Below, one piece after another: positions 1 to 64,000 of a stretch of DNA of 64,000 bases; positions within the stretch are counted from its first letter, which is position 1; each line of letters starts with the position of its first letter. Under the pieces are notes generated by a model that was not told where the DNA came from, did no database searches, and saw only the letters and a list, made by a program, of their open reading frames with translations. A program made the position numbers and the translations under genes. The DNA lies in contig JAVECL010000035.1 in assembly GCA_051942245.1 (NCBI GenBank), positions 1-64,000 on the forward strand, in the 5' to 3' direction. This DNA comes from Trypethelium eluteriae (lineage: Eukaryota).

Positions 1-995
1 GTGTAGAGGTCGGAGAGGGATTGGTGGGTCGGGGGGAGGCCGGCGCGGAGGGCTTTGGTTTGCAGGAGTTTGGTGGTGTAGGTTTCGGGGAGGAGGAGCA
101 GCTGGCTGAGGAGGATGAGGCTGGCTAGGATGACGATAATCCAGTAGTTCCTTGGTGATGTGAGGGGGATGCTTTGAGTGTGGTTGTGGGGTGTCTCACC
201 ATCGCCATGTTGTATACTGTACAATCCAGCGTTAGCAGTTGGAGACTCTAACTAATGGAAATGCTCACTTGTGATACGAAGCCACCCACGATAGGGGCAA
301 TGACCGGACCCAGAAAGCTAGCGGCTGTGAACAAAGCCATTGGGACAGAGCGTTCGTGTGGAGCCCACATATCCGTGATTGATCCACCCGCGTTAGTCAC
401 TATCGAACTGTCAGGCAATGATTGTATACAATTCGCACGAGTAGTAACTCCAAATACCAGTGGGCGATCCAAAGAAGGCGGCCAGGAAACGAAACATCAG
501 CATTGCAGCAACATTAGGTGCAAGCGCACATCCTAAGTTGAATACCAAAAATGCAAATAGGGTGACGTTGTACACTGGGTTGCGCCCTAAAACTTCTGAC
601 AGCGGAGCAAAGATCAGCGGACCCGTGGCGAAGCCAATGAAAAAGGTGGTGACACCAAGAGTCGATACTGTATTCGAGCAATTGAAGTAGACAGCGACAT
701 CATCGATCGCAGCTGTATGCATGCTGGCGCAGAATCCTATTTGGGTCGTCATGAGGACCACAACCAGCGTCGGCGGCCATTTCTTGCGAGGGGACCAATT
801 TGTCGGAATCTCCTCTGCATCAAGAAAAATCTCTTGCCCAAGAGCATGATCGCCATTTTCAGTGTTGTTCCCTCCAGGATTTGTAACGACAGCTGTCCGT
901 CGAACTTCGAGATCTTGTGGCTGTGGTGGATCGAGGACAATGGCACCTAGGGCTTTCTCGTCGACTTCCATGGCAGAAAATGCCAACGCAGCCAA
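1..995 (-). CDS. MFS multidrug transporter (DHA1 family), 5' part; runs off the window start
   Basis: ORF 411-995 has PTNWSPRKKW, GPLIFAPLSEVLGR and FRFLAAFFGSP. GT-AG intron 457-400 joins it to TNAGGSITDMW...GPVIAPIVGGF, and further exons lead to WRWxYWIIVI...LLLPETY. These are typical DHA1 motifs. Confidence 0.9.
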
Positions 996-1714
996 CCAGC
1001 CGGGGAACTGCAGCGAGTTGATAGAAGAGAGATTGCAAAGGAGAACATCGTGTAGATGACAAATTGGAAAATGCGAATTACAGTTGACCTACCTGTTTGG
1101 TGTATAAGTTGTTGCGCCCTATGACATGTACCTCTTAGGCTCTTACCGGAACTCACTAGTCGGAGTATCTATACTACAGTATACCTAGCGAAAACGTCGG
1201 AGACAAATTGCTACCGGTCAGTCGAAGGTAGCTAAGAAGATCACGTAATCTCGCCCAGCCCGAATACAGTGCATGCCGTATTGGCGCAAGCTAAGCTTTC
1301 TTTCCTTTGCGACACCCGGAAGGATCCCGCTATCCAATTCTCCTACAATATGACTCCTCCTTTTCCAAATAGTCTCCCCTTCTTTGTTCGTCCTGCTAGA
1401 GAGATCAATGCAAGCTACAATTTCTTAGAGCTCCCTAACGAACATTGAGTCGCAACTTGATGGTCACTCACGTTGCCTTAGAGTATTGCTGCGGCAGGAC
1501 CCTGAAGTCGTTGTACGATACGATTGTGATAAACTTTGGTGGCGAAGTCGATGTTCCGTACACCCCAAATTTGTTATCGTCCAGTATTGATCGCATTCGC
1601 CCTGCAGCCGTACGTAACAAGGACTTCACGCACGAAGTGAACTAGTCTCCGCCAACTCCGGCCATCTCCCAAGAACCTGCTAAAGAGCTAGCATTTCAGA
1701 TTTGCAGATTAGGT

Positions 1715-4700
1715 TCAGCCCTCAGCCCGCCCAAGGACTTCCTGATATCTCGATATCTCTAGGTAGTAAGACAGAACCCTTCTCGTGTATGCATGGTCCG
1801 GTCCATACCAGGCTTGGCTTCCTTCCATCGCTCTGGAATAAAAGCTACTGGCTTTCTCTATTCGTTCTTGGCCTTGACTCACCATACCAAGGCCAAGCAA
1901 GCAATCAAGAACTTCGGGGTGATTCTCAACGTAGACCGTCTGGGCTTTTTCTAGGAATTCAGCATACATTTTTTCGGCATTCTCAAGACGTGAAGACTTC
2001 TGTGAATCAGCGTTTCTGAATTTTGTGATGCATTTCTCTGCCTCATTATAACGCTTCTCATGAAGTAAAGAGTGTCCTAATGTGAAAACAATATTTTGTA
2101 TAATGAACATGCCTGTGGTCTGTCCATATTCCAGAGCTTGCTGTAAAATCTCAATAGATTGTTCATATCGTTCTGATTTTTCGTATATTCGCCCCAGGTG
2201 AAGTTGTAATTGTGGCAGCTGGAGAGAGTTTGCATGGCCCTCCCTCAATGTCTTCGCAAGGAGGATCTCAGCCTCTGTGAAGTTTCCTCTCGTTATTAAA
2301 ATACAACCAAGTCGAAGGTCGTATTCGATGCAAAGCATATGTTCTGGTCCCAGTTTGTCGGTGATTTCTCCGCTGCAACGGCGCAGAAGGTCTTCCGCTT
2401 CCATCATCTGCCCTCTATTTGATAGGGCGACAGCTAGCTGGAGGAAGGCACCCATCTTCATGTCGTAAAGCTCTTCGTGCTGCCCACATGTACTGATCAC
2501 GTTTTCAAAGATTTTAATTGATTCCCCCACACGTCCTTCATGGAGAAGTGTTCTCCCCAAACCCATAGATATAGTCGTCATCAAAGGGTGAGTTTGCGAG
2601 AGCCGGGATAATGAAAATTCAAGAGCTTGGCGATAAGATGTCTCTGCAAATTCGCCATCTCTCATCTCATTCGTGAACGCTAAATTGAACATTGCCTTAC
2701 AGAGTTTTACATCGTCTATTCCTGGTAAAGCTTCATAACCCTTCATGGTGCGTCTTAAGTACACCTCGGCAAGTCTGGGTAGATCAGTCCGAATGTAAAG
2801 CATTGCCATTTCGTGGACAGAATCCAAAGTGTCGGAGTTCGAGAATCCAAACTCCTGCTCTTCGAAAGCAAGGACTTGCAAGCGTAGGCTTTTTGCCTTC
2901 TCTAATTGATTTCTCGAGGCATAGAAATTGCTGAATTGAATAGCCGCAGCTCGCAAACTCCATTTCCCCAGCAAATGTGGCGAATCTTTCAGAAATGCTC
3001 GATCATTGCCTAGGCACGCGTCCAAGTGAATATTGACTTCACGGGCAATTTGAAGAGGTAACGGAAGGGCATGATTTGACAGGCAAGAAGCCATGATACG
3101 GATGCTTTCCAATGTGAAAGCTTGACGCTGGCCCGTGGTTAGTCTCAGCTTCATCCATTCACTAATCACAGGATGCAAAGTGACCTCGCATGGGTACGCA
3201 GATCGAAGACTCTACAGCAGGGAAAGTCTGAGCAGCTTGGAAACAACATCACGGTATTGGTATTGATCCCAGTGACTGTCTGATTCGACAACTCTCATCC
3301 ACTCCGGGCGCTGATCAATCGTTGCCTGGAAATGCGCTTCAAAAATGGCTTCAGATATTTTCCCATGATTAAAGAATGCGAAGAGGGTAAATAAATGTAT
3401 GATGTGCTTCTTTTCATCTTCATCCTTACCGATTTGTTGAACAGACAGTTCCCACGTTGTGAAGACACTCAGAGACGTCTCAAGCTCGGTCCCATCGAGC
3501 TTTCTTTTGTACTCCCACTGGTCGGGAATATGTTTTAGCACTGACTCTTTGCAGATCTCAAATTCATCTACGAACGCGTTCACTGGAATGCTTTGTCGGT
3601 CCATATATGCTGCTGCTTGGTCGATCGCCAGCGGAAGATACCCAAGCGCTTTAACGATTGTCTTTGCACTTTCAGCTGATTCGTCATGACGTCCTTGGGA
3701 AAACTGGCTGAGAAGAACATTCACTGCATCCTGTTCAGTCATTTCAGTCACCTGCAGTACTTCTGTGGCAAGTCTCTTGGTATCACCATGCCGGCTAGTG
3801 ATGAGGATTGCTCCATTGTCCGAGTTTGGAAAAAATGATCTAATGTCTGGATGAGCCGCAGGGTCGTCGTAATTGTCGAAGACCATGAGCCATTGAGCCT
3901 TCCAGACTTTCTCAATAGCATGTATTATGATGCGGCAAGCAGCTGCAGTATCCCTGAAAGCACGTGCGCGGCCGGAGATTTGTTCAGCAATGCTTTCAAA
4001 GCTATGAGCAAGCGTTGCATCCGATGTCGCATCTATCCATAGAATCTTTTCGAACCGGTTGTTAGTTGAAAGAAGCCGACAACTCCGAAGAGCCAATTGT
4101 GTCTTCCCCTGACCTCCCATACCAAGTAAGACAACTACCCGTGGTCCGATCGTGGATTTTTCTGCAGCGACTGCTTCTTTAATCTTTTTTAAGAGATCTC
4201 TTCTGCCTACAAAGTGAGTGATTTGGGTTGGAGGCATGTGAAAATAGGTCCCGATAGTAGCAATTTGAGAAGACGGGTCTGCAGGCCGATCCATAACTGC
4301 ATCTGCATGGTAGAGCGTGAGTATGCTCTTGTAACTCTCAAGAAGTCGCTGATATTCGAGGAGTCTCTTCTCATTTGTAATGCTACTAATCGCCTTGTAA
4401 ATGCGTACTCTCTTCCGGTCTCCATCCTCGGGTAATATTCTGTCCAGGAGACCATCTAGTTCTGAGATATGCTCTTTCAACCCCTGAAGAACGGGGATCA
4501 GATTTGCATTAGCATTACCTGTACGAGCGCGATCTAAAAGTTTCTCGCAAATAGGTGTTATCAAAGGTAATTGAACTCTGATTTCGATGAACGTCTTCGG
4601 CACGTTCTTGGCTGTGTCGACATAGTTGTTTACCCGCTTGGCGACCTTCACCGCCAATTCCACCAAACCTAAAATAGCATCAGTAGCTTCTACAGCAGCA

Positions 4701-4726
4701 AGAGCGGTCTCTGCCATATTGCTCAT
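1715..4726 (-). pseudogene. Fungal NLR-like protein: SesA/HeLo-like N-terminal domain + NB-ARC + TPR repeats, with one in-frame TAG at 3212-3214
   Basis: P-loop GMGGQGKT, Walker B WLMVFDNYDD, ILITSR and GYLPLAIDQAAAY. The C-terminal part has kinesin-light-chain-type TPRs (GPEHM, HPEVL, GPDHAYT). ORFs 3212-4726 and 1715-3178 are in the same frame, separated only by TAG and 11 open codons (SLRSAYPCEVT-LHPV). Confidence 0.85.
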
Positions 4727-5366
4727 TCAGTTTGTCGCAAGCGTGCGTAGCTGTTAGGAAAAACAGGGTTAAGAGCGAAAAATCCATTATAAGAGTTTGG
4801 TGTCAGTAAGAAGTGCCCCACACGATAGGGTGATGGAGAGGTTTAACTACAAGATCGCATCGCCAGTCAGGGGTGGCACTTAGGTACCTTAGGTAAGGAA
4901 CGTAAGCGGGGCATGCGGGGCTAAAGTTCTTAAGTACGAAGCTTAGCTACAGACGGGAATAATTAGCGGTCCCTCTCTTCTCACTCTACCTTTCACGCTT
5001 CTCGCCCCCATTGCTTTGGCGCAAGGATCCAAGTGTGTGCCCATTGGCGAAATCGACCCCACCGTCACCAATCTTACCACCGACCGAAATTTCGACGCGC
5101 GAATTCTTTAAGTCCCTGAATTTCGCACCAGTGTTGACGTCTTTTATTGACCAAACCGACCTTCTTATCAAAAATGTGATTGCAAATTTCCTCCCTCGGA
5201 TTGATTATTACAAGTTAGACATCGGGGTGAGTAGAGAGGTTGTTAGGGAAAGGCTAATCAGCAAGGAGACGGGTAGTGGATGTAATACGATTGGAGAGGA
5301 TCAGGAGGCAGTGACATATGGTCGGTGCTGATGTAAGAATGGAAGTAAGCAAGAAGATTGTTCATG
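4573..5366. repeat. Left copy of a diverged direct repeat (5' end of the NLR + intergenic DNA + 3' end of an unknown gene)
   Basis: Aligns by eye with 23988-24892. Examples: gaactctgatttcgatgaacgtc vs gaactctgacttcgatgaatgtc; aaacctaaaatagcat in both; gcgaaatcgaccccaccgtcacc vs gcgaaatcgacctcaccgtcacc; agaatggaagtaagcaagaaga vs agaatggaagtgagcaagaaga. Confidence 0.92.
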
Positions 5367-6296
5367 GATGCGTTAATTGGTATCAGTGGTTCGACTCTGT
5401 CATATATCATATGTGCGACAACGGATTGGTCCTCGACAAACGTAGTATTCGGCCGCATCACGGCGCCGGCGAAAATTGACAAGAAATTTTATGGATAGAT
5501 GACACCATGACGGCCGATAATATCGTGACAACCTTGAGGAATGCGCAGAAGGTCGTCATTGTTGTAGGCTACGGTGTGGCGGTTGCGAAAGCGAAGTACC
5601 CGATTGCGGAGTTTGTGGCTGGGCTGGGGGTCGATGTGAAATTCGCGATCCATCCGGTTGCAATTTCTTGCTTGCGAAGGCCTCAATACCGTACGATATT
5701 GTGCTGGAGATGGATGAGATAAATGAGGAGTGATTGGGGATGTGGATGTCTGATGTTGTAAATTGGGTGGTGAAAGCTTGTAGATTAAGCTATGGAGGCG
5801 AGGATATCTATATACAGGTAGCCAGTTCACAAACCTCACTCCTATTCACGTGATAGGATTGCCAATTTGCTAATAAGATTGCCTTCTCACACATCACATG
5901 CAACATCAATGTCACATAGGTGATTGGTGTGAATGATACTGTGAACCCGATTGCGCTGGAGCCCGGCAGGTGAGTTGCTCGATGTTCTGGGCTTGAGATT
6001 TGAAAAGGCCAACGTTGCTGACTTATTTTCTTCCCAGTCCCATCGCGACTATGCCGATCATCGAAGCCTACAAGAGCAAACAGACCTTCATGACGAAGAA
6101 TGGTTCCAGGACAGAGTACACGGATATTCCCAATCCGCTGTTCTATGCTCCGCCAACTAAGTAACTCAAGTCAGTAAAATTGCATGTGAGTTTGATAATA
6201 TGCTAACGTGGATACCTGGGATGCTGTTCAGCGATGCTAAAGCTGACTGTGATGCAAACAAGACGGCACTTGCTGCTGCTGCTGCGAAAGGTTAAT
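5367..6296 (+). pseudogene. NAD(P) transhydrogenase beta / domain III fragment, degraded
   Basis: Spliced translation gives ALIGISGSTLSYI...VVIVVGYGVAVAKAKYPIAE...VKFAIHPVA, PYDIVLEMDEINE, VIGVNDTVNPIALEPGSPIATMP, PNPLFY and MLFSDAK. The GRMPG motif is deleted, there are stops and frameshifts, and the 5' part of the gene is missing. Confidence 0.88.
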
Positions 6297-6806
6297 GGAG
6301 AAATTATTGGTAGTTATTGTGTTCCCCCCACGTCTTTACATGCTGCGGAGGCAGCGAGTTTGGCGTGAGCATGAGTGTAAAGATACTTCTACCTGGAACA
6401 TTTAATCCGTTGTCGTCATCCATGGTGATGCAGCTCACCCTTGAACCTTGCGATGCTTGACTTGTATTCTATCTGTTCGCGAATAGGGTGAGCTCCAGAC
6501 GAGCTCTCGGGTTCTAGCGGTGCCTGACTGCGAGCTAAGAATTGATCTTGTCATTTACGTTTAAGTAATTTATCGGTGCTCTTAGATCAAGGTCCCAGAG
6601 TCAGTGACGTCATTTCGATAATTTTGTGCCTTCCGCAACGTGAACGCCTCTGCTCGTGCGAATTCGTCGGTCGCTCCACGCCTACGAGAATCTGGTGAAG
6701 TATACGGTTTCGTACGGAAGGATATTTTGCAAAATCTAGAAGCACGTCGAAGCTAAGGATCGCGGGGCGGAGAAATTTCATGAGCTCTTAGAAAAACTCT
6801 CCCGTC

Positions 6807-9800
6807 TTAAGTAGTGTTGTCCCAAGCCTCCTGTCTGTACAAACTCCTCCCAGCAGCTAAAACTCCAAGTGACTTGAAAGTGATCTCGCCCAATAGATCA
6901 AAAATCGCGATATCCGCATTGAGTTTCTTGCCGAACCAATTCCTCAACTCGACAGCTACAAGAGAATCCACGCCATACTGATACAATGGTGTGTCGACAT
7001 CCATATCTTCCATTGCAATCGCGATGGAGGCAGAGAGCTTCTTCATCAGCGCTTCAGTCACAATTGCGCCAGCTTCTCCTAGAGATTTGGCATTTGAAAA
7101 TAAAGATGCGAAGTCTGTGAGCATCTCGTCGCCTCCCGCAGCTGCTCCTGTGCCTGCAACTTGGAATAGATGATTCAGTGTGGGCTGAAACATCCAGGGC
7201 GCCGGATCCAGGCCTTTGGCACCTAAGTTAACTGGGAGCTCAATACCGACTGCGAGTTGGCATTGAGATTCGCTGAGTAATTGCAGCTGTGGGTTGCAGA
7301 AATGGTCCAACAGAGCATGTAATTGTTTTGATAGGATTGGTATCAGCGTACCCGGAGCTTTCATTTTTGCCATAAGGTCAGCGTTTTCTGCAAGTAACCC
7401 TTCTTCATCCATGATGCCAAGATCAAGCGAGACAGCCTTTTCGCCGTTGCGAACCCGAAAAGAGGCCAGCGCATCCATATACGAGCTTCCAGCGGCGTAG
7501 TTAGCAGTTGTCTCTTTTCCGACAACTCCGCAAAGGGAAGAAAGGAGGACGAAGAATTCCATCCTTTTGGGTAGAAGTTTGTGGAGGTTCCAGGAACCGT
7601 CAACCTTGGGATCGATACAAGCCTTCCAATTGTCATACGTCATCTGATTGAATATACCGTCCTGCAAGTTGTTAGACTAGCACGTGTAGTATTAGAGAGT
7701 CCGACATACCCTCAGCACCGCAGTCGCCTGAATACAGCCACGGAAAGGCGGCATCTTTCTGCTGCAATCTGTTAAAGTGGCGTCCAGTGCCACTGCGTCG
7801 GAGACATCGCAGGGTGGTGCTTCAACTTGAGCACCAAGTGCGGTCATCTCTGCCCTGAATGCCGCGTGTTTATCTTGGAATCCAGATCGCGAGAGTAGAA
7901 GGAGATGCTTTGCGCCCCTCTCAGCCATCCATCGTGAGATGCTCCGGCCCAACCCGCCGAGTCCTCCTCCGATCACATAAGTTGCGTTTCCATCGAACAA
8001 GAAACTTGGGGTGGTGTTGATAGTAGCCTGATTTCGTGTCAGCACCAATCATTTGACACCGTGAAAGGACTCATACCCGGATGCGGTCCTGCTTGCGAAG
8101 CTCGATAACGATCTTCCCGATATTCTTACCGCTTTGCATGTATCGGAAGGCCTGCTCGATTTCACGAGTACTATACACCTGAAGCGGCTGTGCAGGCCTA
8201 TAAGTGCTCTGCTTCGTGTGCTCAAAGATATTTTTCATCATTGATTGAACATGCTGCGGCCTAGACGCACCCATAAGAGCCATGTCAACAGCACTGAATG
8301 TAACATTCTTAGCAAATTGATACATGGGAAGTCTCGCGTGTTCTTGAATGTCCCGTTTCCCCAGCTCGATAAAACGGCCATGCGGCGCTATGCATTCCCA
8401 GGACGCAACAAGCGCTTCCCCTGACAATGAATTTAGAACCACGTCAACACCATGGTTCTGGGTCATTCTCTTCACCGCCTTCGCAAAACCGAGATCCCTA
8501 CTATAGAATATTCGATCTTCCTCGATATTGTACGTGTCCATCAGAAGCCGTCTCTTGTCGTCCGTGGAAACAGTGGCGTAAATTGTCGCTCCAATCTGTT
8601 GAGCGATCTCGACTGCAGCCTGGCCTGTTCCACCTGCTGCTGAATGGATTAAAATCGATTCTCCCCGACGCATCCGAGCAATCTCATGTAGAGCATGATA
8701 TGCAGTCGTAAAAGTTGTGGGCATTGAGGCTGCCTCCGCGAAAGATAGGCTTTCCGGTATCAATGCCGCACAAAGGTAGGGGCATCTTGCAAAGGTCCTG
8801 AATATGTCCGGAAACGTTGCAGCAACTCGATCGCCTACCTTGAACATAGCAGAAGCTTGCTCACCAACCCTCGTTATTATCCCAGCGCACTCGGAGCCCA
8901 TAGTCGTCCTCCCATCAAGCCTTCCCAAAGCGATGAGAAGATCCATGAAATTGAGACCCAAGGCACGAACCTCAATTTCAATCTCATTTGTCTGCAACGG
9001 AGTCAAATAAGCCTCATCTTCGTAGAATTGAAGCGAATCTAGAAGACCAGGAGACTCGATTCCAAGGTATAGTGGTGGTCCCTCTGCAAACTCCTGCATC
9101 TTTCTCTGCTTCCTAGCCGCCTGGCGCTCAATGATGTGGTCGAAGGCACGCGCTTCGACAAGCCTATTGGAATGTAGAACACCTGCTCTGATACGGAATT
9201 CGGGCTCATAAGTATCACCAATTGAAAGAGACATGATCATGTTGACTATCTGTGATAGACAATCGTATGATCGAGATTCCCCGACTTCTAGTTGGAGTGT
9301 GACTAGTATCTGCTGGGGATTTTCGGTCCTCAGAACCCGAGCAAGTCCATCAACAATGCCCAAACTCGCAGATCCCACAGACCCGGAAGCTTGCGTCACC
9401 CAGAGCGTCCTCGCACCTGATGTTAGGAGTTTTCTTAATGCCATGAAATCGTCTGGACCGGGCTGTAGTAAAATATTCGAGTCGATCTCTAACATAATGA
9501 TATTTAGGACCTGATCATGCAGTGGTTCACGGGCCGCCTCTTTCAGTGATGTTATAATGCGGCCCGTGCCACCTACATGATTGATGTGATCCTGAATCTG
9601 TTTCGCCAAGCCTTGCTGATTCTCATCATCTGGCAAGGCCAGGACCCTTGCGTCCGAAACGACGGGAGGATCGAATGTAGTTTCTTCAGCTGCGGTGAAG
9701 ATCATTATGCTAGTCTCCTGGCACCACATGTCCCTATAGTCGTCCAGAACCAGCTCTACCTCGTGGAAGCCATTGTTCATTGCGATTTCATTCCAGCGCT

Positions 9801-12800
9801 GCTTCGAAACAGTCGGGCTCCAATGCCTCTCAGATTCCGTTGCTCCCAACCACCAACCAGGGAGCAGACCAAATATGAACCCGCATCCGAGCTGATCAGG
9901 TTGCGTCACTTCAAGTAGGATGAGTTTGCCACGAGGTTTCAAAAGCTTGCGAACATTGCTCAAAGTGGTTTCGAGATCCCTAGTTGCATGCAGCACACTT
10001 GCCGCAACCACTAAATCGTAGGTTTCTTCCTTGAATCCCTGGCTAACGGGGTTCTCTTCGATATTCAGCGCGTTGTATCTGATCTTTCCATTCAAGTCCA
10101 AGAACGTGGCTTGTGCATCTGCGAAGAATGAGCGAGAAAGGTCCGTGAAATCGTATTGTCCTAACAAAGTAGTACGGTCTTCTTCCATAAATCCAAGGGA
10201 TCGCAATATATGGGCAGTCATTCCACCGGTACCAGCTCCTACCTCGAGAATCTTCATTCCCGGGTTTTTGTGCGCAAGCAAGTCGAGATATTTGGTGAGA
10301 GGGTCTCGGTAACGTGCGCTGTCGGCAATGTCTCTATAGTAATCCTTTGCCAGGTCACCACTGAAGAGCAGCCCAAGAGGATCCATGTCTCCTTCTAAGA
10401 TCTGATCTAAGTTCCGACCGACTTCAACGTAGAACTTTCCTTGCATACATTCTTCTTCAACCCTGCGTCTGACCCTGTTCATACGCGCGTCGTCATGCAA
10501 AGCCAAGGCCCAATGAGGGTCAACTGTTGGCAAATTGCCCTTATTGAATTCATCGAGTTTGTGCCTGGTCCATGCAACGTACTTTTGGATGTGGATAGGA
10601 TAGTTGTCTAGGCATTTCTCTTCCATTTTTTGAGCAATCTTAGCAATGCAGCCAAGAACGAAGAGTCGAACATCCTTCCAGAATGAAACAGGTTCCGGTG
10701 ATTTAGGATAGGCGCTTGCACAGTAGTCCAGTAGCTGAGACTTCTCTAGAAGGTCAACGTCTGGTTTCCAGTCAACGACATAGCATAACCGTAGGTCTTC
10801 ATTAGCTGATTGGGGTCCAGTAGAGTCGTCCGCCACGATCGAAGCTTGTAGGCCTTCGGCGATGAGACGCGTCTCTTCGGTCCTGGCATCAACCCCGAGG
10901 ACATGTGCGTTCCTACGAGACCCGTGACCATCAGTTTGAGCGTATACTGGTAATGAAGTCCGCTCAGGAGAACTGAGGCAATCGGCTGAAACCCATAACT
11001 TGTACAAACGTGTTGGTATCATGGTCGGCATCCGTTCGGCGCCGCCTTTGGAAAAAGCTGCGAAAGCAAGCTGGAAAATACCGTCGAGCGACGTAGGGTG
11101 GATGACGTGAGACTGAGGGTAGTTTGAACTTTCTTCAGGTACCCAGGTATAAAGAGTCAGCTCTCCGGAAGCTTCTCCGTCGTCATTATAGGACGCCTCA
11201 CGGAGTCTCTGAAAACATGGGCCATAATCCAAACCGCAACCTTGCAAACACCTGTACAGCTGCTTCAAGTCGACCTTTTGATCGCATCTTCTGACACCAG
11301 CAGCATATTGTACTTTATGAATTGATGTCTGCTTGGTGACTTCATCCTCGATTTGGTTGCCGTCATCGCCATCTTTGTATTCGACTCTTACGTAGCCGCG
11401 GCAGACGTCGGTCCATTCACCATTAGTCAAGGCGTAAAGATGGAATTCAGACCAGGGGCTGCTTGAAGATGATTGAAGTGAAAATTGAGTATCGACCCCA
11501 TCGCCGATCGGTGGGATCGAAAGGGCTGTTGAGAAGACAACTTCTTTCAAGCTGAACCCGGTGATTATAGAATTGATACTTGCTGTTTGCTTTACTGCCT
11601 CAATCGCCATCACTAACATGCCAGCCGCAGGATAGAGAATCGTGCCGGAGATCTGCTTCCTACTTAGCTACATTTTCTATAGCTTTGGGGAATACAAACC
11701 TGATGGTCTTCGACCCACGGGAGTTCAGAAATCCGAATAGTGTGACGCCACCTGGCTTGGTACGGATTCCAATCTGGAACTGGAGTGCCGAGGAGATCCA
11801 AGCGCGGCATATTTCTGAACCGAAAGGCTTTGCTGAGGCGACTTTCCGACCAGTAAGCTTTCGAATGGTCGAATGGATATTGAGGAAGGTCGACGAGCAT
11901 AGGCGGCGAGCGCTTTGTCGTTATTGCTGACCTATTCAATGATTCAACATCGACTGGATAACCTGCACAGCTCAGACGACCAGCTGCATCCAGAATGGTG
12001 TCCGTCGCCGATTTAAACCGGCTTATGGTCGGAATGTACTGGATTGAGCTTTTCTGCGGCAACTGATTCAGAATTTCTCTGATAGGCCCCTGTAAAACGG
12101 AATGGGGTCCTATCTCGAGCAGATGGTCGATTTTCAAGGTGCAGCGATGGCTGAGATCCAGCTTCTTCTTGATCGTCTTACCGGATTCCCCACAGACGAG
12201 ACCCAAAGCTTCCGAGAATTTAACTTGGGAAAGCATGTTTCGAAGCCAATAGCTGGGTTCACGAAGATCTTCTTGGGTTGCAGTCTTGCCAGTTACGCTC
12301 GAGACCATCATCGCAGGTGCAACAGCTGGAAAATGACTGTCTGCTTCCAAACGCCCAATTTCGTCGAGGTAAGACGCTGCGATCACGGTCATGTGCTCTG
12401 AATGATATGCCACCTGAACCTTGAGTTTGCGGGAGAATATGTCATGATCGTCAAGCATCGTTTTCAATGCGTCAATTTGCTCCTCATTACCGCTGATCGT
12501 CAGATTGTTCGGACTATTGACACAACCAACGCACAGTGCTAGATAACCGAATCGAATCACCAGCTGGTCGAAATACACGTCAGTATCTTCTACGCGGAGT
12601 GCAACCGAAAGCATCGCGCCACATCTGCTGCTGGGTTCGGATACCAATGTCGATGCAAGCGAGCCTCGAAAGTAGGCAAGCTTCCAGGCTGATTCGCGTG
12701 ACAGAGCGCCAGTGGAGTAGCTATTGGTATGTTATCATGGCGCCGCACACCTAAACTACTTGTCCACTTACGCTGCAGCAATTTCTCCGGATGAATGTCC

Positions 12801-15082
12801 TACCACCACCGTGGGATGGATGGAAATGCTTCGGAGAAAATCGACGATTGCGACTTGAAGGGCCGTGCACAAGGGCTGCGAGAGGTATGGCAAGTCGACC
12901 TGGGAAAGCTCTCCAGGCCTGAGTAGTTCATCTGACGGAAATAAGCTCTTTCCCTATGTTCTTGAAAGACTTAGACATACCAATCAGGTTCCAATGAGAT
13001 CCAAGGTTCTGGAAGTAAGTCTCCGCATTCAGAAGACTGTTTCTGAACATTGGAAATGCCATGAGTTCCCGGCCCATTCCAGCCCATTGAGCACCTTGGC
13101 CGGTGAAGACAAACCCAAGTTGTGGGTTGGTGAGCGGTTTGATGCCTTTGGACATCACTTGTGGCAGATCGCACAATCTAGTAAGAGAGTCCGCTACTAA
13201 GTAAGACCTCCAAGCGAATTTGCTCCGTCTTCTGGCCAAGGTATAAGCTAAAGATCGCATATACGATTCAATATCTTCTGTGAAGTTGCTAGCAAGGTTG
13301 GTAAAATACTTCTGATAGCTTTCACCGAGCCTCTCGATCCCCTGCTCATCTGCTGCAGAGAATATGAGAAGTCTGGATCTTTGAAGGCCTACAGGCTCTC
13401 CCATATACAGTGGGTCCTTGTCTAGATTGCGCGTTGGCACAAGCGAATGTGGCTTGTCAATCGTGCAGTGATTTCCAAGGCGGCCTTCGGCTGCAAGATA
13501 ATGGTATGCGTCGTCAATGACGACGTGGGAATTCGTGCCACCAAAGCCAAAAGAGTTCACTGATGCACGTCGTAAGCCATCCTGTGGCCAAAGCATAGCC
13601 TCTGTCGGAAACTTGCGCGGAGTCAGAAATGAGCAGTCTATAGCAGGATACCACTCACCTTCAGAAAGAGGTGTTCTGCATCGATCTTTGGATTCAAGGT
13701 CTCGAAGTTAGCATTCGGTGGTATCGTCCCCTTTTCTAAGACTAGAATGGTTTTAATCAGTCCTGCAACACCACTCGCGCCTTCTAGGTGACCGATATTT
13801 GATTTCAAAGCGCCGCTGTCTATCGGTCAGCTAGCATCTGCGACAAACCTCCACTGTGTCACGAACATGATCATAGGTTCAGCAAGAGACCGACAGCCTC
13901 TGAACGCTGTGCCAATAGCGCCTGCCTCAATCGGGTCGCCGATTGCCGTGCCAGTCCCTAGGGAGATTAGAATGCCGTGTGTCCAGTAGTCGTTAATGGG
14001 TTACTTGCCATGCGATTCAAAGAATCTCGTGAGGCTCATGTCGAGACCGGCTTTCCCATAAGTTTCTTTGATCAAATTTATCTGTGCTTCCTTGCTGGGT
14101 TGAGTGATGCCTGGGGTACGTCCATCCTGATTGGTGCCAGTGGAACGAACGACTGCTCTGATTGTGTCGCCGTCTGCGAGTGCCGCTTCAAGAGGCTTGA
14201 CAATGATGATCCCAAAACCCTCACCACGAGCATACCCATTCGCACGATGGTCGAAGCTATAGCTTCGGCTATCTTTGGACAGAAAGCTCATATTCGATAG
14301 TGTCGATAGCGTATCGATGCTATATAATAAGTTACAACCGCCTACGATGCCCTGGATCATAGTAAGTCCCAAAATCCTGATGACGAGTACCTAATACTTA
14401 CTAGAGTAGAGTCTCCACTCCACAAGCTTTGACAGGCTAGATCGAATGCCATCATACTACTCGAACATGCGGAGTCAAGATTGACGCTTGGGCCAGTAAG
14501 ATTAAAAAACCAGCTAAGACGATTTGCAAGCATGGATGCAGCGACTCCGGTTGCTGCATACCTGGGCGGTGCTTGAGGATCCTTGCAAAGAAGATTTTGA
14601 TAATCATTCGTGAAACATCCAGTGTGCACAGATGTCTTAGACCCTACGATAGATTCCAATGGCATACCCGCGTTCTCGAGGGCATGAAAAGTGGCTTCTA
14701 GCAACCCGCGCTGCATCGGTTCCATATCGGCAGCCTCTGCAGGTGTTATGGAGAAGAAAGGTGCGTCAAAGGCTGCGATATCCTCATTGATGAAGTGGCC
14801 GCCTCGGAACGGGATGCTATCTTTTCTGTTTATATCAGGGTTGTAGAATGAGTCGAGCTTCATTCTGTCTTCTGGGAAGTCCTTTGATGCACATTGCCGT
14901 CCCATCAACATTGACCAGAAGTTGTCACTTGAAGATGCGTCTCCTGGAAATTTGAGAGAAAAGCCGACGACTGCGAGTGGGGGGTAACATTTGCCTGTTT
15001 CTGCACTCAAGGGGGCTCCATCCAGAACGTGGTTGGCATCGTCATGATCGGATACATCGTCAATGATGAAATGAGGCGCCAT
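6807..15082 (-). CDS. Highly reducing iterative type I polyketide synthase (KS-AT-DH-cMT-ER-KR-ACP), multi-exon
   Basis: [69 protein letters not shown]. c[67 protein letters not shown]. Short GT-AG introns join the ORF pieces in frame where I checked (AT, DH, KR). Start ATG at 15082 (MAPHF). Confidence 0.97.
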
Positions 15083-16011
15083 TGCTTGTTGAGGAGAACG
15101 AAAGAGGTCCTTCGTTGACACTTTCTGATCAAAAGGTATCAAGTGAAACGAACATAAGGGTTACTTGTCTCAGCATCAAGCTAGTACCGAGAGACGAAGA
15201 AACGATCTGGAGTGCTCGTCATAGCGGAGGCCGTAATCAGTGAAGTGACGGCAAAGGCAAGTCCATCTCGCTAGTCATGCTGCCTTCCGATGTTGTTTCC
15301 CTGAAGATCGGAGCGGGAATAAGCCAGCAGATATGAGTGAAAGGTGACTACACTGTAGCCAAACAGGCAAATGCTTCCCTAGCTCGTCCATGGTGGCCAG
15401 AAAGTTGCTTTGTAGACTTTCGATATCTGGAAGTATCGTGGGACTCGGCAAATCGTGCCTAATTGTGATTGACTTGCATGACACGAGACTAGTAAATGCA
15501 GAGCGTGTGTCCCGTCCTCGTTGAGCGGACAGATTCAAGATGAGGTGAAGCTGGAAAAGTGGAGACAAGGGAGCTGAGGCAAAGGCAGGGAACCTAACGA
15601 GGTACGGGGCTGATGGCTCGTTCCGTCAGCCGCTCCGCCAGGGAGTTGCTAGCTCAGCCTACCCTGGCCAAGCTAGCATCGAATGTACACACTCTAATAT
15701 CAGAAGGAGACAATACCGCGCGACTTGCTTTTGTCATGCTCGTTTCTGTTACTGACATGCATGCAAGGCATTTGCATGCTCGTTGCTGGCGGCCCGCCGA
15801 TAGAGTACCTACACCGGGATCGTCTGTAGCCACTCCCTCCCTCCGCGTTGCCTCACGGCACGACACCAGTCTTCGGATTTGAGTTGAGTACATAAGTGGA
15901 CTGGCTGCATATAAAAATGAAACACCTCTGATACCAGTGCGCCAAGCCTCAGAAGCCTAATTCGCCGGTAGGACATTGTAGGCCTCGTCCTCGATAGAGT
16001 ACTCCGGGAAA

Positions 16012-16853
16012 ATGCGTTTCCTGTGCCTCCACGGTTCAGGCACCAATAGCCAGGTAGGTAAAAATACTTTCTGCACTCTTACAGAACGGATGCTAAACGT
16101 CGAACCCGAATTTGACAGATTTTCGAGGCGCAGACAGGTAAAACCCAAGCCGTTTGCTGCGTTCGAGTTGCTCGACAACGTTAATTAGATCATCAGCCGC
16201 CTTACGTTATGAGCTTGGCGACAACCATGTCTACGAATTCGTCGAGGGAACTCTGCCTTGTCCAATGGCACTAGGTATGATCTCAAGACTGTTGGTGGCT
16301 TCAGAGCTAATCGAAAACAGAAGCGAAAGCAATGTTCCCTGCTGATAGTGCTTGCTTCTCATACTATGATCCAAAAAACCCTTCAACTGTTCGGACCGCC
16401 CTCCATCAGCTAGACTCCTACATTGCTGCAGAGGGTCCCTTCGATGCGCTCATGGGTTTCTCACAAGGGGCAGTCCTTGCCGCGATGCACGTTATCCGCG
16501 AATCGGACAACTCAACCAGCTTGAGTACTCTTCCGAGATTCCAATGCGCAGTCTTCATTGCCGGAGCCGACCCTACAAGCTTTGATGAAATTGTGGTCGA
16601 TGGTGTCGAAAAGTTCTATAGCCGAGCTGACAGTCATGCCAAGCACATCACTATCCCCGTAGCACACATCTGGGGTCGCAATGATTGTGATGGTGCGGAC
16701 CAAAGCAGGCAACTGAGTAAGCTGTGTGACACACATTATGACAACACATTCGTGCATGATGGCGGACACGAGGTGCCGGGAACAGGTCCAGGAGTAATGG
16801 GTTCAGTTCGCGTCATTCGTCGAGCTATTGATCAAGCCCTGTTCTCGCAATAA
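16012..16853 (+). CDS. FSH1/DUF341 serine hydrolase (LovG-family trans-acting thioesterase/esterase)
   Basis: Exon 1 MRFLCLHGSGTNSQ; nucleophile motif EGPFDALMGFSQG; HIWGRND; HDGGHEVP. Transcribed divergently from the PKS. Confidence 0.93.
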
Positions 16854-17125
16854 ACACTTGAAAAGTCGCATTCAAACCACTGATCTGGTTCGGGTTCTAG
16901 TTAAGTCAACTGGAAGTGTCTCGTACGTAATTTTCTGTAGTGAGCTATATAGATGAAACCAGTGAAGCTCACTTCGTCATTGGTTACGGGTAACATGATA
17001 AGTGCAAAAGTAGTTTGTATCACAAAGTCGGATCCTATCTGGTGTCTTCAGATTGCTTCACTGGACCTGGCGAAACTATCATAATCTCGGCACAGTTATT
17101 CATCATGATATCACATCATTGAACT

Positions 17126-19066
17126 TCATGATGATCTTCTTTTGATAATTAATAACGTGCAGGCAAACTGCGCTGCCGTAAATCCAATAACAACTTTCAT
17201 CTGTAAGTTGTATGCATCCGCAAATACGCCTCTGACCTCATTCTGAATACTCTTGGGTAAATTGTCGATACTCACTGCGCTTCTCAAGATATCGATGAGC
17301 ATGTTTTTGGAAACCTGCCTTGCTAAATGTGAGCGGATATATGCGTTCATCACACCTGTAACGATTGCAAGACCAACAGCGCCCCCGAGCGCCCGCAACT
17401 GATATACGGCACCCATAGCAACCGCTAGTTGATAGTGAGCTACAACATAGCATTAACCAATTGACCAGTCACTTACATTGATCTCGGAACTCGACATTCA
17501 GAGGTACTAGTAAGAGCAGTGTTGTTATACTGATTCCAAGTCCTACTCCCAGGACGACCTCGTATCCGTATTCTGCGTGGGCTATGCTCAGTCCGCTAGG
17601 TAACACTGATAACAATGTTGCTCCAGTTATCTGTAATGCTGCCGCAAAAAGTAGAATGAAAGCCAATGGGATCTTGGTTTTAGCTAGTAACGACGCAGTA
17701 AATGAGCCAAACGGAGAACTAAAGACTAGAGGAAGGAGGCGAATTCCAGCTTGGAGAGGAGACAGGCCATTGGCCGCTTGAAATCGTTGAGGTATCAGGA
17801 CGATTGATATTGTATACGGTGCACCAGCAAGGAAGGTGTTTCTCTGGTAGTTAGTAAGGGTTTTTCCGACCTTGAAGACAACTTACAATAACATGCCGAC
17901 AAAAGCACGGTTCTTCAGAAACCTTGACGGAAATACAGGTTGTTGTGTTGTCTTGCGTTGGGTTGTATACCATTCCCAGGCAAAGAAAGCAATCCAGAGA
18001 AGGCCAGATATCGTGATGCAGGCGATTACCAAGGCCGAAGACCACGGAAATTCCGTTCCTGCCTCTTCGAAGCCTACTACAGTTAGCACAGAGGCGGCAA
18101 GGAGAAGTAGTACACCAAGATAGTCTATTCTCTGTAGTTTTGAACGCCAGTGTCCTTGTGTCCGGCTGAATCCAGGATGTCCGCCCTGAAAGGGAAATTC
18201 CGCTGGCAGTGCAAGGAGTAAGAGACAACCCGCAATGATGCCTCCGGGGACGCTAGACGGCCAAATTTAGTATACGACCGTCGCTTTTTCTGGGGATTCG
18301 GGACGAACTTGAGGAGAAATACCCATCTCCACGTTGTGTCAGAACTGATGGCCCCTCCAACAACGGGTCCTACAGAATATGAGATAGCAAACACAATGGA
18401 TGCCATGCCGAGGTACTTGGGAAATTTTGGAGGAGGCACCAGTTCAAAACACATGACGGTGGATACCGAAAATGTGCCGGAGCCTCCTATTCCTTGGATG
18501 GCACGGAACACGATACTGAAAGCGTATCAGTAAGCTTCTGGAATCAGACAGGATGACTATACAGTTCCATAATATTTTGCGAGGCTCCACAAGCTCCCGA
18601 AAATACGACGAAGATGAGTATAGCAACACAGAGAACGGTTCTGCGGCCATAGATATCACTGAGCTTGGCCCAGATGATGAAGCATGCTGTTTCGGTTCAG
18701 AGTCCGTACAACGACCTTGGAGACGGTAGCTCACCAGTATAAGCGACTAGATAAGCGGTAATTATCCAATTGCTTCGGCTAAAGCTTCGCAAGTCATTGG
18801 TTATGCCTACCAACGCGGAGCTTACAATGGAAACTTCGAAATTGGCCAGGAAGAGTCCTAGAAACAGGCTGCCAGATACCATCAGTTAAGCTATCATGGA
18901 TTCAGTAAGCTGCTTACGCTGTGGTCGAAATGTGAAGTCTCCATCCTCGTAGATAGTTAAAAGGTACTGGCCTCGGTGGTTCGGGCGCATTTTTCGTGAC
19001 TTCATGAGGCATATTCGCAGTTTGGACTGGCACATTACTCTTTTCCAGAGATTGATTTGCTTCCAT
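17126..19066 (-). CDS. MFS efflux transporter (DHA2 / 14-TMS type), multi-exon
   Basis: YLRGWRLH; LFLGLFLANFEVSIVSSALVGITNDL; WIITAYLVAY; FRAIQGIGGSG; GPVVGGAISSDTTWRWVFL; QLRALGGAVGLAI. Confidence 0.92.
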
Positions 19067-20853
19067 ATTAATGGCGCTATTAGTCTTCTCACGGTGTGAT
19101 ATGAAAAATCTTGAGAACAATGTTCGAAAAGAGAATCACAGTTGGAAGCCAATACTCCTCGCTCGCCAACGCATTCTCATCACAGGGAATCAGCAGGAAT
19201 CCAAGATCAGACTCTCCTGAGCTATAGCCTACAGGCGACGATCACCAATGCAGTCGCCTGGATGACCTGATCGGGATGGCTTGCGGTAATGCAGGTTCTG
19301 CAGACAGCACCAGCCTACCATGGATGTGCGGTCAGCTTGCACTATAGGGCAAGTAAGACCCTACGAAGCGCGTTCGCAAAGTTTCTGCATTTCAGGCTCA
19401 CTGCCCATCTGTGGAAGCATCCAAAGGTAATCCGCAGCGGCAAGACGTTGAACGGGATAGAAAGCGCTATATCTTGCCAAGCAGAAATGATATGATTCTG
19501 CACCTTTGCTGTTGGTGCTTTATCAAGAGCGTTCCGTCCCGTACCCGTTCCGTGTCACACGTTGCATATATCGGTCGATAGCTTTTCGAACCTCCTCGCA
19601 AGCGTGGTAGGGTGCAGGGGTAGTGAGAATGCAAAGACGGACTTTGCGGGAAGACAAGGACCCATGAGATCACCGTGCGAAGCGTGGGGCCCGCTCTTAG
19701 ACTTCGTAAGCGGAAGACAAATTGTTGGTGGCGTTCTAGCAATGCCTGAGATTGGAAGCTAATTGTGGAGCATGACCGTAGGCAGATTGATTGAACTTTG
19801 CTTTCCCTACAGTCGTCTACGCACCTACGATTGCGGCGATAGGGTTCAGGGTCAACGCGGACTCGAGCTGCACCTACCCAGGAAAATTTTGGATACCCAC
19901 TTTATCCCGGATTATGATTTGCATCTGGCAGTCCAACTTCAGCTGAAACGCTTTGACAGGGGTTAGCGACGCGAGCAGAGGCAAAAATGGGACACGATCG
20001 GCATGGAACTTCGCACTATTGGCGCAATCACACCTTTAGATTTGAAAGAATATCTTCACCTCACTGCTGCCTGTATTGCAGGTGGTTGCTATTCTGCGCC
20101 GCAATCATTTACGTGCAAGCACCTGCCTAATCAATGGTGAATCTTCTATGCCTAGATGTGGGACCGCGCCGCACTCTTGCAGGCAATTGCGTATTGACTT
20201 ACGTAGGTATGAATGCAATAAACTGCGCCGCAGGAAGATTGGTCGTCCTCCAATCGGGCCGTTCTCCATCCTCGCAGCACTTCTATCGATTCTCATCAGA
20301 GACAAGCAGGGTAGGATCTCTTGAAGCGCTATTCTTTTTGGGTGCCTCGGCTCCTGTCTTCTACGCAGTCAAACAGGCAGAATATCATGGGACGGACATT
20401 GTTACTCGTTTATGCTCCAAACCAATCTTTACGCAAGATTGAAACGAAAGTTCAGCGGCTGCTCAAGCATGCCGCATGATCAGCTGGATTGCTGCATCTT
20501 GGATTACGGCAGCACCCTATCATGGGTCTTCCTCGGAGACAGTACCCTTCGACACACAGTTTATTACCTGTCCGTTATTCGTCTACCTGCTTTGCAGCCT
20601 GTTCCGTGCCACACCACAAACCTGCGAAGTGAGGTAATGGCCTGTTGCCACGGTGTTGGGAACCTATTGGAGTGCTTTCTCGGTAGATCGCTTAGGCCGA
20701 TGAGACACAACCAATCAACCGACCTGTCGTAATTTGCGTGGCATATAGCTCGGATTGAGAGCTTGCCGCGTTCTTTTCATGGTCAGAAGCTGCGGCTGTA
20801 TTTCCATGGGTCTGCTGTTGCCCTCCGTATAGCATTCCCCGCCTGTCCTCACC

Positions 20854-22115
20854 ATGATTTCTTCTAACTCAACGGCAGCCTTCACGGTAACCATTGTGTT
20901 TGATATACTGGCTGCCGTTGCCGTTGTCATTCGTTTGGTCACAAGAGCTCTTATTAGGGCGAAATATGGCCTCGATGACTGGTTCGTTCTATTCGCGTTG
21001 GTTTGTCTATGGATTTGCGCTGCGATGAATATTTGGGGTAAGCAAGATCAAAATCTGAACTCTCTGGGGATGATATTGAGATGAAACAGGCATGGTTGCT
21101 GGCGGTGGAGCTCAGGATCTAGATCACAATCCAATTCAATACTATGATCAGTTGCAGCTATTCCTCAAGGTACATAAGCCGAAATGAATTGCAGACTCTC
21201 ATTAACATAAGCCATAGTCAACTTTCATCAGCGCACCTTTCTATGTCGCTGTCCTTACTTTTGCAAGGCTTTCGATTACTGCGCTATATCGACGTGTGTT
21301 CGCAATCACCAAATTTACACGAATCAGTTACGTTGTGGATGCTGTCACTATTAGTTGGGGTATCGTCGGCGTCTTCGTAAATGTTTTCGGATGCACGCCT
21401 GTCGACTTTTTTTGGAAACCAAAGAGCAAAGGGTCCTGCATCTCTGGATTCAATACATTCCTGCTAATTCACGAGATCTGGGATATACTTCTAGATGCGA
21501 CCATTCTTTCCATGCCCATTCGGATGGTTATGAAACTGCAAATGGCTTTACGTACAAGGTTGTTGGTGTGCGGAGTCTTTCTTCTGGGAGCCTTGTATGT
21601 CCTGTCTCTTCCTTGCTCTTTCACACACGCATATCGACACGCATGAGCTTTACTGATAGTCAATAGTGTCGTGATAACGAACATTGTTCGACTGATATTC
21701 GTGTACTCTTCTAGCGGAACCTATGGTACGTCACCTTCTCAACGTTAGAACTGGACTTGGGTTAACGATCTCTTGTCAAGTTGACTTTACCGAGTCCGCG
21801 ATTTGGTCAATCATACATGCCAGTACTGCCGTAATTTGTGCTTGCTTACCTACTTATAAGCCCCTGTTCCCCAAGATCGCGTCGTTTTCGCGCAGCGTCC
21901 AAAAGAGATATGGCTACCTCATGGGTACCCGCAGTAGCAGGAAATTAGTGTCTCAAGGCAGCACTGGCCCAAGACCGCAATATATTGAAATGAACGGGAA
22001 GGAGAACAGCAAAGCCACAACGAAACCCCAGACAGCTTCGGATTCAGCGGAGCGCATCATCGATCAGTATTCATTGGACCGCACGGATAGTAGGAAAACC
22101 GCCGAATTTGTGTAG
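20854..22115 (+). CDS. PTH11-like (fungal rhodopsin-domain, no CFEM) integral membrane protein
   Basis: AVVIRLVTR...YGLDDWF; FGCTPVDFFW; DILLDATILSMPIRMVMKLQM; WSIIHASTAVICACLPT. Short introns are present. Confidence 0.9.
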
Positions 22116-22521
22116 GACCCTACATTCACAGTAAATGAAGTCTTTATCTAGTGTAGAGTTCGGATTCGATTTATAGAACTTTTATAGGCGATATCTCATA
22201 TCACTTTGGAAATCCCACTTTAAAGTGTGACTTTAAACATAGATTAAATAGGCTGCCTACAGTTCCGAGTTCCTTCATACCTAGGCTTGCTCTATATCTA
22301 AGACTCGGCAAAGCAATTGGACGGGAATAACGTGCATAAGTCGAAATCGACGAGCAGCCGGGCAGCGTCCGAGCTGTTGGTTCCGTTCATCTGGAGTACT
22401 GGCAGTAGCCCTTTGACTCCGCATTCCACTCCGCACCCTTCATTCTCTTCTCCTTCGACTTGACGACCGCGCTTCTTCCAATCCTTGTCAGATTCTATCA
22501 TAGCTCCGTATTACAAGAAGC

Positions 22522-23890
22522 ATGCCTCTACAAGTAGCTATTGTAGGTTTGGCTTTAGTACCGTGCCTGTTGACGACCGTCGGCTAAAAATTTTCCGCAA
22601 CGCAGGTGGGGGGTTCATCCGCAGGTCTCATGCACGGCGTAATGGCGAAAAGATTGGGCCACGATGTTCATATTTTTGAGCAGTATCCGTCTTCAACCCG
22701 TGAAGGCCAAGCTGCGGGCATCAGTACAGGAGCACATACGCAAAAATTCCTAGAGAGATACGATCTCTGTTCCGAACCTTCCTACGTGAGTGCTTCGACG
22801 CTCCGCGTCCTGGATTACAATTTCGACGAAAAGATTACCAGAAAGATACAATTCAGAATGACCAGCTGGAACACTCTTTATTATCGTCTCAGAGCAAATT
22901 TCGATGGACTAAGCAGTCCCTACGTCTTAGTCCCCCCTAAATCCTTGGAAAGCGACGGGAGAGCAACCTACAACACCGGCAAGCGTGTGACCGACGTTGC
23001 TAGCAACGATGCTCGCGACGGAATTAACGTTAAATTTGAAGACGTGGCGGATGGTAATGGTGGTGTTTTTGAGGCTGACATGGTCATAGCAGCGGATGGT
23101 GCCAACTCTAGCATTCGCCAGCTACTCTTACCTCAGGTACAGCGCCAGTATGCCGGTTACGTCACCTGGCGTGCCACCATTCCAGAATCAAGGTTGTCCC
23201 AAAGCACACTCAACGCTTTTCAGGACGCATCTACTGTATATTATACTAAGACAAGCTACGTTGTTGTGTAAGGACCTGGTTCGATGAGATCCCCAGCCAT
23301 TCTGACAAGTGAGCAGATATAGTATACCGGGAGATAATGGCGACTTGAGGCCAGGCAAGCGCCATGTAAACTTTGTCTGGTACTACAACTGTTCAGCACA
23401 CTCTGAAGAGTTCTCAGACATCATGACCGATATTGATGGTCATTGCCATGTTCGCACCCTGCCGCCAGGAAAGATGAGACCTGAGGTTTGGACTAGGCAG
23501 CGCGCACGCGGCGAGCAAGAACTGGGGTTTCAATTCAAGGAAATCCTCGCAAACATTGACTCTCCCTTCATCACCGCGATTAGCGACTATAGAGTTCCTC
23601 GGGCGTCTTTCTTTGGAGGCAAGGTGGTCTTAGTCGGCGATGCGTTAGCTCTTTTCCGTCCGCACAACGCACAAAGCACTGCGCAAGCAGCCATCGATTG
23701 TACTTTATTGGAGCAAGTCTTGAAAGGAGAAATGGACGTTTCAGACTGGGAACAAGAGGTTTTGCAGTATGCTCATCGCACAGGGCTGGCAAGTAACTGC
23801 ATTGGAGCCTGGTATCTCCGAGGTTATCTCAGTTGGCTGTACTACAAGGTGCGGAGTTGGATTTCTGAGAACACTGGATATTTGGTATGA
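22522..23890 (+). CDS. FAD-dependent monooxygenase (group A, 2,6-dihydroxypyridine 3-monooxygenase-like)
   Basis: Spliced N-terminus MPLQVAI|VGGSSAGLMHG (Rossmann fold); DMVIAADGANSSIR; YAGYVTWR; VVLVGDALALFRPH. Confidence 0.9.
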
Positions 23891-23987
23891 GGATTCAATG
23901 TTGGATGTAGTCTGAAATTGTGAATAGCACTTAGCGAAGGAGCTATCTTCAAGGTCTTCGGAACCTGCCGGCGGTGGAGTCTGTTAA

Positions 23988-24141
23988 GAACTCTGACTTC
24001 GATGAATGTCCTGGGCACAATTTTGGCTGTGTCAACATAGTCGTTCGCCCGCTTGGAGACCTACAGCGCCAATGCTACTAAACCTAAAATAGCATTAGTA
24101 GTTTCTACAGCAGCAAAAGCAGTCTTTGCTATGTTGCTTGT
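23988..24141 (-). pseudogene. Truncated copy of the first ~51 codons of the NLR gene
   Basis: Reads TSNIAKTAFAAVETTNAILGLVALAL*VSKRANDYVDTAKIVPRTFIEVRV versus MSNMAETALAAVEATDAILGLVELAVKVAKRVNNYVDTAKNVPKTFIEIRV. Both ATGs are lost and there is an internal TAG. Confidence 0.9.
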
Positions 24142-24892
24142 TTCATTTGTCATAAGTGCGTGTAACTGCTAGAAAGAATAGAATAGAGAGCGAAAAATCT
24201 ATCAAAGGAGTTTAGTGTCTGCCTCAGATGATAGCGAGAGTAATCTACACACGCTTCAGGATCGCGTCGCCAGGGGTCGGGCACGCGGGGCAAAAGTTCT
24301 TACGAAGCTAAGCTACAGAGTAATTAGGACAAGGTTCGTTTCATCCTAATTACCACCTTCATCTTGCGGTTTCTATCTCTTCTCACCCTCGGGTGGTCCC
24401 TTTCGCGCTTCTTGCCTCTACTACCTAGTACTTTGGCGCAAGCCTCCAAGTCCGTCTATACCTCTATCGGCTATAAGCGGCAAGACACTTTATGACACTA
24501 ACACTTCACCTTACATCGGCAGGACCACCTTCCCTCCTCTAATCGTCTACTTGAATGCCTTAGTCTCCGTTCGCGAAATCGACCTCACCGTCACCGATCC
24601 CGCCGCCAAAGCTAATCTCGACGCGCAAATCCTTCAAATCCCCGAATTTAGCTTCGGTGTCGACGCCCCCATCGACGAACTCGACGTCCCCATCCAAAAC
24701 GTGCCTCCAAAATCCCTCATTTGGGCTAATTGTTACAAGCTTGAGCTTGGAGCGGATGGGGGTATCGCTGAGGTGAGGCCGAATAGCGAAGAGACGGGTG
24801 GTGGACGTAGTACGATCGGAGGAGATCAGTGTGTGGCGACTTAGGGTTGCTGCCGATCCGAGAATGGAAGTGAGCAAGAAGAATTTTTCATT
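23988..24892. repeat. Right copy of the diverged direct repeat
   Basis: Matches 4573-5366 with indels. Over the 51 NLR codons I count 26 mismatches in 153 nt (about 83% identity). Confidence 0.92.
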
Positions 24893-25036
24893 GTGTTCTA
24901 TCAAGCTATCCTGCGATTTAGGCAACAAGAGCGAACGGTATTTAATAGAGCTCGCCACTTCGTCGATCAGGGTCCGTCGCGGTCTTGAGACATTCCTCCT
25001 CCAGGTTGCATTAACATATGGGAAATTCTTGAAATG
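24430..25036 (-). pseudogene. Decayed gene of unknown family
   Basis: Open minus-strand frame (…TLIDEVASSIKYRSLL…GDLKDLRVEISFGGGIGDGEVDFANGD), then several stops. Many differences from the left-copy homologue (KFRDLKNSRVEISVGGKIGDGGVDFANG) are synonymous in this frame. Confidence 0.55.
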
Positions 25037-25176
25037 CTTTTACATTACTTCGGTGCAGACCTTGAGGTGAGCTACGGCTATAGTAACATTCAGTCGATCT
25101 CGTCTGTTAGGTAATTTCAAGGTAAATTGACGAGGGAGCGAGCAGTCCTGGTTCAGCGTTGACGGCAACATTCTCA

Positions 25177-26463
25177 TCACTGGCGTTTGGCCTCCTTCCT
25201 TGAAACAGTCGTCCCCTTCCATTCTTCTTTCCGCTTCCTCTTTCTCACAAGTGGAGCCATGGAATCCTGGGTCTGGTCACCATAAAAGCTAAGATGGACC
25301 TGGTCGGATTCTACGGAAGTTCTCGCTGACCGACTGAGACTTCGTTGCGTCGGAGCCTCATTGCTGGCACTCCGCTGAGCGCTAAGTAAAGTTATCTCGC
25401 TCAATCGGCTGCTTCGTCTCAATTGGCTGTAATCCTCGACATGCTCTGCTAATATAGCGCTGTTTGTGTGGCTGCTCCCTAGGCTGCCTTCACGAGATCC
25501 AGTAGCAAATACGGATCTAGGCCCTTGACGCACGGGAGGCTTCTTTGGAACATCCTGAAGATAATCTGATTCATCAGGCTCACTTGGAGGATTCCACTGT
25601 TCTCTTGCAAGAGGAGTATACATCGAGTCAATGACGCTATTGTTCGCAGCGAGTAGATGGATCCACCAAAGGGCAAGGCTCACTGTCAAGTCATTCTCAC
25701 CATGCCTGTCCCACTTCACAGATTTCAACTCCATCAAGCCTGCGAGTTCGGCCCGGTGCAGCGGATGGCTGGTTGTCTTCGGTGTATCTACTGGTGACAC
25801 GCGGAACAGCACAACTTCCTTTTCCGTAATGATGAAGCTGTATCTGGAGTTGGTCAAAATGCAATACTTGAAAACTTGAAGCACTGGATCCAACTTATTC
25901 CTGGTTCGCGATCCCCAACGGACACGGCCAAGAGGCACATCACTGCTTGCCCACTTCCTGTTTACTTTCGTATCACCAGGTAGGATAATTTTTGGGCGAT
26001 TAGTAAGCTGTGCATCGATGTCGGAAGATCTGCGGCGTACGCCAGCCCAATCAGGGGCTCCCTTAAAGGGTTTCGCTGAAGAACCTACCACCATTTGCAT
26101 GTTGACATTTTGAAATCTGTGGCATTGTTCGCGTGCCTTTGAAAGTGCTTCTGTTACAACGACCTGGTTCCATTGTCCTACAGGATTCTGAATGGATGGT
26201 TCGGCGCCTACTCTCCGGACACTCTCAGAGGGCGGCTCAATTTGACGTGGCTCGGTGTCTAGGGGCTTCTCCAGAACCCGAAACAATAAGCCAGCTGACA
26301 TGTTCCGCAGCGCGTCAAAGCTGAATTCTTCCCATGGCTGGATTTCTTTCGGCCTGAAGCTAGCATCAGCTCTCGTGTTTTGCTTGCTCGTCGGTTCATC
26401 ACTGAAGTACAGGACGCTTGGGTTTTCGTTTTGAAGATAATATAGAAGGGTTGACTTCTTCAT
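25177..26463 (-). CDS. Putative PD-(D/E)XK restriction-endonuclease-fold protein with a disordered, basic C-terminal tail
   Basis: Single-exon ORF from MKKSTLL (ATG 26463). Motifs PDWAG...ILPGDTK...KW...PVLQVFKYC...RYSFIITEKEVVLFR...LALWWIHLLA give a PD, D-x-K and QxxxY arrangement. The C-terminal RKRKRK is NLS-like. Confidence 0.7.
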   Translation of the reverse strand: MKKSTLLYYLQNENPSVLYFSDEPTSKQNTRADASFRPKEIQPWEEFSFDALRNMSAGLLFRVLEKPLDTEPRQIEPPSESVRRVGAEPSIQNPVGQWNQVVVTEALSKAREQCHRFQNVNMQMVVGSSAKPFKGAPDWAGVRRRSSDIDAQLTNRPKIILPGDTKVNRKWASSDVPLGRVRWGSRTRNKLDPVLQVFKYCILTNSRYSFIITEKEVVLFRVSPVDTPKTTSHPLHRAELAGLMELKSVKWDRHGENDLTVSLALWWIHLLAANNSVIDSMYTPLAREQWNPPSEPDESDYLQDVPKKPPVRQGPRSVFATGSREGSLGSSHTNSAILAEHVEDYSQLRRSSRLSEITLLSAQRSASNEAPTQRSLSRSARTSVESDQVHLSFYGDQTQDSMAPLVRKRKRKEEWKGTTVSRKEAKRQ

Positions 26464-27078
26464 AGCGATTGATGAAGTGTAATTTGTTGAGACCGAGGAG
26501 CCCACGAAAGCTGACAAAAGCACTGCTACGTGCTATTGGGGACTTGCAGTTGTATATGTTTGCTTGGATCCCATTCTCGGAGAAGTAACGAGTGCCGCTA
26601 TCACAGGCAACAGCTCAACACGGGCGTATACGCAGCTTCCCAGGCGGCAGAGTCGAATGACATACGGTCACATGCGCATGGCTTGCATCGGACCTCCCTA
26701 GTAGGGACGTGTTCTGCGGGTCGGAGAGATCTAGTATGCTGATAATGACACCACAAGTCCACAACGACCGGTCTATTTGGGCTGGGACAACAGAGTCGCA
26801 GAAACATCATAAAGCAATGAGCGCTAGAATGAGAAACTTAGCCTCTTTAGATATGAACTGTACACGAAACACCAAAAACTGTGTAAATAATAGTTGTATT
26901 GAGCTTTCTGGAGGATCGGTGTGGGTGAATTGTTGAATGCACCACGTCATCGATGCATGATCTCTGTCGGTAGCCGAGTTCAACGAGCCAGATTCCATCT
27001 GTATTCAAGGCGGACGAATGCCTATCGTCACTTCGCGATGTCAAGTTCGCTTGCAGATTCGCAATCACAAATGTCTAC

Positions 27079-28000
27079 ATGTCTGAACGGAGAGCCGCAA
27101 TTGAAGAGTTTGAGGAACTGCCGCAATCGAGCGAATGGAAGTTATGGAAATTTGAACACACAAAGCGACCAATCAAAGTTCTCAAATTGCTTCATCAAAA
27201 TGGCCAGCATGAGCCGACCACGGCAACTCATGGCTATGTGTTCAGCGTACTGATCGATTCGAACCCTTATGCGCTGAAGATGGTACCTTCCAAACCAACT
27301 CCCTTGCACAAAACCTATTCACTAACGTATCCAGTTCAAATTTTTTGATGTAGAGACTGACAAAGATGAACTAATACCTCTAGATAAGGACATGGTTTCT
27401 GACGATGAATATGAAAGTCAACGCGATCCCTTCTATGCCGAGTGTCGCGCATATGGCTGTATCTATAGCAAGAAGAGACGCAATACTGCACTCGTCGTCA
27501 GATGCTTTGGTTTCATCTCTGTTCCCGCACGAATGGAAAAGACACTGACCGAGCGATTCAATGTGGAAAAGTGGAACCGTCCAGAACATGAGTATGATCT
27601 CAGACCAGAGGATAGGTCGCCTTTCCGCGCACTCGTGAAGACTTTAGTCACAAGGAACGATCCTCTGAGTCAAGTTAGGCTTCGGAAAATGAGAGACGAT
27701 GTGGATGAGCTTCGTCGTATTGGGGTGTTTCCGATGGATGTGAGCCTCAGAAATTTTGCCGGTGGCCGCCTAGTAGATTTTGGTTCCTCGTGAGCAATGC
27801 CGTACTTTTTGGCAAGAATTCGTGCAGAAATTCAGCTTGAGATGGATTTTGAGTATGATCTGAACAGCTTTGATGAGATGGTCGAAGATACAGGGATCAA
27901 GACCACGATTCGCGCCATCCGCAAAGAACCAGAACCTAGCAAAAGGCGATATCCAGAGCGAAAGCGCAATAAGACTCGAATTTTCGGTCATGATCCGTAA
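27079..28000 (+). pseudogene. FTA2-domain (PF13095-like) protein-kinase-like gene with an in-frame TGA at 27791-27793
   Basis: HGYVFSVLIDSNPYALKM | intron 27283-27334 | FKFF...DPFYAECRAYG...RALVK...DVSLRN...GRLVDFGSS*AMPY. The frame stays open for a further 68 codons after the stop. Confidence 0.8.
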
Positions 28001-28559
28001 TAGAGATCATTTCCAATGTTTCGTTCGGGCGGCTTTTGATCCGTTTTGGAACGTAAGCAGATGCCAAGCAATCAGACGAGATACTTGTTCTAGAGAAGCA
28101 ATACATTCCACTCAAATACCAAAAGCTTTCCAGCCCAGGGAATGAGGTCAGGATAGTGGTCCGGTGGCTCCAGATGAAAGATCCAATTTATTCCAGTACT
28201 CGCACTGGAATGATTGGAGCGCCCTGAAAGTAGGAATGAGACATTATCTTAGTGTCAGGAGTCAGTCCAGCGCAACTACTCTACTATATATGGAAAGAGG
28301 CAAATGATAACCTAGATTTCCATTCTCTTGCCACAACTTGAAACGAGATTGAAGCCTAGATGAAAGCTGCTGCGACGACTCTCTTCTTCAGGACCAATTA
28401 GATCAATGTGCCATATTTGAAACTCTATCGGCAGAACCTTGTGCTGGTATTTTAAGTCTCATTGATCTTTCAGGCATTGACAAATACTGTTTCTGCAGGT
28501 CGGGACAGCGTTCGTTGCTTTTTAAAGAGTAGCTACTTCTTCATACCTCAAATCTCAAC

Positions 28560-29230
28560 AGGCCCCACGCAGCATATTGACAGGGAGTGGAGTGCGATGA
28601 ACACCTTGTAATCATTTCATACAGCGAGCGGCCTTTGGTAAAATAATTCAAAACTTACCCGAAGGCTCTCTTCCATCTCTAGAGACTTTACCGTAATGCC
28701 ATTAGCATGTAAAATCGCGAATTGCGAATACAATGCTTTTGAACGGAATTCGAGAAGAGAAGGTATTTGTTTTGTCCAAGCCCTATACACGGACAAGGAG
28801 GAATCCAACATAGAAAAGGAAATATGTAAGAACGGTTGATGTGATACCAAGACTTTAGACAGTGCCGTTAGTCAAGTTCCGACGGAACTTAATGCAAGCG
28901 TATCTCTATCACTAATTCTCAGTTTTCCCTTCAGTAAATTATCAAGACTGATTATTTATTATTTTCCGTATTTGAGAAATTAATTATTGATGTATTCAAC
29001 TGTCTCTATCAAATCTTCAGTAGACTTGCGAAAACATAAATACCGAGTACTGGGTAGAGACTGGGTAGTCTGAGTAGAGGAAGGGCAGCCGACGGCTCGA
29101 ATTTCCCTCTTTCGTCTAAGTAGTACTCTAGAATATTGTTTTAGCCCGAACGTATCCAAGCAAGCACGGGCGGTCATCCTCCCCTTCGATAACAACAATA
29201 ATCCCTGATTAGTCTCGTCGAAGAAATTGC
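28560..29230. other. AT-rich, TpA-rich degenerate sequence (possible RIP-mutated relic)
   Basis: Locally AT-rich (e.g. gattatttattattttcc, taattattga). Minus-strand frames give protein-like stretches broken by many TAA/TAG stops. No family recognised. Confidence 0.35.
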
Positions 29231-29406
29231 TCCGCGCCTACATACAATTTGCTAACAAATTTCTGTGGTGTTTAGATTTGATCATCTCTATATTCGTAAT
29301 GGCATGCGTGGGTTGGGCCACCAGAGATACATGTTCTACCTGGGAGGAACTAAATGTCACCACCATTGACTCCAACAGAAACCCTCTTGCTATCCAAAAT
29401 GATTTC

Positions 29407-30905
29407 TCAGACCGATTCGATTGGACAATGCTCTTTTTGTATCGCAGGCAATGGATACTGCAGAAGCTCGAGCCGTGATACCACGTCGGCCTCGGTCCCT
29501 GGCAAATACCGGCCTGCTACAGACTGTACGTCGAAACCTACCGTCTTGGAGATACCCGCTGCATTCATTCCAGATATCAGCTCATCGTTACTTGAACGGT
29601 GAAATACGTTTGGTTGGTGGCTTGGCTCGGCTCTTTTTTGGATACTTGATCTTCTGCTTCTGGAGTTCGAATTGTCTCCCCTTAGGTATGTCGATAGTGT
29701 CGTTTTGATCTTGTCCAAAAACTCTCTCGACCTCTTATTAGTGATAATGCGGCCTGGACGCATAGCAGGAAGGCATATTGCAATATTTGCAACACCGATT
29801 TCGATCTGGGACCAGAATAAGAGAAGTGTAGTCGTACCAATGATGTCTGAAGAGGAAACACCTAGAACATTTCCAGGCTTCCCATTCTTGAGATAGCTAG
29901 CGTTATATCTAACATTGATATAAAGACGGAGGATGCCACAGACGAGGGACAGAGTACCCGTGAGGAGGGTGGCAACGACAGCGACCTTTTGAATCACGGC
30001 CATGTGCAGCCGCAAAACCTAATGCCAACATCAGAACGCTTGTGAGTGGTGACTAAGGCGAAGGCTGATTGATTACCATGGGTAACGGCAGTAAGATGAT
30101 GAACACATCTCCGACAACGTCGAAAGCGCAACCGAACGTGTTCTCCGCTCTTATGTCTAGACAATCTCTTCTCAAGTTAGCTATCGAAGCTGAACTACTG
30201 CTGAATTTCTTACTCTCCCAGAGCTTCGGCGCCACCCCATATAGCCTATTTAACAGTTCTGTCAGATCAAAAAAAGTCGGAGCAAGTTTCAATACGATTG
30301 ATGGCTTACCGAGAAGCGTCGACCACACATAAAAAAGCTGGACAAGGAGAAGATAGTAGACCACAAGAGAACAAGAGCAAAAAGGGTCCAATTGATGATA
30401 TCGAAAGTTCTATTGCCGCCGCCGTTTTTATTGGCAAATATTCGACGATAAAGGAAGAGGACGGAGAGCTTCATGAAGCCAAGAGCGGCGTAACAGAACG
30501 AAGTCAGAAACCATACAAACTAGATATCTGGATCAGGATCTTTGGAGGAATTTAGTGGACTAAGTGACGAGAGTACCTGGAAGAAAACATTCAATCTATG
30601 CTGCACGTCAGGAGCATCCGAAACCATCAACTGGTGCCCAATGACTTGTTTAGCAACGCCTACGACCACATTAGCGAGTATGCTCTGCGATTTCCAGGAC
30701 GCCGGAATTTGGATGCACCAATGATCAAGCCAAGTCCAAATGCGAGATTGAATAACCAGCCGAGAACGCATGACCACTCGTCCCACCCGAGTCCTGTCTT
30801 GCTAGTCCTCCTGAAATGAAAGCGCACGACAACTGCCGCCAGGCCTATCGCTGGGAAGAAGGCACCGATGAAGGCACATGCTGCGGGAGTGGCATAGTAA
30901 CCCAT
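29407..30905 (-). CDS. Second PTH11-like (rhodopsin-domain) membrane protein, multi-exon
   Basis: MGYYATP...AVVVRF...LGWDEW; MKLSVLFLYRRIF; FDVVGDVFIILLPLPM; LFWSQIEIGVANIAICLPAM. Confidence 0.88.
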
Positions 30906-33281
30906 TGTCGAAGAGAATGCTGTGACTAAATATTCGAGTTCTTCGGGACAACGATCAACGTAGTTATACCGTAGATGTATCGTTGACCTGGACACTAACT
31001 AACACTCTCCGGTGAGTCACAACGTGTCTAGCAGGTGCCATGACTAGCATACCGGTGTATTGAGCTAACTATCCCTGACTGCGTCCCTCGATGCTTCTCG
31101 CCAGAGATTGTTGGAGGATTTCACAATATAATACGATTGTCATCCGCAGGGGCAAGAGAAGCGATGCAGTTGCGCCGATTATGGGACAGCAGGTACAAGA
31201 ACTGGTCAGGCTAGTTTTATCTGGTCTGAAAAAGCTCAAGCAACGTATGAAAGTATCATTCACTTGATACTTTGACGAAGGTGCAAGGAAAAAAAGAATC
31301 AATGCCCATGGGAATCTGCGAGTGCAGAAATCAAGCAATAACTCGCATTTATGTTTGAAACATTTTGGAAGACTTGAAAGCTCAGCTGAAGAAGCAATGA
31401 TGCCTGCAAGAAATATTTCATGCGCAAAATGCCATCTCTGCATTAGTATGACGACCTTGAGCGCCGTCCTGCAGCTAATCGATGGATAATGCGGCTGACA
31501 CACCAGCCTAGTACCCGATGCAGGATGTTTCAACACACCATACAAGGGCACATATACACAAGCAAGCTCAACAGAAGTCTGGAAGAGATGTAGATACTGT
31601 TACCTCACCTTCTCGCCTTCCTCATATCAGGCATGAGGGCATGGCAATACATTAGACGCTCTTCAAGACACCAAGGGCGATTGATGAGCCACTCATCTTG
31701 ACGACTTGCTCCCGTTTCGTTGTCACTCAGTCTATTCTTCATAGTGTATCACTGGCGAAGAGGCGGAAAGGTTGCATCCAGGGCGGGATGTTTTCGCTGA
31801 AGCTCTGCGTGTTGGCCTGTACGGGCGTTGCATTTTTTGTCAGCTACTTCGTCAGCCGCCAAGCTGGAAACTTGCTCTCTGTGCCTGGTCATTCATAAAC
31901 ACATCTAAAGCGCACCTAAAAATTGGAGTCGCTGTTTCCTATTCCCGGAATCATAAACAATAGCTCGCAACTAAACAGTTCCTACATTACTTTAGTGCAA
32001 CTTTCCGCGTTGTTGCTTACTATAGGTAGGTACCTCGGGAATCCTCCCGCTCCCGTGCCGGCGCTTCCCGCTTGCCTCCAGTGGTTGACACTAATTCTCG
32101 AGATATCGCTCGCGGCTTCGAGATATACTCAAAGTTCGAGGGCGCTGAGTGAACAAAAGGACGCGATATATGAGACCCGTATCATCCACACTCACTCGGT
32201 ACTGGGCCATCTTTGTCACATTAACAAATGAAAAAAAGGTGCGATGGTATAACGACAGCTTTCGCTAGAGGTGGCTATCCGACAAAAACAAAGTGAGTTG
32301 TTGCAATGGATTATGTCGCAGACAGGTTCATCGCATCTCCACGCTTGGCAGCGCTTCGCGAATCGCGATAGAGTAGAACGAGAAAAACACTGCGGAGCCA
32401 TCTCAAAGCAGCTGGAGCACCTTGGTCATCGGCAATCGCTCAATGCAAGAACATCAAAAGCGGCAACTTATTTCTCAGCCGAAGAGCCTTGCAATCATGT
32501 TAGCTACATAGCCTTCCATTTACCAACTGCCGTTCAACACATTGATAACGCTGGGCTAGAGTATCGCAAGCAGCGCTTGATACGAGCGTAGCATAACTCA
32601 TGCTCAAGGTAGACTTGTAGGCAACACAATGAAGCCATTACCAAAGTTCATGTGCATTTGATTCGCCCATGTGAAATGAGTTGGGGTGGCTCGATACGCA
32701 GCTTGAAGTTTGAGACTCGTGGCGCGATCGGAGTGGGGTGGGGTGCGGAAGGATCACGATCATCGATTGAAAGATCGCGCTAGAGTACGATATCGTACCT
32801 CTAGAGTATTCATAGAACACGATCCTTGCCTCCCGCCTTCGTCGCGCTGCAGTCCGTATCATCACCCTTCCACCATCGAAGTCGAAGGCATTCTAGGCAT
32901 CGTAGAATATGCATGCTAGATTTCCGAGATGAGCTGGATGCCTGAAGAGGCGAAGTAATCACCCAAAGGCGCTGCAATCTAGTAGGGTTGCTTTTGCTGC
33001 TTTGCAAAAGCCATGCGCCCGGTCTGGGCGGCTGCAGCGAATGATCTATCATTCCTCCACCCCCTGATTGGTGTCTAGGCGCCTTGATGTTACCTCTACT
33101 TTTGGAATTACGCAGGTCACAGCCTCTCCGCCTTCCCTGGGTCAAGGCTGACGCTTTCATGAAATACTCTGAAATGCATTCTCGCTCAGCTTTCCCAGCA
33201 AGCTTGTGTCTTCCTTAACCTATACTTCTTATCAAAGGTCTTCCAACACTGGTAGGGCCCATATTATCAATCTTTCTCTCC

Positions 33282-36200
33282 ATGGCAGCTGAGGGTGTTC
33301 CCACACGACTGATTGTTTGCGTGGATGGAACGTGGTGTACGCCTGATGGACCCCATGGTAAGACTAGCAATAGGGATTGCGGGATCCCGTGTTCGTCTAA
33401 TTAGACGAGTTCTCGACAATCAGCAGAGTGCCAATGCGGAAATGAGCTGACACCATATCCCGCTTCCTCTATGCCCGCACAATTGAAGTTGCAACGACGC
33501 TGACGAATCTCCAGGAAACGAGCATCAAAATATCAGCAATGTTTATCGCCTGTGCGCTAGTGTCAAAGAGGGTCCCGTGGTAGATAAACAAGGGAACAAC
33601 TTCATACAACGTAAGAAGTACTTCAATGGCATAGGCTCGAAAGACAACATATCACGACTGAAAAGGTTGAAAAGCGGTGTTCTCGGGGAGGGATGCTCAG
33701 AGTTGATTCGAGACGTTTATGATGAATGCTGTCAGCTGCCCGGCCATTCGCAAGATGAGTTATGGCTTTATGGCTTCAGCCGCGGAGCTTACATCGTACG
33801 CGCCGTTGCGGGCCTGCTCCATTACATACGTGCTCTCACTTCAGCGGGGACGACTAATTTCCAAATGGATTATTCGAAGGCACTCGGGCAGTACAAGAAT
33901 ATGCAGAAAAATTCCAAACTACAGCAAGGGCGAATCCACGAAATACTTGCCTCTGCTACGCGAGAAGCGCCAAAAATCCAGTTTTTAGGAGCGTTCGATA
34001 CGGTCAAGTACTTCAGCGATCGAGAACTGTACGATATCTCTTTTAACCACTCGATCCGTCACTTCCGCCATGCTCTTGCCCTTAACGAGTATCGGCGAGC
34101 CTTTACTCCAGAATATGCCTTCCCTGAGTTTTATCATGGAGGTCTTTCGAACCGGAGCTTTGTGCAAGCCTGGTTTATCGGCGCACACATTGACATGGGT
34201 GGGTCCGCTGCACGAGATGACTTAGCTCTTTATCCCCTGCAATGGATGTTGCTTGAAAGCAGGCATCAAGGTCTAGCTCTTGAATTTGACCGATCTCTTG
34301 AGTCTCGGGCATATATCGATAACCCGCTTGAGGTCTCGCTATCTGAAGCAGAAGGCGAGGAGAAGTTGTCGAGGTATTGGAATTGTACCACCAAGAACAA
34401 ATTGCAAGTCACGATGCAAGATATACGCAAAACGCACACCTCATCAAGGTATCAAGGGCGATACAGCATCCGTGTCAACCAACATAATGCGATTTATTAC
34501 GTGAAGGAAAGCCGCAAGCCATTCAGCGAAGGGACTCTCAGAGGGTACTGCGAGTATGGTAAGTGCTACAGAACTTTACTTGTTACACCTCATCACGCCC
34601 TAGTCATGGATTGCAATACATCTCTTCGCCGTCGCCTGAAGTTCAGACTGCCTATACCTATTCATAGATAGTCTTGCGCCTACATCAACTGCCTTGATGG
34701 CGGTAAATTAATGTCTTTGACAGGTTTGGAAATCAAAATGATAGTTGCATCAGAAACAGTGTTGATCTGGAACGGTTGCTTCCCAGCTGTAATTTTGGTG
34801 AAAGTTTTCTTCAGCCCAAACTCGCCTTGGGACTTGGGCCCTCTGAGCCTTGAACCAGTATACACTTTCGTCAGTACATTTTCAACATCACTTTGACGAG
34901 CAAATACGCTCTTTGCGGCTATCTCATTAATTTCAAAAGAGCGTCGAGGCCGCATATTGCTCGCAGGATGTACTCTGAGAGCCTCCTCAGATGGAGCTCT
35001 TTCTCTATGACACTCAGATCGATATCGAGCTGCGCTGTAAAAATGCGTGCTAATTAGTGTTAGCTCCGCAGGGCACCATTATTCATCCATCTGTCTACCT
35101 GATCCTCGAAGAGTACCCGGGTTGTCTATTAGGCACAAAAGAAATGACCGACCGACAGCATATTGAGAATTGGCGCAATATGGCTCTCACATCAAGCGAG
35201 GGGTTTTGGAGCGAACAAGGTGATCTTAGTTTGGAGGTCGAAAGGATTCCTATCCGGGTATTGGTTTGTGGCAACACCGGCGTGGGAAAATCCACTTTGG
35301 TGAATAAGATCTTTGGCGAAGAAGTCACGACGTCTTCAGATCGGAAAGCAGGCTTGCACGATGTCAATAACGCCTTTACAACACCAAGTCGACCCGATCT
35401 CATAATCCATGACTCCGGAGGCTTTGAAGCTGGAGGGGATGAAGAGATCCAGAATGTCAAGCGATTTGTCGTAGAAAAGTCCGCGGCCGGTGACATCAAG
35501 GATCGGTTGCACGTGATATGGCAAGTGGAACGCTTCTCTGTACCATGTCTTGCAGCTAAATCACTTCAGGTTCTGCATTGATGTCAACACCGCTCGTACC
35601 CAGCAAAGAGCGACACGAAAGCTTTTCGAGGCTTGTTCACAAAGCGCGAAGAACATTCCGATTGTAGTCATTGCGACAAAGAAGGACGAGTTCATCCGGA
35701 TGCAAAAGGGAACAGCGTTGGAGCAGATGCCAAATATGGATAGTATTCCAACAAGAGAGTTCATGGCTCGTCTGCAAAGCTTTCCCGAAGAGCAGCTCCA
35801 AGAAAGAATGAAGCTGATAGAGAATGAGTTACTGGAGGTGGACACAGGGAGATTCGACGCTATCTTAGGTGTATCAAAAGGTCGGAGAATTGACGACACC
35901 TTTGCTCTCGCCCCAAACTGACTCGGGCAACAGATGACGAGGCATCGCTTAGATTTCTTACGACGGAGACACTGCGTTGCTTTGATCACGAGAAGGTTCG
36001 CCTGTCCTACATTGCCGCGCAAGTGAACACTATCGATCTGAAAGTCGAACTAGCTATTGCGGAGAGCATGCGAGTATACAAGCACACCATGCGAACTTCA
36101 GTCGCTTCAGGAATTATACCAGGAGGAGCTACAACTACCCGTCTCACCGTGGCCGCGGTGGTCTGTCAGAAAGTCGTCAACTGCTTCGGAGTACCCGGTG

Positions 36201-36832
36201 TGAGCGTACAAACTATCCAGCAAATTGTGAAAACGGTCGTCTGGGATGACGTTAAAAACAACCTGGCTGTCTTTGGCGCGGAACTTGTCGCTTTTGGGGG
36301 CATGGCGGCTGGAACTACTGTCATACTTCTCCCGTTGGTTCTGGTTACGGGAGCAATCAATGCTTTCGTCGTCCCTCCTGCTACCGGCCGGCTTCTCTTG
36401 ATGCTTGCTTGCGACCTTATACTCATATTGGTTCAAGCCTTCAAAGAGTCCATCAACAAATGCATTGGACAGCCACGCGATAAAGATATCGAGAGAGCAG
36501 CGCATGCATACTATAAAATCTCGAAGAAAGTCCATAGAGAAGTCAAGGATGTTGTACCGAAGAACATGATCAAAAACTTTAGATATGACAAGATCAGCAA
36601 TAAGTTCAAGACTATCGTCGAGACGTATGTGGAGGAAGTGACCAAAGGTATTGATATGTCGAAGCTACGAATCAACAACCGCGATGACGATGACTCCGAT
36701 TCCGATTCCGCTCCCGACGTCAAAGACGATGATTCTGTTGCAGACTATCTCAAGCCTGCAATGACGTCTACCTCAACCCTCGTTTCTGATCACAACTCCT
36801 GGGATACACCTGTCCACAAGAAAGAGCTCTAG
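33282..36832 (+). CDS. DUF2235 (Tle1-like alpha/beta hydrolase) fused to a P-loop GTPase and C-terminal hydrophobic helices
   Basis: Hydrolase: RLIVCVDGTW, LYGFSRGAYIVR, FLGAFDTV, RHALALNE, WFIGAHIDMGG. After intron 34559-35063 the GTPase follows: G1 VCGNTGVGKSTL, G3-like DSGG, G4 TKKD. Other introns include 33358-33514 and a GC-AG intron at 35521-35569. Confidence 0.88.
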
Positions 36833-37378
36833 GTGGAGATATGGGTGTATGGCTACCGGCGTTGCGCGCCTCTGATTCATTTGCAATGACCTCCAGTCAG
36901 AGTTGGCATCCTGTAGCAGAAGTTCTGGCCCAAAACTATTCAGTAGAGATGGATCAAGCTGACCCAAATATAATACCAAAAGTTGGCTCGCAAAGGCAGC
37001 GACTTTCGTAACAGCCACACGACTCTCCACAAAGATAGTAATTACAAATCCCATTTCATTCGGCACGAATTGCTTCTCTCAATATTTAGAGTATCTCCCC
37101 AACATGAAGTCACCATATTTATCCTGTCCGGCGGAGTCACCATCTCAATACCCGAGCCGTTCTCACGTAAAACGTCTGCAGTTTAGGTTCTCTTCGCTGC
37201 AGTTACTTTGCTCGAAAGACTCAACTGCTTCAGTCCTCTTCAATATGCTCAATACTAATGCGCATATACAGCGGAAACCCATGCTCAAGCCCCCAACGCA
37301 CGAATTACCGAAGTCTTGGGTATCTCACTCAGGCCTTGATGCCGTTCCTTACTTAACTCCAGACTCCGTACTAAACAG

Positions 37379-40300
37379 TCATAACAGTATAACTACAGTC
37401 ACAAGCCCAATCACCACACTTGACATGTTCCACAGCCCAATGATTGACCAACACGTCATTCTGACTTTTCCCGAAACCGTACCTGACTCCACACCTGTCC
37501 CTACTCCAGTCGCAACAGCCGCTCCATTCGTATTCGAAGGCTCTCCTATCCCAACCCCTGACGACGTCGCACTCATTTCCGCTCCCAGCACTTCCGTCGA
37601 TCCCCCAACAACCGCAAACCTCTCATCCGCCGCTAAACTCACCACTACTCCATCCACCGTTACCTCTCCACCAGGCGTCAACGTCTCTCCCGGCGTAATG
37701 ACATACTCCCCCGCCCCATCAGCCGTATAGACATGCCCCGCAACTGTCAGCGGCGGGAGCGTTCGCTGTGGCTGCAGAAACTCCGTCGAGGAGCCGATGA
37801 CTACAAAGGCGTCATTTGCTGCAAGAGAGATGCGAGTGCCGTCAAGGGTTGCGACACCGCCGGGGGTAAGCGTCGTGCCTGGGCCAAGCATGTAGGCGCC
37901 GGTAGCATCAGGGTGTAAGACTGCAGTGCCGAGAGTGAGGAGACCGGGTGTGGGTGCGGTGTTGGAGGGCCCAAGGAGTTGAGTGGAGGAGCCGATGAGG
38001 GCGAAGAGGCCGTTGGAGGCGAGGGATATGCGAGTTCCACTGAGGGTTGCCACGCCACTGGGAGTTAGTACGGTGCCTGCTGAGAGGGTATAGGCGCCTG
38101 CACTGTCAGCGGTGATTTGCACGTTGCCGACTCTGAGTGGAGCGGGTGTGACGGTGGGCTTGGCGGCTGCATTTGGAAGTGCTACCGTCTTCGGGGCATC
38201 GCCTTTGTTTTCTGCGATGACAAGGCCTTGGTCTCCAAGAGATACCGGCACATTGTTGATGGTAGTTGCTGGCGCGCTCATTGCCACTTTATGACCATTG
38301 ACCACGGCAACGCTAGGATCGGAAGGGTCTTTGGCAATTTTGAGTCCATCGACGGCAGTAGGGTTGCTACCAATGTCGTCTACGTTCGCGATAGAAGGGC
38401 CAGAGGAATTGTCTGCGTCATCGTCTCCTTGATCTTGCTTCCAACCAGCCTCTAGGACAGCTGGGATATCACTGCCCACAGCACCTGCATCTGCCCTATG
38501 TGGATCATTTCCAGGGTCACTTCCCCCTGATTCTCCGCTGAACTGACCATGGTCTTGAACTTGGCTATGGGGATCCTCACCTTCGGTACTACCCTGCACC
38601 TTACTCGGTGCTTCCGATCCTTTGTCTGGAGCAGTAGGGGTTGAATGAATACCAGCATTAGATGGAGCACCAGGGCTACTGAAAGCAGCACTAATGATAC
38701 CCCAGACACTATCTGGTGTAGGTGTTCCTGGTCCATCCCCTTTGCCACCGTTGTTTTGCGCTGGTGGACGGACGATAAGATCGCCGCCCTGCGGCCTAGA
38801 AGTGTCTGTGTCATCCGTATCAGGATCTGTTTCAGATGAAGCCTCGTCGCCCTCGTTACCATTAGGATCACTACTACCGGTTGGCTTTTCTGGACTGTCT
38901 GGCGGCAACGGGGCTTTACCAGGCTGCGGATCGCCAGTAATTTGGGGCCCTGGTTTTGGGACCGTAGCAACGGGTGCTGCTGTCGGCGATGCATGAGGGA
39001 TCACTAAGGTAGGTGCGTTTGTGAGCACTTCGGGCGCGGGCCAAGGAATAGGATCCGGAACATCCGCACTGCCTTGTGCCGTGAGTGCATGTGGTGGGTC
39101 ATAGAAGCCTCCAAACGGAATTGCGCAGTGAGACCAAGCAGGGTCTAAGGTACGCACTTGAGGTGGCACGACGAGCGCAGGTCGGTAGTCCGAGTTTACG
39201 ATGGTGCTGCATGGGCACGATTCGATTGGTATCGAAGGGTCGGCGGTGCCGTAGACACAGTGACATGAAGATTGACCGGAGTACGCGCTCCAAGGGATTG
39301 GATAGTTGAGATCAGCGTAGTTGAACGGATAGGCGAGGTAATCGATGTGAGCAAGCAAGGCGTTACTGTCTACAGTACCATATCGAGCGCTAGAGACATC
39401 GCTAGAAGCCAGGGTAAGAATATGTCCTGGGTATGACGAGCCAATTGGGGTTCCGCAGGCGTCTTGAGCGTACACCTCCTGGATGGAGATGTAGACACTG
39501 TTGAGATAGAATGTATATCCATTTGATACCGTGCTCGGACCGGATCCATTATTAGCTGGGCCTAAGGAGAGTCGCATAATCAGTAGACGTCCTCTACCCA
39601 AAGTTATAAGAAGCACCAACCGTCTGGAAGATCCGTACGGGTGTACGTCAAGGGACCCCCAACTGGAGAACTCGCACACATGTCACGCGACAAGTTGGCA
39701 GTGACTGGAGCATAATACATCTCCACTGTGCCACCGAAAATAGTGCAAGCTCCGCATATCCCTGTATTGCAGTAGCTATTGTAAGCCGGAGATGGTGCAT
39801 AATAGGAGGATGTTGGTTTCGCGGCTTGTAAAGCACTACAGTCCGTCGAATCGACATGGCAGACTGGCGAAGGGCTGGGATATGGTCCACTCATTGGAAG
39901 TGGGTGGTAGTTGTAATATGAAGAGGTCGACTCGGAGACCGCTGCGGATGGCTCAGAGCCAATCGGTCGAGGATGGCCATCGCAGAGCGTTTCAAAGTCT
40001 CCTCCGTAGATAGTAGTTGTGTAGGTGCTGGTGAAGTATTGAGTAGTGAATGGCTGTGAAAGGTTGTCATACTTCCAGAAAGATGCGGAGGCACTCCAGC
40101 TAGTTCCAAGGTCAGAACAGCTGCTTGCATATACGAGTCCTAGCGCGCAAGTTAGCAAAGTCGTATGTCGGCTTGAGCAATTTAGAGACGTGCTGAGGCC
40201 TTGGGATCATTCTTGGTGCAGGAAAATCCTCAAGTTAGGTATCTGGTAATCGGATTTCCGTACCATTGTGTTGTACCGGAAGTTCGTGAGAATGATGCTG

Positions 40301-40798
40301 GACGGAAGGAATAGAAGAGTCGCGTCACGAATGTAGAGGGAACATGAGCCTACCACTTCCAGTGCTAGGAAGAGCATGTGGATTCAGAGGTCCGCAATTT
40401 GTTCCGCCTATTAGTTGCATCCAGTCGCATGATGACGTCGAGGCGGTTGAAGAGTTCGAGCATCCTCCATGGCAGATCGTGTCGTGGAAGCCATTTCGTG
40501 TAGGCGTTGGGCCCGCAGTGATGTTTACTGACTCTGGTCGCGTTGCTGGTGTAGTCGAAGTCGTTGACGAGTTCGACCCAAGCACCCTTCGCGACGAGGA
40601 AGGTAGCCGCGTGGCCGAGTTATTCGATGTCCTTGATCTATTCGCTGTCGAATCTGATGAACGTGGGTGCGACGCTCCGATACCCAAAGCCACATAATCC
40701 CCGACTGCTCTCGCATCCTCGCCACGTGCTCCTCTGACAATGCTGACCGGGGAGAGTGTCAAAAGGGCAAGGACAGACGGAAAGAGATTCGGAAACAT
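37379..40798 (-). CDS. Secreted Ser/Thr/Pro-rich cell-wall protein, probably GPI-anchored
   Basis: Signal peptide MFPNLFPSVLALLTLS; Cys-containing N-terminal region (GFYDPPHAL); three TLTPGG-type repeats; hydrophobic C-terminal tail VVIGLVTVVILL. Confidence 0.8.
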
Positions 40799-42096
40799 GC
40801 TCTGGGCCGGCTTTATTGCTGAAAATATCGCATTGCACGCATGCACGAGAGAAAGGATATTTTCGCGGGCATCGCAGTTGAGACATGGCTAAGCGGAAAG
40901 CCATCACATATAAGGAAGAGGATAAAAACGAGACAGGACGTACTCAAGAGGCCGACGGACTCTCAGCTTGCAGGGAAGACAGAGGCCTCATCTAGCAGGG
41001 CAATATAGTTCAGAGCCATTTTCTGAGCACCAGTCTCTCTGCAAGGCAGCCACAACCAGGAATGCACGTTGCAGAATGATGTCCAATAGAGATTTTGGCG
41101 CCAACAGAGCATGTATTAGCCTCAGCACATGGCGGACTTGGATGCTCGATCAGCCTGCAAGAAGATCCATTTGTGGTGAAGTTAAGGACGAAAGGGGAGG
41201 CTGCTATCCCAAACCGTACAGTGTTCTCCGCAAGCGAGCCCCTGCTCTTACTCAGCTACTGCGGCGAGTCATGGTGGTGCGTTAGACCGCGAACTATAAT
41301 ATGTACGGTAAGTACTTTAATAGCAAAGGGCTCTCGAACCTTTGCACTCGCGGAAACAGCCGTCTTTGTACTAAGTACTTCTTTGCAACATTCTAGACGA
41401 AGTGAGGATCCTCCCTAGCTACCTATGCTCTAGCCTACTTAGATCGGAGGATGTGTACCATTTGGGCGTTTAATGCTTGCAGGTGTCTCAGCAGCATGAA
41501 ACTAATTACACACTTCACCCACTATATTTCCTTTGCAGCAAGCTTTGACCATAAGTTTAGAATTCAAGCAACTTAGGAACAGAAGACCTTTCGGGAATTC
41601 TCAATAGGTCAGGGATGATTCCACTCAGCTTCGATTGGACAAAGGGGACCATGAAGATTACTTGAAGATTCGTCTACTTTCCATACCTATCCTGTGCGCG
41701 GATCTTGTAGCGTTGATATCGTATATAGCATTATAATTGGCTTACTATTGCAAAGCGCTGCACATCTTCCATTGCTTGATGTTGCGCCGCTAACGGAAGA
41801 TACGGCTGAGGCGAACCATGGCTACCAGCGCAGCCAGCAATCTGGCGCAAAGATATAGATATAGATTTTAATTTCGAAAGAATTTTTCTAATTGTCATGG
41901 TATCTAAGAAAAGGAGTCGTCATCATTGCACTTCGAACGTAGAAAATTGTCATGATCGTTATCAATCCCTTCACTCATTGCGCAACTGCTCCACATCGTA
42001 ACTCGCAAACCGAAACGCCCATGATTGACGCGAAGAAAGAAGAAAATAAACTTAAGAGTGGAAGGCAGTCATAATAATTATCGAGGAATAGGATCA

Positions 42097-45000
42097 TCAC
42101 CTCAGAATGTCCCCAGCGAACCGGTGGAGTAGTCTTCCCGCCATGCCTCGACCTTGGAACATATCCTGCACCGACTGCGCCAGAGGATCTTCAGGAATCT
42201 TCCTCCCTTTCCTATCGAATCGCGGAGGTAAATCCACCGTACTCTCGCTACCATCGCTCCCAGTTGGTGAAGAGTCCCTTCCCCGTGAACGCTGCTTATC
42301 CCGATCAAGGTGTGGGTTACCATTCCCGCCGCTACGCCGTTGTCTTGCGTCATCCCCTTGTCTAGGTGACTCCCCATGTCCATCCAGGCCCCTCGTGTCA
42401 TGACCATCCCGCTCGTAGTGCTGTCGCTGCCTGTGATTTCGTGAAGAAGATGGAAGTCGCGGCTCCCCCTCCATCGGGCTGATCTCACTCTCCGAGTGCT
42501 CCTCGTCCTGCAAGTTGAACTGCACCTTCCGCCCTGGACTTGGTGCCGAGCTCGCCCTAGTCCGCTCCCTCTCCTGCTCTCGCCGCTCGCCCCGCTCCCG
42601 GGATCGGGCGCGGGGTTTTCGCGTGCGCGGCGAAGGGGTGGTCACACCATCTGGAACCTGATTAGCATGATGAGGGTTGAGCTGGCTAGCGCGGCGCGTC
42701 GCACCATTGCTCTCCTGCTGTCGACTCGCAAATGATGCAGCAGCTGCAGAGGCATGGGGAGCTGTCGTGGAGGCACTCACATCGTTTGGGTCATGTTCAC
42801 GTGGGACATGCCCTGCCGGTCCCGCTGCAGGCTGGTGACTCCATTGTTGCTGCTGGGCACCAGGAGGTGGGGTATAGTATTGATCTTGGGGAAGGGCTTG
42901 TGGAGGTTCGCTGGACATGGGGGGATAATCCTGCGGATTGTAGGGTGGGTAAGGATTTTCCTCAGGATGCATGGGTTGCTGTTGCGGAGGATAGCCGCCA
43001 GAGTTTGGTGGAGGTGGGAAAGCGTTGTTGTGGGGATAGTAATTAGGTTCTTGAGTATAGGGGTTGACTGCGGGATGACCTGGAGAATATGGTCCTTGCT
43101 CTACTGGGGGATAACCCTCTTCCGCTTCGCGGCCTATTGTTAAGTGTGAGGGAGATAATAGATATGCTGGATAAGAATAGCACTTACGTCTCCGTTCTCT
43201 TTCTGCCCTCTTGCGCTCGGATCGTTGTGTTGCTTTGTGAGCAGCGACGCCGGCAGCGCCAGCCACTGCGGCAGTCTCAGCGGCACGTCTTGTCCGACTC
43301 TTACTTCTGCTTCTTCCACCACCTGGGCTAGACGATGCGGAAGAGCCACGACGATGTCTTCTGTAGTCTGCGGGATCATCGTAATCTCGCCCGCCGCGTC
43401 CCCGGTAGTAGTCTTCTTCGCGATCCGGATAGATGGGCTCACCACCGTACTCTATAAGTGCAGGGTCATTCGCTGGTCTTCGGTCATCGTATGGTGGAAC
43501 AGACCTTGACCTCGGCCTCGACCTGGATCGTTCCTCAACTTCACGCTCCCCTTTCTTGTTCTTTCTCTGCTCGTAGAGACCCGCCAATGCTGCCCCTCCC
43601 AAGCCTGCAGCGGCAATAGGCGCGGCCTGTCGGATGCGAGATCGAGACCGATTATCGCCCTTGCGCTGGCGAGACTTGCTACGAGCTCGCTCAACAAGGC
43701 CCGCAACGGCTGCTGAAGCAAGACCTGCCTGCGCCACACGGGAATTACGATGCTGCGAATTCGCACGTCTGGCTTCTTCGGGAGGCACCGATTCGAAAGA
43801 TCCTGGAGAGCCGGGTCGAACTCGAGACCTGCTCCTGCCACGGTCTTCAATTACTACTTCCTGCTGCTGATTTTTGCCTCTTTGCTTTAGAGCGTAGCCA
43901 GCCAAGGCACCGACAGCGGCCACACCAGCAAGACCGGCGAGTTGGCGAGCTCTGGACTTGGAACGCTCGCGACTCCGGCTCTTTGATTTTTCCTTATCTT
44001 TGTGACTGTGATGATGGCGGTGACGATGACGATGTCTCCTTCCACGATCACTTGACTCAGAGCGCGATCGCTCTTCCTTGCGGCGGCGGCTTCGGCTTCG
44101 AAGTCTCGAGACAGCTTCGGCACCCGCAGCGCCAACTATTCCACCGGCAGCTGCATTGCTTAGTCGACCGCCATGTTCACCCCCTTCATTTTTCCTATGT
44201 CGACGTAAGAGTTCTCCACCCACCACACCAGCAAGAGCACCTTCCGCAAGGTGTCGTCTGTGATGAGGACTGGCTTCACGAGATCCGGCACGAGAGCCGG
44301 TTCTTTTCTTGTAGTAGACGAGATCCTCATCACTGGACCAATGGTCGTCGCCGTATTGGGAAGCGGACTCTCGAGGATGCACTTCCCTGCGACGATCCCA
44401 CTCTTCGTCAGACCAAGATTCTCGTCGCTGAGGGCGCTCTACTTCCTTGATCCTGCGCTCATAGTAGTAGTCTTCTTCTTTTGGCTGAGGTGCAGGAGCA
44501 GGTGGAGGTGGTTCTTCACGACGAACTACAGATCGGTTGTCGTTTACCTCAGATCGTTCGATCATTTCGTAAGACTCCTCTTGGCGTCGAGGCGGGGAGC
44601 GCTCCCGTGAACGTTCACGCAGAATGATCGGTTGAGGCGCAGCCTCGCGAATGATGATGGGTTGTGGTGCTGGTTCACGAATGATGATGGGTTGCGGAGC
44701 CTCGGGACGGGCAAAGAATTCAGTCGATTTGGAGTACCTTTCGACGTCGAATGGTAGACGTCTAGATGGCTCTTCGCGGTCTTCATTACGAACAACCCGG
44801 ACTTCGCGCCTGTACGCAGCTGGTGGGGACGGTGCTCGTTCGACCGGGAAATCACGTTCGATGCGATAGTTATGGTCGGAACGGTAATCACGTTGAGATG
44901 ATGGCGGACTTCGCGTACGGCGATCGATATCTCGATCAACTTCTCGCTCTATCCGCCACTCTCTGATGTTATCCGGCGGAGAGGGTTGGCGCTCACGGCG

Positions 45001-45210
45001 GATAATGCGCGTCTCGCCAATTCGAGTCTCACCACCTCGAGTCTCGGTCTCGAATCGATCGGTCTCGCTGGACCGCTCTGGCACTTTGTAGCGCCGAACT
45101 GTTGTGAAGGTTCTTGGACCCTCGTAGACAGAACGAGTGGTGTCCCAATCTCTATCGCGATCGCGCTCATGCTCTCGCTCTCTTTCCCTTTCTCTAATAA
45201 TGACAGACAT
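42097..45210 (-). CDS. Arg/Glu/Ser-rich conserved fungal protein (DUF3824-like)
   Basis: Long low-complexity ORF with PQPIIIRE repeats, HRRHLAEGALAG, AQAGLASAAVAGL and a C-terminal STVDLPPRFDRKGR. Probably contains 1-2 in-frame introns. Confidence 0.75.
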   Translation of the reverse strand: MSVIIREREREREHERDRDRDWDTTRSVYEGPRTFTTVRRYKVPERSSETDRFETETRGGETRIGETRIIRRERQPSPPDNIREWRIEREVDRDIDRRTRSPPSSQRDYRSDHNYRIERDFPVERAPSPPAAYRREVRVVRNEDREEPSRRLPFDVERYSKSTEFFARPEAPQPIIIREPAPQPIIIREAAPQPIILRERSRERSPPRRQEESYEMIERSEVNDNRSVVRREEPPPPAPAPQPKEEDYYYERRIKEVERPQRRESWSDEEWDRRREVHPRESASQYGDDHWSSDEDLVYYKKRTGSRAGSREASPHHRRHLAEGALAGVVGGELLRRHRKNEGGEHGGRLSNAAAGGIVGAAGAEAVSRLRSRSRRRKEERSRSESSDRGRRHRHRHRHHHSHKDKEKSKSRSRERSKSRARQLAGLAGVAAVGALAGYALKQRGKNQQQEVVIEDRGRSRSRVRPGSPGSFESVPPEEARRANSQHRNSRVAQAGLASAAVAGLVERARSKSRQRKGDNRSRSRIRQAAPIAAAGLGGAALAGLYEQRKNKKGEREVEERSRSRPRSRSVPPYDDRRPANDPALIEYGGEPIYPDREEDYYRGRGGRDYDDPADYRRHRRGSSASSSPGGGRSRSKSRTRRAAETAAVAGAAGVAAHKATQRSERKRAERERRRKCYSYPAYLLSPSHLTIGREAEEGYPPVEQGPYSPGHPAVNPYTQEPNYYPHNNAFPPPPNSGGYPPQQQPMHPEENPYPPYNPQDYPPMSSEPPQALPQDQYYTPPPGAQQQQWSHQPAAGPAGHVPREHDPNDVSASTTAPHASAAAASFASRQQESNGATRRASQLNPHHANQVPDGVTTPSPRTRKPRARSRERGERREQERERTRASSAPSPGRKVQFNLQDEEHSESEISPMEGEPRLPSSSRNHRQRQHYERDGHDTRGLDGHGESPRQGDDARQRRSGGNGNPHLDRDKQRSRGRDSSPTGSDGSESTVDLPPRFDRKGRKIPEDPLAQSVQDMFQGRGMAGRLLHRFAGDILR

Positions 45211-47570
45211 GATGTATGACCGTTCGGTGTTGGTATGCCGTGGAAGTGGAGCTCAGTGGTGTCAAAAGTCGCACCAAAGCTTCCAGACGGCGAGGCAAGG
45301 CTTAGTTGGGTACCGAGGGTTCGCTGGTGCAAAAATTTTCTCTTGGCTTCCACGGAAGGATGGGAAGTATGCTTTGATTCCGAAAGACTGGCGGGTCGGC
45401 TAGTAATGTGAGAGGGATGAGAGGTTGAAGTGGCACGAGGTCGTTGACGTGGGTGTTGAGGTGAGGAGAAGGACGGATCCTTGCTTGGGTGGGATGGACA
45501 GGAATCTCGACTTATCAGGCCACGGGTCGGCCCATGTGTTGGTAGACAGGCGAACCGATGGCGAAAGCTGGCCCGATGGAGGACACAACGGGCGAGGATG
45601 GTCAGTGGTGAAACTCGGGAGGGACGCAGGACGAGGGATAAGGCAATCTGGCGTGAAGGATTTCCGCCGGCGAAGAATAGAGCTGGAAGTGGGCTGAGCG
45701 CTTGATGTGAGCGTGGCTGGTGGCAGGCGCGGCTAAAGACGCTACGCTCAGATGACGTAACCTATCGCCTTCGCAATCCTCTCAATCTTGATTTTTCCTG
45801 CATACGGCGATGAAATCAACATGCTAGGCCCACTCGTTGTAGAAAGAAAAGTGCAACGCTACTGAGATGAGCCGTGGCATCAGTCCCTTTACATACAGTA
45901 CTCCACTCGGCTTCCAAGTCGTGCTCATCTCAGCCTCGGTGATCCAATGTTTGCATCGCCTTGAGGCTCTGCACACCTTCCAGCCCGCGTGATCATCCGT
46001 GTCACTCTTGACTACCCAACTAGGCTGCCAAAGCTTGTAGACTTAAGCCAGATAGAGTTCGGGACGAAGACTGCGGAAATGCCGCATCGCGTCTTTCTAA
46101 ACTCTTGGCCTTTTTGTTGCCTAATGGCGCCAAGTCTTGTAGCTTGGGGTCTTTCCCGTATCTGACAACGTGCGTCTAAGTCAGGACGCCCGAGCACGCA
46201 AGGCTACTAGGAACATCTCGTCTATTTTGCGACTACTCCTCCCTGGTTTATTATACAGTTTTCATGTAACGCCCAACTCTCGCCCGACATACGGAATATG
46301 TATCGCGTAATTACTAATTACCACTTTGTATCTCTCGATTCTATGAACTCAAAGCAAGATCTCGGCACTGAAATGACCGGACCGCGCTCTGCAATCGTAT
46401 AAGAAACTAGTCTGATTTCGCTGAGCCAGTTGGTCCATCTGCTGAATAAGCGTTGAACTCATTCGATGATCCATTTTCTAGGTTGCGCTAGGTATTTTTC
46501 CACCCTATTCTCTAGGACAATGCTCTTCGTTGAATGAAAAGGAGAACACTATCGCCTGGTGCATCGATTTGATGCTACTGTTGTTGAAGTCTGCTACCTG
46601 GGTAAGCTCCGAAAAATCCTCCACTCCATACGACGTGTGGTATGGGCTTACGCTAGAAAAGATATAGGCCGGAAGAGTGATGAGATCGCGTAGTTGATTG
46701 TACTCCATCACTCTGGCATACTTTCCTGCTACGTACTAAGTGTGGAGTACTGTATATCGTTCCTCAACGTCAACCCAGCAGTCACCCTGGTTATTCATCC
46801 CCACTTCAGGTCCATTCCGTGGTACACACGATCTGGACACTTTGTGTACCTTTTGCCTCTGAAGTAGGTTTTGGGCAACGGGTGAACCCGCGCCAGGGGC
46901 TTTCCATGGCTTTGAACTTAAAGAGAGCCAGCAAACCCATGGAACGTTCCGTAACGTTTTGACGGCTCTCGCCGGGGTGATCCAGTCAATCGCTCTTTCC
47001 TTAACTTGTACATAGAACAAAGCGGAAGAGATTCAAGTGGGTGGGGCACTGTTTGTTTGAGACTTTTTACGGTGTTCAACTAGCGTGGCTACCAGGTGAA
47101 TACTCCAATAGCTCTCTAGGATGACCCACTGACAACGTCTATCTTACTCACTTGCCTCTTTCTTTCAGGCCTCAGATACTGTGGCTGTAGACTTGACTGC
47201 AACCCTCTCTCTCACCTGCGCATCGCTTCACATTCATTTAAACCCAGCTTTTTCTGTCTCTTCTAAAATCATTGCAACGCTCTAACCACTCTATCTTTCG
47301 ACCGTCTGGAAAACAACAAGACGATTTTTCTTCGGTAAGCTTATATGATCGAAAGCGGCTGTTTTGTTCATCTTCTTAGCTTTGATTCTCTTTCCTCCAA
47401 GGTCCAGTTCACATCGGGTACGCGCAGAACGTTTAAGAGGGCTACAAGCTCTACATCCGCAGCCCTTTTGTTTGCTTCAAAATGACCATGTTACAAATTT
47501 TTAACGCTGCTGAAAATTGCTCTTCCTACGGTCCATACAGCTCGCTAATCCATCTCAGCTCCATTTCAAC

Positions 47571-48662
47571 ATGCAATTCTCTGCATTCATCCTTGCGGGC
47601 ATCACTGCGCTCATCCCCTCTGTGGGAGGCACTACACTCCCTGCCTCGAAGGCCCTTGGCTTCGCTGGAGTCAACAACGCTACCGCCAACATTACCTTGA
47701 ATTATTCGCCTACCCGCATTCGACGCGGTACACACATATCACGAGCTGCCAAAGCCTCCGCCGTCGTTTCAGCCACTAATGTACCTACTGGCAATACCCT
47801 TGTTCTAGATGTACGTCCTGATGAACTTGCGATGCAAAATGCTTCTCTCATGTTCGGCTGGCAACTCGTCGGGGGATCCTCTCAAGATCATGCCGGCTAT
47901 CTTTGTATCAATCTTGGCACCTACAGCGACATGTGGGTTGCGATGGGATTCAATGTAACCCAAATACAAGCTGCTCTTTGTCAAGCTGGTATGGCCAAGA
48001 CACCACCGAACAGCACTTACATCGCGGACCAAATAAGGGCCGCAGCAAGCAACGTCTACCTCACCTACATACTCAATTCCGGCAAGCCTAAATCCACCAC
48101 TTTCTGGGCGTCCGCCTGCCAGGGTCTTCTTCCTCAGCTCCTTGACGCCATTGACCTCAATGGTCATGACATCCACACCACCATCTGTAATCGTGCTGGC
48201 ATTCCCGCCACGTCTATCCATCCGGCTACCACCATTCCCTACGCCAGCAATAGCATCCAGAGCCAGGCCTCACTCCTATACGCTTACCTCCTCGTCGGCT
48301 CCTGGAAGAGCCCCGTTGATCCGAGCAACTACTGCGCGAGCGTCGATCCTAACGGGCCTTCCTCAGCCTCCACCCGTGCCAGCATCAATGCAACTAAGAT
48401 GCTCGACGCTGATAAGATTGCTCAGGTCTGGTGTGCTATAGCGGCGCCCGGGGCGGCGTTTCCGTCGATTGGAGAAGTGGAGACTAATATCACGATGGCG
48501 GTCTCGGGATTGTTCACGAATCAGTTGGCGAACACCATTGATCCGAATACGACGTATGTGCAGTATTTGAGGGACAATATGCTTGTGATGAGCTTGGATT
48601 GGGAGGGGCTGAATGGGACGGAGGTCTGGACGAGGATTCAGCAAATGGCAAATGGAGACTGA
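47571..48662 (+). CDS. Secreted protein with about four internal helical Cys-pair repeats, function unknown
   Basis: Signal peptide MQFSAFILAGITALIPSVGG; single long ORF; repeated C-x(20-30)-IxxxxC units. Confidence 0.75.
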   Translation: MQFSAFILAGITALIPSVGGTTLPASKALGFAGVNNATANITLNYSPTRIRRGTHISRAAKASAVVSATNVPTGNTLVLDVRPDELAMQNASLMFGWQLVGGSSQDHAGYLCINLGTYSDMWVAMGFNVTQIQAALCQAGMAKTPPNSTYIADQIRAAASNVYLTYILNSGKPKSTTFWASACQGLLPQLLDAIDLNGHDIHTTICNRAGIPATSIHPATTIPYASNSIQSQASLLYAYLLVGSWKSPVDPSNYCASVDPNGPSSASTRASINATKMLDADKIAQVWCAIAAPGAAFPSIGEVETNITMAVSGLFTNQLANTIDPNTTYVQYLRDNMLVMSLDWEGLNGTEVWTRIQQMANGD

Positions 48663-48982
48663 GGAGGGTGATATGCGGAGTATGATGAGGGATAGGAACG
48701 GGGATGATGAGATCGAAGATAGTTATCATTTGCTTTGCCGCTGAACATTAATGATGACGACGATAATATGGCCGAAGAATGACACAATGAGCTTGAAGAA
48801 TTAATTGTGTCTTCATGTGAATTATAGATGAATACAGCTGAGACCGTGGAAGTTATGCTGCTCAATACAATTCTATCATCATCCCTCCCGATAGCGTGTC
48901 TGCACTGAGTAAGTATAAGTATCATCGACATTTCGGATTTTTAAAATGTGACACACGTGTGTTTGGCAAGATACACCCCAGC

Positions 48983-49943
48983 TCATCTTTTCCTCCCAAG
49001 TAGTTCTGGATGCTTATGCACACTCGGCATGATCCCAATCCCAATCGCCCTCCGTATCGCCTTCGCGAGTCTCCTCTGATTTCGCGGCCTCAGGCCTGTC
49101 GCATTCGAATGCTTGATCCGCCCCGTCTCGGTCATGAACTCCCCTAACAGGGCGAAATTCTATCATATCCCTACGTCAGTCACTATGCTCAAAACCTTGC
49201 CTAGAAAGACACGACAGGGTGCAACCTACTTTATATTCATTTCTCGGATCGATCCCCAACTCATCAAATACATCTCGTCTCGGTGTCCCTCGCTTCGCTT
49301 TCCACTTGCTCATCTCGACACTGCTTAAATCATGCGGCGCATAGACGTCCCCACGTCGCCACCTCCGGTGCATCTGCTGCTCAAGCTCGCTGCGTGTGAT
49401 ATGGCTCTGAAGCTGAGCGCTCGTTTCGGAGATAGCGAAGTCGCTGCTGCGGTTATCAGAGGACGTTAAGGAGGAGGGCGGCATGCGTCGGAATTCGGAG
49501 TGAGATTCTGCGAGGGTTTCGGCGAATCGAAACGAATCTTTCGCTGAGAATTGGGGCAGTTGAGAAGAGGAAGCAAAATTTGAAGTTGGAGAGGCGTTAG
49601 AGAACGGATTGGACTGGGTTGACCTGGGAGCCGTGGAAGGGTCTGCATAGTGGTTCGTAGACGTGTTAGAGGGCTCGATGGGAGGAGCGTTGCGCGAAGC
49701 GCGGTGTGAGACTGGAATCTGGGATGAAGAGGGAATCCGCCGATCTGAAGCAGCGGCAAGTTCTAGGAGGGCTGCAAGATTGTGGTGAGTTCGGGAAACA
49801 AAAGTTGCTCAGAACAGGAGGGATTGAATACCGGCAGCGGAGTTTCTACTTCGTTCATTTTGCTGAATCGACCGGGCTGCAGAAAAGGATCGCTTGCAGC
49901 ATGTTCGTATAGTGCTTGGTCTAAGAATGTGGAATGGATTCAT
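48983..49943 (-). CDS. RSM18: Mitochondrial small ribosomal subunit protein bS18m
   Basis: RRWRRGDVYAPHDLS...DPRNEYK|NFALLGEFMTETGRIKHSNATGLRPRNQRRLAKAIRRAIGIGIMPSVHKHPE; presequence-like N-terminus MNPFHILRPSTIR; two introns. Confidence 0.92.
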
Positions 49944-50191
49944 GGTGGGAGAAATCAGTCGTCGTAAAATGTGAGATGGGCGAGCTCGGGATGGTATGAT
50001 AGAAATGCGGGTGGGTCGAGCTTCATACGGAAATGTCGTCGTCGACCTCCACGCTTTTGTTCCCCTTTCGATTTAGAGCATTTCAATTTCTCGCTTCGCT
50101 CCAGTATGATTGTGAGTTTCATGTACGCATTGTTATATCAAACACCTATCTTACACTCTCCTGCAGGAAGTCCAGATGTGTGCATAGGACG

Positions 50192-52816
50192 ATGCGCTCA
50201 AACCTTACCCGAATTATCCTGCAAAGGATCGCATATAGTGAACCTATCCTATTTCGAAACTGTTTATACAAAGCTCCCAGATCGAGACTGAGACTACTCT
50301 CTCACCATGGCCACCAGGCTTCGCCTTGCCAGCGGCGGACTCTGTTCGGCTGGATGCGAAAACCCCAACGGGAGATCAAAGAGGCAGACATTGACCCAGG
50401 CTTGGAAACCATGGGAGCTTTAGTTCGGATGACAAGCCTCTCTGCTCGTAGACCTCCTCCAGATGAGCTGAGTGATGCATGGAGGAAATTCTTTCGGGCT
50501 AAACAAGAGAAGGGTGATGCCGTACAAGACTTTCAAGCCACGCTGGCAATCCAAACCCTTGGCTACTTGCAAACGGCTCCTCGTGTAGATGGGAAGACAC
50601 CTTGGATAGAAACCCAGGATTTGAGCACCGCTTTACTCGCGCTAAGAACCATACCGAAGGACTTGGGACAAGAGCATCAAATACTTGCGCGAGCAATCTT
50701 CGAAGAGCTCAAATCCCGACATAGTAGTCTGGCGCCGGGCGAGCAACGCATGGGAACAAATTTCCTTATATTCTTGTGGGTCCTAGTTCATACAGGAGGG
50801 ACGGGAGAGGCGTACGAGTTGATGCAGAAAGAACTGGACGAGGACACCACTGTCGCACCTGAATCTACTGGTGATCAACGAAAGGGAGGTTACCAAAGTA
50901 CGGCCTGGCAAGCATCCAGTCATGTTATCGATGGATACATGAGAGAGGGTAATGAGTCCGGGATTTTAAGATGTGTTGAAATGATGAAGCGTCATCATAT
51001 GCCTTTTGAGAATCGTCACCAAAAGCTAATCGTTAAGTTCTACGCGGAGCGCGACGACGTGCAGAATACCAGATACTGGTATGAGCATCCAATAGGACCC
51101 TCAGCATTCAATGAACAGGATGATCGGAAAACTGAAAAACACAGACACCCGGAAACCTATCTTACCACTGTACGTCTCTGTATCCGAAAACATGATAGAG
51201 AGTGGGGTAGTAAGATCATGCAAGATGTAGTGCAAGATGCCAATCCCGGAGAAATGGCTTGGAATGCGGTATTCATCTGGGCAGCTTTTATGGGCAAAGG
51301 CGTCGACGAGGTCGAGCGAATGATGGACGTGATGTTGGAGAGGTTTCCACAGAAGAAGCTGACCACTGCTACAATTAATAATCTAGTCGAAATTGCTATG
51401 GAGCGAGACGACATTTACATGGCAGAGCGGTTCACCAACCTGGGTGAACGACGAGAAATCCGACCGGATGCTTCTACGTACATTCTGCAGATGAAATACC
51501 GTCTCCAGATAAATGATATTGACGGCGCCCGCGCAGCTTACCGCAAACTCCAGAGTGAGGAGATTGAGGATAATAAAGATCTTTCAGTCGTGAATCGGCT
51601 CATCCGAGCGATGTGCGCCATCAAAGGGTACAACTTCGAGTCCATCATCCACATTGTCGAAGATATCAATCACCGGCGCCTGCGCTTTGAACCCGAAACC
51701 GTCTCTGCCCTAACTCTCCTCCATCTCTCTCGTGACGAACTTCACGACGCGATCGATCTCCTCCAAACCCACAACTTCCACTTCTCAATCCAGGAGCGCT
51801 CCCTTATCAGCAATGCTCTCTACGACTTCTGCCTCGATCCCTCCAATTCCACCGCTCGTGCATGGGATACCTACACGATCCTAACCCAAATTTTCGGCGA
51901 GACTTCACGCGAGCAACGCACCACGACTATGAACGCATTCTTCTCCCGCCGCCGCCCTGACATGGCGATCCACGTCTTCAACAGCATGCGCACGAACACT
52001 CAGCCCGATACCGAGGCCACCCTCGACACCTACGTCGCCGTCCTGATGGGACTCGCTCGCTCCGCCTCCACCATCTCCCTCGACGCCGGCGCCCTCTCCG
52101 AGATCATCCGCTCTGACGCCGGCCTCCCTCCAGACGACGACGTCGACATCGAGGGTTTTGGCGAGGGTGGCGCGTTGAGCGACTATGACAACGAGCTCGA
52201 GACGCTGCTGGGCTCGGTGTACTCGCATATCAAGCTCGATGCCACGCTGCCCAGCCCACACCCGACGCAGCTGCTGAATGCGCTGATGATCGTGTATACG
52301 GCGCTTGGGCATCCGGCGCGGGCGCTGGATTTCTGGGAGCAGATTGCGCAGTCGACCGAGGGGCCGAGCTGGAGTAGCGTGCATGCGGCATTTCGGTCGT
52401 GTGAGCAGGCGCCGTGGGGGGATGATGAGGCGAGGAAGATTTGGAGGAGGTTGAGGAAGATGGATGTTGATATTGGAGCGAGTGTTTGGGCGAGTTATTT
52501 GGGAGCATTAGTGGGGAATGGGGCAGTGAATGAGGCGTGGGAAGGGGTGGAAACGTTTCAACGCGAGAGTGGAGAGGCGCCTGGAGCGTTTATGTGAGTA
52601 TCTCTGGGTAGCTTCGTTTGAGTTTGGACTGACAATCCATGCAGGCTGGGAACCTTATTCAGTGCTGCGCACCAGCAGGTAGCGAAACAAAGAGAATTAG
52701 CTAGACGGATAAAAGAAAAGTATCCGGAGACTTGGGAAGAGTTGGAGAAGATTGGATACAGGACTACGGTAGAGGGCCACAAGAGTTTTAACATTGATCG
52801 GGAGGTGTTACCGTAA
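50192..52816 (+). CDS. cia84: Complex I intermediate-associated protein 84 (PPR-like helical repeat chaperone)
   Basis: MRSNLTR presequence; QRRTLFG; GKGVDEVERMMDVM; YMAERF; STARAWDTY; final exon after an intron starting near 52594. Confidence 0.82.
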
Positions 52817-53378
52817 CGAGCGTCTCTTAATTCAGTTAAGAGTGCTACGTTTGGGATGATGATCAGCAATCTACCCAACTTTTCTTCGGTTGTAAATAAA
52901 GCTTATGGCCTTGTTTCAAGAATGTACATAGATGTATAGGAGAATCCTGGATCCTGGACAACCTAGACGGAAGTAGTCACTTGTGTTGAGTATCGCTGCA
53001 GAAAGGACTGTTCTTACCCAGCACTCAATGCAAACTTCTGAATATGCAATTTCCAGCAGAGGTGTCTTCGTAGGCCGTTTCAGGTCACTGGGTTTTGCCT
53101 CGAGATCCTCTCGAGATCTGTCAAAATCGATTAGGTCCTGACCAAGGCTGCCTGTGGATCTGTAATGGCTCGCTAGTAACGGCCACCAAAGAAGGCGATG
53201 CTGAAGACAGCCAGTTACCTGGCAAGATCTATGTATACCTGATATAGTGACGTCGGAGTACCTCGTCTCGTACGATGATGGCCGTGCTTCGAAATGCACT
53301 AAACCTCATTGGTTATTCATCTTCAACCTACACTTCAGAGGCGCAAACCACAGGTACACCACAGTCAAACTCACAATT

Positions 53379-54420
53379 ATGGCTTCCAAATTGGCCTCGT
53401 TCCTCCTACGGAGGAGCGCAAGCAACGGAAGGGTTGTCTCGAGGCATCAATGCCGAAGAATCACAGCAACCACGCCTCGGGCGAGCTCCTCTCTCAATGT
53501 TGTACGTTTCATCGTAGCATCTTGAGGCGAACTCTTGGACTAATAAGTCTAACAGCACCGCGACGCTCCCAACAACAATCCCTCGATCCCATTCAAATTT
53601 ACCCCCCAGAATGAAAAGCTCGTTGAAGAGATACTCACGCGATACCCATCCCAATACAAAAAGGCAGCCGTGATGCCTCTCCTGGACCTTGGACAGCGAC
53701 AGCATGGTTTTACTAGCATCAGCGTCATGAATGAGGTCGCTCGGATTCTGGAAATGCCACCAATGCGTGTCTACGAAGTTGCCACCTTCTACACAATGTA
53801 CAATCGGACACCCGTGGGCAAATACCACGTCCAATGCTGCACCACCGTGAGTTCCGGCCGATCCTTCACTCTCGATACTCCCAGCTTATAGCAGCTAACC
53901 TGACTGTTCCTCGTCCACGTAGACTCCTTGCCAACTCCGCGACTCCGACTCCATCATGAAAGCAATTACCTCCCACCTCGGCGTCCAAAACGGCGAAACT
54001 ACACCCGACAACCTCTTCACCCTCACTGAAGTCGAGTGCCTCGGTGCCTGCGCCAACGCCCCGATGGTCCAAATCAACGACGACTACTACGAAGATCTCA
54101 CCGCCGAGACAACCGTCGACTTGCTAAAATCGTTACAGGCCGCTGCTGAGCAGACAGGCGCTCACGCCACGGGTAGCGCGCCGGGATTGGCAGGAGACGC
54201 AGGAAAGGGGGCGGTGAAGGGGGCGGAGAGGAACGTGCAGGGCGGAGGTGAGAGGACGAGTAAGAACCAGGGAAGGGGGTACAGTGCACAGGGCGTGAAG
54301 TTGCCGAGTCCGGGACCGCTGAGCGGGCGGACGACGTGTGAGCCGAAGACGGGATTGACGAGTTTGTTGGAGGTGAAGGAGTGGAGTGATGCGAAGATGA
54401 GGCAGGATGGCGCACTTTGA
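53379..54420 (+). CDS. nuo-24: NADH:ubiquinone oxidoreductase 24 kDa Fe-S subunit (NDUFV2 orthologue)
   Basis: [70 protein letters not shown]. Confidence 0.97.
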
Positions 54421-54954
54421 TGGGTTGCAATGAAGGGTAGTATGGATTTGGACGGCGATAAACATCTGGACAGATATCCAGGCGAACTGTTTGATATCTG
54501 CTATGGAAAATAGCGTACCGTCGCTTGATGTAAGCATTAGGATCACGGAGCTCGCGTTGTAAGAGTGCATGCAGGATGCCAGCAAGCAAAAACTGCCAAC
54601 TGGCAATAAGAGATCAACTACACAAGAGCTCATTGCTTCCAGCTGCGATTGTAAAGTCACAAGTGACACCATCAAAACCATTTAGTTATTACCAAGAACT
54701 TTTGAGAGCTAAAGGTAAGTCGGTTCGTCTCGCTTACCGTAATTTATGTACGGCAACGCAAGAGTGCCAAATGCTACTAGGAAAATCATATTTGGAATAG
54801 CTTCAGAACATGCTCGGACCATGATCAGGTGCTTAAATGATACTTGTGCTCAGCCATAGCGGATAATTGGGCGGGGCGAAAACTGCCAAAACCGCTGTGC
54901 TACTCTATGGATTGCTTCATGTTTCCGGTGTGTTGACATTCATCAATCTAGCTG

Positions 54955-54972
54955 TTTTTTTTTTTTTTTTTT
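54955..54972. repeat. Poly(T)18 tract
   Basis: 18 consecutive T between the convergent nuo-24 and Vps62-like genes. Confidence 0.9.
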
Positions 54973-55373
54973 AGCTTCGCTTATGTTGAAGGTCTTCAGC
55001 TGATCAGTTTATGTAGAATCTTACTTTTGGTCGCATCAAAAAGCTTGCGGAAATGAACAAAATCCGAAGTATTTAGGTATGTTTGCATCTCGACACACCG
55101 ATACTAGTATACGCTGGGACGATAATATATGAACTCTTGAGCAGATTTGGGTTCATTCGAGTGAAGAAGAAAGGCTTCGAAATACGGAGTATATAGAACC
55201 CGTCAAACGTAAGACGACTCTCGACATTCTTGACTAAGGATACAATCAAATGACCGGTGTGTTCTATCCAGCCGACCCATGCCGCTAATGCCCAGCCAAA
55301 AACAACCCCAAATATGTGCAGGATCAAAATATAATGCTTCTCGGCCCCGTCGGCCCCATCCCACCTTTTCTCA

Positions 55374-57466
55374 TCAATCATTCAGCGTCCCCGGCCACTC
55401 CACCTCGCCCGAATCCGGCACCTCTCTCACCGCCGGCTCCTCCCAATCGACATCGTCCGCCTCGCCCTTCCCATCCCTCCCATACTCATCCCACCTCCGC
55501 ACCAGCTTCACATCCGACCCTCCCAGCGCTCCCTCAATCCAGTGCTTGATCACGCATCGCCCAGGCCCCTGACATATCGTCGTCCGGTCCAGCCGCTTCG
55601 CCCACGGCCCAATCGGCCCGCTCACATAGTGGTATTGCCCTGCGAACCGGTACTGCCGCTCGTCGGACAGCGGATACACCTTGTCGCCCCAGTGGCCGCG
55701 GAAGAGAAACCACTCCAGCGGCGCGTGTGGCGTTCGGCTTGAGGCGCGCAGGATTGGCCGTCGGATCTGGGCGCTTGCCTCTTCGCTCAGGGCGAGGGTG
55801 GCGTCGGATGGGTTGGCGAGGTCGGAGGGGAGAGCGGTGGGGATGTTGCTGTCGATGGTGGTGTCGTGCAGGATGGATTCGCTGTCTTCGGATGCGAAGG
55901 GTTTGCTGGGGAGCTCGTACGTGTAGGAGTAGAGGTTGAGTGTTGGGTCCCAGAGGGGACCGCGGTCGGTTTCGTCGTGGAGGAGGCCCCACGGGAGGAT
56001 GTAGGCGTGCGTGCCGGGGGTGGCGTACATGGCATGCGTACCGGTTGCCGAGTAGACGACAGGCTGCAAAAGTTGTCAGTTCTGTAGGTGTGCTGAGGGA
56101 GTGACCGTGGGGAAGAACGACTTACCCGTTTGCCAATCTTCTCCACAGCGTCGTATGCGTACGCCTCGCCAAAGTTGTGCTCGCTAATGAACACTTCAAT
56201 TGGCTCACCGTTTTTAAAGCGCACAAGTGTGTGCTCCCAGTCGCCGACATGGTTTCCAAACCGCACGTTCAGCACCACATTTCCGAGGTTGTAACTGTAG
56301 AAGAAGAACCAAAAGGCATCGACTATTCCATCGCCTTTATCGATCGCAACGAGTACAGCTGGAGCATCGCTACGCCCACCACATGGTTTTTTCTTTTTCT
56401 GCGTTCCAGGTGATCCCGAGGTAGAGCTTATTGGGTCCCTTCTTCTAAAAATGTTATTACTGCCCCTGAATTCGACCTTCGAACCTTCTGAGCGTGACAG
56501 TATATCTTGAGTGTCTGGATCAACGACTCTACATTTCTCATCATCTGGTATGGTCGGAATATTGCTCTTCCCGCCCAGCCATTCCGGCCTCTCTTCCACG
56601 TTGTCGTCGCTTTGTAAATACACGTGACGAGGCCCGTATTTGTTGAGATCATTAAGATTCGTGAGATTTGGGGAGTCTGTACTTGCTTTTAATGGGGTAT
56701 AGTTCAGGTGAGGTGTGGTATGGATGAGATGATCAGCAATGTCACCCGGCCAGAACTCCTCGGCGGAATAAAGATGAACAAAAGGGGCGTAATCTAAAAT
56801 GTATTGGGGTATCTCGCGCAATCGTCGTTCGTCGTCTGTCCAGTCTTCAGGCCGTGATTTCCCGCTACTCCAAAAATCCCTCTTCCATCTTGCCTCCTCT
56901 TCCAATTCCTCGGCTGTTAGAGTAGGGGCCTCATGTTCGGCCCCGACCCATTCCGATTGATGTGTCAAATGGGAAACACCACAAAGACCAACCCATTTGC
57001 AGACTTGTCTGTCGACCCAAGAATGAGAGGATCCGATCCAGTGGCGTTCTTTGAAAGACTCCGAAGCGCCAAGACGATGTAAGCGTACATGGTATCCCAA
57101 TTCCAAGAGACCGCAAATGCCAAAAAAGGAGGATATAGTAGCGAGAGTCGCGGGTGACAGCTGCCACGCCTTCTTCATCACGGAATCGGAGCTAGAATTG
57201 GAAATGTCTTTAGACTGCGCCGATATCAAACATTGAGATTTTTGGGATATTTCATGGGAAATGATAATATCTTGGTAAGGGGCTGCGGTGGAAGAAGGCC
57301 CACGGATCGTGTCACTCCATGTAGCGGGTTTATAGTGTGAAGCATTCGCCACCTGGGCTGCTATTGTTGTCGTTGGGGATAGGGAGGCTGAAGTAGAAGA
57401 AGTTGCAGTCGTTAAGTACTCGAAAGGCACGAGCGGTGCCTGACCGCCATTATATTGTAGAGGCAT
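55374..57466 (-). CDS. Vps62-related (DUF946) protein
   Basis: YILDYAPFVHLYSAEEFWP; VDAFWFFFYSYNLG; FGNHVGDWEH; PVVYSATGTHAMYATPG; WGDKVYPLSDERQY. One intron at about 56066-56125. The start codon is uncertain. Confidence 0.9.
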
Positions 57467-58193
57467 CACTATAACAAAGGACCGGTCAGTATTTCCGGTT
57501 GATGAATGTTGTTTTCGCAGAGAATAGAAAACCTTGAGGGCCAGAAGCGAAATCAATGTCTAGGGAGATGAGCAACCTTCAGCTTTGGGGCCGGAGGCAG
57601 AGCATGTAGGGCAAGTGGCTCAGCTCTACAGCCATGGAACTCAAAAGCTTTGAACATTTGACTCTGATTGCGATATCCTAGATTCCTCATACGCCTTGAT
57701 AAAGAATTACTTACTCGTTGCCGGTGCTTCACAATGCTATCTCGTCGTCAAAGCGGGAGTCCGTCGGAGACCTTGACAGAGTTCTTGTTTGTTGACAGCT
57801 AGGTGAAACAGACAAAAGCGCCCCATGCCAGGCGAAGCGAAAGCTCAATCCGGTGAGCAGAATTAGGACGTGGTGATAATCCGCATGCCACGAGGTCGTG
57901 CACCATGTCACCGATGTCCTACCTGCCGCTAGGGCTGATGCACAAGACTACGTCAGATCCGGAGGATGCGCGACAGGGACTATCTTATTGGGGCATTTGG
58001 AAGGACCCTAGCCTAGCCAAAAGCATCTCGACCTCGACCACGAACGTCGAGCCTCTGACCAACACTGTTGCTGCCCAAGTTTGCCTTCATTCGCGATTGT
58101 GATGGTCCCTGGCTAGATCTTCGGCCGTGGCACGGTTCCTAACGTCGCGCCCTCTACCAAACATGGCCCCCCACCACCGCTTCTGCCACAACC

Positions 58194-59381
58194 ATGGCCA
58201 AACGCGACCTTGCTAATGGAGGCAGCGACCATGGCGTTGACTCGGAGTGGGAATACGAGTATAGTCAGGAGGAGAGTGAGGTGAGTATCTGGTTCTCAGC
58301 TGTGGACTAAGGGCGCATCTTAACCCTATCGTTGTAGGACTTATACTTTGTACTCGAGTTTCCCATACCGGTCGAGCCAGAAACTGAGCCAAAAATTACA
58401 AAAAGAGCTAACATAGTGTTTTCAAGCTCTGGCGACGCCCTTGCCGATGCTCAAGATGGTTCCGTGACGCCAGAGTGGTCTCCGGATCCGGCAATGCGCC
58501 GTCCGAGCGCTGTCAAGGATGACATTCAGATTACCGATTTGCATAGTTTGCACCCCTTGGTCGCATACAAGCGCCAGATCTACTCCTGTAACTGGGCGTC
58601 TACGCTTGGAACGGACATGATATTCTATCGACCTGTCAACGAGCAGAGTGAGCAACAACCGGCAGATCCGCCATCGCGACTGGTAGCAACGACTGCTGCA
58701 AAGCTTGTCGCGAAGCCCATTGAAGTGCGGGCAAGAGAATCAAATCCTCTTCGACCTCCTACAGCAATCCCAGCTGTTGGAAACGGCCTGCAGACTGGTG
58801 AGACAGAGCAATCAAAAGTACAAAAGCAGAAGGATTTCTTAGAAAGGCTACAAGCAGCGAAGAGCAAAAGAGGCGAAGTGGACTCTGTGCCAATGGAGCC
58901 AATCCTCACGCTCAAGAGACCAGTCGATTGGGTGGATCAAGAAAAGTTCGATCAGGCTCGGGCAGAGCACGAGGGTCGTAAAAGGAAGTCCAATAATGAC
59001 GAAGGAGCTCCGAAGACTCCGAAAGCACGAAAGCCAAAATCGAAGGGAGATACGCCTGTGGAGAAAGGTCAGCCGACGAGAAGAGGTTCTGGAAGACGCG
59101 TTGGACAGCCTTCGGGGAGGAAGTCTAATAGAGAGTTGCGGAATTTGTTGGGACTCAAAGATACCGATGGAGAAAAGGGAGAGTCACAGGAAGCAGGTGT
59201 TCCTGCGAATGGCGAGAACGATTCAGCTTCGATCTCAATTCCTACTCCTGCACATTTCGATTTTGTCGAATCAGAAGATGGGCAGCGTACCGCAACAGTG
59301 CCGCGAGACAGTTTCAGAGAGGTTGCAGCGAACGACTTAGCTACTCAGAGAGGTGCCGACACTATGGAAGATTCGGATTGA
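58194..59381 (+). CDS. TFIIIC subunit with triple-barrel domain (TFIIIC_sub6-like)
   Basis: DSEWEYEYSQEESE|DLYFVLE; IQITDLHSLHPLVAYKRQIYSCNWASTLGTDMIF. Intron 58281-58338. Confidence 0.8.
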
Positions 59382-59907
59382 TGACCTTGATGCCCTTACC
59401 AGGAATGACATTTAAAGCAGCGGGGCCACAAAATCAAGTTACATCAAAGTGAAGCTAAATACAAGTCAGCTGCTGTCGCGGTGATGTTTATGCACAGTTC
59501 AAGGAAGTTCGACGTCGTAGAAAGCCTCCTTCTGTTTGTCACTTCCCGCGCTGCACACTCCGCATCTGCTGCTTCTAAGCTAGCCACATGCAGAACACAT
59601 GTCGCTACTTTGCAGGAACATTCCTCTACACTTCTTTACCTTTGCACGCTTTCTTTGATATTGGCTCTCAAGACCCAATCCCGTCTTGCTGCTTAGTCCA
59701 CAGCATCTTACATGGATCTGTGGGAGGTTCTTGTCGCTTTTCGTGAATTTGGCCGACTTAACCGCATTATTGAAGGATTCTGGCCACACTATTCAAGAGA
59801 CATAGTCGCGTTTCTCCTCCGGGGTGTCATACGCATTAACATAAATTTTGAAGAACCCTAGCCGGTTTGAACAACCATAGGCTTCGACGAATCTTTGCAG
59901 CCGCAAC

Positions 59908-60408
59908 ATGACACCACAACGCGAAGACATACACGTTACATTCACTGCACAAGACACCCTTGCCGGACTGTTTCGCTCTCCTTCCTGGAATGCAGAAAGA
60001 GATAAGGCTTGGTTCCTATCCGCACCAAGCAACGGCTCTCCTGAAACTGCTCTCTCGGTGCCTATTCTTGCCTCCAACAAAGCCCAGGATATCGACATCA
60101 TCCGTCTTGTTGCGATCGATCTTCTTGCGTCGTGCAAGACGATTGACACATTTTTCGGCAACCTCTCCATGCAAGACGCTCTCTACGGCAATCGTGAGGA
60201 TAATTCGATTACAGCTCTTGAAATGCACCGCCGAACAATGTGTTCTCCTGCAGCCGGTCATCATGCGAGGGAGCCCTCAGCTTTACCTCGATGGCCTGGA
60301 CTCCATGGCGGGGATGATGTGGAGGAGAGATGGGCGACTTTGCGTGCGAAGAGGCGGCAGCTGAACGGAATCCAGCGAAGAAGCAGTGAGCAGGGTGAAT
60401 ACTGGTGA
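59908..60408 (+). CDS. Hypothetical protein
   Basis: 166-aa ATG-started ORF with protein-like composition; no motif recognised. Confidence 0.3.
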   Translation: MTPQREDIHVTFTAQDTLAGLFRSPSWNAERDKAWFLSAPSNGSPETALSVPILASNKAQDIDIIRLVAIDLLASCKTIDTFFGNLSMQDALYGNREDNSITALEMHRRTMCSPAAGHHAREPSALPRWPGLHGGDDVEERWATLRAKRRQLNGIQRRSSEQGEYW

Positions 60409-60931
60409 CAATGTTTCTCTGTTGTGCTTGTGCGGGAGCATCTACCGGTTCTGTCCTACGGGTTTCAGTCTCTTCCTCCCCAAATCCTCTAAGAAATTGG
60501 CTCCACCAATCCTACCTATTGCCACTCTGGTCAATTTGCAGCCTTCACAGCCTTTACCTCTGCTACCTCAAATTAGCTAGACCCTTCTGTAGTGTCTAAG
60601 TACGGAAGATCTTTTAGACTCAACCGTGCGAGTGCATACCAGGGGGCGAACTAAGAAATGTCGGTGCTGTAGGAGTGGCCGAATTTTTGACCTCTGCAGG
60701 TTTGGGAGGACCCCAGTAAGTTCGGAAGACGAGCTTAGAAAAAGTGCTTAGTTGGAGATCGAAGAGGAATGCATAAGATCGCCCTCGAACTCTATCTTGA
60801 ATTTATACAACCCGGGAAGAGCCCGATAAGCTTTCAAGCCAGAAGGCACCTGCAATCATCTTAAGTCTTGGTGTGGGTCGCCGACATTTTTTTAAATTCC
60901 CCCGATGGTGTGCATCTCGTGTAAAATGCTG

Positions 60932-61815
60932 TCAACTTTGACTTCGGCCCTTTTCGATGCACATGAAAATCGCATTTATCACCTCGGCGGGTACCGAATT
61001 AGTTGCATAAACGATCGTCTCGGCCCGGATTGGATCATCCATTGTCAACTCGTAAAAATATACTCTTTCATCTATCTGGGAAGGCTGGCAAGGCCTGAAA
61101 CGGACGACATGTTTTGGGTTAGGATGGGAGAAGGAAAGCCGAGGCCCAATAGATTCAGAAATGCACGCCTGTCGCTCCTTAACAAATTCCAAGATTACGT
61201 TCTGTATATTGTACAACCTCAAGGTTTCTAGCTTCATCATGTCCGGATGACTGAGCTTGAAGGTAGTCAATCGTGAAACTCCGAGGGAAACGGCTGAGCG
61301 CCAAATTTTTACATAGACTTTCTTGGAACCTCGTCCCACCGAGGCTAGGTGCGAAACACGGCGGTTCTAGTAGATCCTGATACGGCGGTCTATTCGCAGA
61401 ACTGTACTTACTCTCAACCGACGAACCGGATCCCACCAAAACGAGACTTGAGACGATCTTCGAGAGCGATCATCCCCGTGCAAAATGTAGAGACTCACGC
61501 ATCGTTCCCAGATCTCCACATCCCCAGACACCCGAGAGAAGCTTATGGAACGGAGATTTTCTGGTGTCTCGGAAGCTCCATATGGTGATACATGCCTCTT
61601 GGCAGACACTTTCAGAGGCCAACTGGACATCTGTCCCCTGCTTTCAGTCTTCTACCATACGTGATCTGAATGTCTCGATACACAGATTGCATGAGCAATT
61701 GCGGGGAGTCGTCCAAACAGCCGTCCCTTAATGCTGCACCGCCTTCTTGAACTAGACCCGACCTTGTATCAAACCTTAGCAGGTGGATAACATGGCAATA
61801 TAGTTCAAGGCTCAC
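60932..61815 (-). pseudogene. Possible degraded gene (F-box-like N-terminus)
   Basis: Consecutive broken minus-strand ORFs: SLELYCHVIHLL...LMQSVYRDIQI, then ...LETLRLYNIQNVILEF. Weak resemblance only. Confidence 0.3.
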
Positions 61816-62051
61816 AGATCCTCAGTGGCAACCTTGTGAGAAAAGTATGGAAGACCTTCGGAGATATAAAGATCTCTCGTCTGTCTCCTTGCATTCGATC
61901 TGCAGCATCTCAGCTATTCCATTCTCTTCAATTCCTTTCAATTCCTAAGCTCTGAGATTTGACATCTCGTCATTCTTCACTCTCACTCCCTAACCACTCG
62001 ACTGATTCCATTCTTCCAATCTTTTCCAAAAACCATACATTCTCTTCCACC

Positions 62052-62780
62052 ATGCAGCTCACACTCCTGACACTCTCTGCCATTCTGGCATTCGCCAATG
62101 CGATCCCTACCGCTACTCACAAACACGCCCCCAGAGGTATACCCTAACCGCTCTTACCCATGGCCTTCTCCTCCCAATAGTAAGGCTTCCGTACTGACGC
62201 TCTCGGCTACAGAGCCTCAACTCGGCGGCGGCGCAGGCGGCTTGCTCGGTGGTCTTGGCGGCGGTGCTGCTGCCCCAACTGGCGCCGCTGGCTCTGATCC
62301 TCTTGGAGGTCTTGGTGGAGCTCTCGGTGGTATGTCTCCCTCATTTCTCTTCCTGATATCTCTCCTTTGTTATTCGTTCTCCCCAGTGCGTGCTTCACAT
62401 GCTAAATTAATACTCTGTATAGGTCTCGGGGGTGGATCTGGTACCGGCGGTGGAGCAGGTGGCCTAGGCGGCTTACTCGGCGGACTCGGAGGTGGGAGCA
62501 CGGGCGCAGGTGCTGGGGGCTTGGGCGGACTTGGTGGGCTCGGAGGAGGCAGCACGGGTGCGGGTGCTGGTGCTGGCGGCTTAGGCGGTCTTACTGGAGG
62601 TGAGTGAATACTTTATGGAGGTCCTTGCACATTGTTGGGTTGCTTACCAAGTGACTTGCAGGCCTCAAGGAGCGTAGTAAGGTGGATGACGCGACCGCGA
62701 AGGCAGCGAACTACCTTCGCGAGCGTGCTGCTGAGCTTGAGAGACGCGCGATCGAGGGTGACGCCGAGGCTGAGGAATAG
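62052..62780 (+). CDS. Small secreted glycine-rich (GGLGG repeat) protein, 4 exons
   Basis: Signal peptide MQLTLLTLSAILAFANA. Splicing gives IPTATHKHAPR|EPQLGGGAGGLLGGLGG...GLTG|GLKERSKVDDATAKAANYLRERAAELERRAIEGDAEAEE*. TATA-like gatataaa near 61863. Confidence 0.82.
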
Positions 62781-64000
62781 GTTCCCTGCGACAACTTCCA
62801 AGTGTTGCTGAGACGGCACATCCGCATGTTCAGAGCAGCGGTGGTACGAATGTCAACGTTTCTATGACGCTTGTAAAAAGAGGGACTGTCTGAGATGTAC
62901 GATCTTTAGGTTCTGCGAACCTTTTGTTGATTGAACATACAATAAAGCTGAGTATCGCTTGCTCACCTTCTCTTCTCCTTTATCACTTAATGAGGTACTT
63001 ATTTGCAACGGAAACCTCCTGTCTCTTTCCACTCACCAACTTCCTCCTTGCTGCTGCCAGATCATTGACGGTCTATCGCGTGTATCATTGCCATTGTCCC
63101 TTTGACCTCCCTTGCCTAGCAATCCAACACGCATATGAGGGTCGCCATCTCCACATCGCAATTGACGTAGAAAAAGACGCCTCACGTCGACCATGATTCT
63201 CATCTTCCACTTCGTGTTCTTGCCAATGTACCACAAGACCAAGCCGAGCAAGAATTCTACCATTGCCAAGTCCAGGAGTACCAGCGGGATCTATGCGAAT
63301 GCCAGATCTCTTCGCGTTAGAGATTGCTGATCCTCGAAGCGAAAAGGAAACAGTCGTAATCATCGCCGAAAAATCGGCCGTCGGCGCAAAGCTGCTGAGA
63401 AGTCCGACAGCGGCGCGGCCCCAAGGAGAGGAGGTGGGATGAAATTCGTGAAAAGTCAGAACTGCTAATGACAATCCAGTCGAGTGCCGAGACTACATGT
63501 GCCGCAGATTTTCAGCTTTATAAGCCACGCCACAAAGTTGCCAGAGATCTTGTGTCTTTTGATATTTCGTCACATCTGGATGAGAAGTGCTTTGCCAAGG
63601 ATCGGATTTCCAAGCAAGGACCTTATCGAATCCCATGACGCATGTTGGTTGACAACAAGGGTACCTCAATCCGGATTCCACATCGGCGTGCTCGAGGCCA
63701 ACTAGCTCGAATAACTATAGCTCGGGTCCCTAGACATGATATCTGTAGTACCTGGTCTATGAGGGGATCTCCGAGAGCTGAGTAAGGTAATGTAGAGGTC
63801 GGAGTCTCAGGACTCTTATAAGGCTCATTCGGGGATGCGCTAAGCTTGTAGCCATGGTAGGGCCGAAGTCAGATTCATTCTATATCGATTCGGTGAAGCA
63901 TGCAATCGCGCTGTTATGACACAGTCGATCATATGAGAAGGTTGACACTGGGCACGTGCTGGAAATGGGTTCCTCTTTCTGAAGAACCATTGCTAGTTAT

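Follow-up and report, generated by a model that had tools for sequence, protein, structure and literature searches.

The relocation or entry of biosynthetic clusters in fungi is mostly explained by transposon-rich flanks, by Starships or by unexplained horizontal transfer. Campbell-type integration is known from bacterial plasmids and ICEs and, as type II integration, from circular transforming DNA in fungi, and MMBIR/FoSTeS-type insertions with target duplication have been described mainly in human and yeast genomes. Starships carry a DUF3435 'Captain' tyrosine recombinase, short repeats (such as TTAC-type sites or 6 bp) and TIRs (PMC10104507, PMC11018114), and the 'mobile gene clusters' of Aspergillus fumigatus move together with TE-rich flanks of 15-43 kb (Lind et al. 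2017, PMC5711037). A search of the literature on this locus, or on kilobase-scale target duplications around fungal clusters, returned nothing matching.

The locus studied here is a PKS cluster between two direct repeats in a 64,000-nucleotide stretch of DNA (the window) from the lichen fungus Trypethelium eluteriae. Starships of Pezizomycotina likewise bring blocks of accessory genes, including biosynthetic clusters, to new sites and have direct repeats at their edges; here, however, the scanned ORFs contain no DUF3435, TIRs and short direct repeats are missing, and the repeats are stretches of host gene and promoter 0.8-0.9 kb long. Like the mobile clusters of A. fumigatus, this is a small PKS cluster at a location that looks secondary, but it has no detectable TE sequence and is flanked by duplicated DNA of the host. 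Campbell-type integration also leaves inserted DNA flanked by direct repeats of a homologous segment, whereas at this locus the scanned ORFs include no integrase, an att core is absent and the repeat ends are illegitimate junctions inside genes. The likeness to MMBIR/FoSTeS-type insertions lies in a foreign segment between direct copies of a single-copy target, each continuous with one flank, in the lack of a transposase and in breakpoints within genes; in contrast to those cases, an entire fungal biosynthetic cluster forms the cargo, the event appears to be old and no donor copy was seen.

The repeat pair

Self-comparison of the window by blastn, and a separate repeat search that returned the same pairs, identified two collinear direct repeats, a left copy R_L at 4573-5366 (794 bp) and a right copy R_R at 23988-24892 (905 bp), separated by a unique interval of 18,621 bp (5367-23987). 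This bears out the original prediction of homologous segments in the same orientation at these positions, which the MAFFT alignment also recovered. Two blastn blocks carry most of the match (4573-4804 against 23988-24219, 79.3% over 232 nt, E 1.4e-53; 5041-5365 against 24567-24891, 69.3% over 326 nt, E 7.5e-32), with a small patch of 84% identity in the middle (4909-4953 against 24279-24319). The middle of the repeat is rich in indels, and R_R is longer by ~110 nt, at roughly 24454-24562. Identity within gap-free blocks is 66-79%; 149 of the 556 aligned positions in three such blocks differ, and the longest run identical between the copies is 16 bp. When the flanks were included in the MAFFT alignment, identity dropped to 41-59% immediately beyond both borders. 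Whole-window comparison by blastn and tblastx showed no third copy and no other duplication across the 64 kb. A larger segmental duplication was thereby rejected, and so far as the window reaches, the repeat is present in two copies only rather than as a dispersed multicopy element.

The duplicated unit consists of codons 1-51 of an NLR gene and ~640-750 bp of DNA upstream of it. The NLR gene (1715-4726, minus strand; SesA, NB-ARC and TPR by Pfam) is made of two abutting ORFs in the same frame with an in-frame TAG at 3212-3214 between them, so the left copy does continue as the NLR, as predicted, but the predicted 'full NLR' is itself interrupted by a stop. In R_L, codons 1-51 occupy 4573-4726 on the minus strand, followed by ~640 bp of upstream DNA; the copy reads MSNMAETALAAVEATDAILGLVELAVKVAKRVNNYVDTAKNVPKTFIEIRV and then runs on as NLR. 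Comparison with the left copy reveals a dead 5' fragment of the NLR in R_R (23988-24141, minus strand) that reads ..TNETSNIAKTAFAAVETTNAILGLVALAL*VSKRANDYVDTAKIVPRTFIEVRV and then passes into unrelated sequence: both ATGs of the left copy are gone, an in-frame stop lies at about codon 27, and homology is over after codon 51.

The original prediction also placed the 3' end of a minus-strand gene inside both copies. This gene X (25177-26469, minus strand), a hypothetical protein family recognised by its ORF and by tblastn and devoid of Pfam domains, lies wholly outside the repeat: the stop of its 451-codon ORF is at 25177, 285 bp to the right of R_R, and what remains of the claim is that R_R is continuous with the DNA leading to gene X. 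All 22 relatives aligned by tblastn solely within 26469-25318 and none reached the repeat; the tblastn matches inside the repeats at E<10 (P0021 at 24615-24806, plus strand, E 0.85; P0017 at 4913-4863, E 2.8) are at chance level. A Met-less 159-codon ORF over the right part of R_R (24560-25039, minus strand), whose coding status is unsupported, had no Pfam match and no match at E<=0.001 among 1.84 billion representatives. Read on the minus strand, block B of the alignment (34 codons) has 14 of its 26 differences at third positions and 9 amino-acid changes in 21 changed codons, while the differences in block C are flat over codon positions. A coding 3' end of gene X within the repeats was rejected on the strength of the missing relatives, the ORF without homologs or Pfam match and the flat pattern of block C; the pattern of block B looks weakly coding-like, and a slim chance may be left for a lineage-specific 3' exon there.

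Genes between the repeats

The left end of the block is a pseudogene fragment of an NAD(P) transhydrogenase (5370-6160, plus strand), a truncated 3' piece that covers positions 239-439 of 456 of the Pfam PntB profile and matches PntB/NNT dIII in the PDB (E 6e-10). It runs through frames 2/1/0/2 with at least two frameshifts and leaves no room for introns. It is followed by a highly reducing PKS on the minus strand (6813-15160; KS-AT-DH-MT-ER-KR-ACP by Pfam and tblastn), which in tblastn is collinear with full-length homologs over five frame-change junctions with gaps or overlaps of 9-59 nt and contains an extra stretch of ~100 nt within one aligned segment. These junctions and the extra stretch look like putative short introns, and decay of the cluster was rejected, since comparison with three full-length homologs (P0023, P0024 and P0029) shows a PKS that reads through. 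Further to the right lie an FSH1-family serine hydrolase (16311-16853, plus strand; Pfam), whose model is partial and which likely has an upstream exon, an MFS/TRI12-type transporter made of several exon-like ORFs (17469-18526, minus strand; Pfam) and a membrane protein with a Fung_rhodopsin domain (20833-22115, plus strand; Pfam). The right end of the block is a FAD-dependent monooxygenase (22588-23890, plus strand; Pfam and ORF) whose stop lies 97 nt before R_R.

Junctions and signatures of mobility

At the left junction, PntB homology begins at 5370 and repeat homology ends at 5366-5376, so that the two abut within ~4-10 nt; at the right junction, R_R begins exactly at NLR codon 51. Since the two copies have diverged, these positions are good to about +/-10 nt, too coarse a resolution for scoring microhomology. 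Both junctions are points of gene truncation that coincide with ends of homology, a combination that a single insertion with two joints explains. Continuity with the flanks is one-sided: R_L runs on into the body of the NLR, R_R into the DNA towards gene X. The repeats thus duplicate a single target sequence, each copy adjoining one of the original flanks, and their ends fall at the limits of the foreign segment, as in a target duplication. Together with the lack of a transposase or recombinase in the scanned ORFs, these junctions and the one-flank continuity support the view, already put forward in the original prediction, that the cluster and the transhydrogenase fragment form one inserted block, with a duplicated stretch of the target at either end. 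They would fit a single insertion event, with the cluster-free state as the presumably ancestral one.

Pfam found no transposase, recombinase, integrase, DUF3435 or TE domain in the scanned ORFs, which comprised 28 ORFs of at least 120 aa across 1-30000, 39 of the 78 ORFs of at least 70 aa inside the block (most others lie within or antisense to genes already named) and 38 of the 93 ORFs of at least 100 aa to the right of 26500. Within this set, the earlier remark that no transposase or recombinase was in sight holds true. The longest match between the block ends in the search for a TIR or short direct repeat was 7 nt, identical to the null median of 7, and a transposon or Starship was rejected for want of a captain or transposase in these ORFs and of a TIR. 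With no TE domain in those ORFs and no dispersed repeats in the window, the locus does not have the form of a TE-flanked mobile cluster. The search for tRNA genes gave none, and the sole Rfam match over 1-30000 was a SNORD33-like hit at 3791-3859, which is at chance level (E 0.7) and outside the repeats; integration at a tRNA or structured RNA, or such an RNA as the conserved core, was consequently rejected.

Origin of the cluster

A FastTree phylogeny of the top 60 of 120 listed matches left the PKS alone on a 0.97 branch that arises from a polytomy without a starred sister, a placement that points to no donor, and the best relative of at least 2098 aa among the matches listed was 42% identical. 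The match lists for the PKS and gene X contained no related taxa, but the proteins of the window itself were missing from them as well, which reflects gaps in annotation. GC3 was 0.40-0.56 inside the block and 0.45-0.59 outside, and base composition was uniform across the junctions; foreign base composition was rejected, the inside being no different from the outside. A donor locus with an intact transhydrogenase beside a PKS paralog was not seen. The transhydrogenase fragment would be the clue to such a locus, in which the cluster should lie tail-to-tail with a transhydrogenase gene.

Divergence and decay of the two copies

The K2P distance between R_L and R_R is 0.2-0.5, with 110 transitions to 39 transversions (a ratio of 2.8), and transversions alone amount to 4-10%. 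This divergence suggests that the insertion is old. At strong-to-weak differences, the AT-richer copy is the right one in the NLR-proximal part (27 vs 15, binomial p 0.09, not significant alone) and the left one in the distal part (56 vs 27). The flip in direction along the repeat is significant (Fisher p = 1.06e-3; block C alone 19 vs 44, p = 0.0022) and is what would be expected if each copy decays where it was severed from its neighbour, an argument that assumes AT-biased neutral mutation and compares changes between the two copies only. Read in this way, the base changes suggest that decay probably ran in opposite directions along the two copies.

Classic RIP as the cause of divergence was not supported. 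The contexts of the 110 transitions (27 CA, 22 CC, 37 CG and 24 CT) show no CpA bias against a near-equal background (p ~0.3 in a chi-square test by hand), the transition to transversion ratio is only 2.8, and transversions alone reach 4-10%. TpA/ApT is 0.96 and 1.04 for the two copies and 0.69 for the window; among windows of 850 nt the copies rank jointly in the highest 3.9% and 0.6% for RIP indices, yet both thresholds are also passed by 53 of the 1263 windows. The suggestion that the cluster could be lost again by recombination between the repeats no longer holds: excision at the present day is implausible because the copies are 66-79% identical and share no identical run longer than 16 bp.

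Discussion

I consider it somewhat probable that one ancient, transposase-independent insertion carried the 18.6 kb segment into the NLR locus, at the 5' end of the gene and the region upstream of it. The incoming segment would have comprised the truncated 3' piece of the transhydrogenase and five genes (the highly reducing PKS, FSH1 hydrolase, MFS transporter, membrane protein and FAD monooxygenase), and its ends would have joined the target at points ~0.8-0.9 kb apart. The interval between these points, NLR codons 1-51 and ~640-750 bp upstream, would then have been left at either end of the block, a target-site duplication on the kilobase scale. How the duplication arose may be explained by a staggered break with fill-in, or by a replicative event with two template switches (MMBIR/FoSTeS type), in which the donor locus was copied and the target re-entered upstream of the point of exit. 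Later, each copy would have retained the part attached to its neighbour while the remainder decayed.

A rival reading is an older duplication of the NLR, in which two paralogous loci including their upstream regions were formed, the right one later kept no more than codons 1-51, and the position of the cluster between them has unrelated reasons. Fungal NLRs are multi-copy and often pseudogenised, the remaining NLR is itself interrupted by a stop, and a divergence of 21-34% fits old paralogs. This reading nevertheless seems unlikely: it requires the duplicated unit to stop within ~4-10 nt of the point where the transhydrogenase pseudogene is cut off, neither junction has a 3' remnant of an NLR, and the faster decay of the distal part in the left copy than in the right is not predicted. 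The original prediction had offered Campbell-type integration, in which a circle with the block and one 0.8 kb copy recombined with the chromosomal segment by a single crossover. Such a circle would need to have carried both novel joints beforehand (repeat to transhydrogenase fragment, and monooxygenase flank to NLR codon 51), so that this process can propagate an existing structure but cannot create its two novel junctions, and I found no integrase in the scanned ORFs, no tRNA target and no short identical att-like core, the longest identical run being 16 bp. It is judged improbable as the origin even though direct repeats that are each continuous with one flank have the topology of a single crossover, and even though the 'dead' halves could have come from the donor, which would also give the compositional flip.

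A still smaller chance is given to the cluster being original to the site and ectopic repair or gene conversion having later pasted the region of the NLR start, as a copy of 0.8 kb, ~19 kb away. All that speaks for it is that two copies exist, small dispersed duplications being known to occur, but it requires three breakpoints instead of two and leaves unexplained why the left end of homology exactly matches the start of the transhydrogenase pseudogene. The protein match of 100% is to a record labelled MAG, which would allow for a metagenome-derived contig joined chimerically at the repeats. With 149 differences in 556 positions and at most 16 identical bases in a row, the copies share too little for misjoining by k-mers, and base composition is uniform across the junctions; the length of the longest identical run thus argues against a repeat-induced chimera, and an artefact is hardly credible.

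Under the favoured insertion, a more specific proposal is tentative and rather doubtful, namely that the cluster was copied or moved into the NLR promoter by a recombinase-free event based on replication or repair that left a kilobase-scale target duplication. If this is true, the NLR promoter would, as a side effect, exist a second time, pointing antisense into the monooxygenase gene of the cluster. Judging by the divergence of the repeats, the insertion may be younger than the separation from the sequenced congener, and the empty site would then still be present in that species. The value of the locus is limited by the age of the event. With an immune-type NLR locus as landing site, a cluster bounded by a long target duplication and a truncated housekeeping gene would be a legible scar of repair- or replication-based insertion, and if the proposal is true, it would represent a route of cluster mobility in fungi that is distinct from Starships and from TE-flanked jumping.

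The repeat pair and gene order of the locus

Gapped blastn self-comparison and a repeat search bore out the original prediction of two homologous, same-orientation segments at 4573–5366 (left copy, 794 bp) and 23988–24892 (right copy, 905 bp). Both methods agree on two direct and collinear segments, 4573–4804 versus 23988–24219 (79.3% identity over 232 nt, E 1.4e-53) and 5041–5365 versus 24567–24891 (69.3% over 326 nt, E 7.5e-32), with a small intermediate patch at 4909–4953 versus 24279–24319 (84%). MAFFT alignment with the flanks included gave gap-free blocks of 79% (232 nt), 75% (103 nt), and 66% (221 nt) identity and an indel-rich middle, with ~110 nt found in the right copy only; beyond either repeat end identity drops to 41–59%. 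The repeat pair is genuine, with sharp borders. Unique DNA of 18,621 bp (5367–23987) separates the copies, and self-comparison of the full 64 kb by blastn and tblastx revealed no third copy or other duplication.

Gene order was obtained from Pfam scans of stop-to-stop ORFs. An MFS fragment (411–1088, −) and the NLR gene with SesA, NB-ARC, and TPR domains (1715–4726, −) are followed by the left repeat, a transhydrogenase beta subunit-homologous fragment (5370–6160, +), a highly reducing PKS (KS-AT-DH-MT-ER-KR-ACP, ~6813–15160, −), an FSH1-family serine hydrolase (16311–16853, +), an MFS/TRI12 transporter (17469–18526, −), a Fung_rhodopsin-domain membrane protein (20833–22115, +), and an FAD monooxygenase (22588–23890, +). 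The right repeat lies between this monooxygenase and gene X (25177–26469, −), a neighbour without Pfam domain, which is followed by an FTA2 kinetochore gene (26974–27793, +). Within the cluster, ~2.2 kb at 18600–20800 hold ORFs of 70–144 aa on both strands without Pfam match and could be an unrecognised multi-exon gene (e.g. a regulator) or non-coding DNA. Outside the block, a second Fung_rhodopsin-domain gene (29410–30409, −) showed no significant tblastx similarity to the first, and a 394-aa ORF at 33487–34668 (+) carries a T6SS_Tle1-like (DUF2235) hydrolase domain (E 4.5e-45), a fungal homolog family of the bacterial phospholipase-effector fold.

Content of the repeats

Each copy opens on its left with 154 nt of the NLR start, and the remainder is DNA upstream of the NLR. 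As predicted, these translated starts match over the first ~51 codons: the left copy reads MSNMAETALAAV...FIEIRV and continues into the NLR body; the right copy has lost both ATGs, has an in-frame stop near codon 27, and its NLR homology stops exactly after ...FIEVRV, at codon 51. The left copy was said to run into a full NLR, which is correct as to continuity, but the NLR is interrupted: two abutting same-frame ORFs (504 + 498 codons) are split by one in-frame TAG (3212–3214) between the NB-ARC and TPR parts (...KLLRLSLL*SLRSAYPCEVTLHPVISEW...), with no space for an intron. With the 498 downstream codons still open, the TAG either arose recently by nonsense mutation, marks a null allele, or reflects a sequencing error.

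The repeats had also been thought to hold the 3′ end of an unknown minus-strand gene, a claim that found no support. The 451-codon ORF of gene X stops at 25177, 285 bp past the repeat, and all 22 of its relatives (273–483 aa) align within 26469–25318 only (tblastn), their two matches at E<10 within the repeats being at chance level (E 0.85 and 2.8). A 159-codon minus-strand ORF overlapping the right copy lacks a Met, matches no Pfam family, and drew no hit at E≤0.001 from 1.84 billion representative proteins. Inter-copy differences are even across codon positions in every frame, except in one 34-codon stretch (5037–5139) where 14 of 26 fall at minus-strand third positions, which is not significant allowing for three phases. 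As this signal is weak, the distal part of the repeat is treated as putatively intergenic, with some room left for a lineage-specific exon. Gene X itself belongs to a hypothetical-protein family (best match 40% identical; two weak matches named from Onygenales), and the source record may lack an annotation for it, since no 100% self-match appeared in the protein collection.

Junctions and mode of entry

Repeat homology ends at 5366, with trailing similarity possible to ~5376, and Pfam matched PntB-homologous peptides at nt 5370–5468 (profile 239–271, frame 2), 5504–5662 (288–343, frame 1), 5650–5730 (347–373, frame 0), and 6036–6158 (399–439, frame 2), with at least two frame changes that leave no room for an intron; a PDB search confirmed the identity as PntB/NNT domain III (E 6e-10). 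Since these frameshifted peptides begin at nt 5370, a decayed, 5′-truncated transhydrogenase gene starts 4 nt from the end of repeat homology. This PntB-type 3′ portion, possibly reaching ~6295, is arranged tail-to-tail with the PKS. It is probably what is left of a gene that once adjoined the cluster, and so provides a handle on the donor locus. The block's right end lies 97 nt past the monooxygenase stop; from there the right repeat opens with NLR codon 51. With PntB truncated at the left joint and the NLR at codon 51 at the right, both repeat ends are illegitimate junctions inside genes, each copy being continuous with one flank only.

The most economical reading is a single insertion, in which the two block ends would have been joined to target positions 0.8–0.9 kb apart; block insertion is the best available reading, held at somewhat better than even confidence. 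The predicted entry as a block is retained in this form, while repeat content, mechanism, and reversibility needed correction. A Campbell-type crossover, originally proposed, gives the same topology, but its circle must already bear the two novel joints; such a crossover could propagate the arrangement, not originate it. The three gap-free blocks hold 149 differences (110 transitions, 39 transversions), with K2P distances of 0.20 (NLR codons), 0.39, 0.32, and 0.49 and transversions alone at 4–10%. Strong/weak base differences make the right copy AT-richer in the NLR-proximal part (27 vs 15) and the left copy in the distal part (56 vs 27), a flip in direction along the repeat (Fisher p = 1.06e-3; the distal 221-nt block alone 19 vs 44, p = 0.0022). 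On the assumption, made with no outgroup, of AT-biased neutral decay, each copy decayed where it was cut from its neighbour, a pattern more in keeping with duplication of the target than with a pasted copy or an old paralog pair. Transitions showed no CpA preference (CA 27, CC 22, CG 37, CT 24; background near-equal). RIP-like dinucleotide indices place both copies in the top few percent of the window, but both thresholds are likewise passed elsewhere, by 53 of 1263 windows; RIP may have contributed to the divergence, being neither needed nor shown.

The predicted lack of a transposase or recombinase held in the Pfam-scanned ORFs, with no transposase, integrase, or DUF3435 domain in 28 ORFs ≥120 aa in 1–30000, 39 of 78 ORFs ≥70 aa within the block, and 38 of 93 ORFs ≥100 aa right of 26500; most of the ORFs not scanned are nested in named genes or run antisense to them, the remainder falling outside this search. 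No tRNA was found, and the sole Rfam match in 1–30000 was SNORD33-like (3791–3859, E 0.7), at chance level and outside the repeats. Terminal inverted or short direct repeats at the block ends were not above chance (7 nt vs a null median of 7). Starships are marked by a DUF3435 captain together with short repeats (PMC10104507, PMC11018114), and Aspergillus fumigatus 'mobile clusters' are TE-flanked (PMC5711037). The locus differs from both in having no above-chance block-end repeats, and from Starships also in having no DUF3435 in the scanned ORFs.

Origin and age of the block

Three full-length homologs align collinearly with the PKS, whose core gene appears intact because the frame changes (five junctions with 9–59 nt gaps or overlaps; one aligned segment with ~100 nt extra) look like short introns. 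Composition is equal inside and outside the block (GC3 0.40–0.56 vs 0.45–0.59 in flanking genes), and the GC profile across the window is flat. Among proteins of 2098–5000 aa the PKS had no close relative; the best matches listed were 42% identical and came from Leotiomycetes, Lecanoromycetes, and Eurotiomycetes. FastTree on the top 60 of 120 listed matches placed it on an isolated 0.97 branch in a polytomy.

A flanking PPR / complex I assembly-type gene (50003–52594, +) matched a Trypethelium eluteriae record labelled MAG at 100%. Together with relatives in T. subeluteriae (81%), Bathelium mastoideum (60%), and Bogoriella megaspora (50%), this match assigns the window to a lineage of lichen-forming Dothideomycetes. 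No protein of these three species was in the PKS or gene X match lists, which is uninformative because the window's own copies were missing too (annotation gaps). Congener protein divergence is 19% amino acid (PPR), versus 0.3–0.5 between the repeat copies; if dN/dS is typical, neutral divergence from the congener would, as a rough estimate, be well above the latter, so the block may have entered after the two species separated, and an empty site could exist in the congener.

The longest identical run between the copies is 16 bp, which makes a k-mer assembler misjoin through the repeats hardly possible; excision of the cluster by homologous recombination between them, the loss first envisaged, is for the same reason no longer plausible. 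The right copy's duplicate of the NLR upstream region (24142–24219 and leftwards, −) now faces the 3′ end of the FAD monooxygenase and, purely as speculation, might if still promoter-active send an antisense transcript into that gene. The locus is an old structural scar, not an active mobile system.
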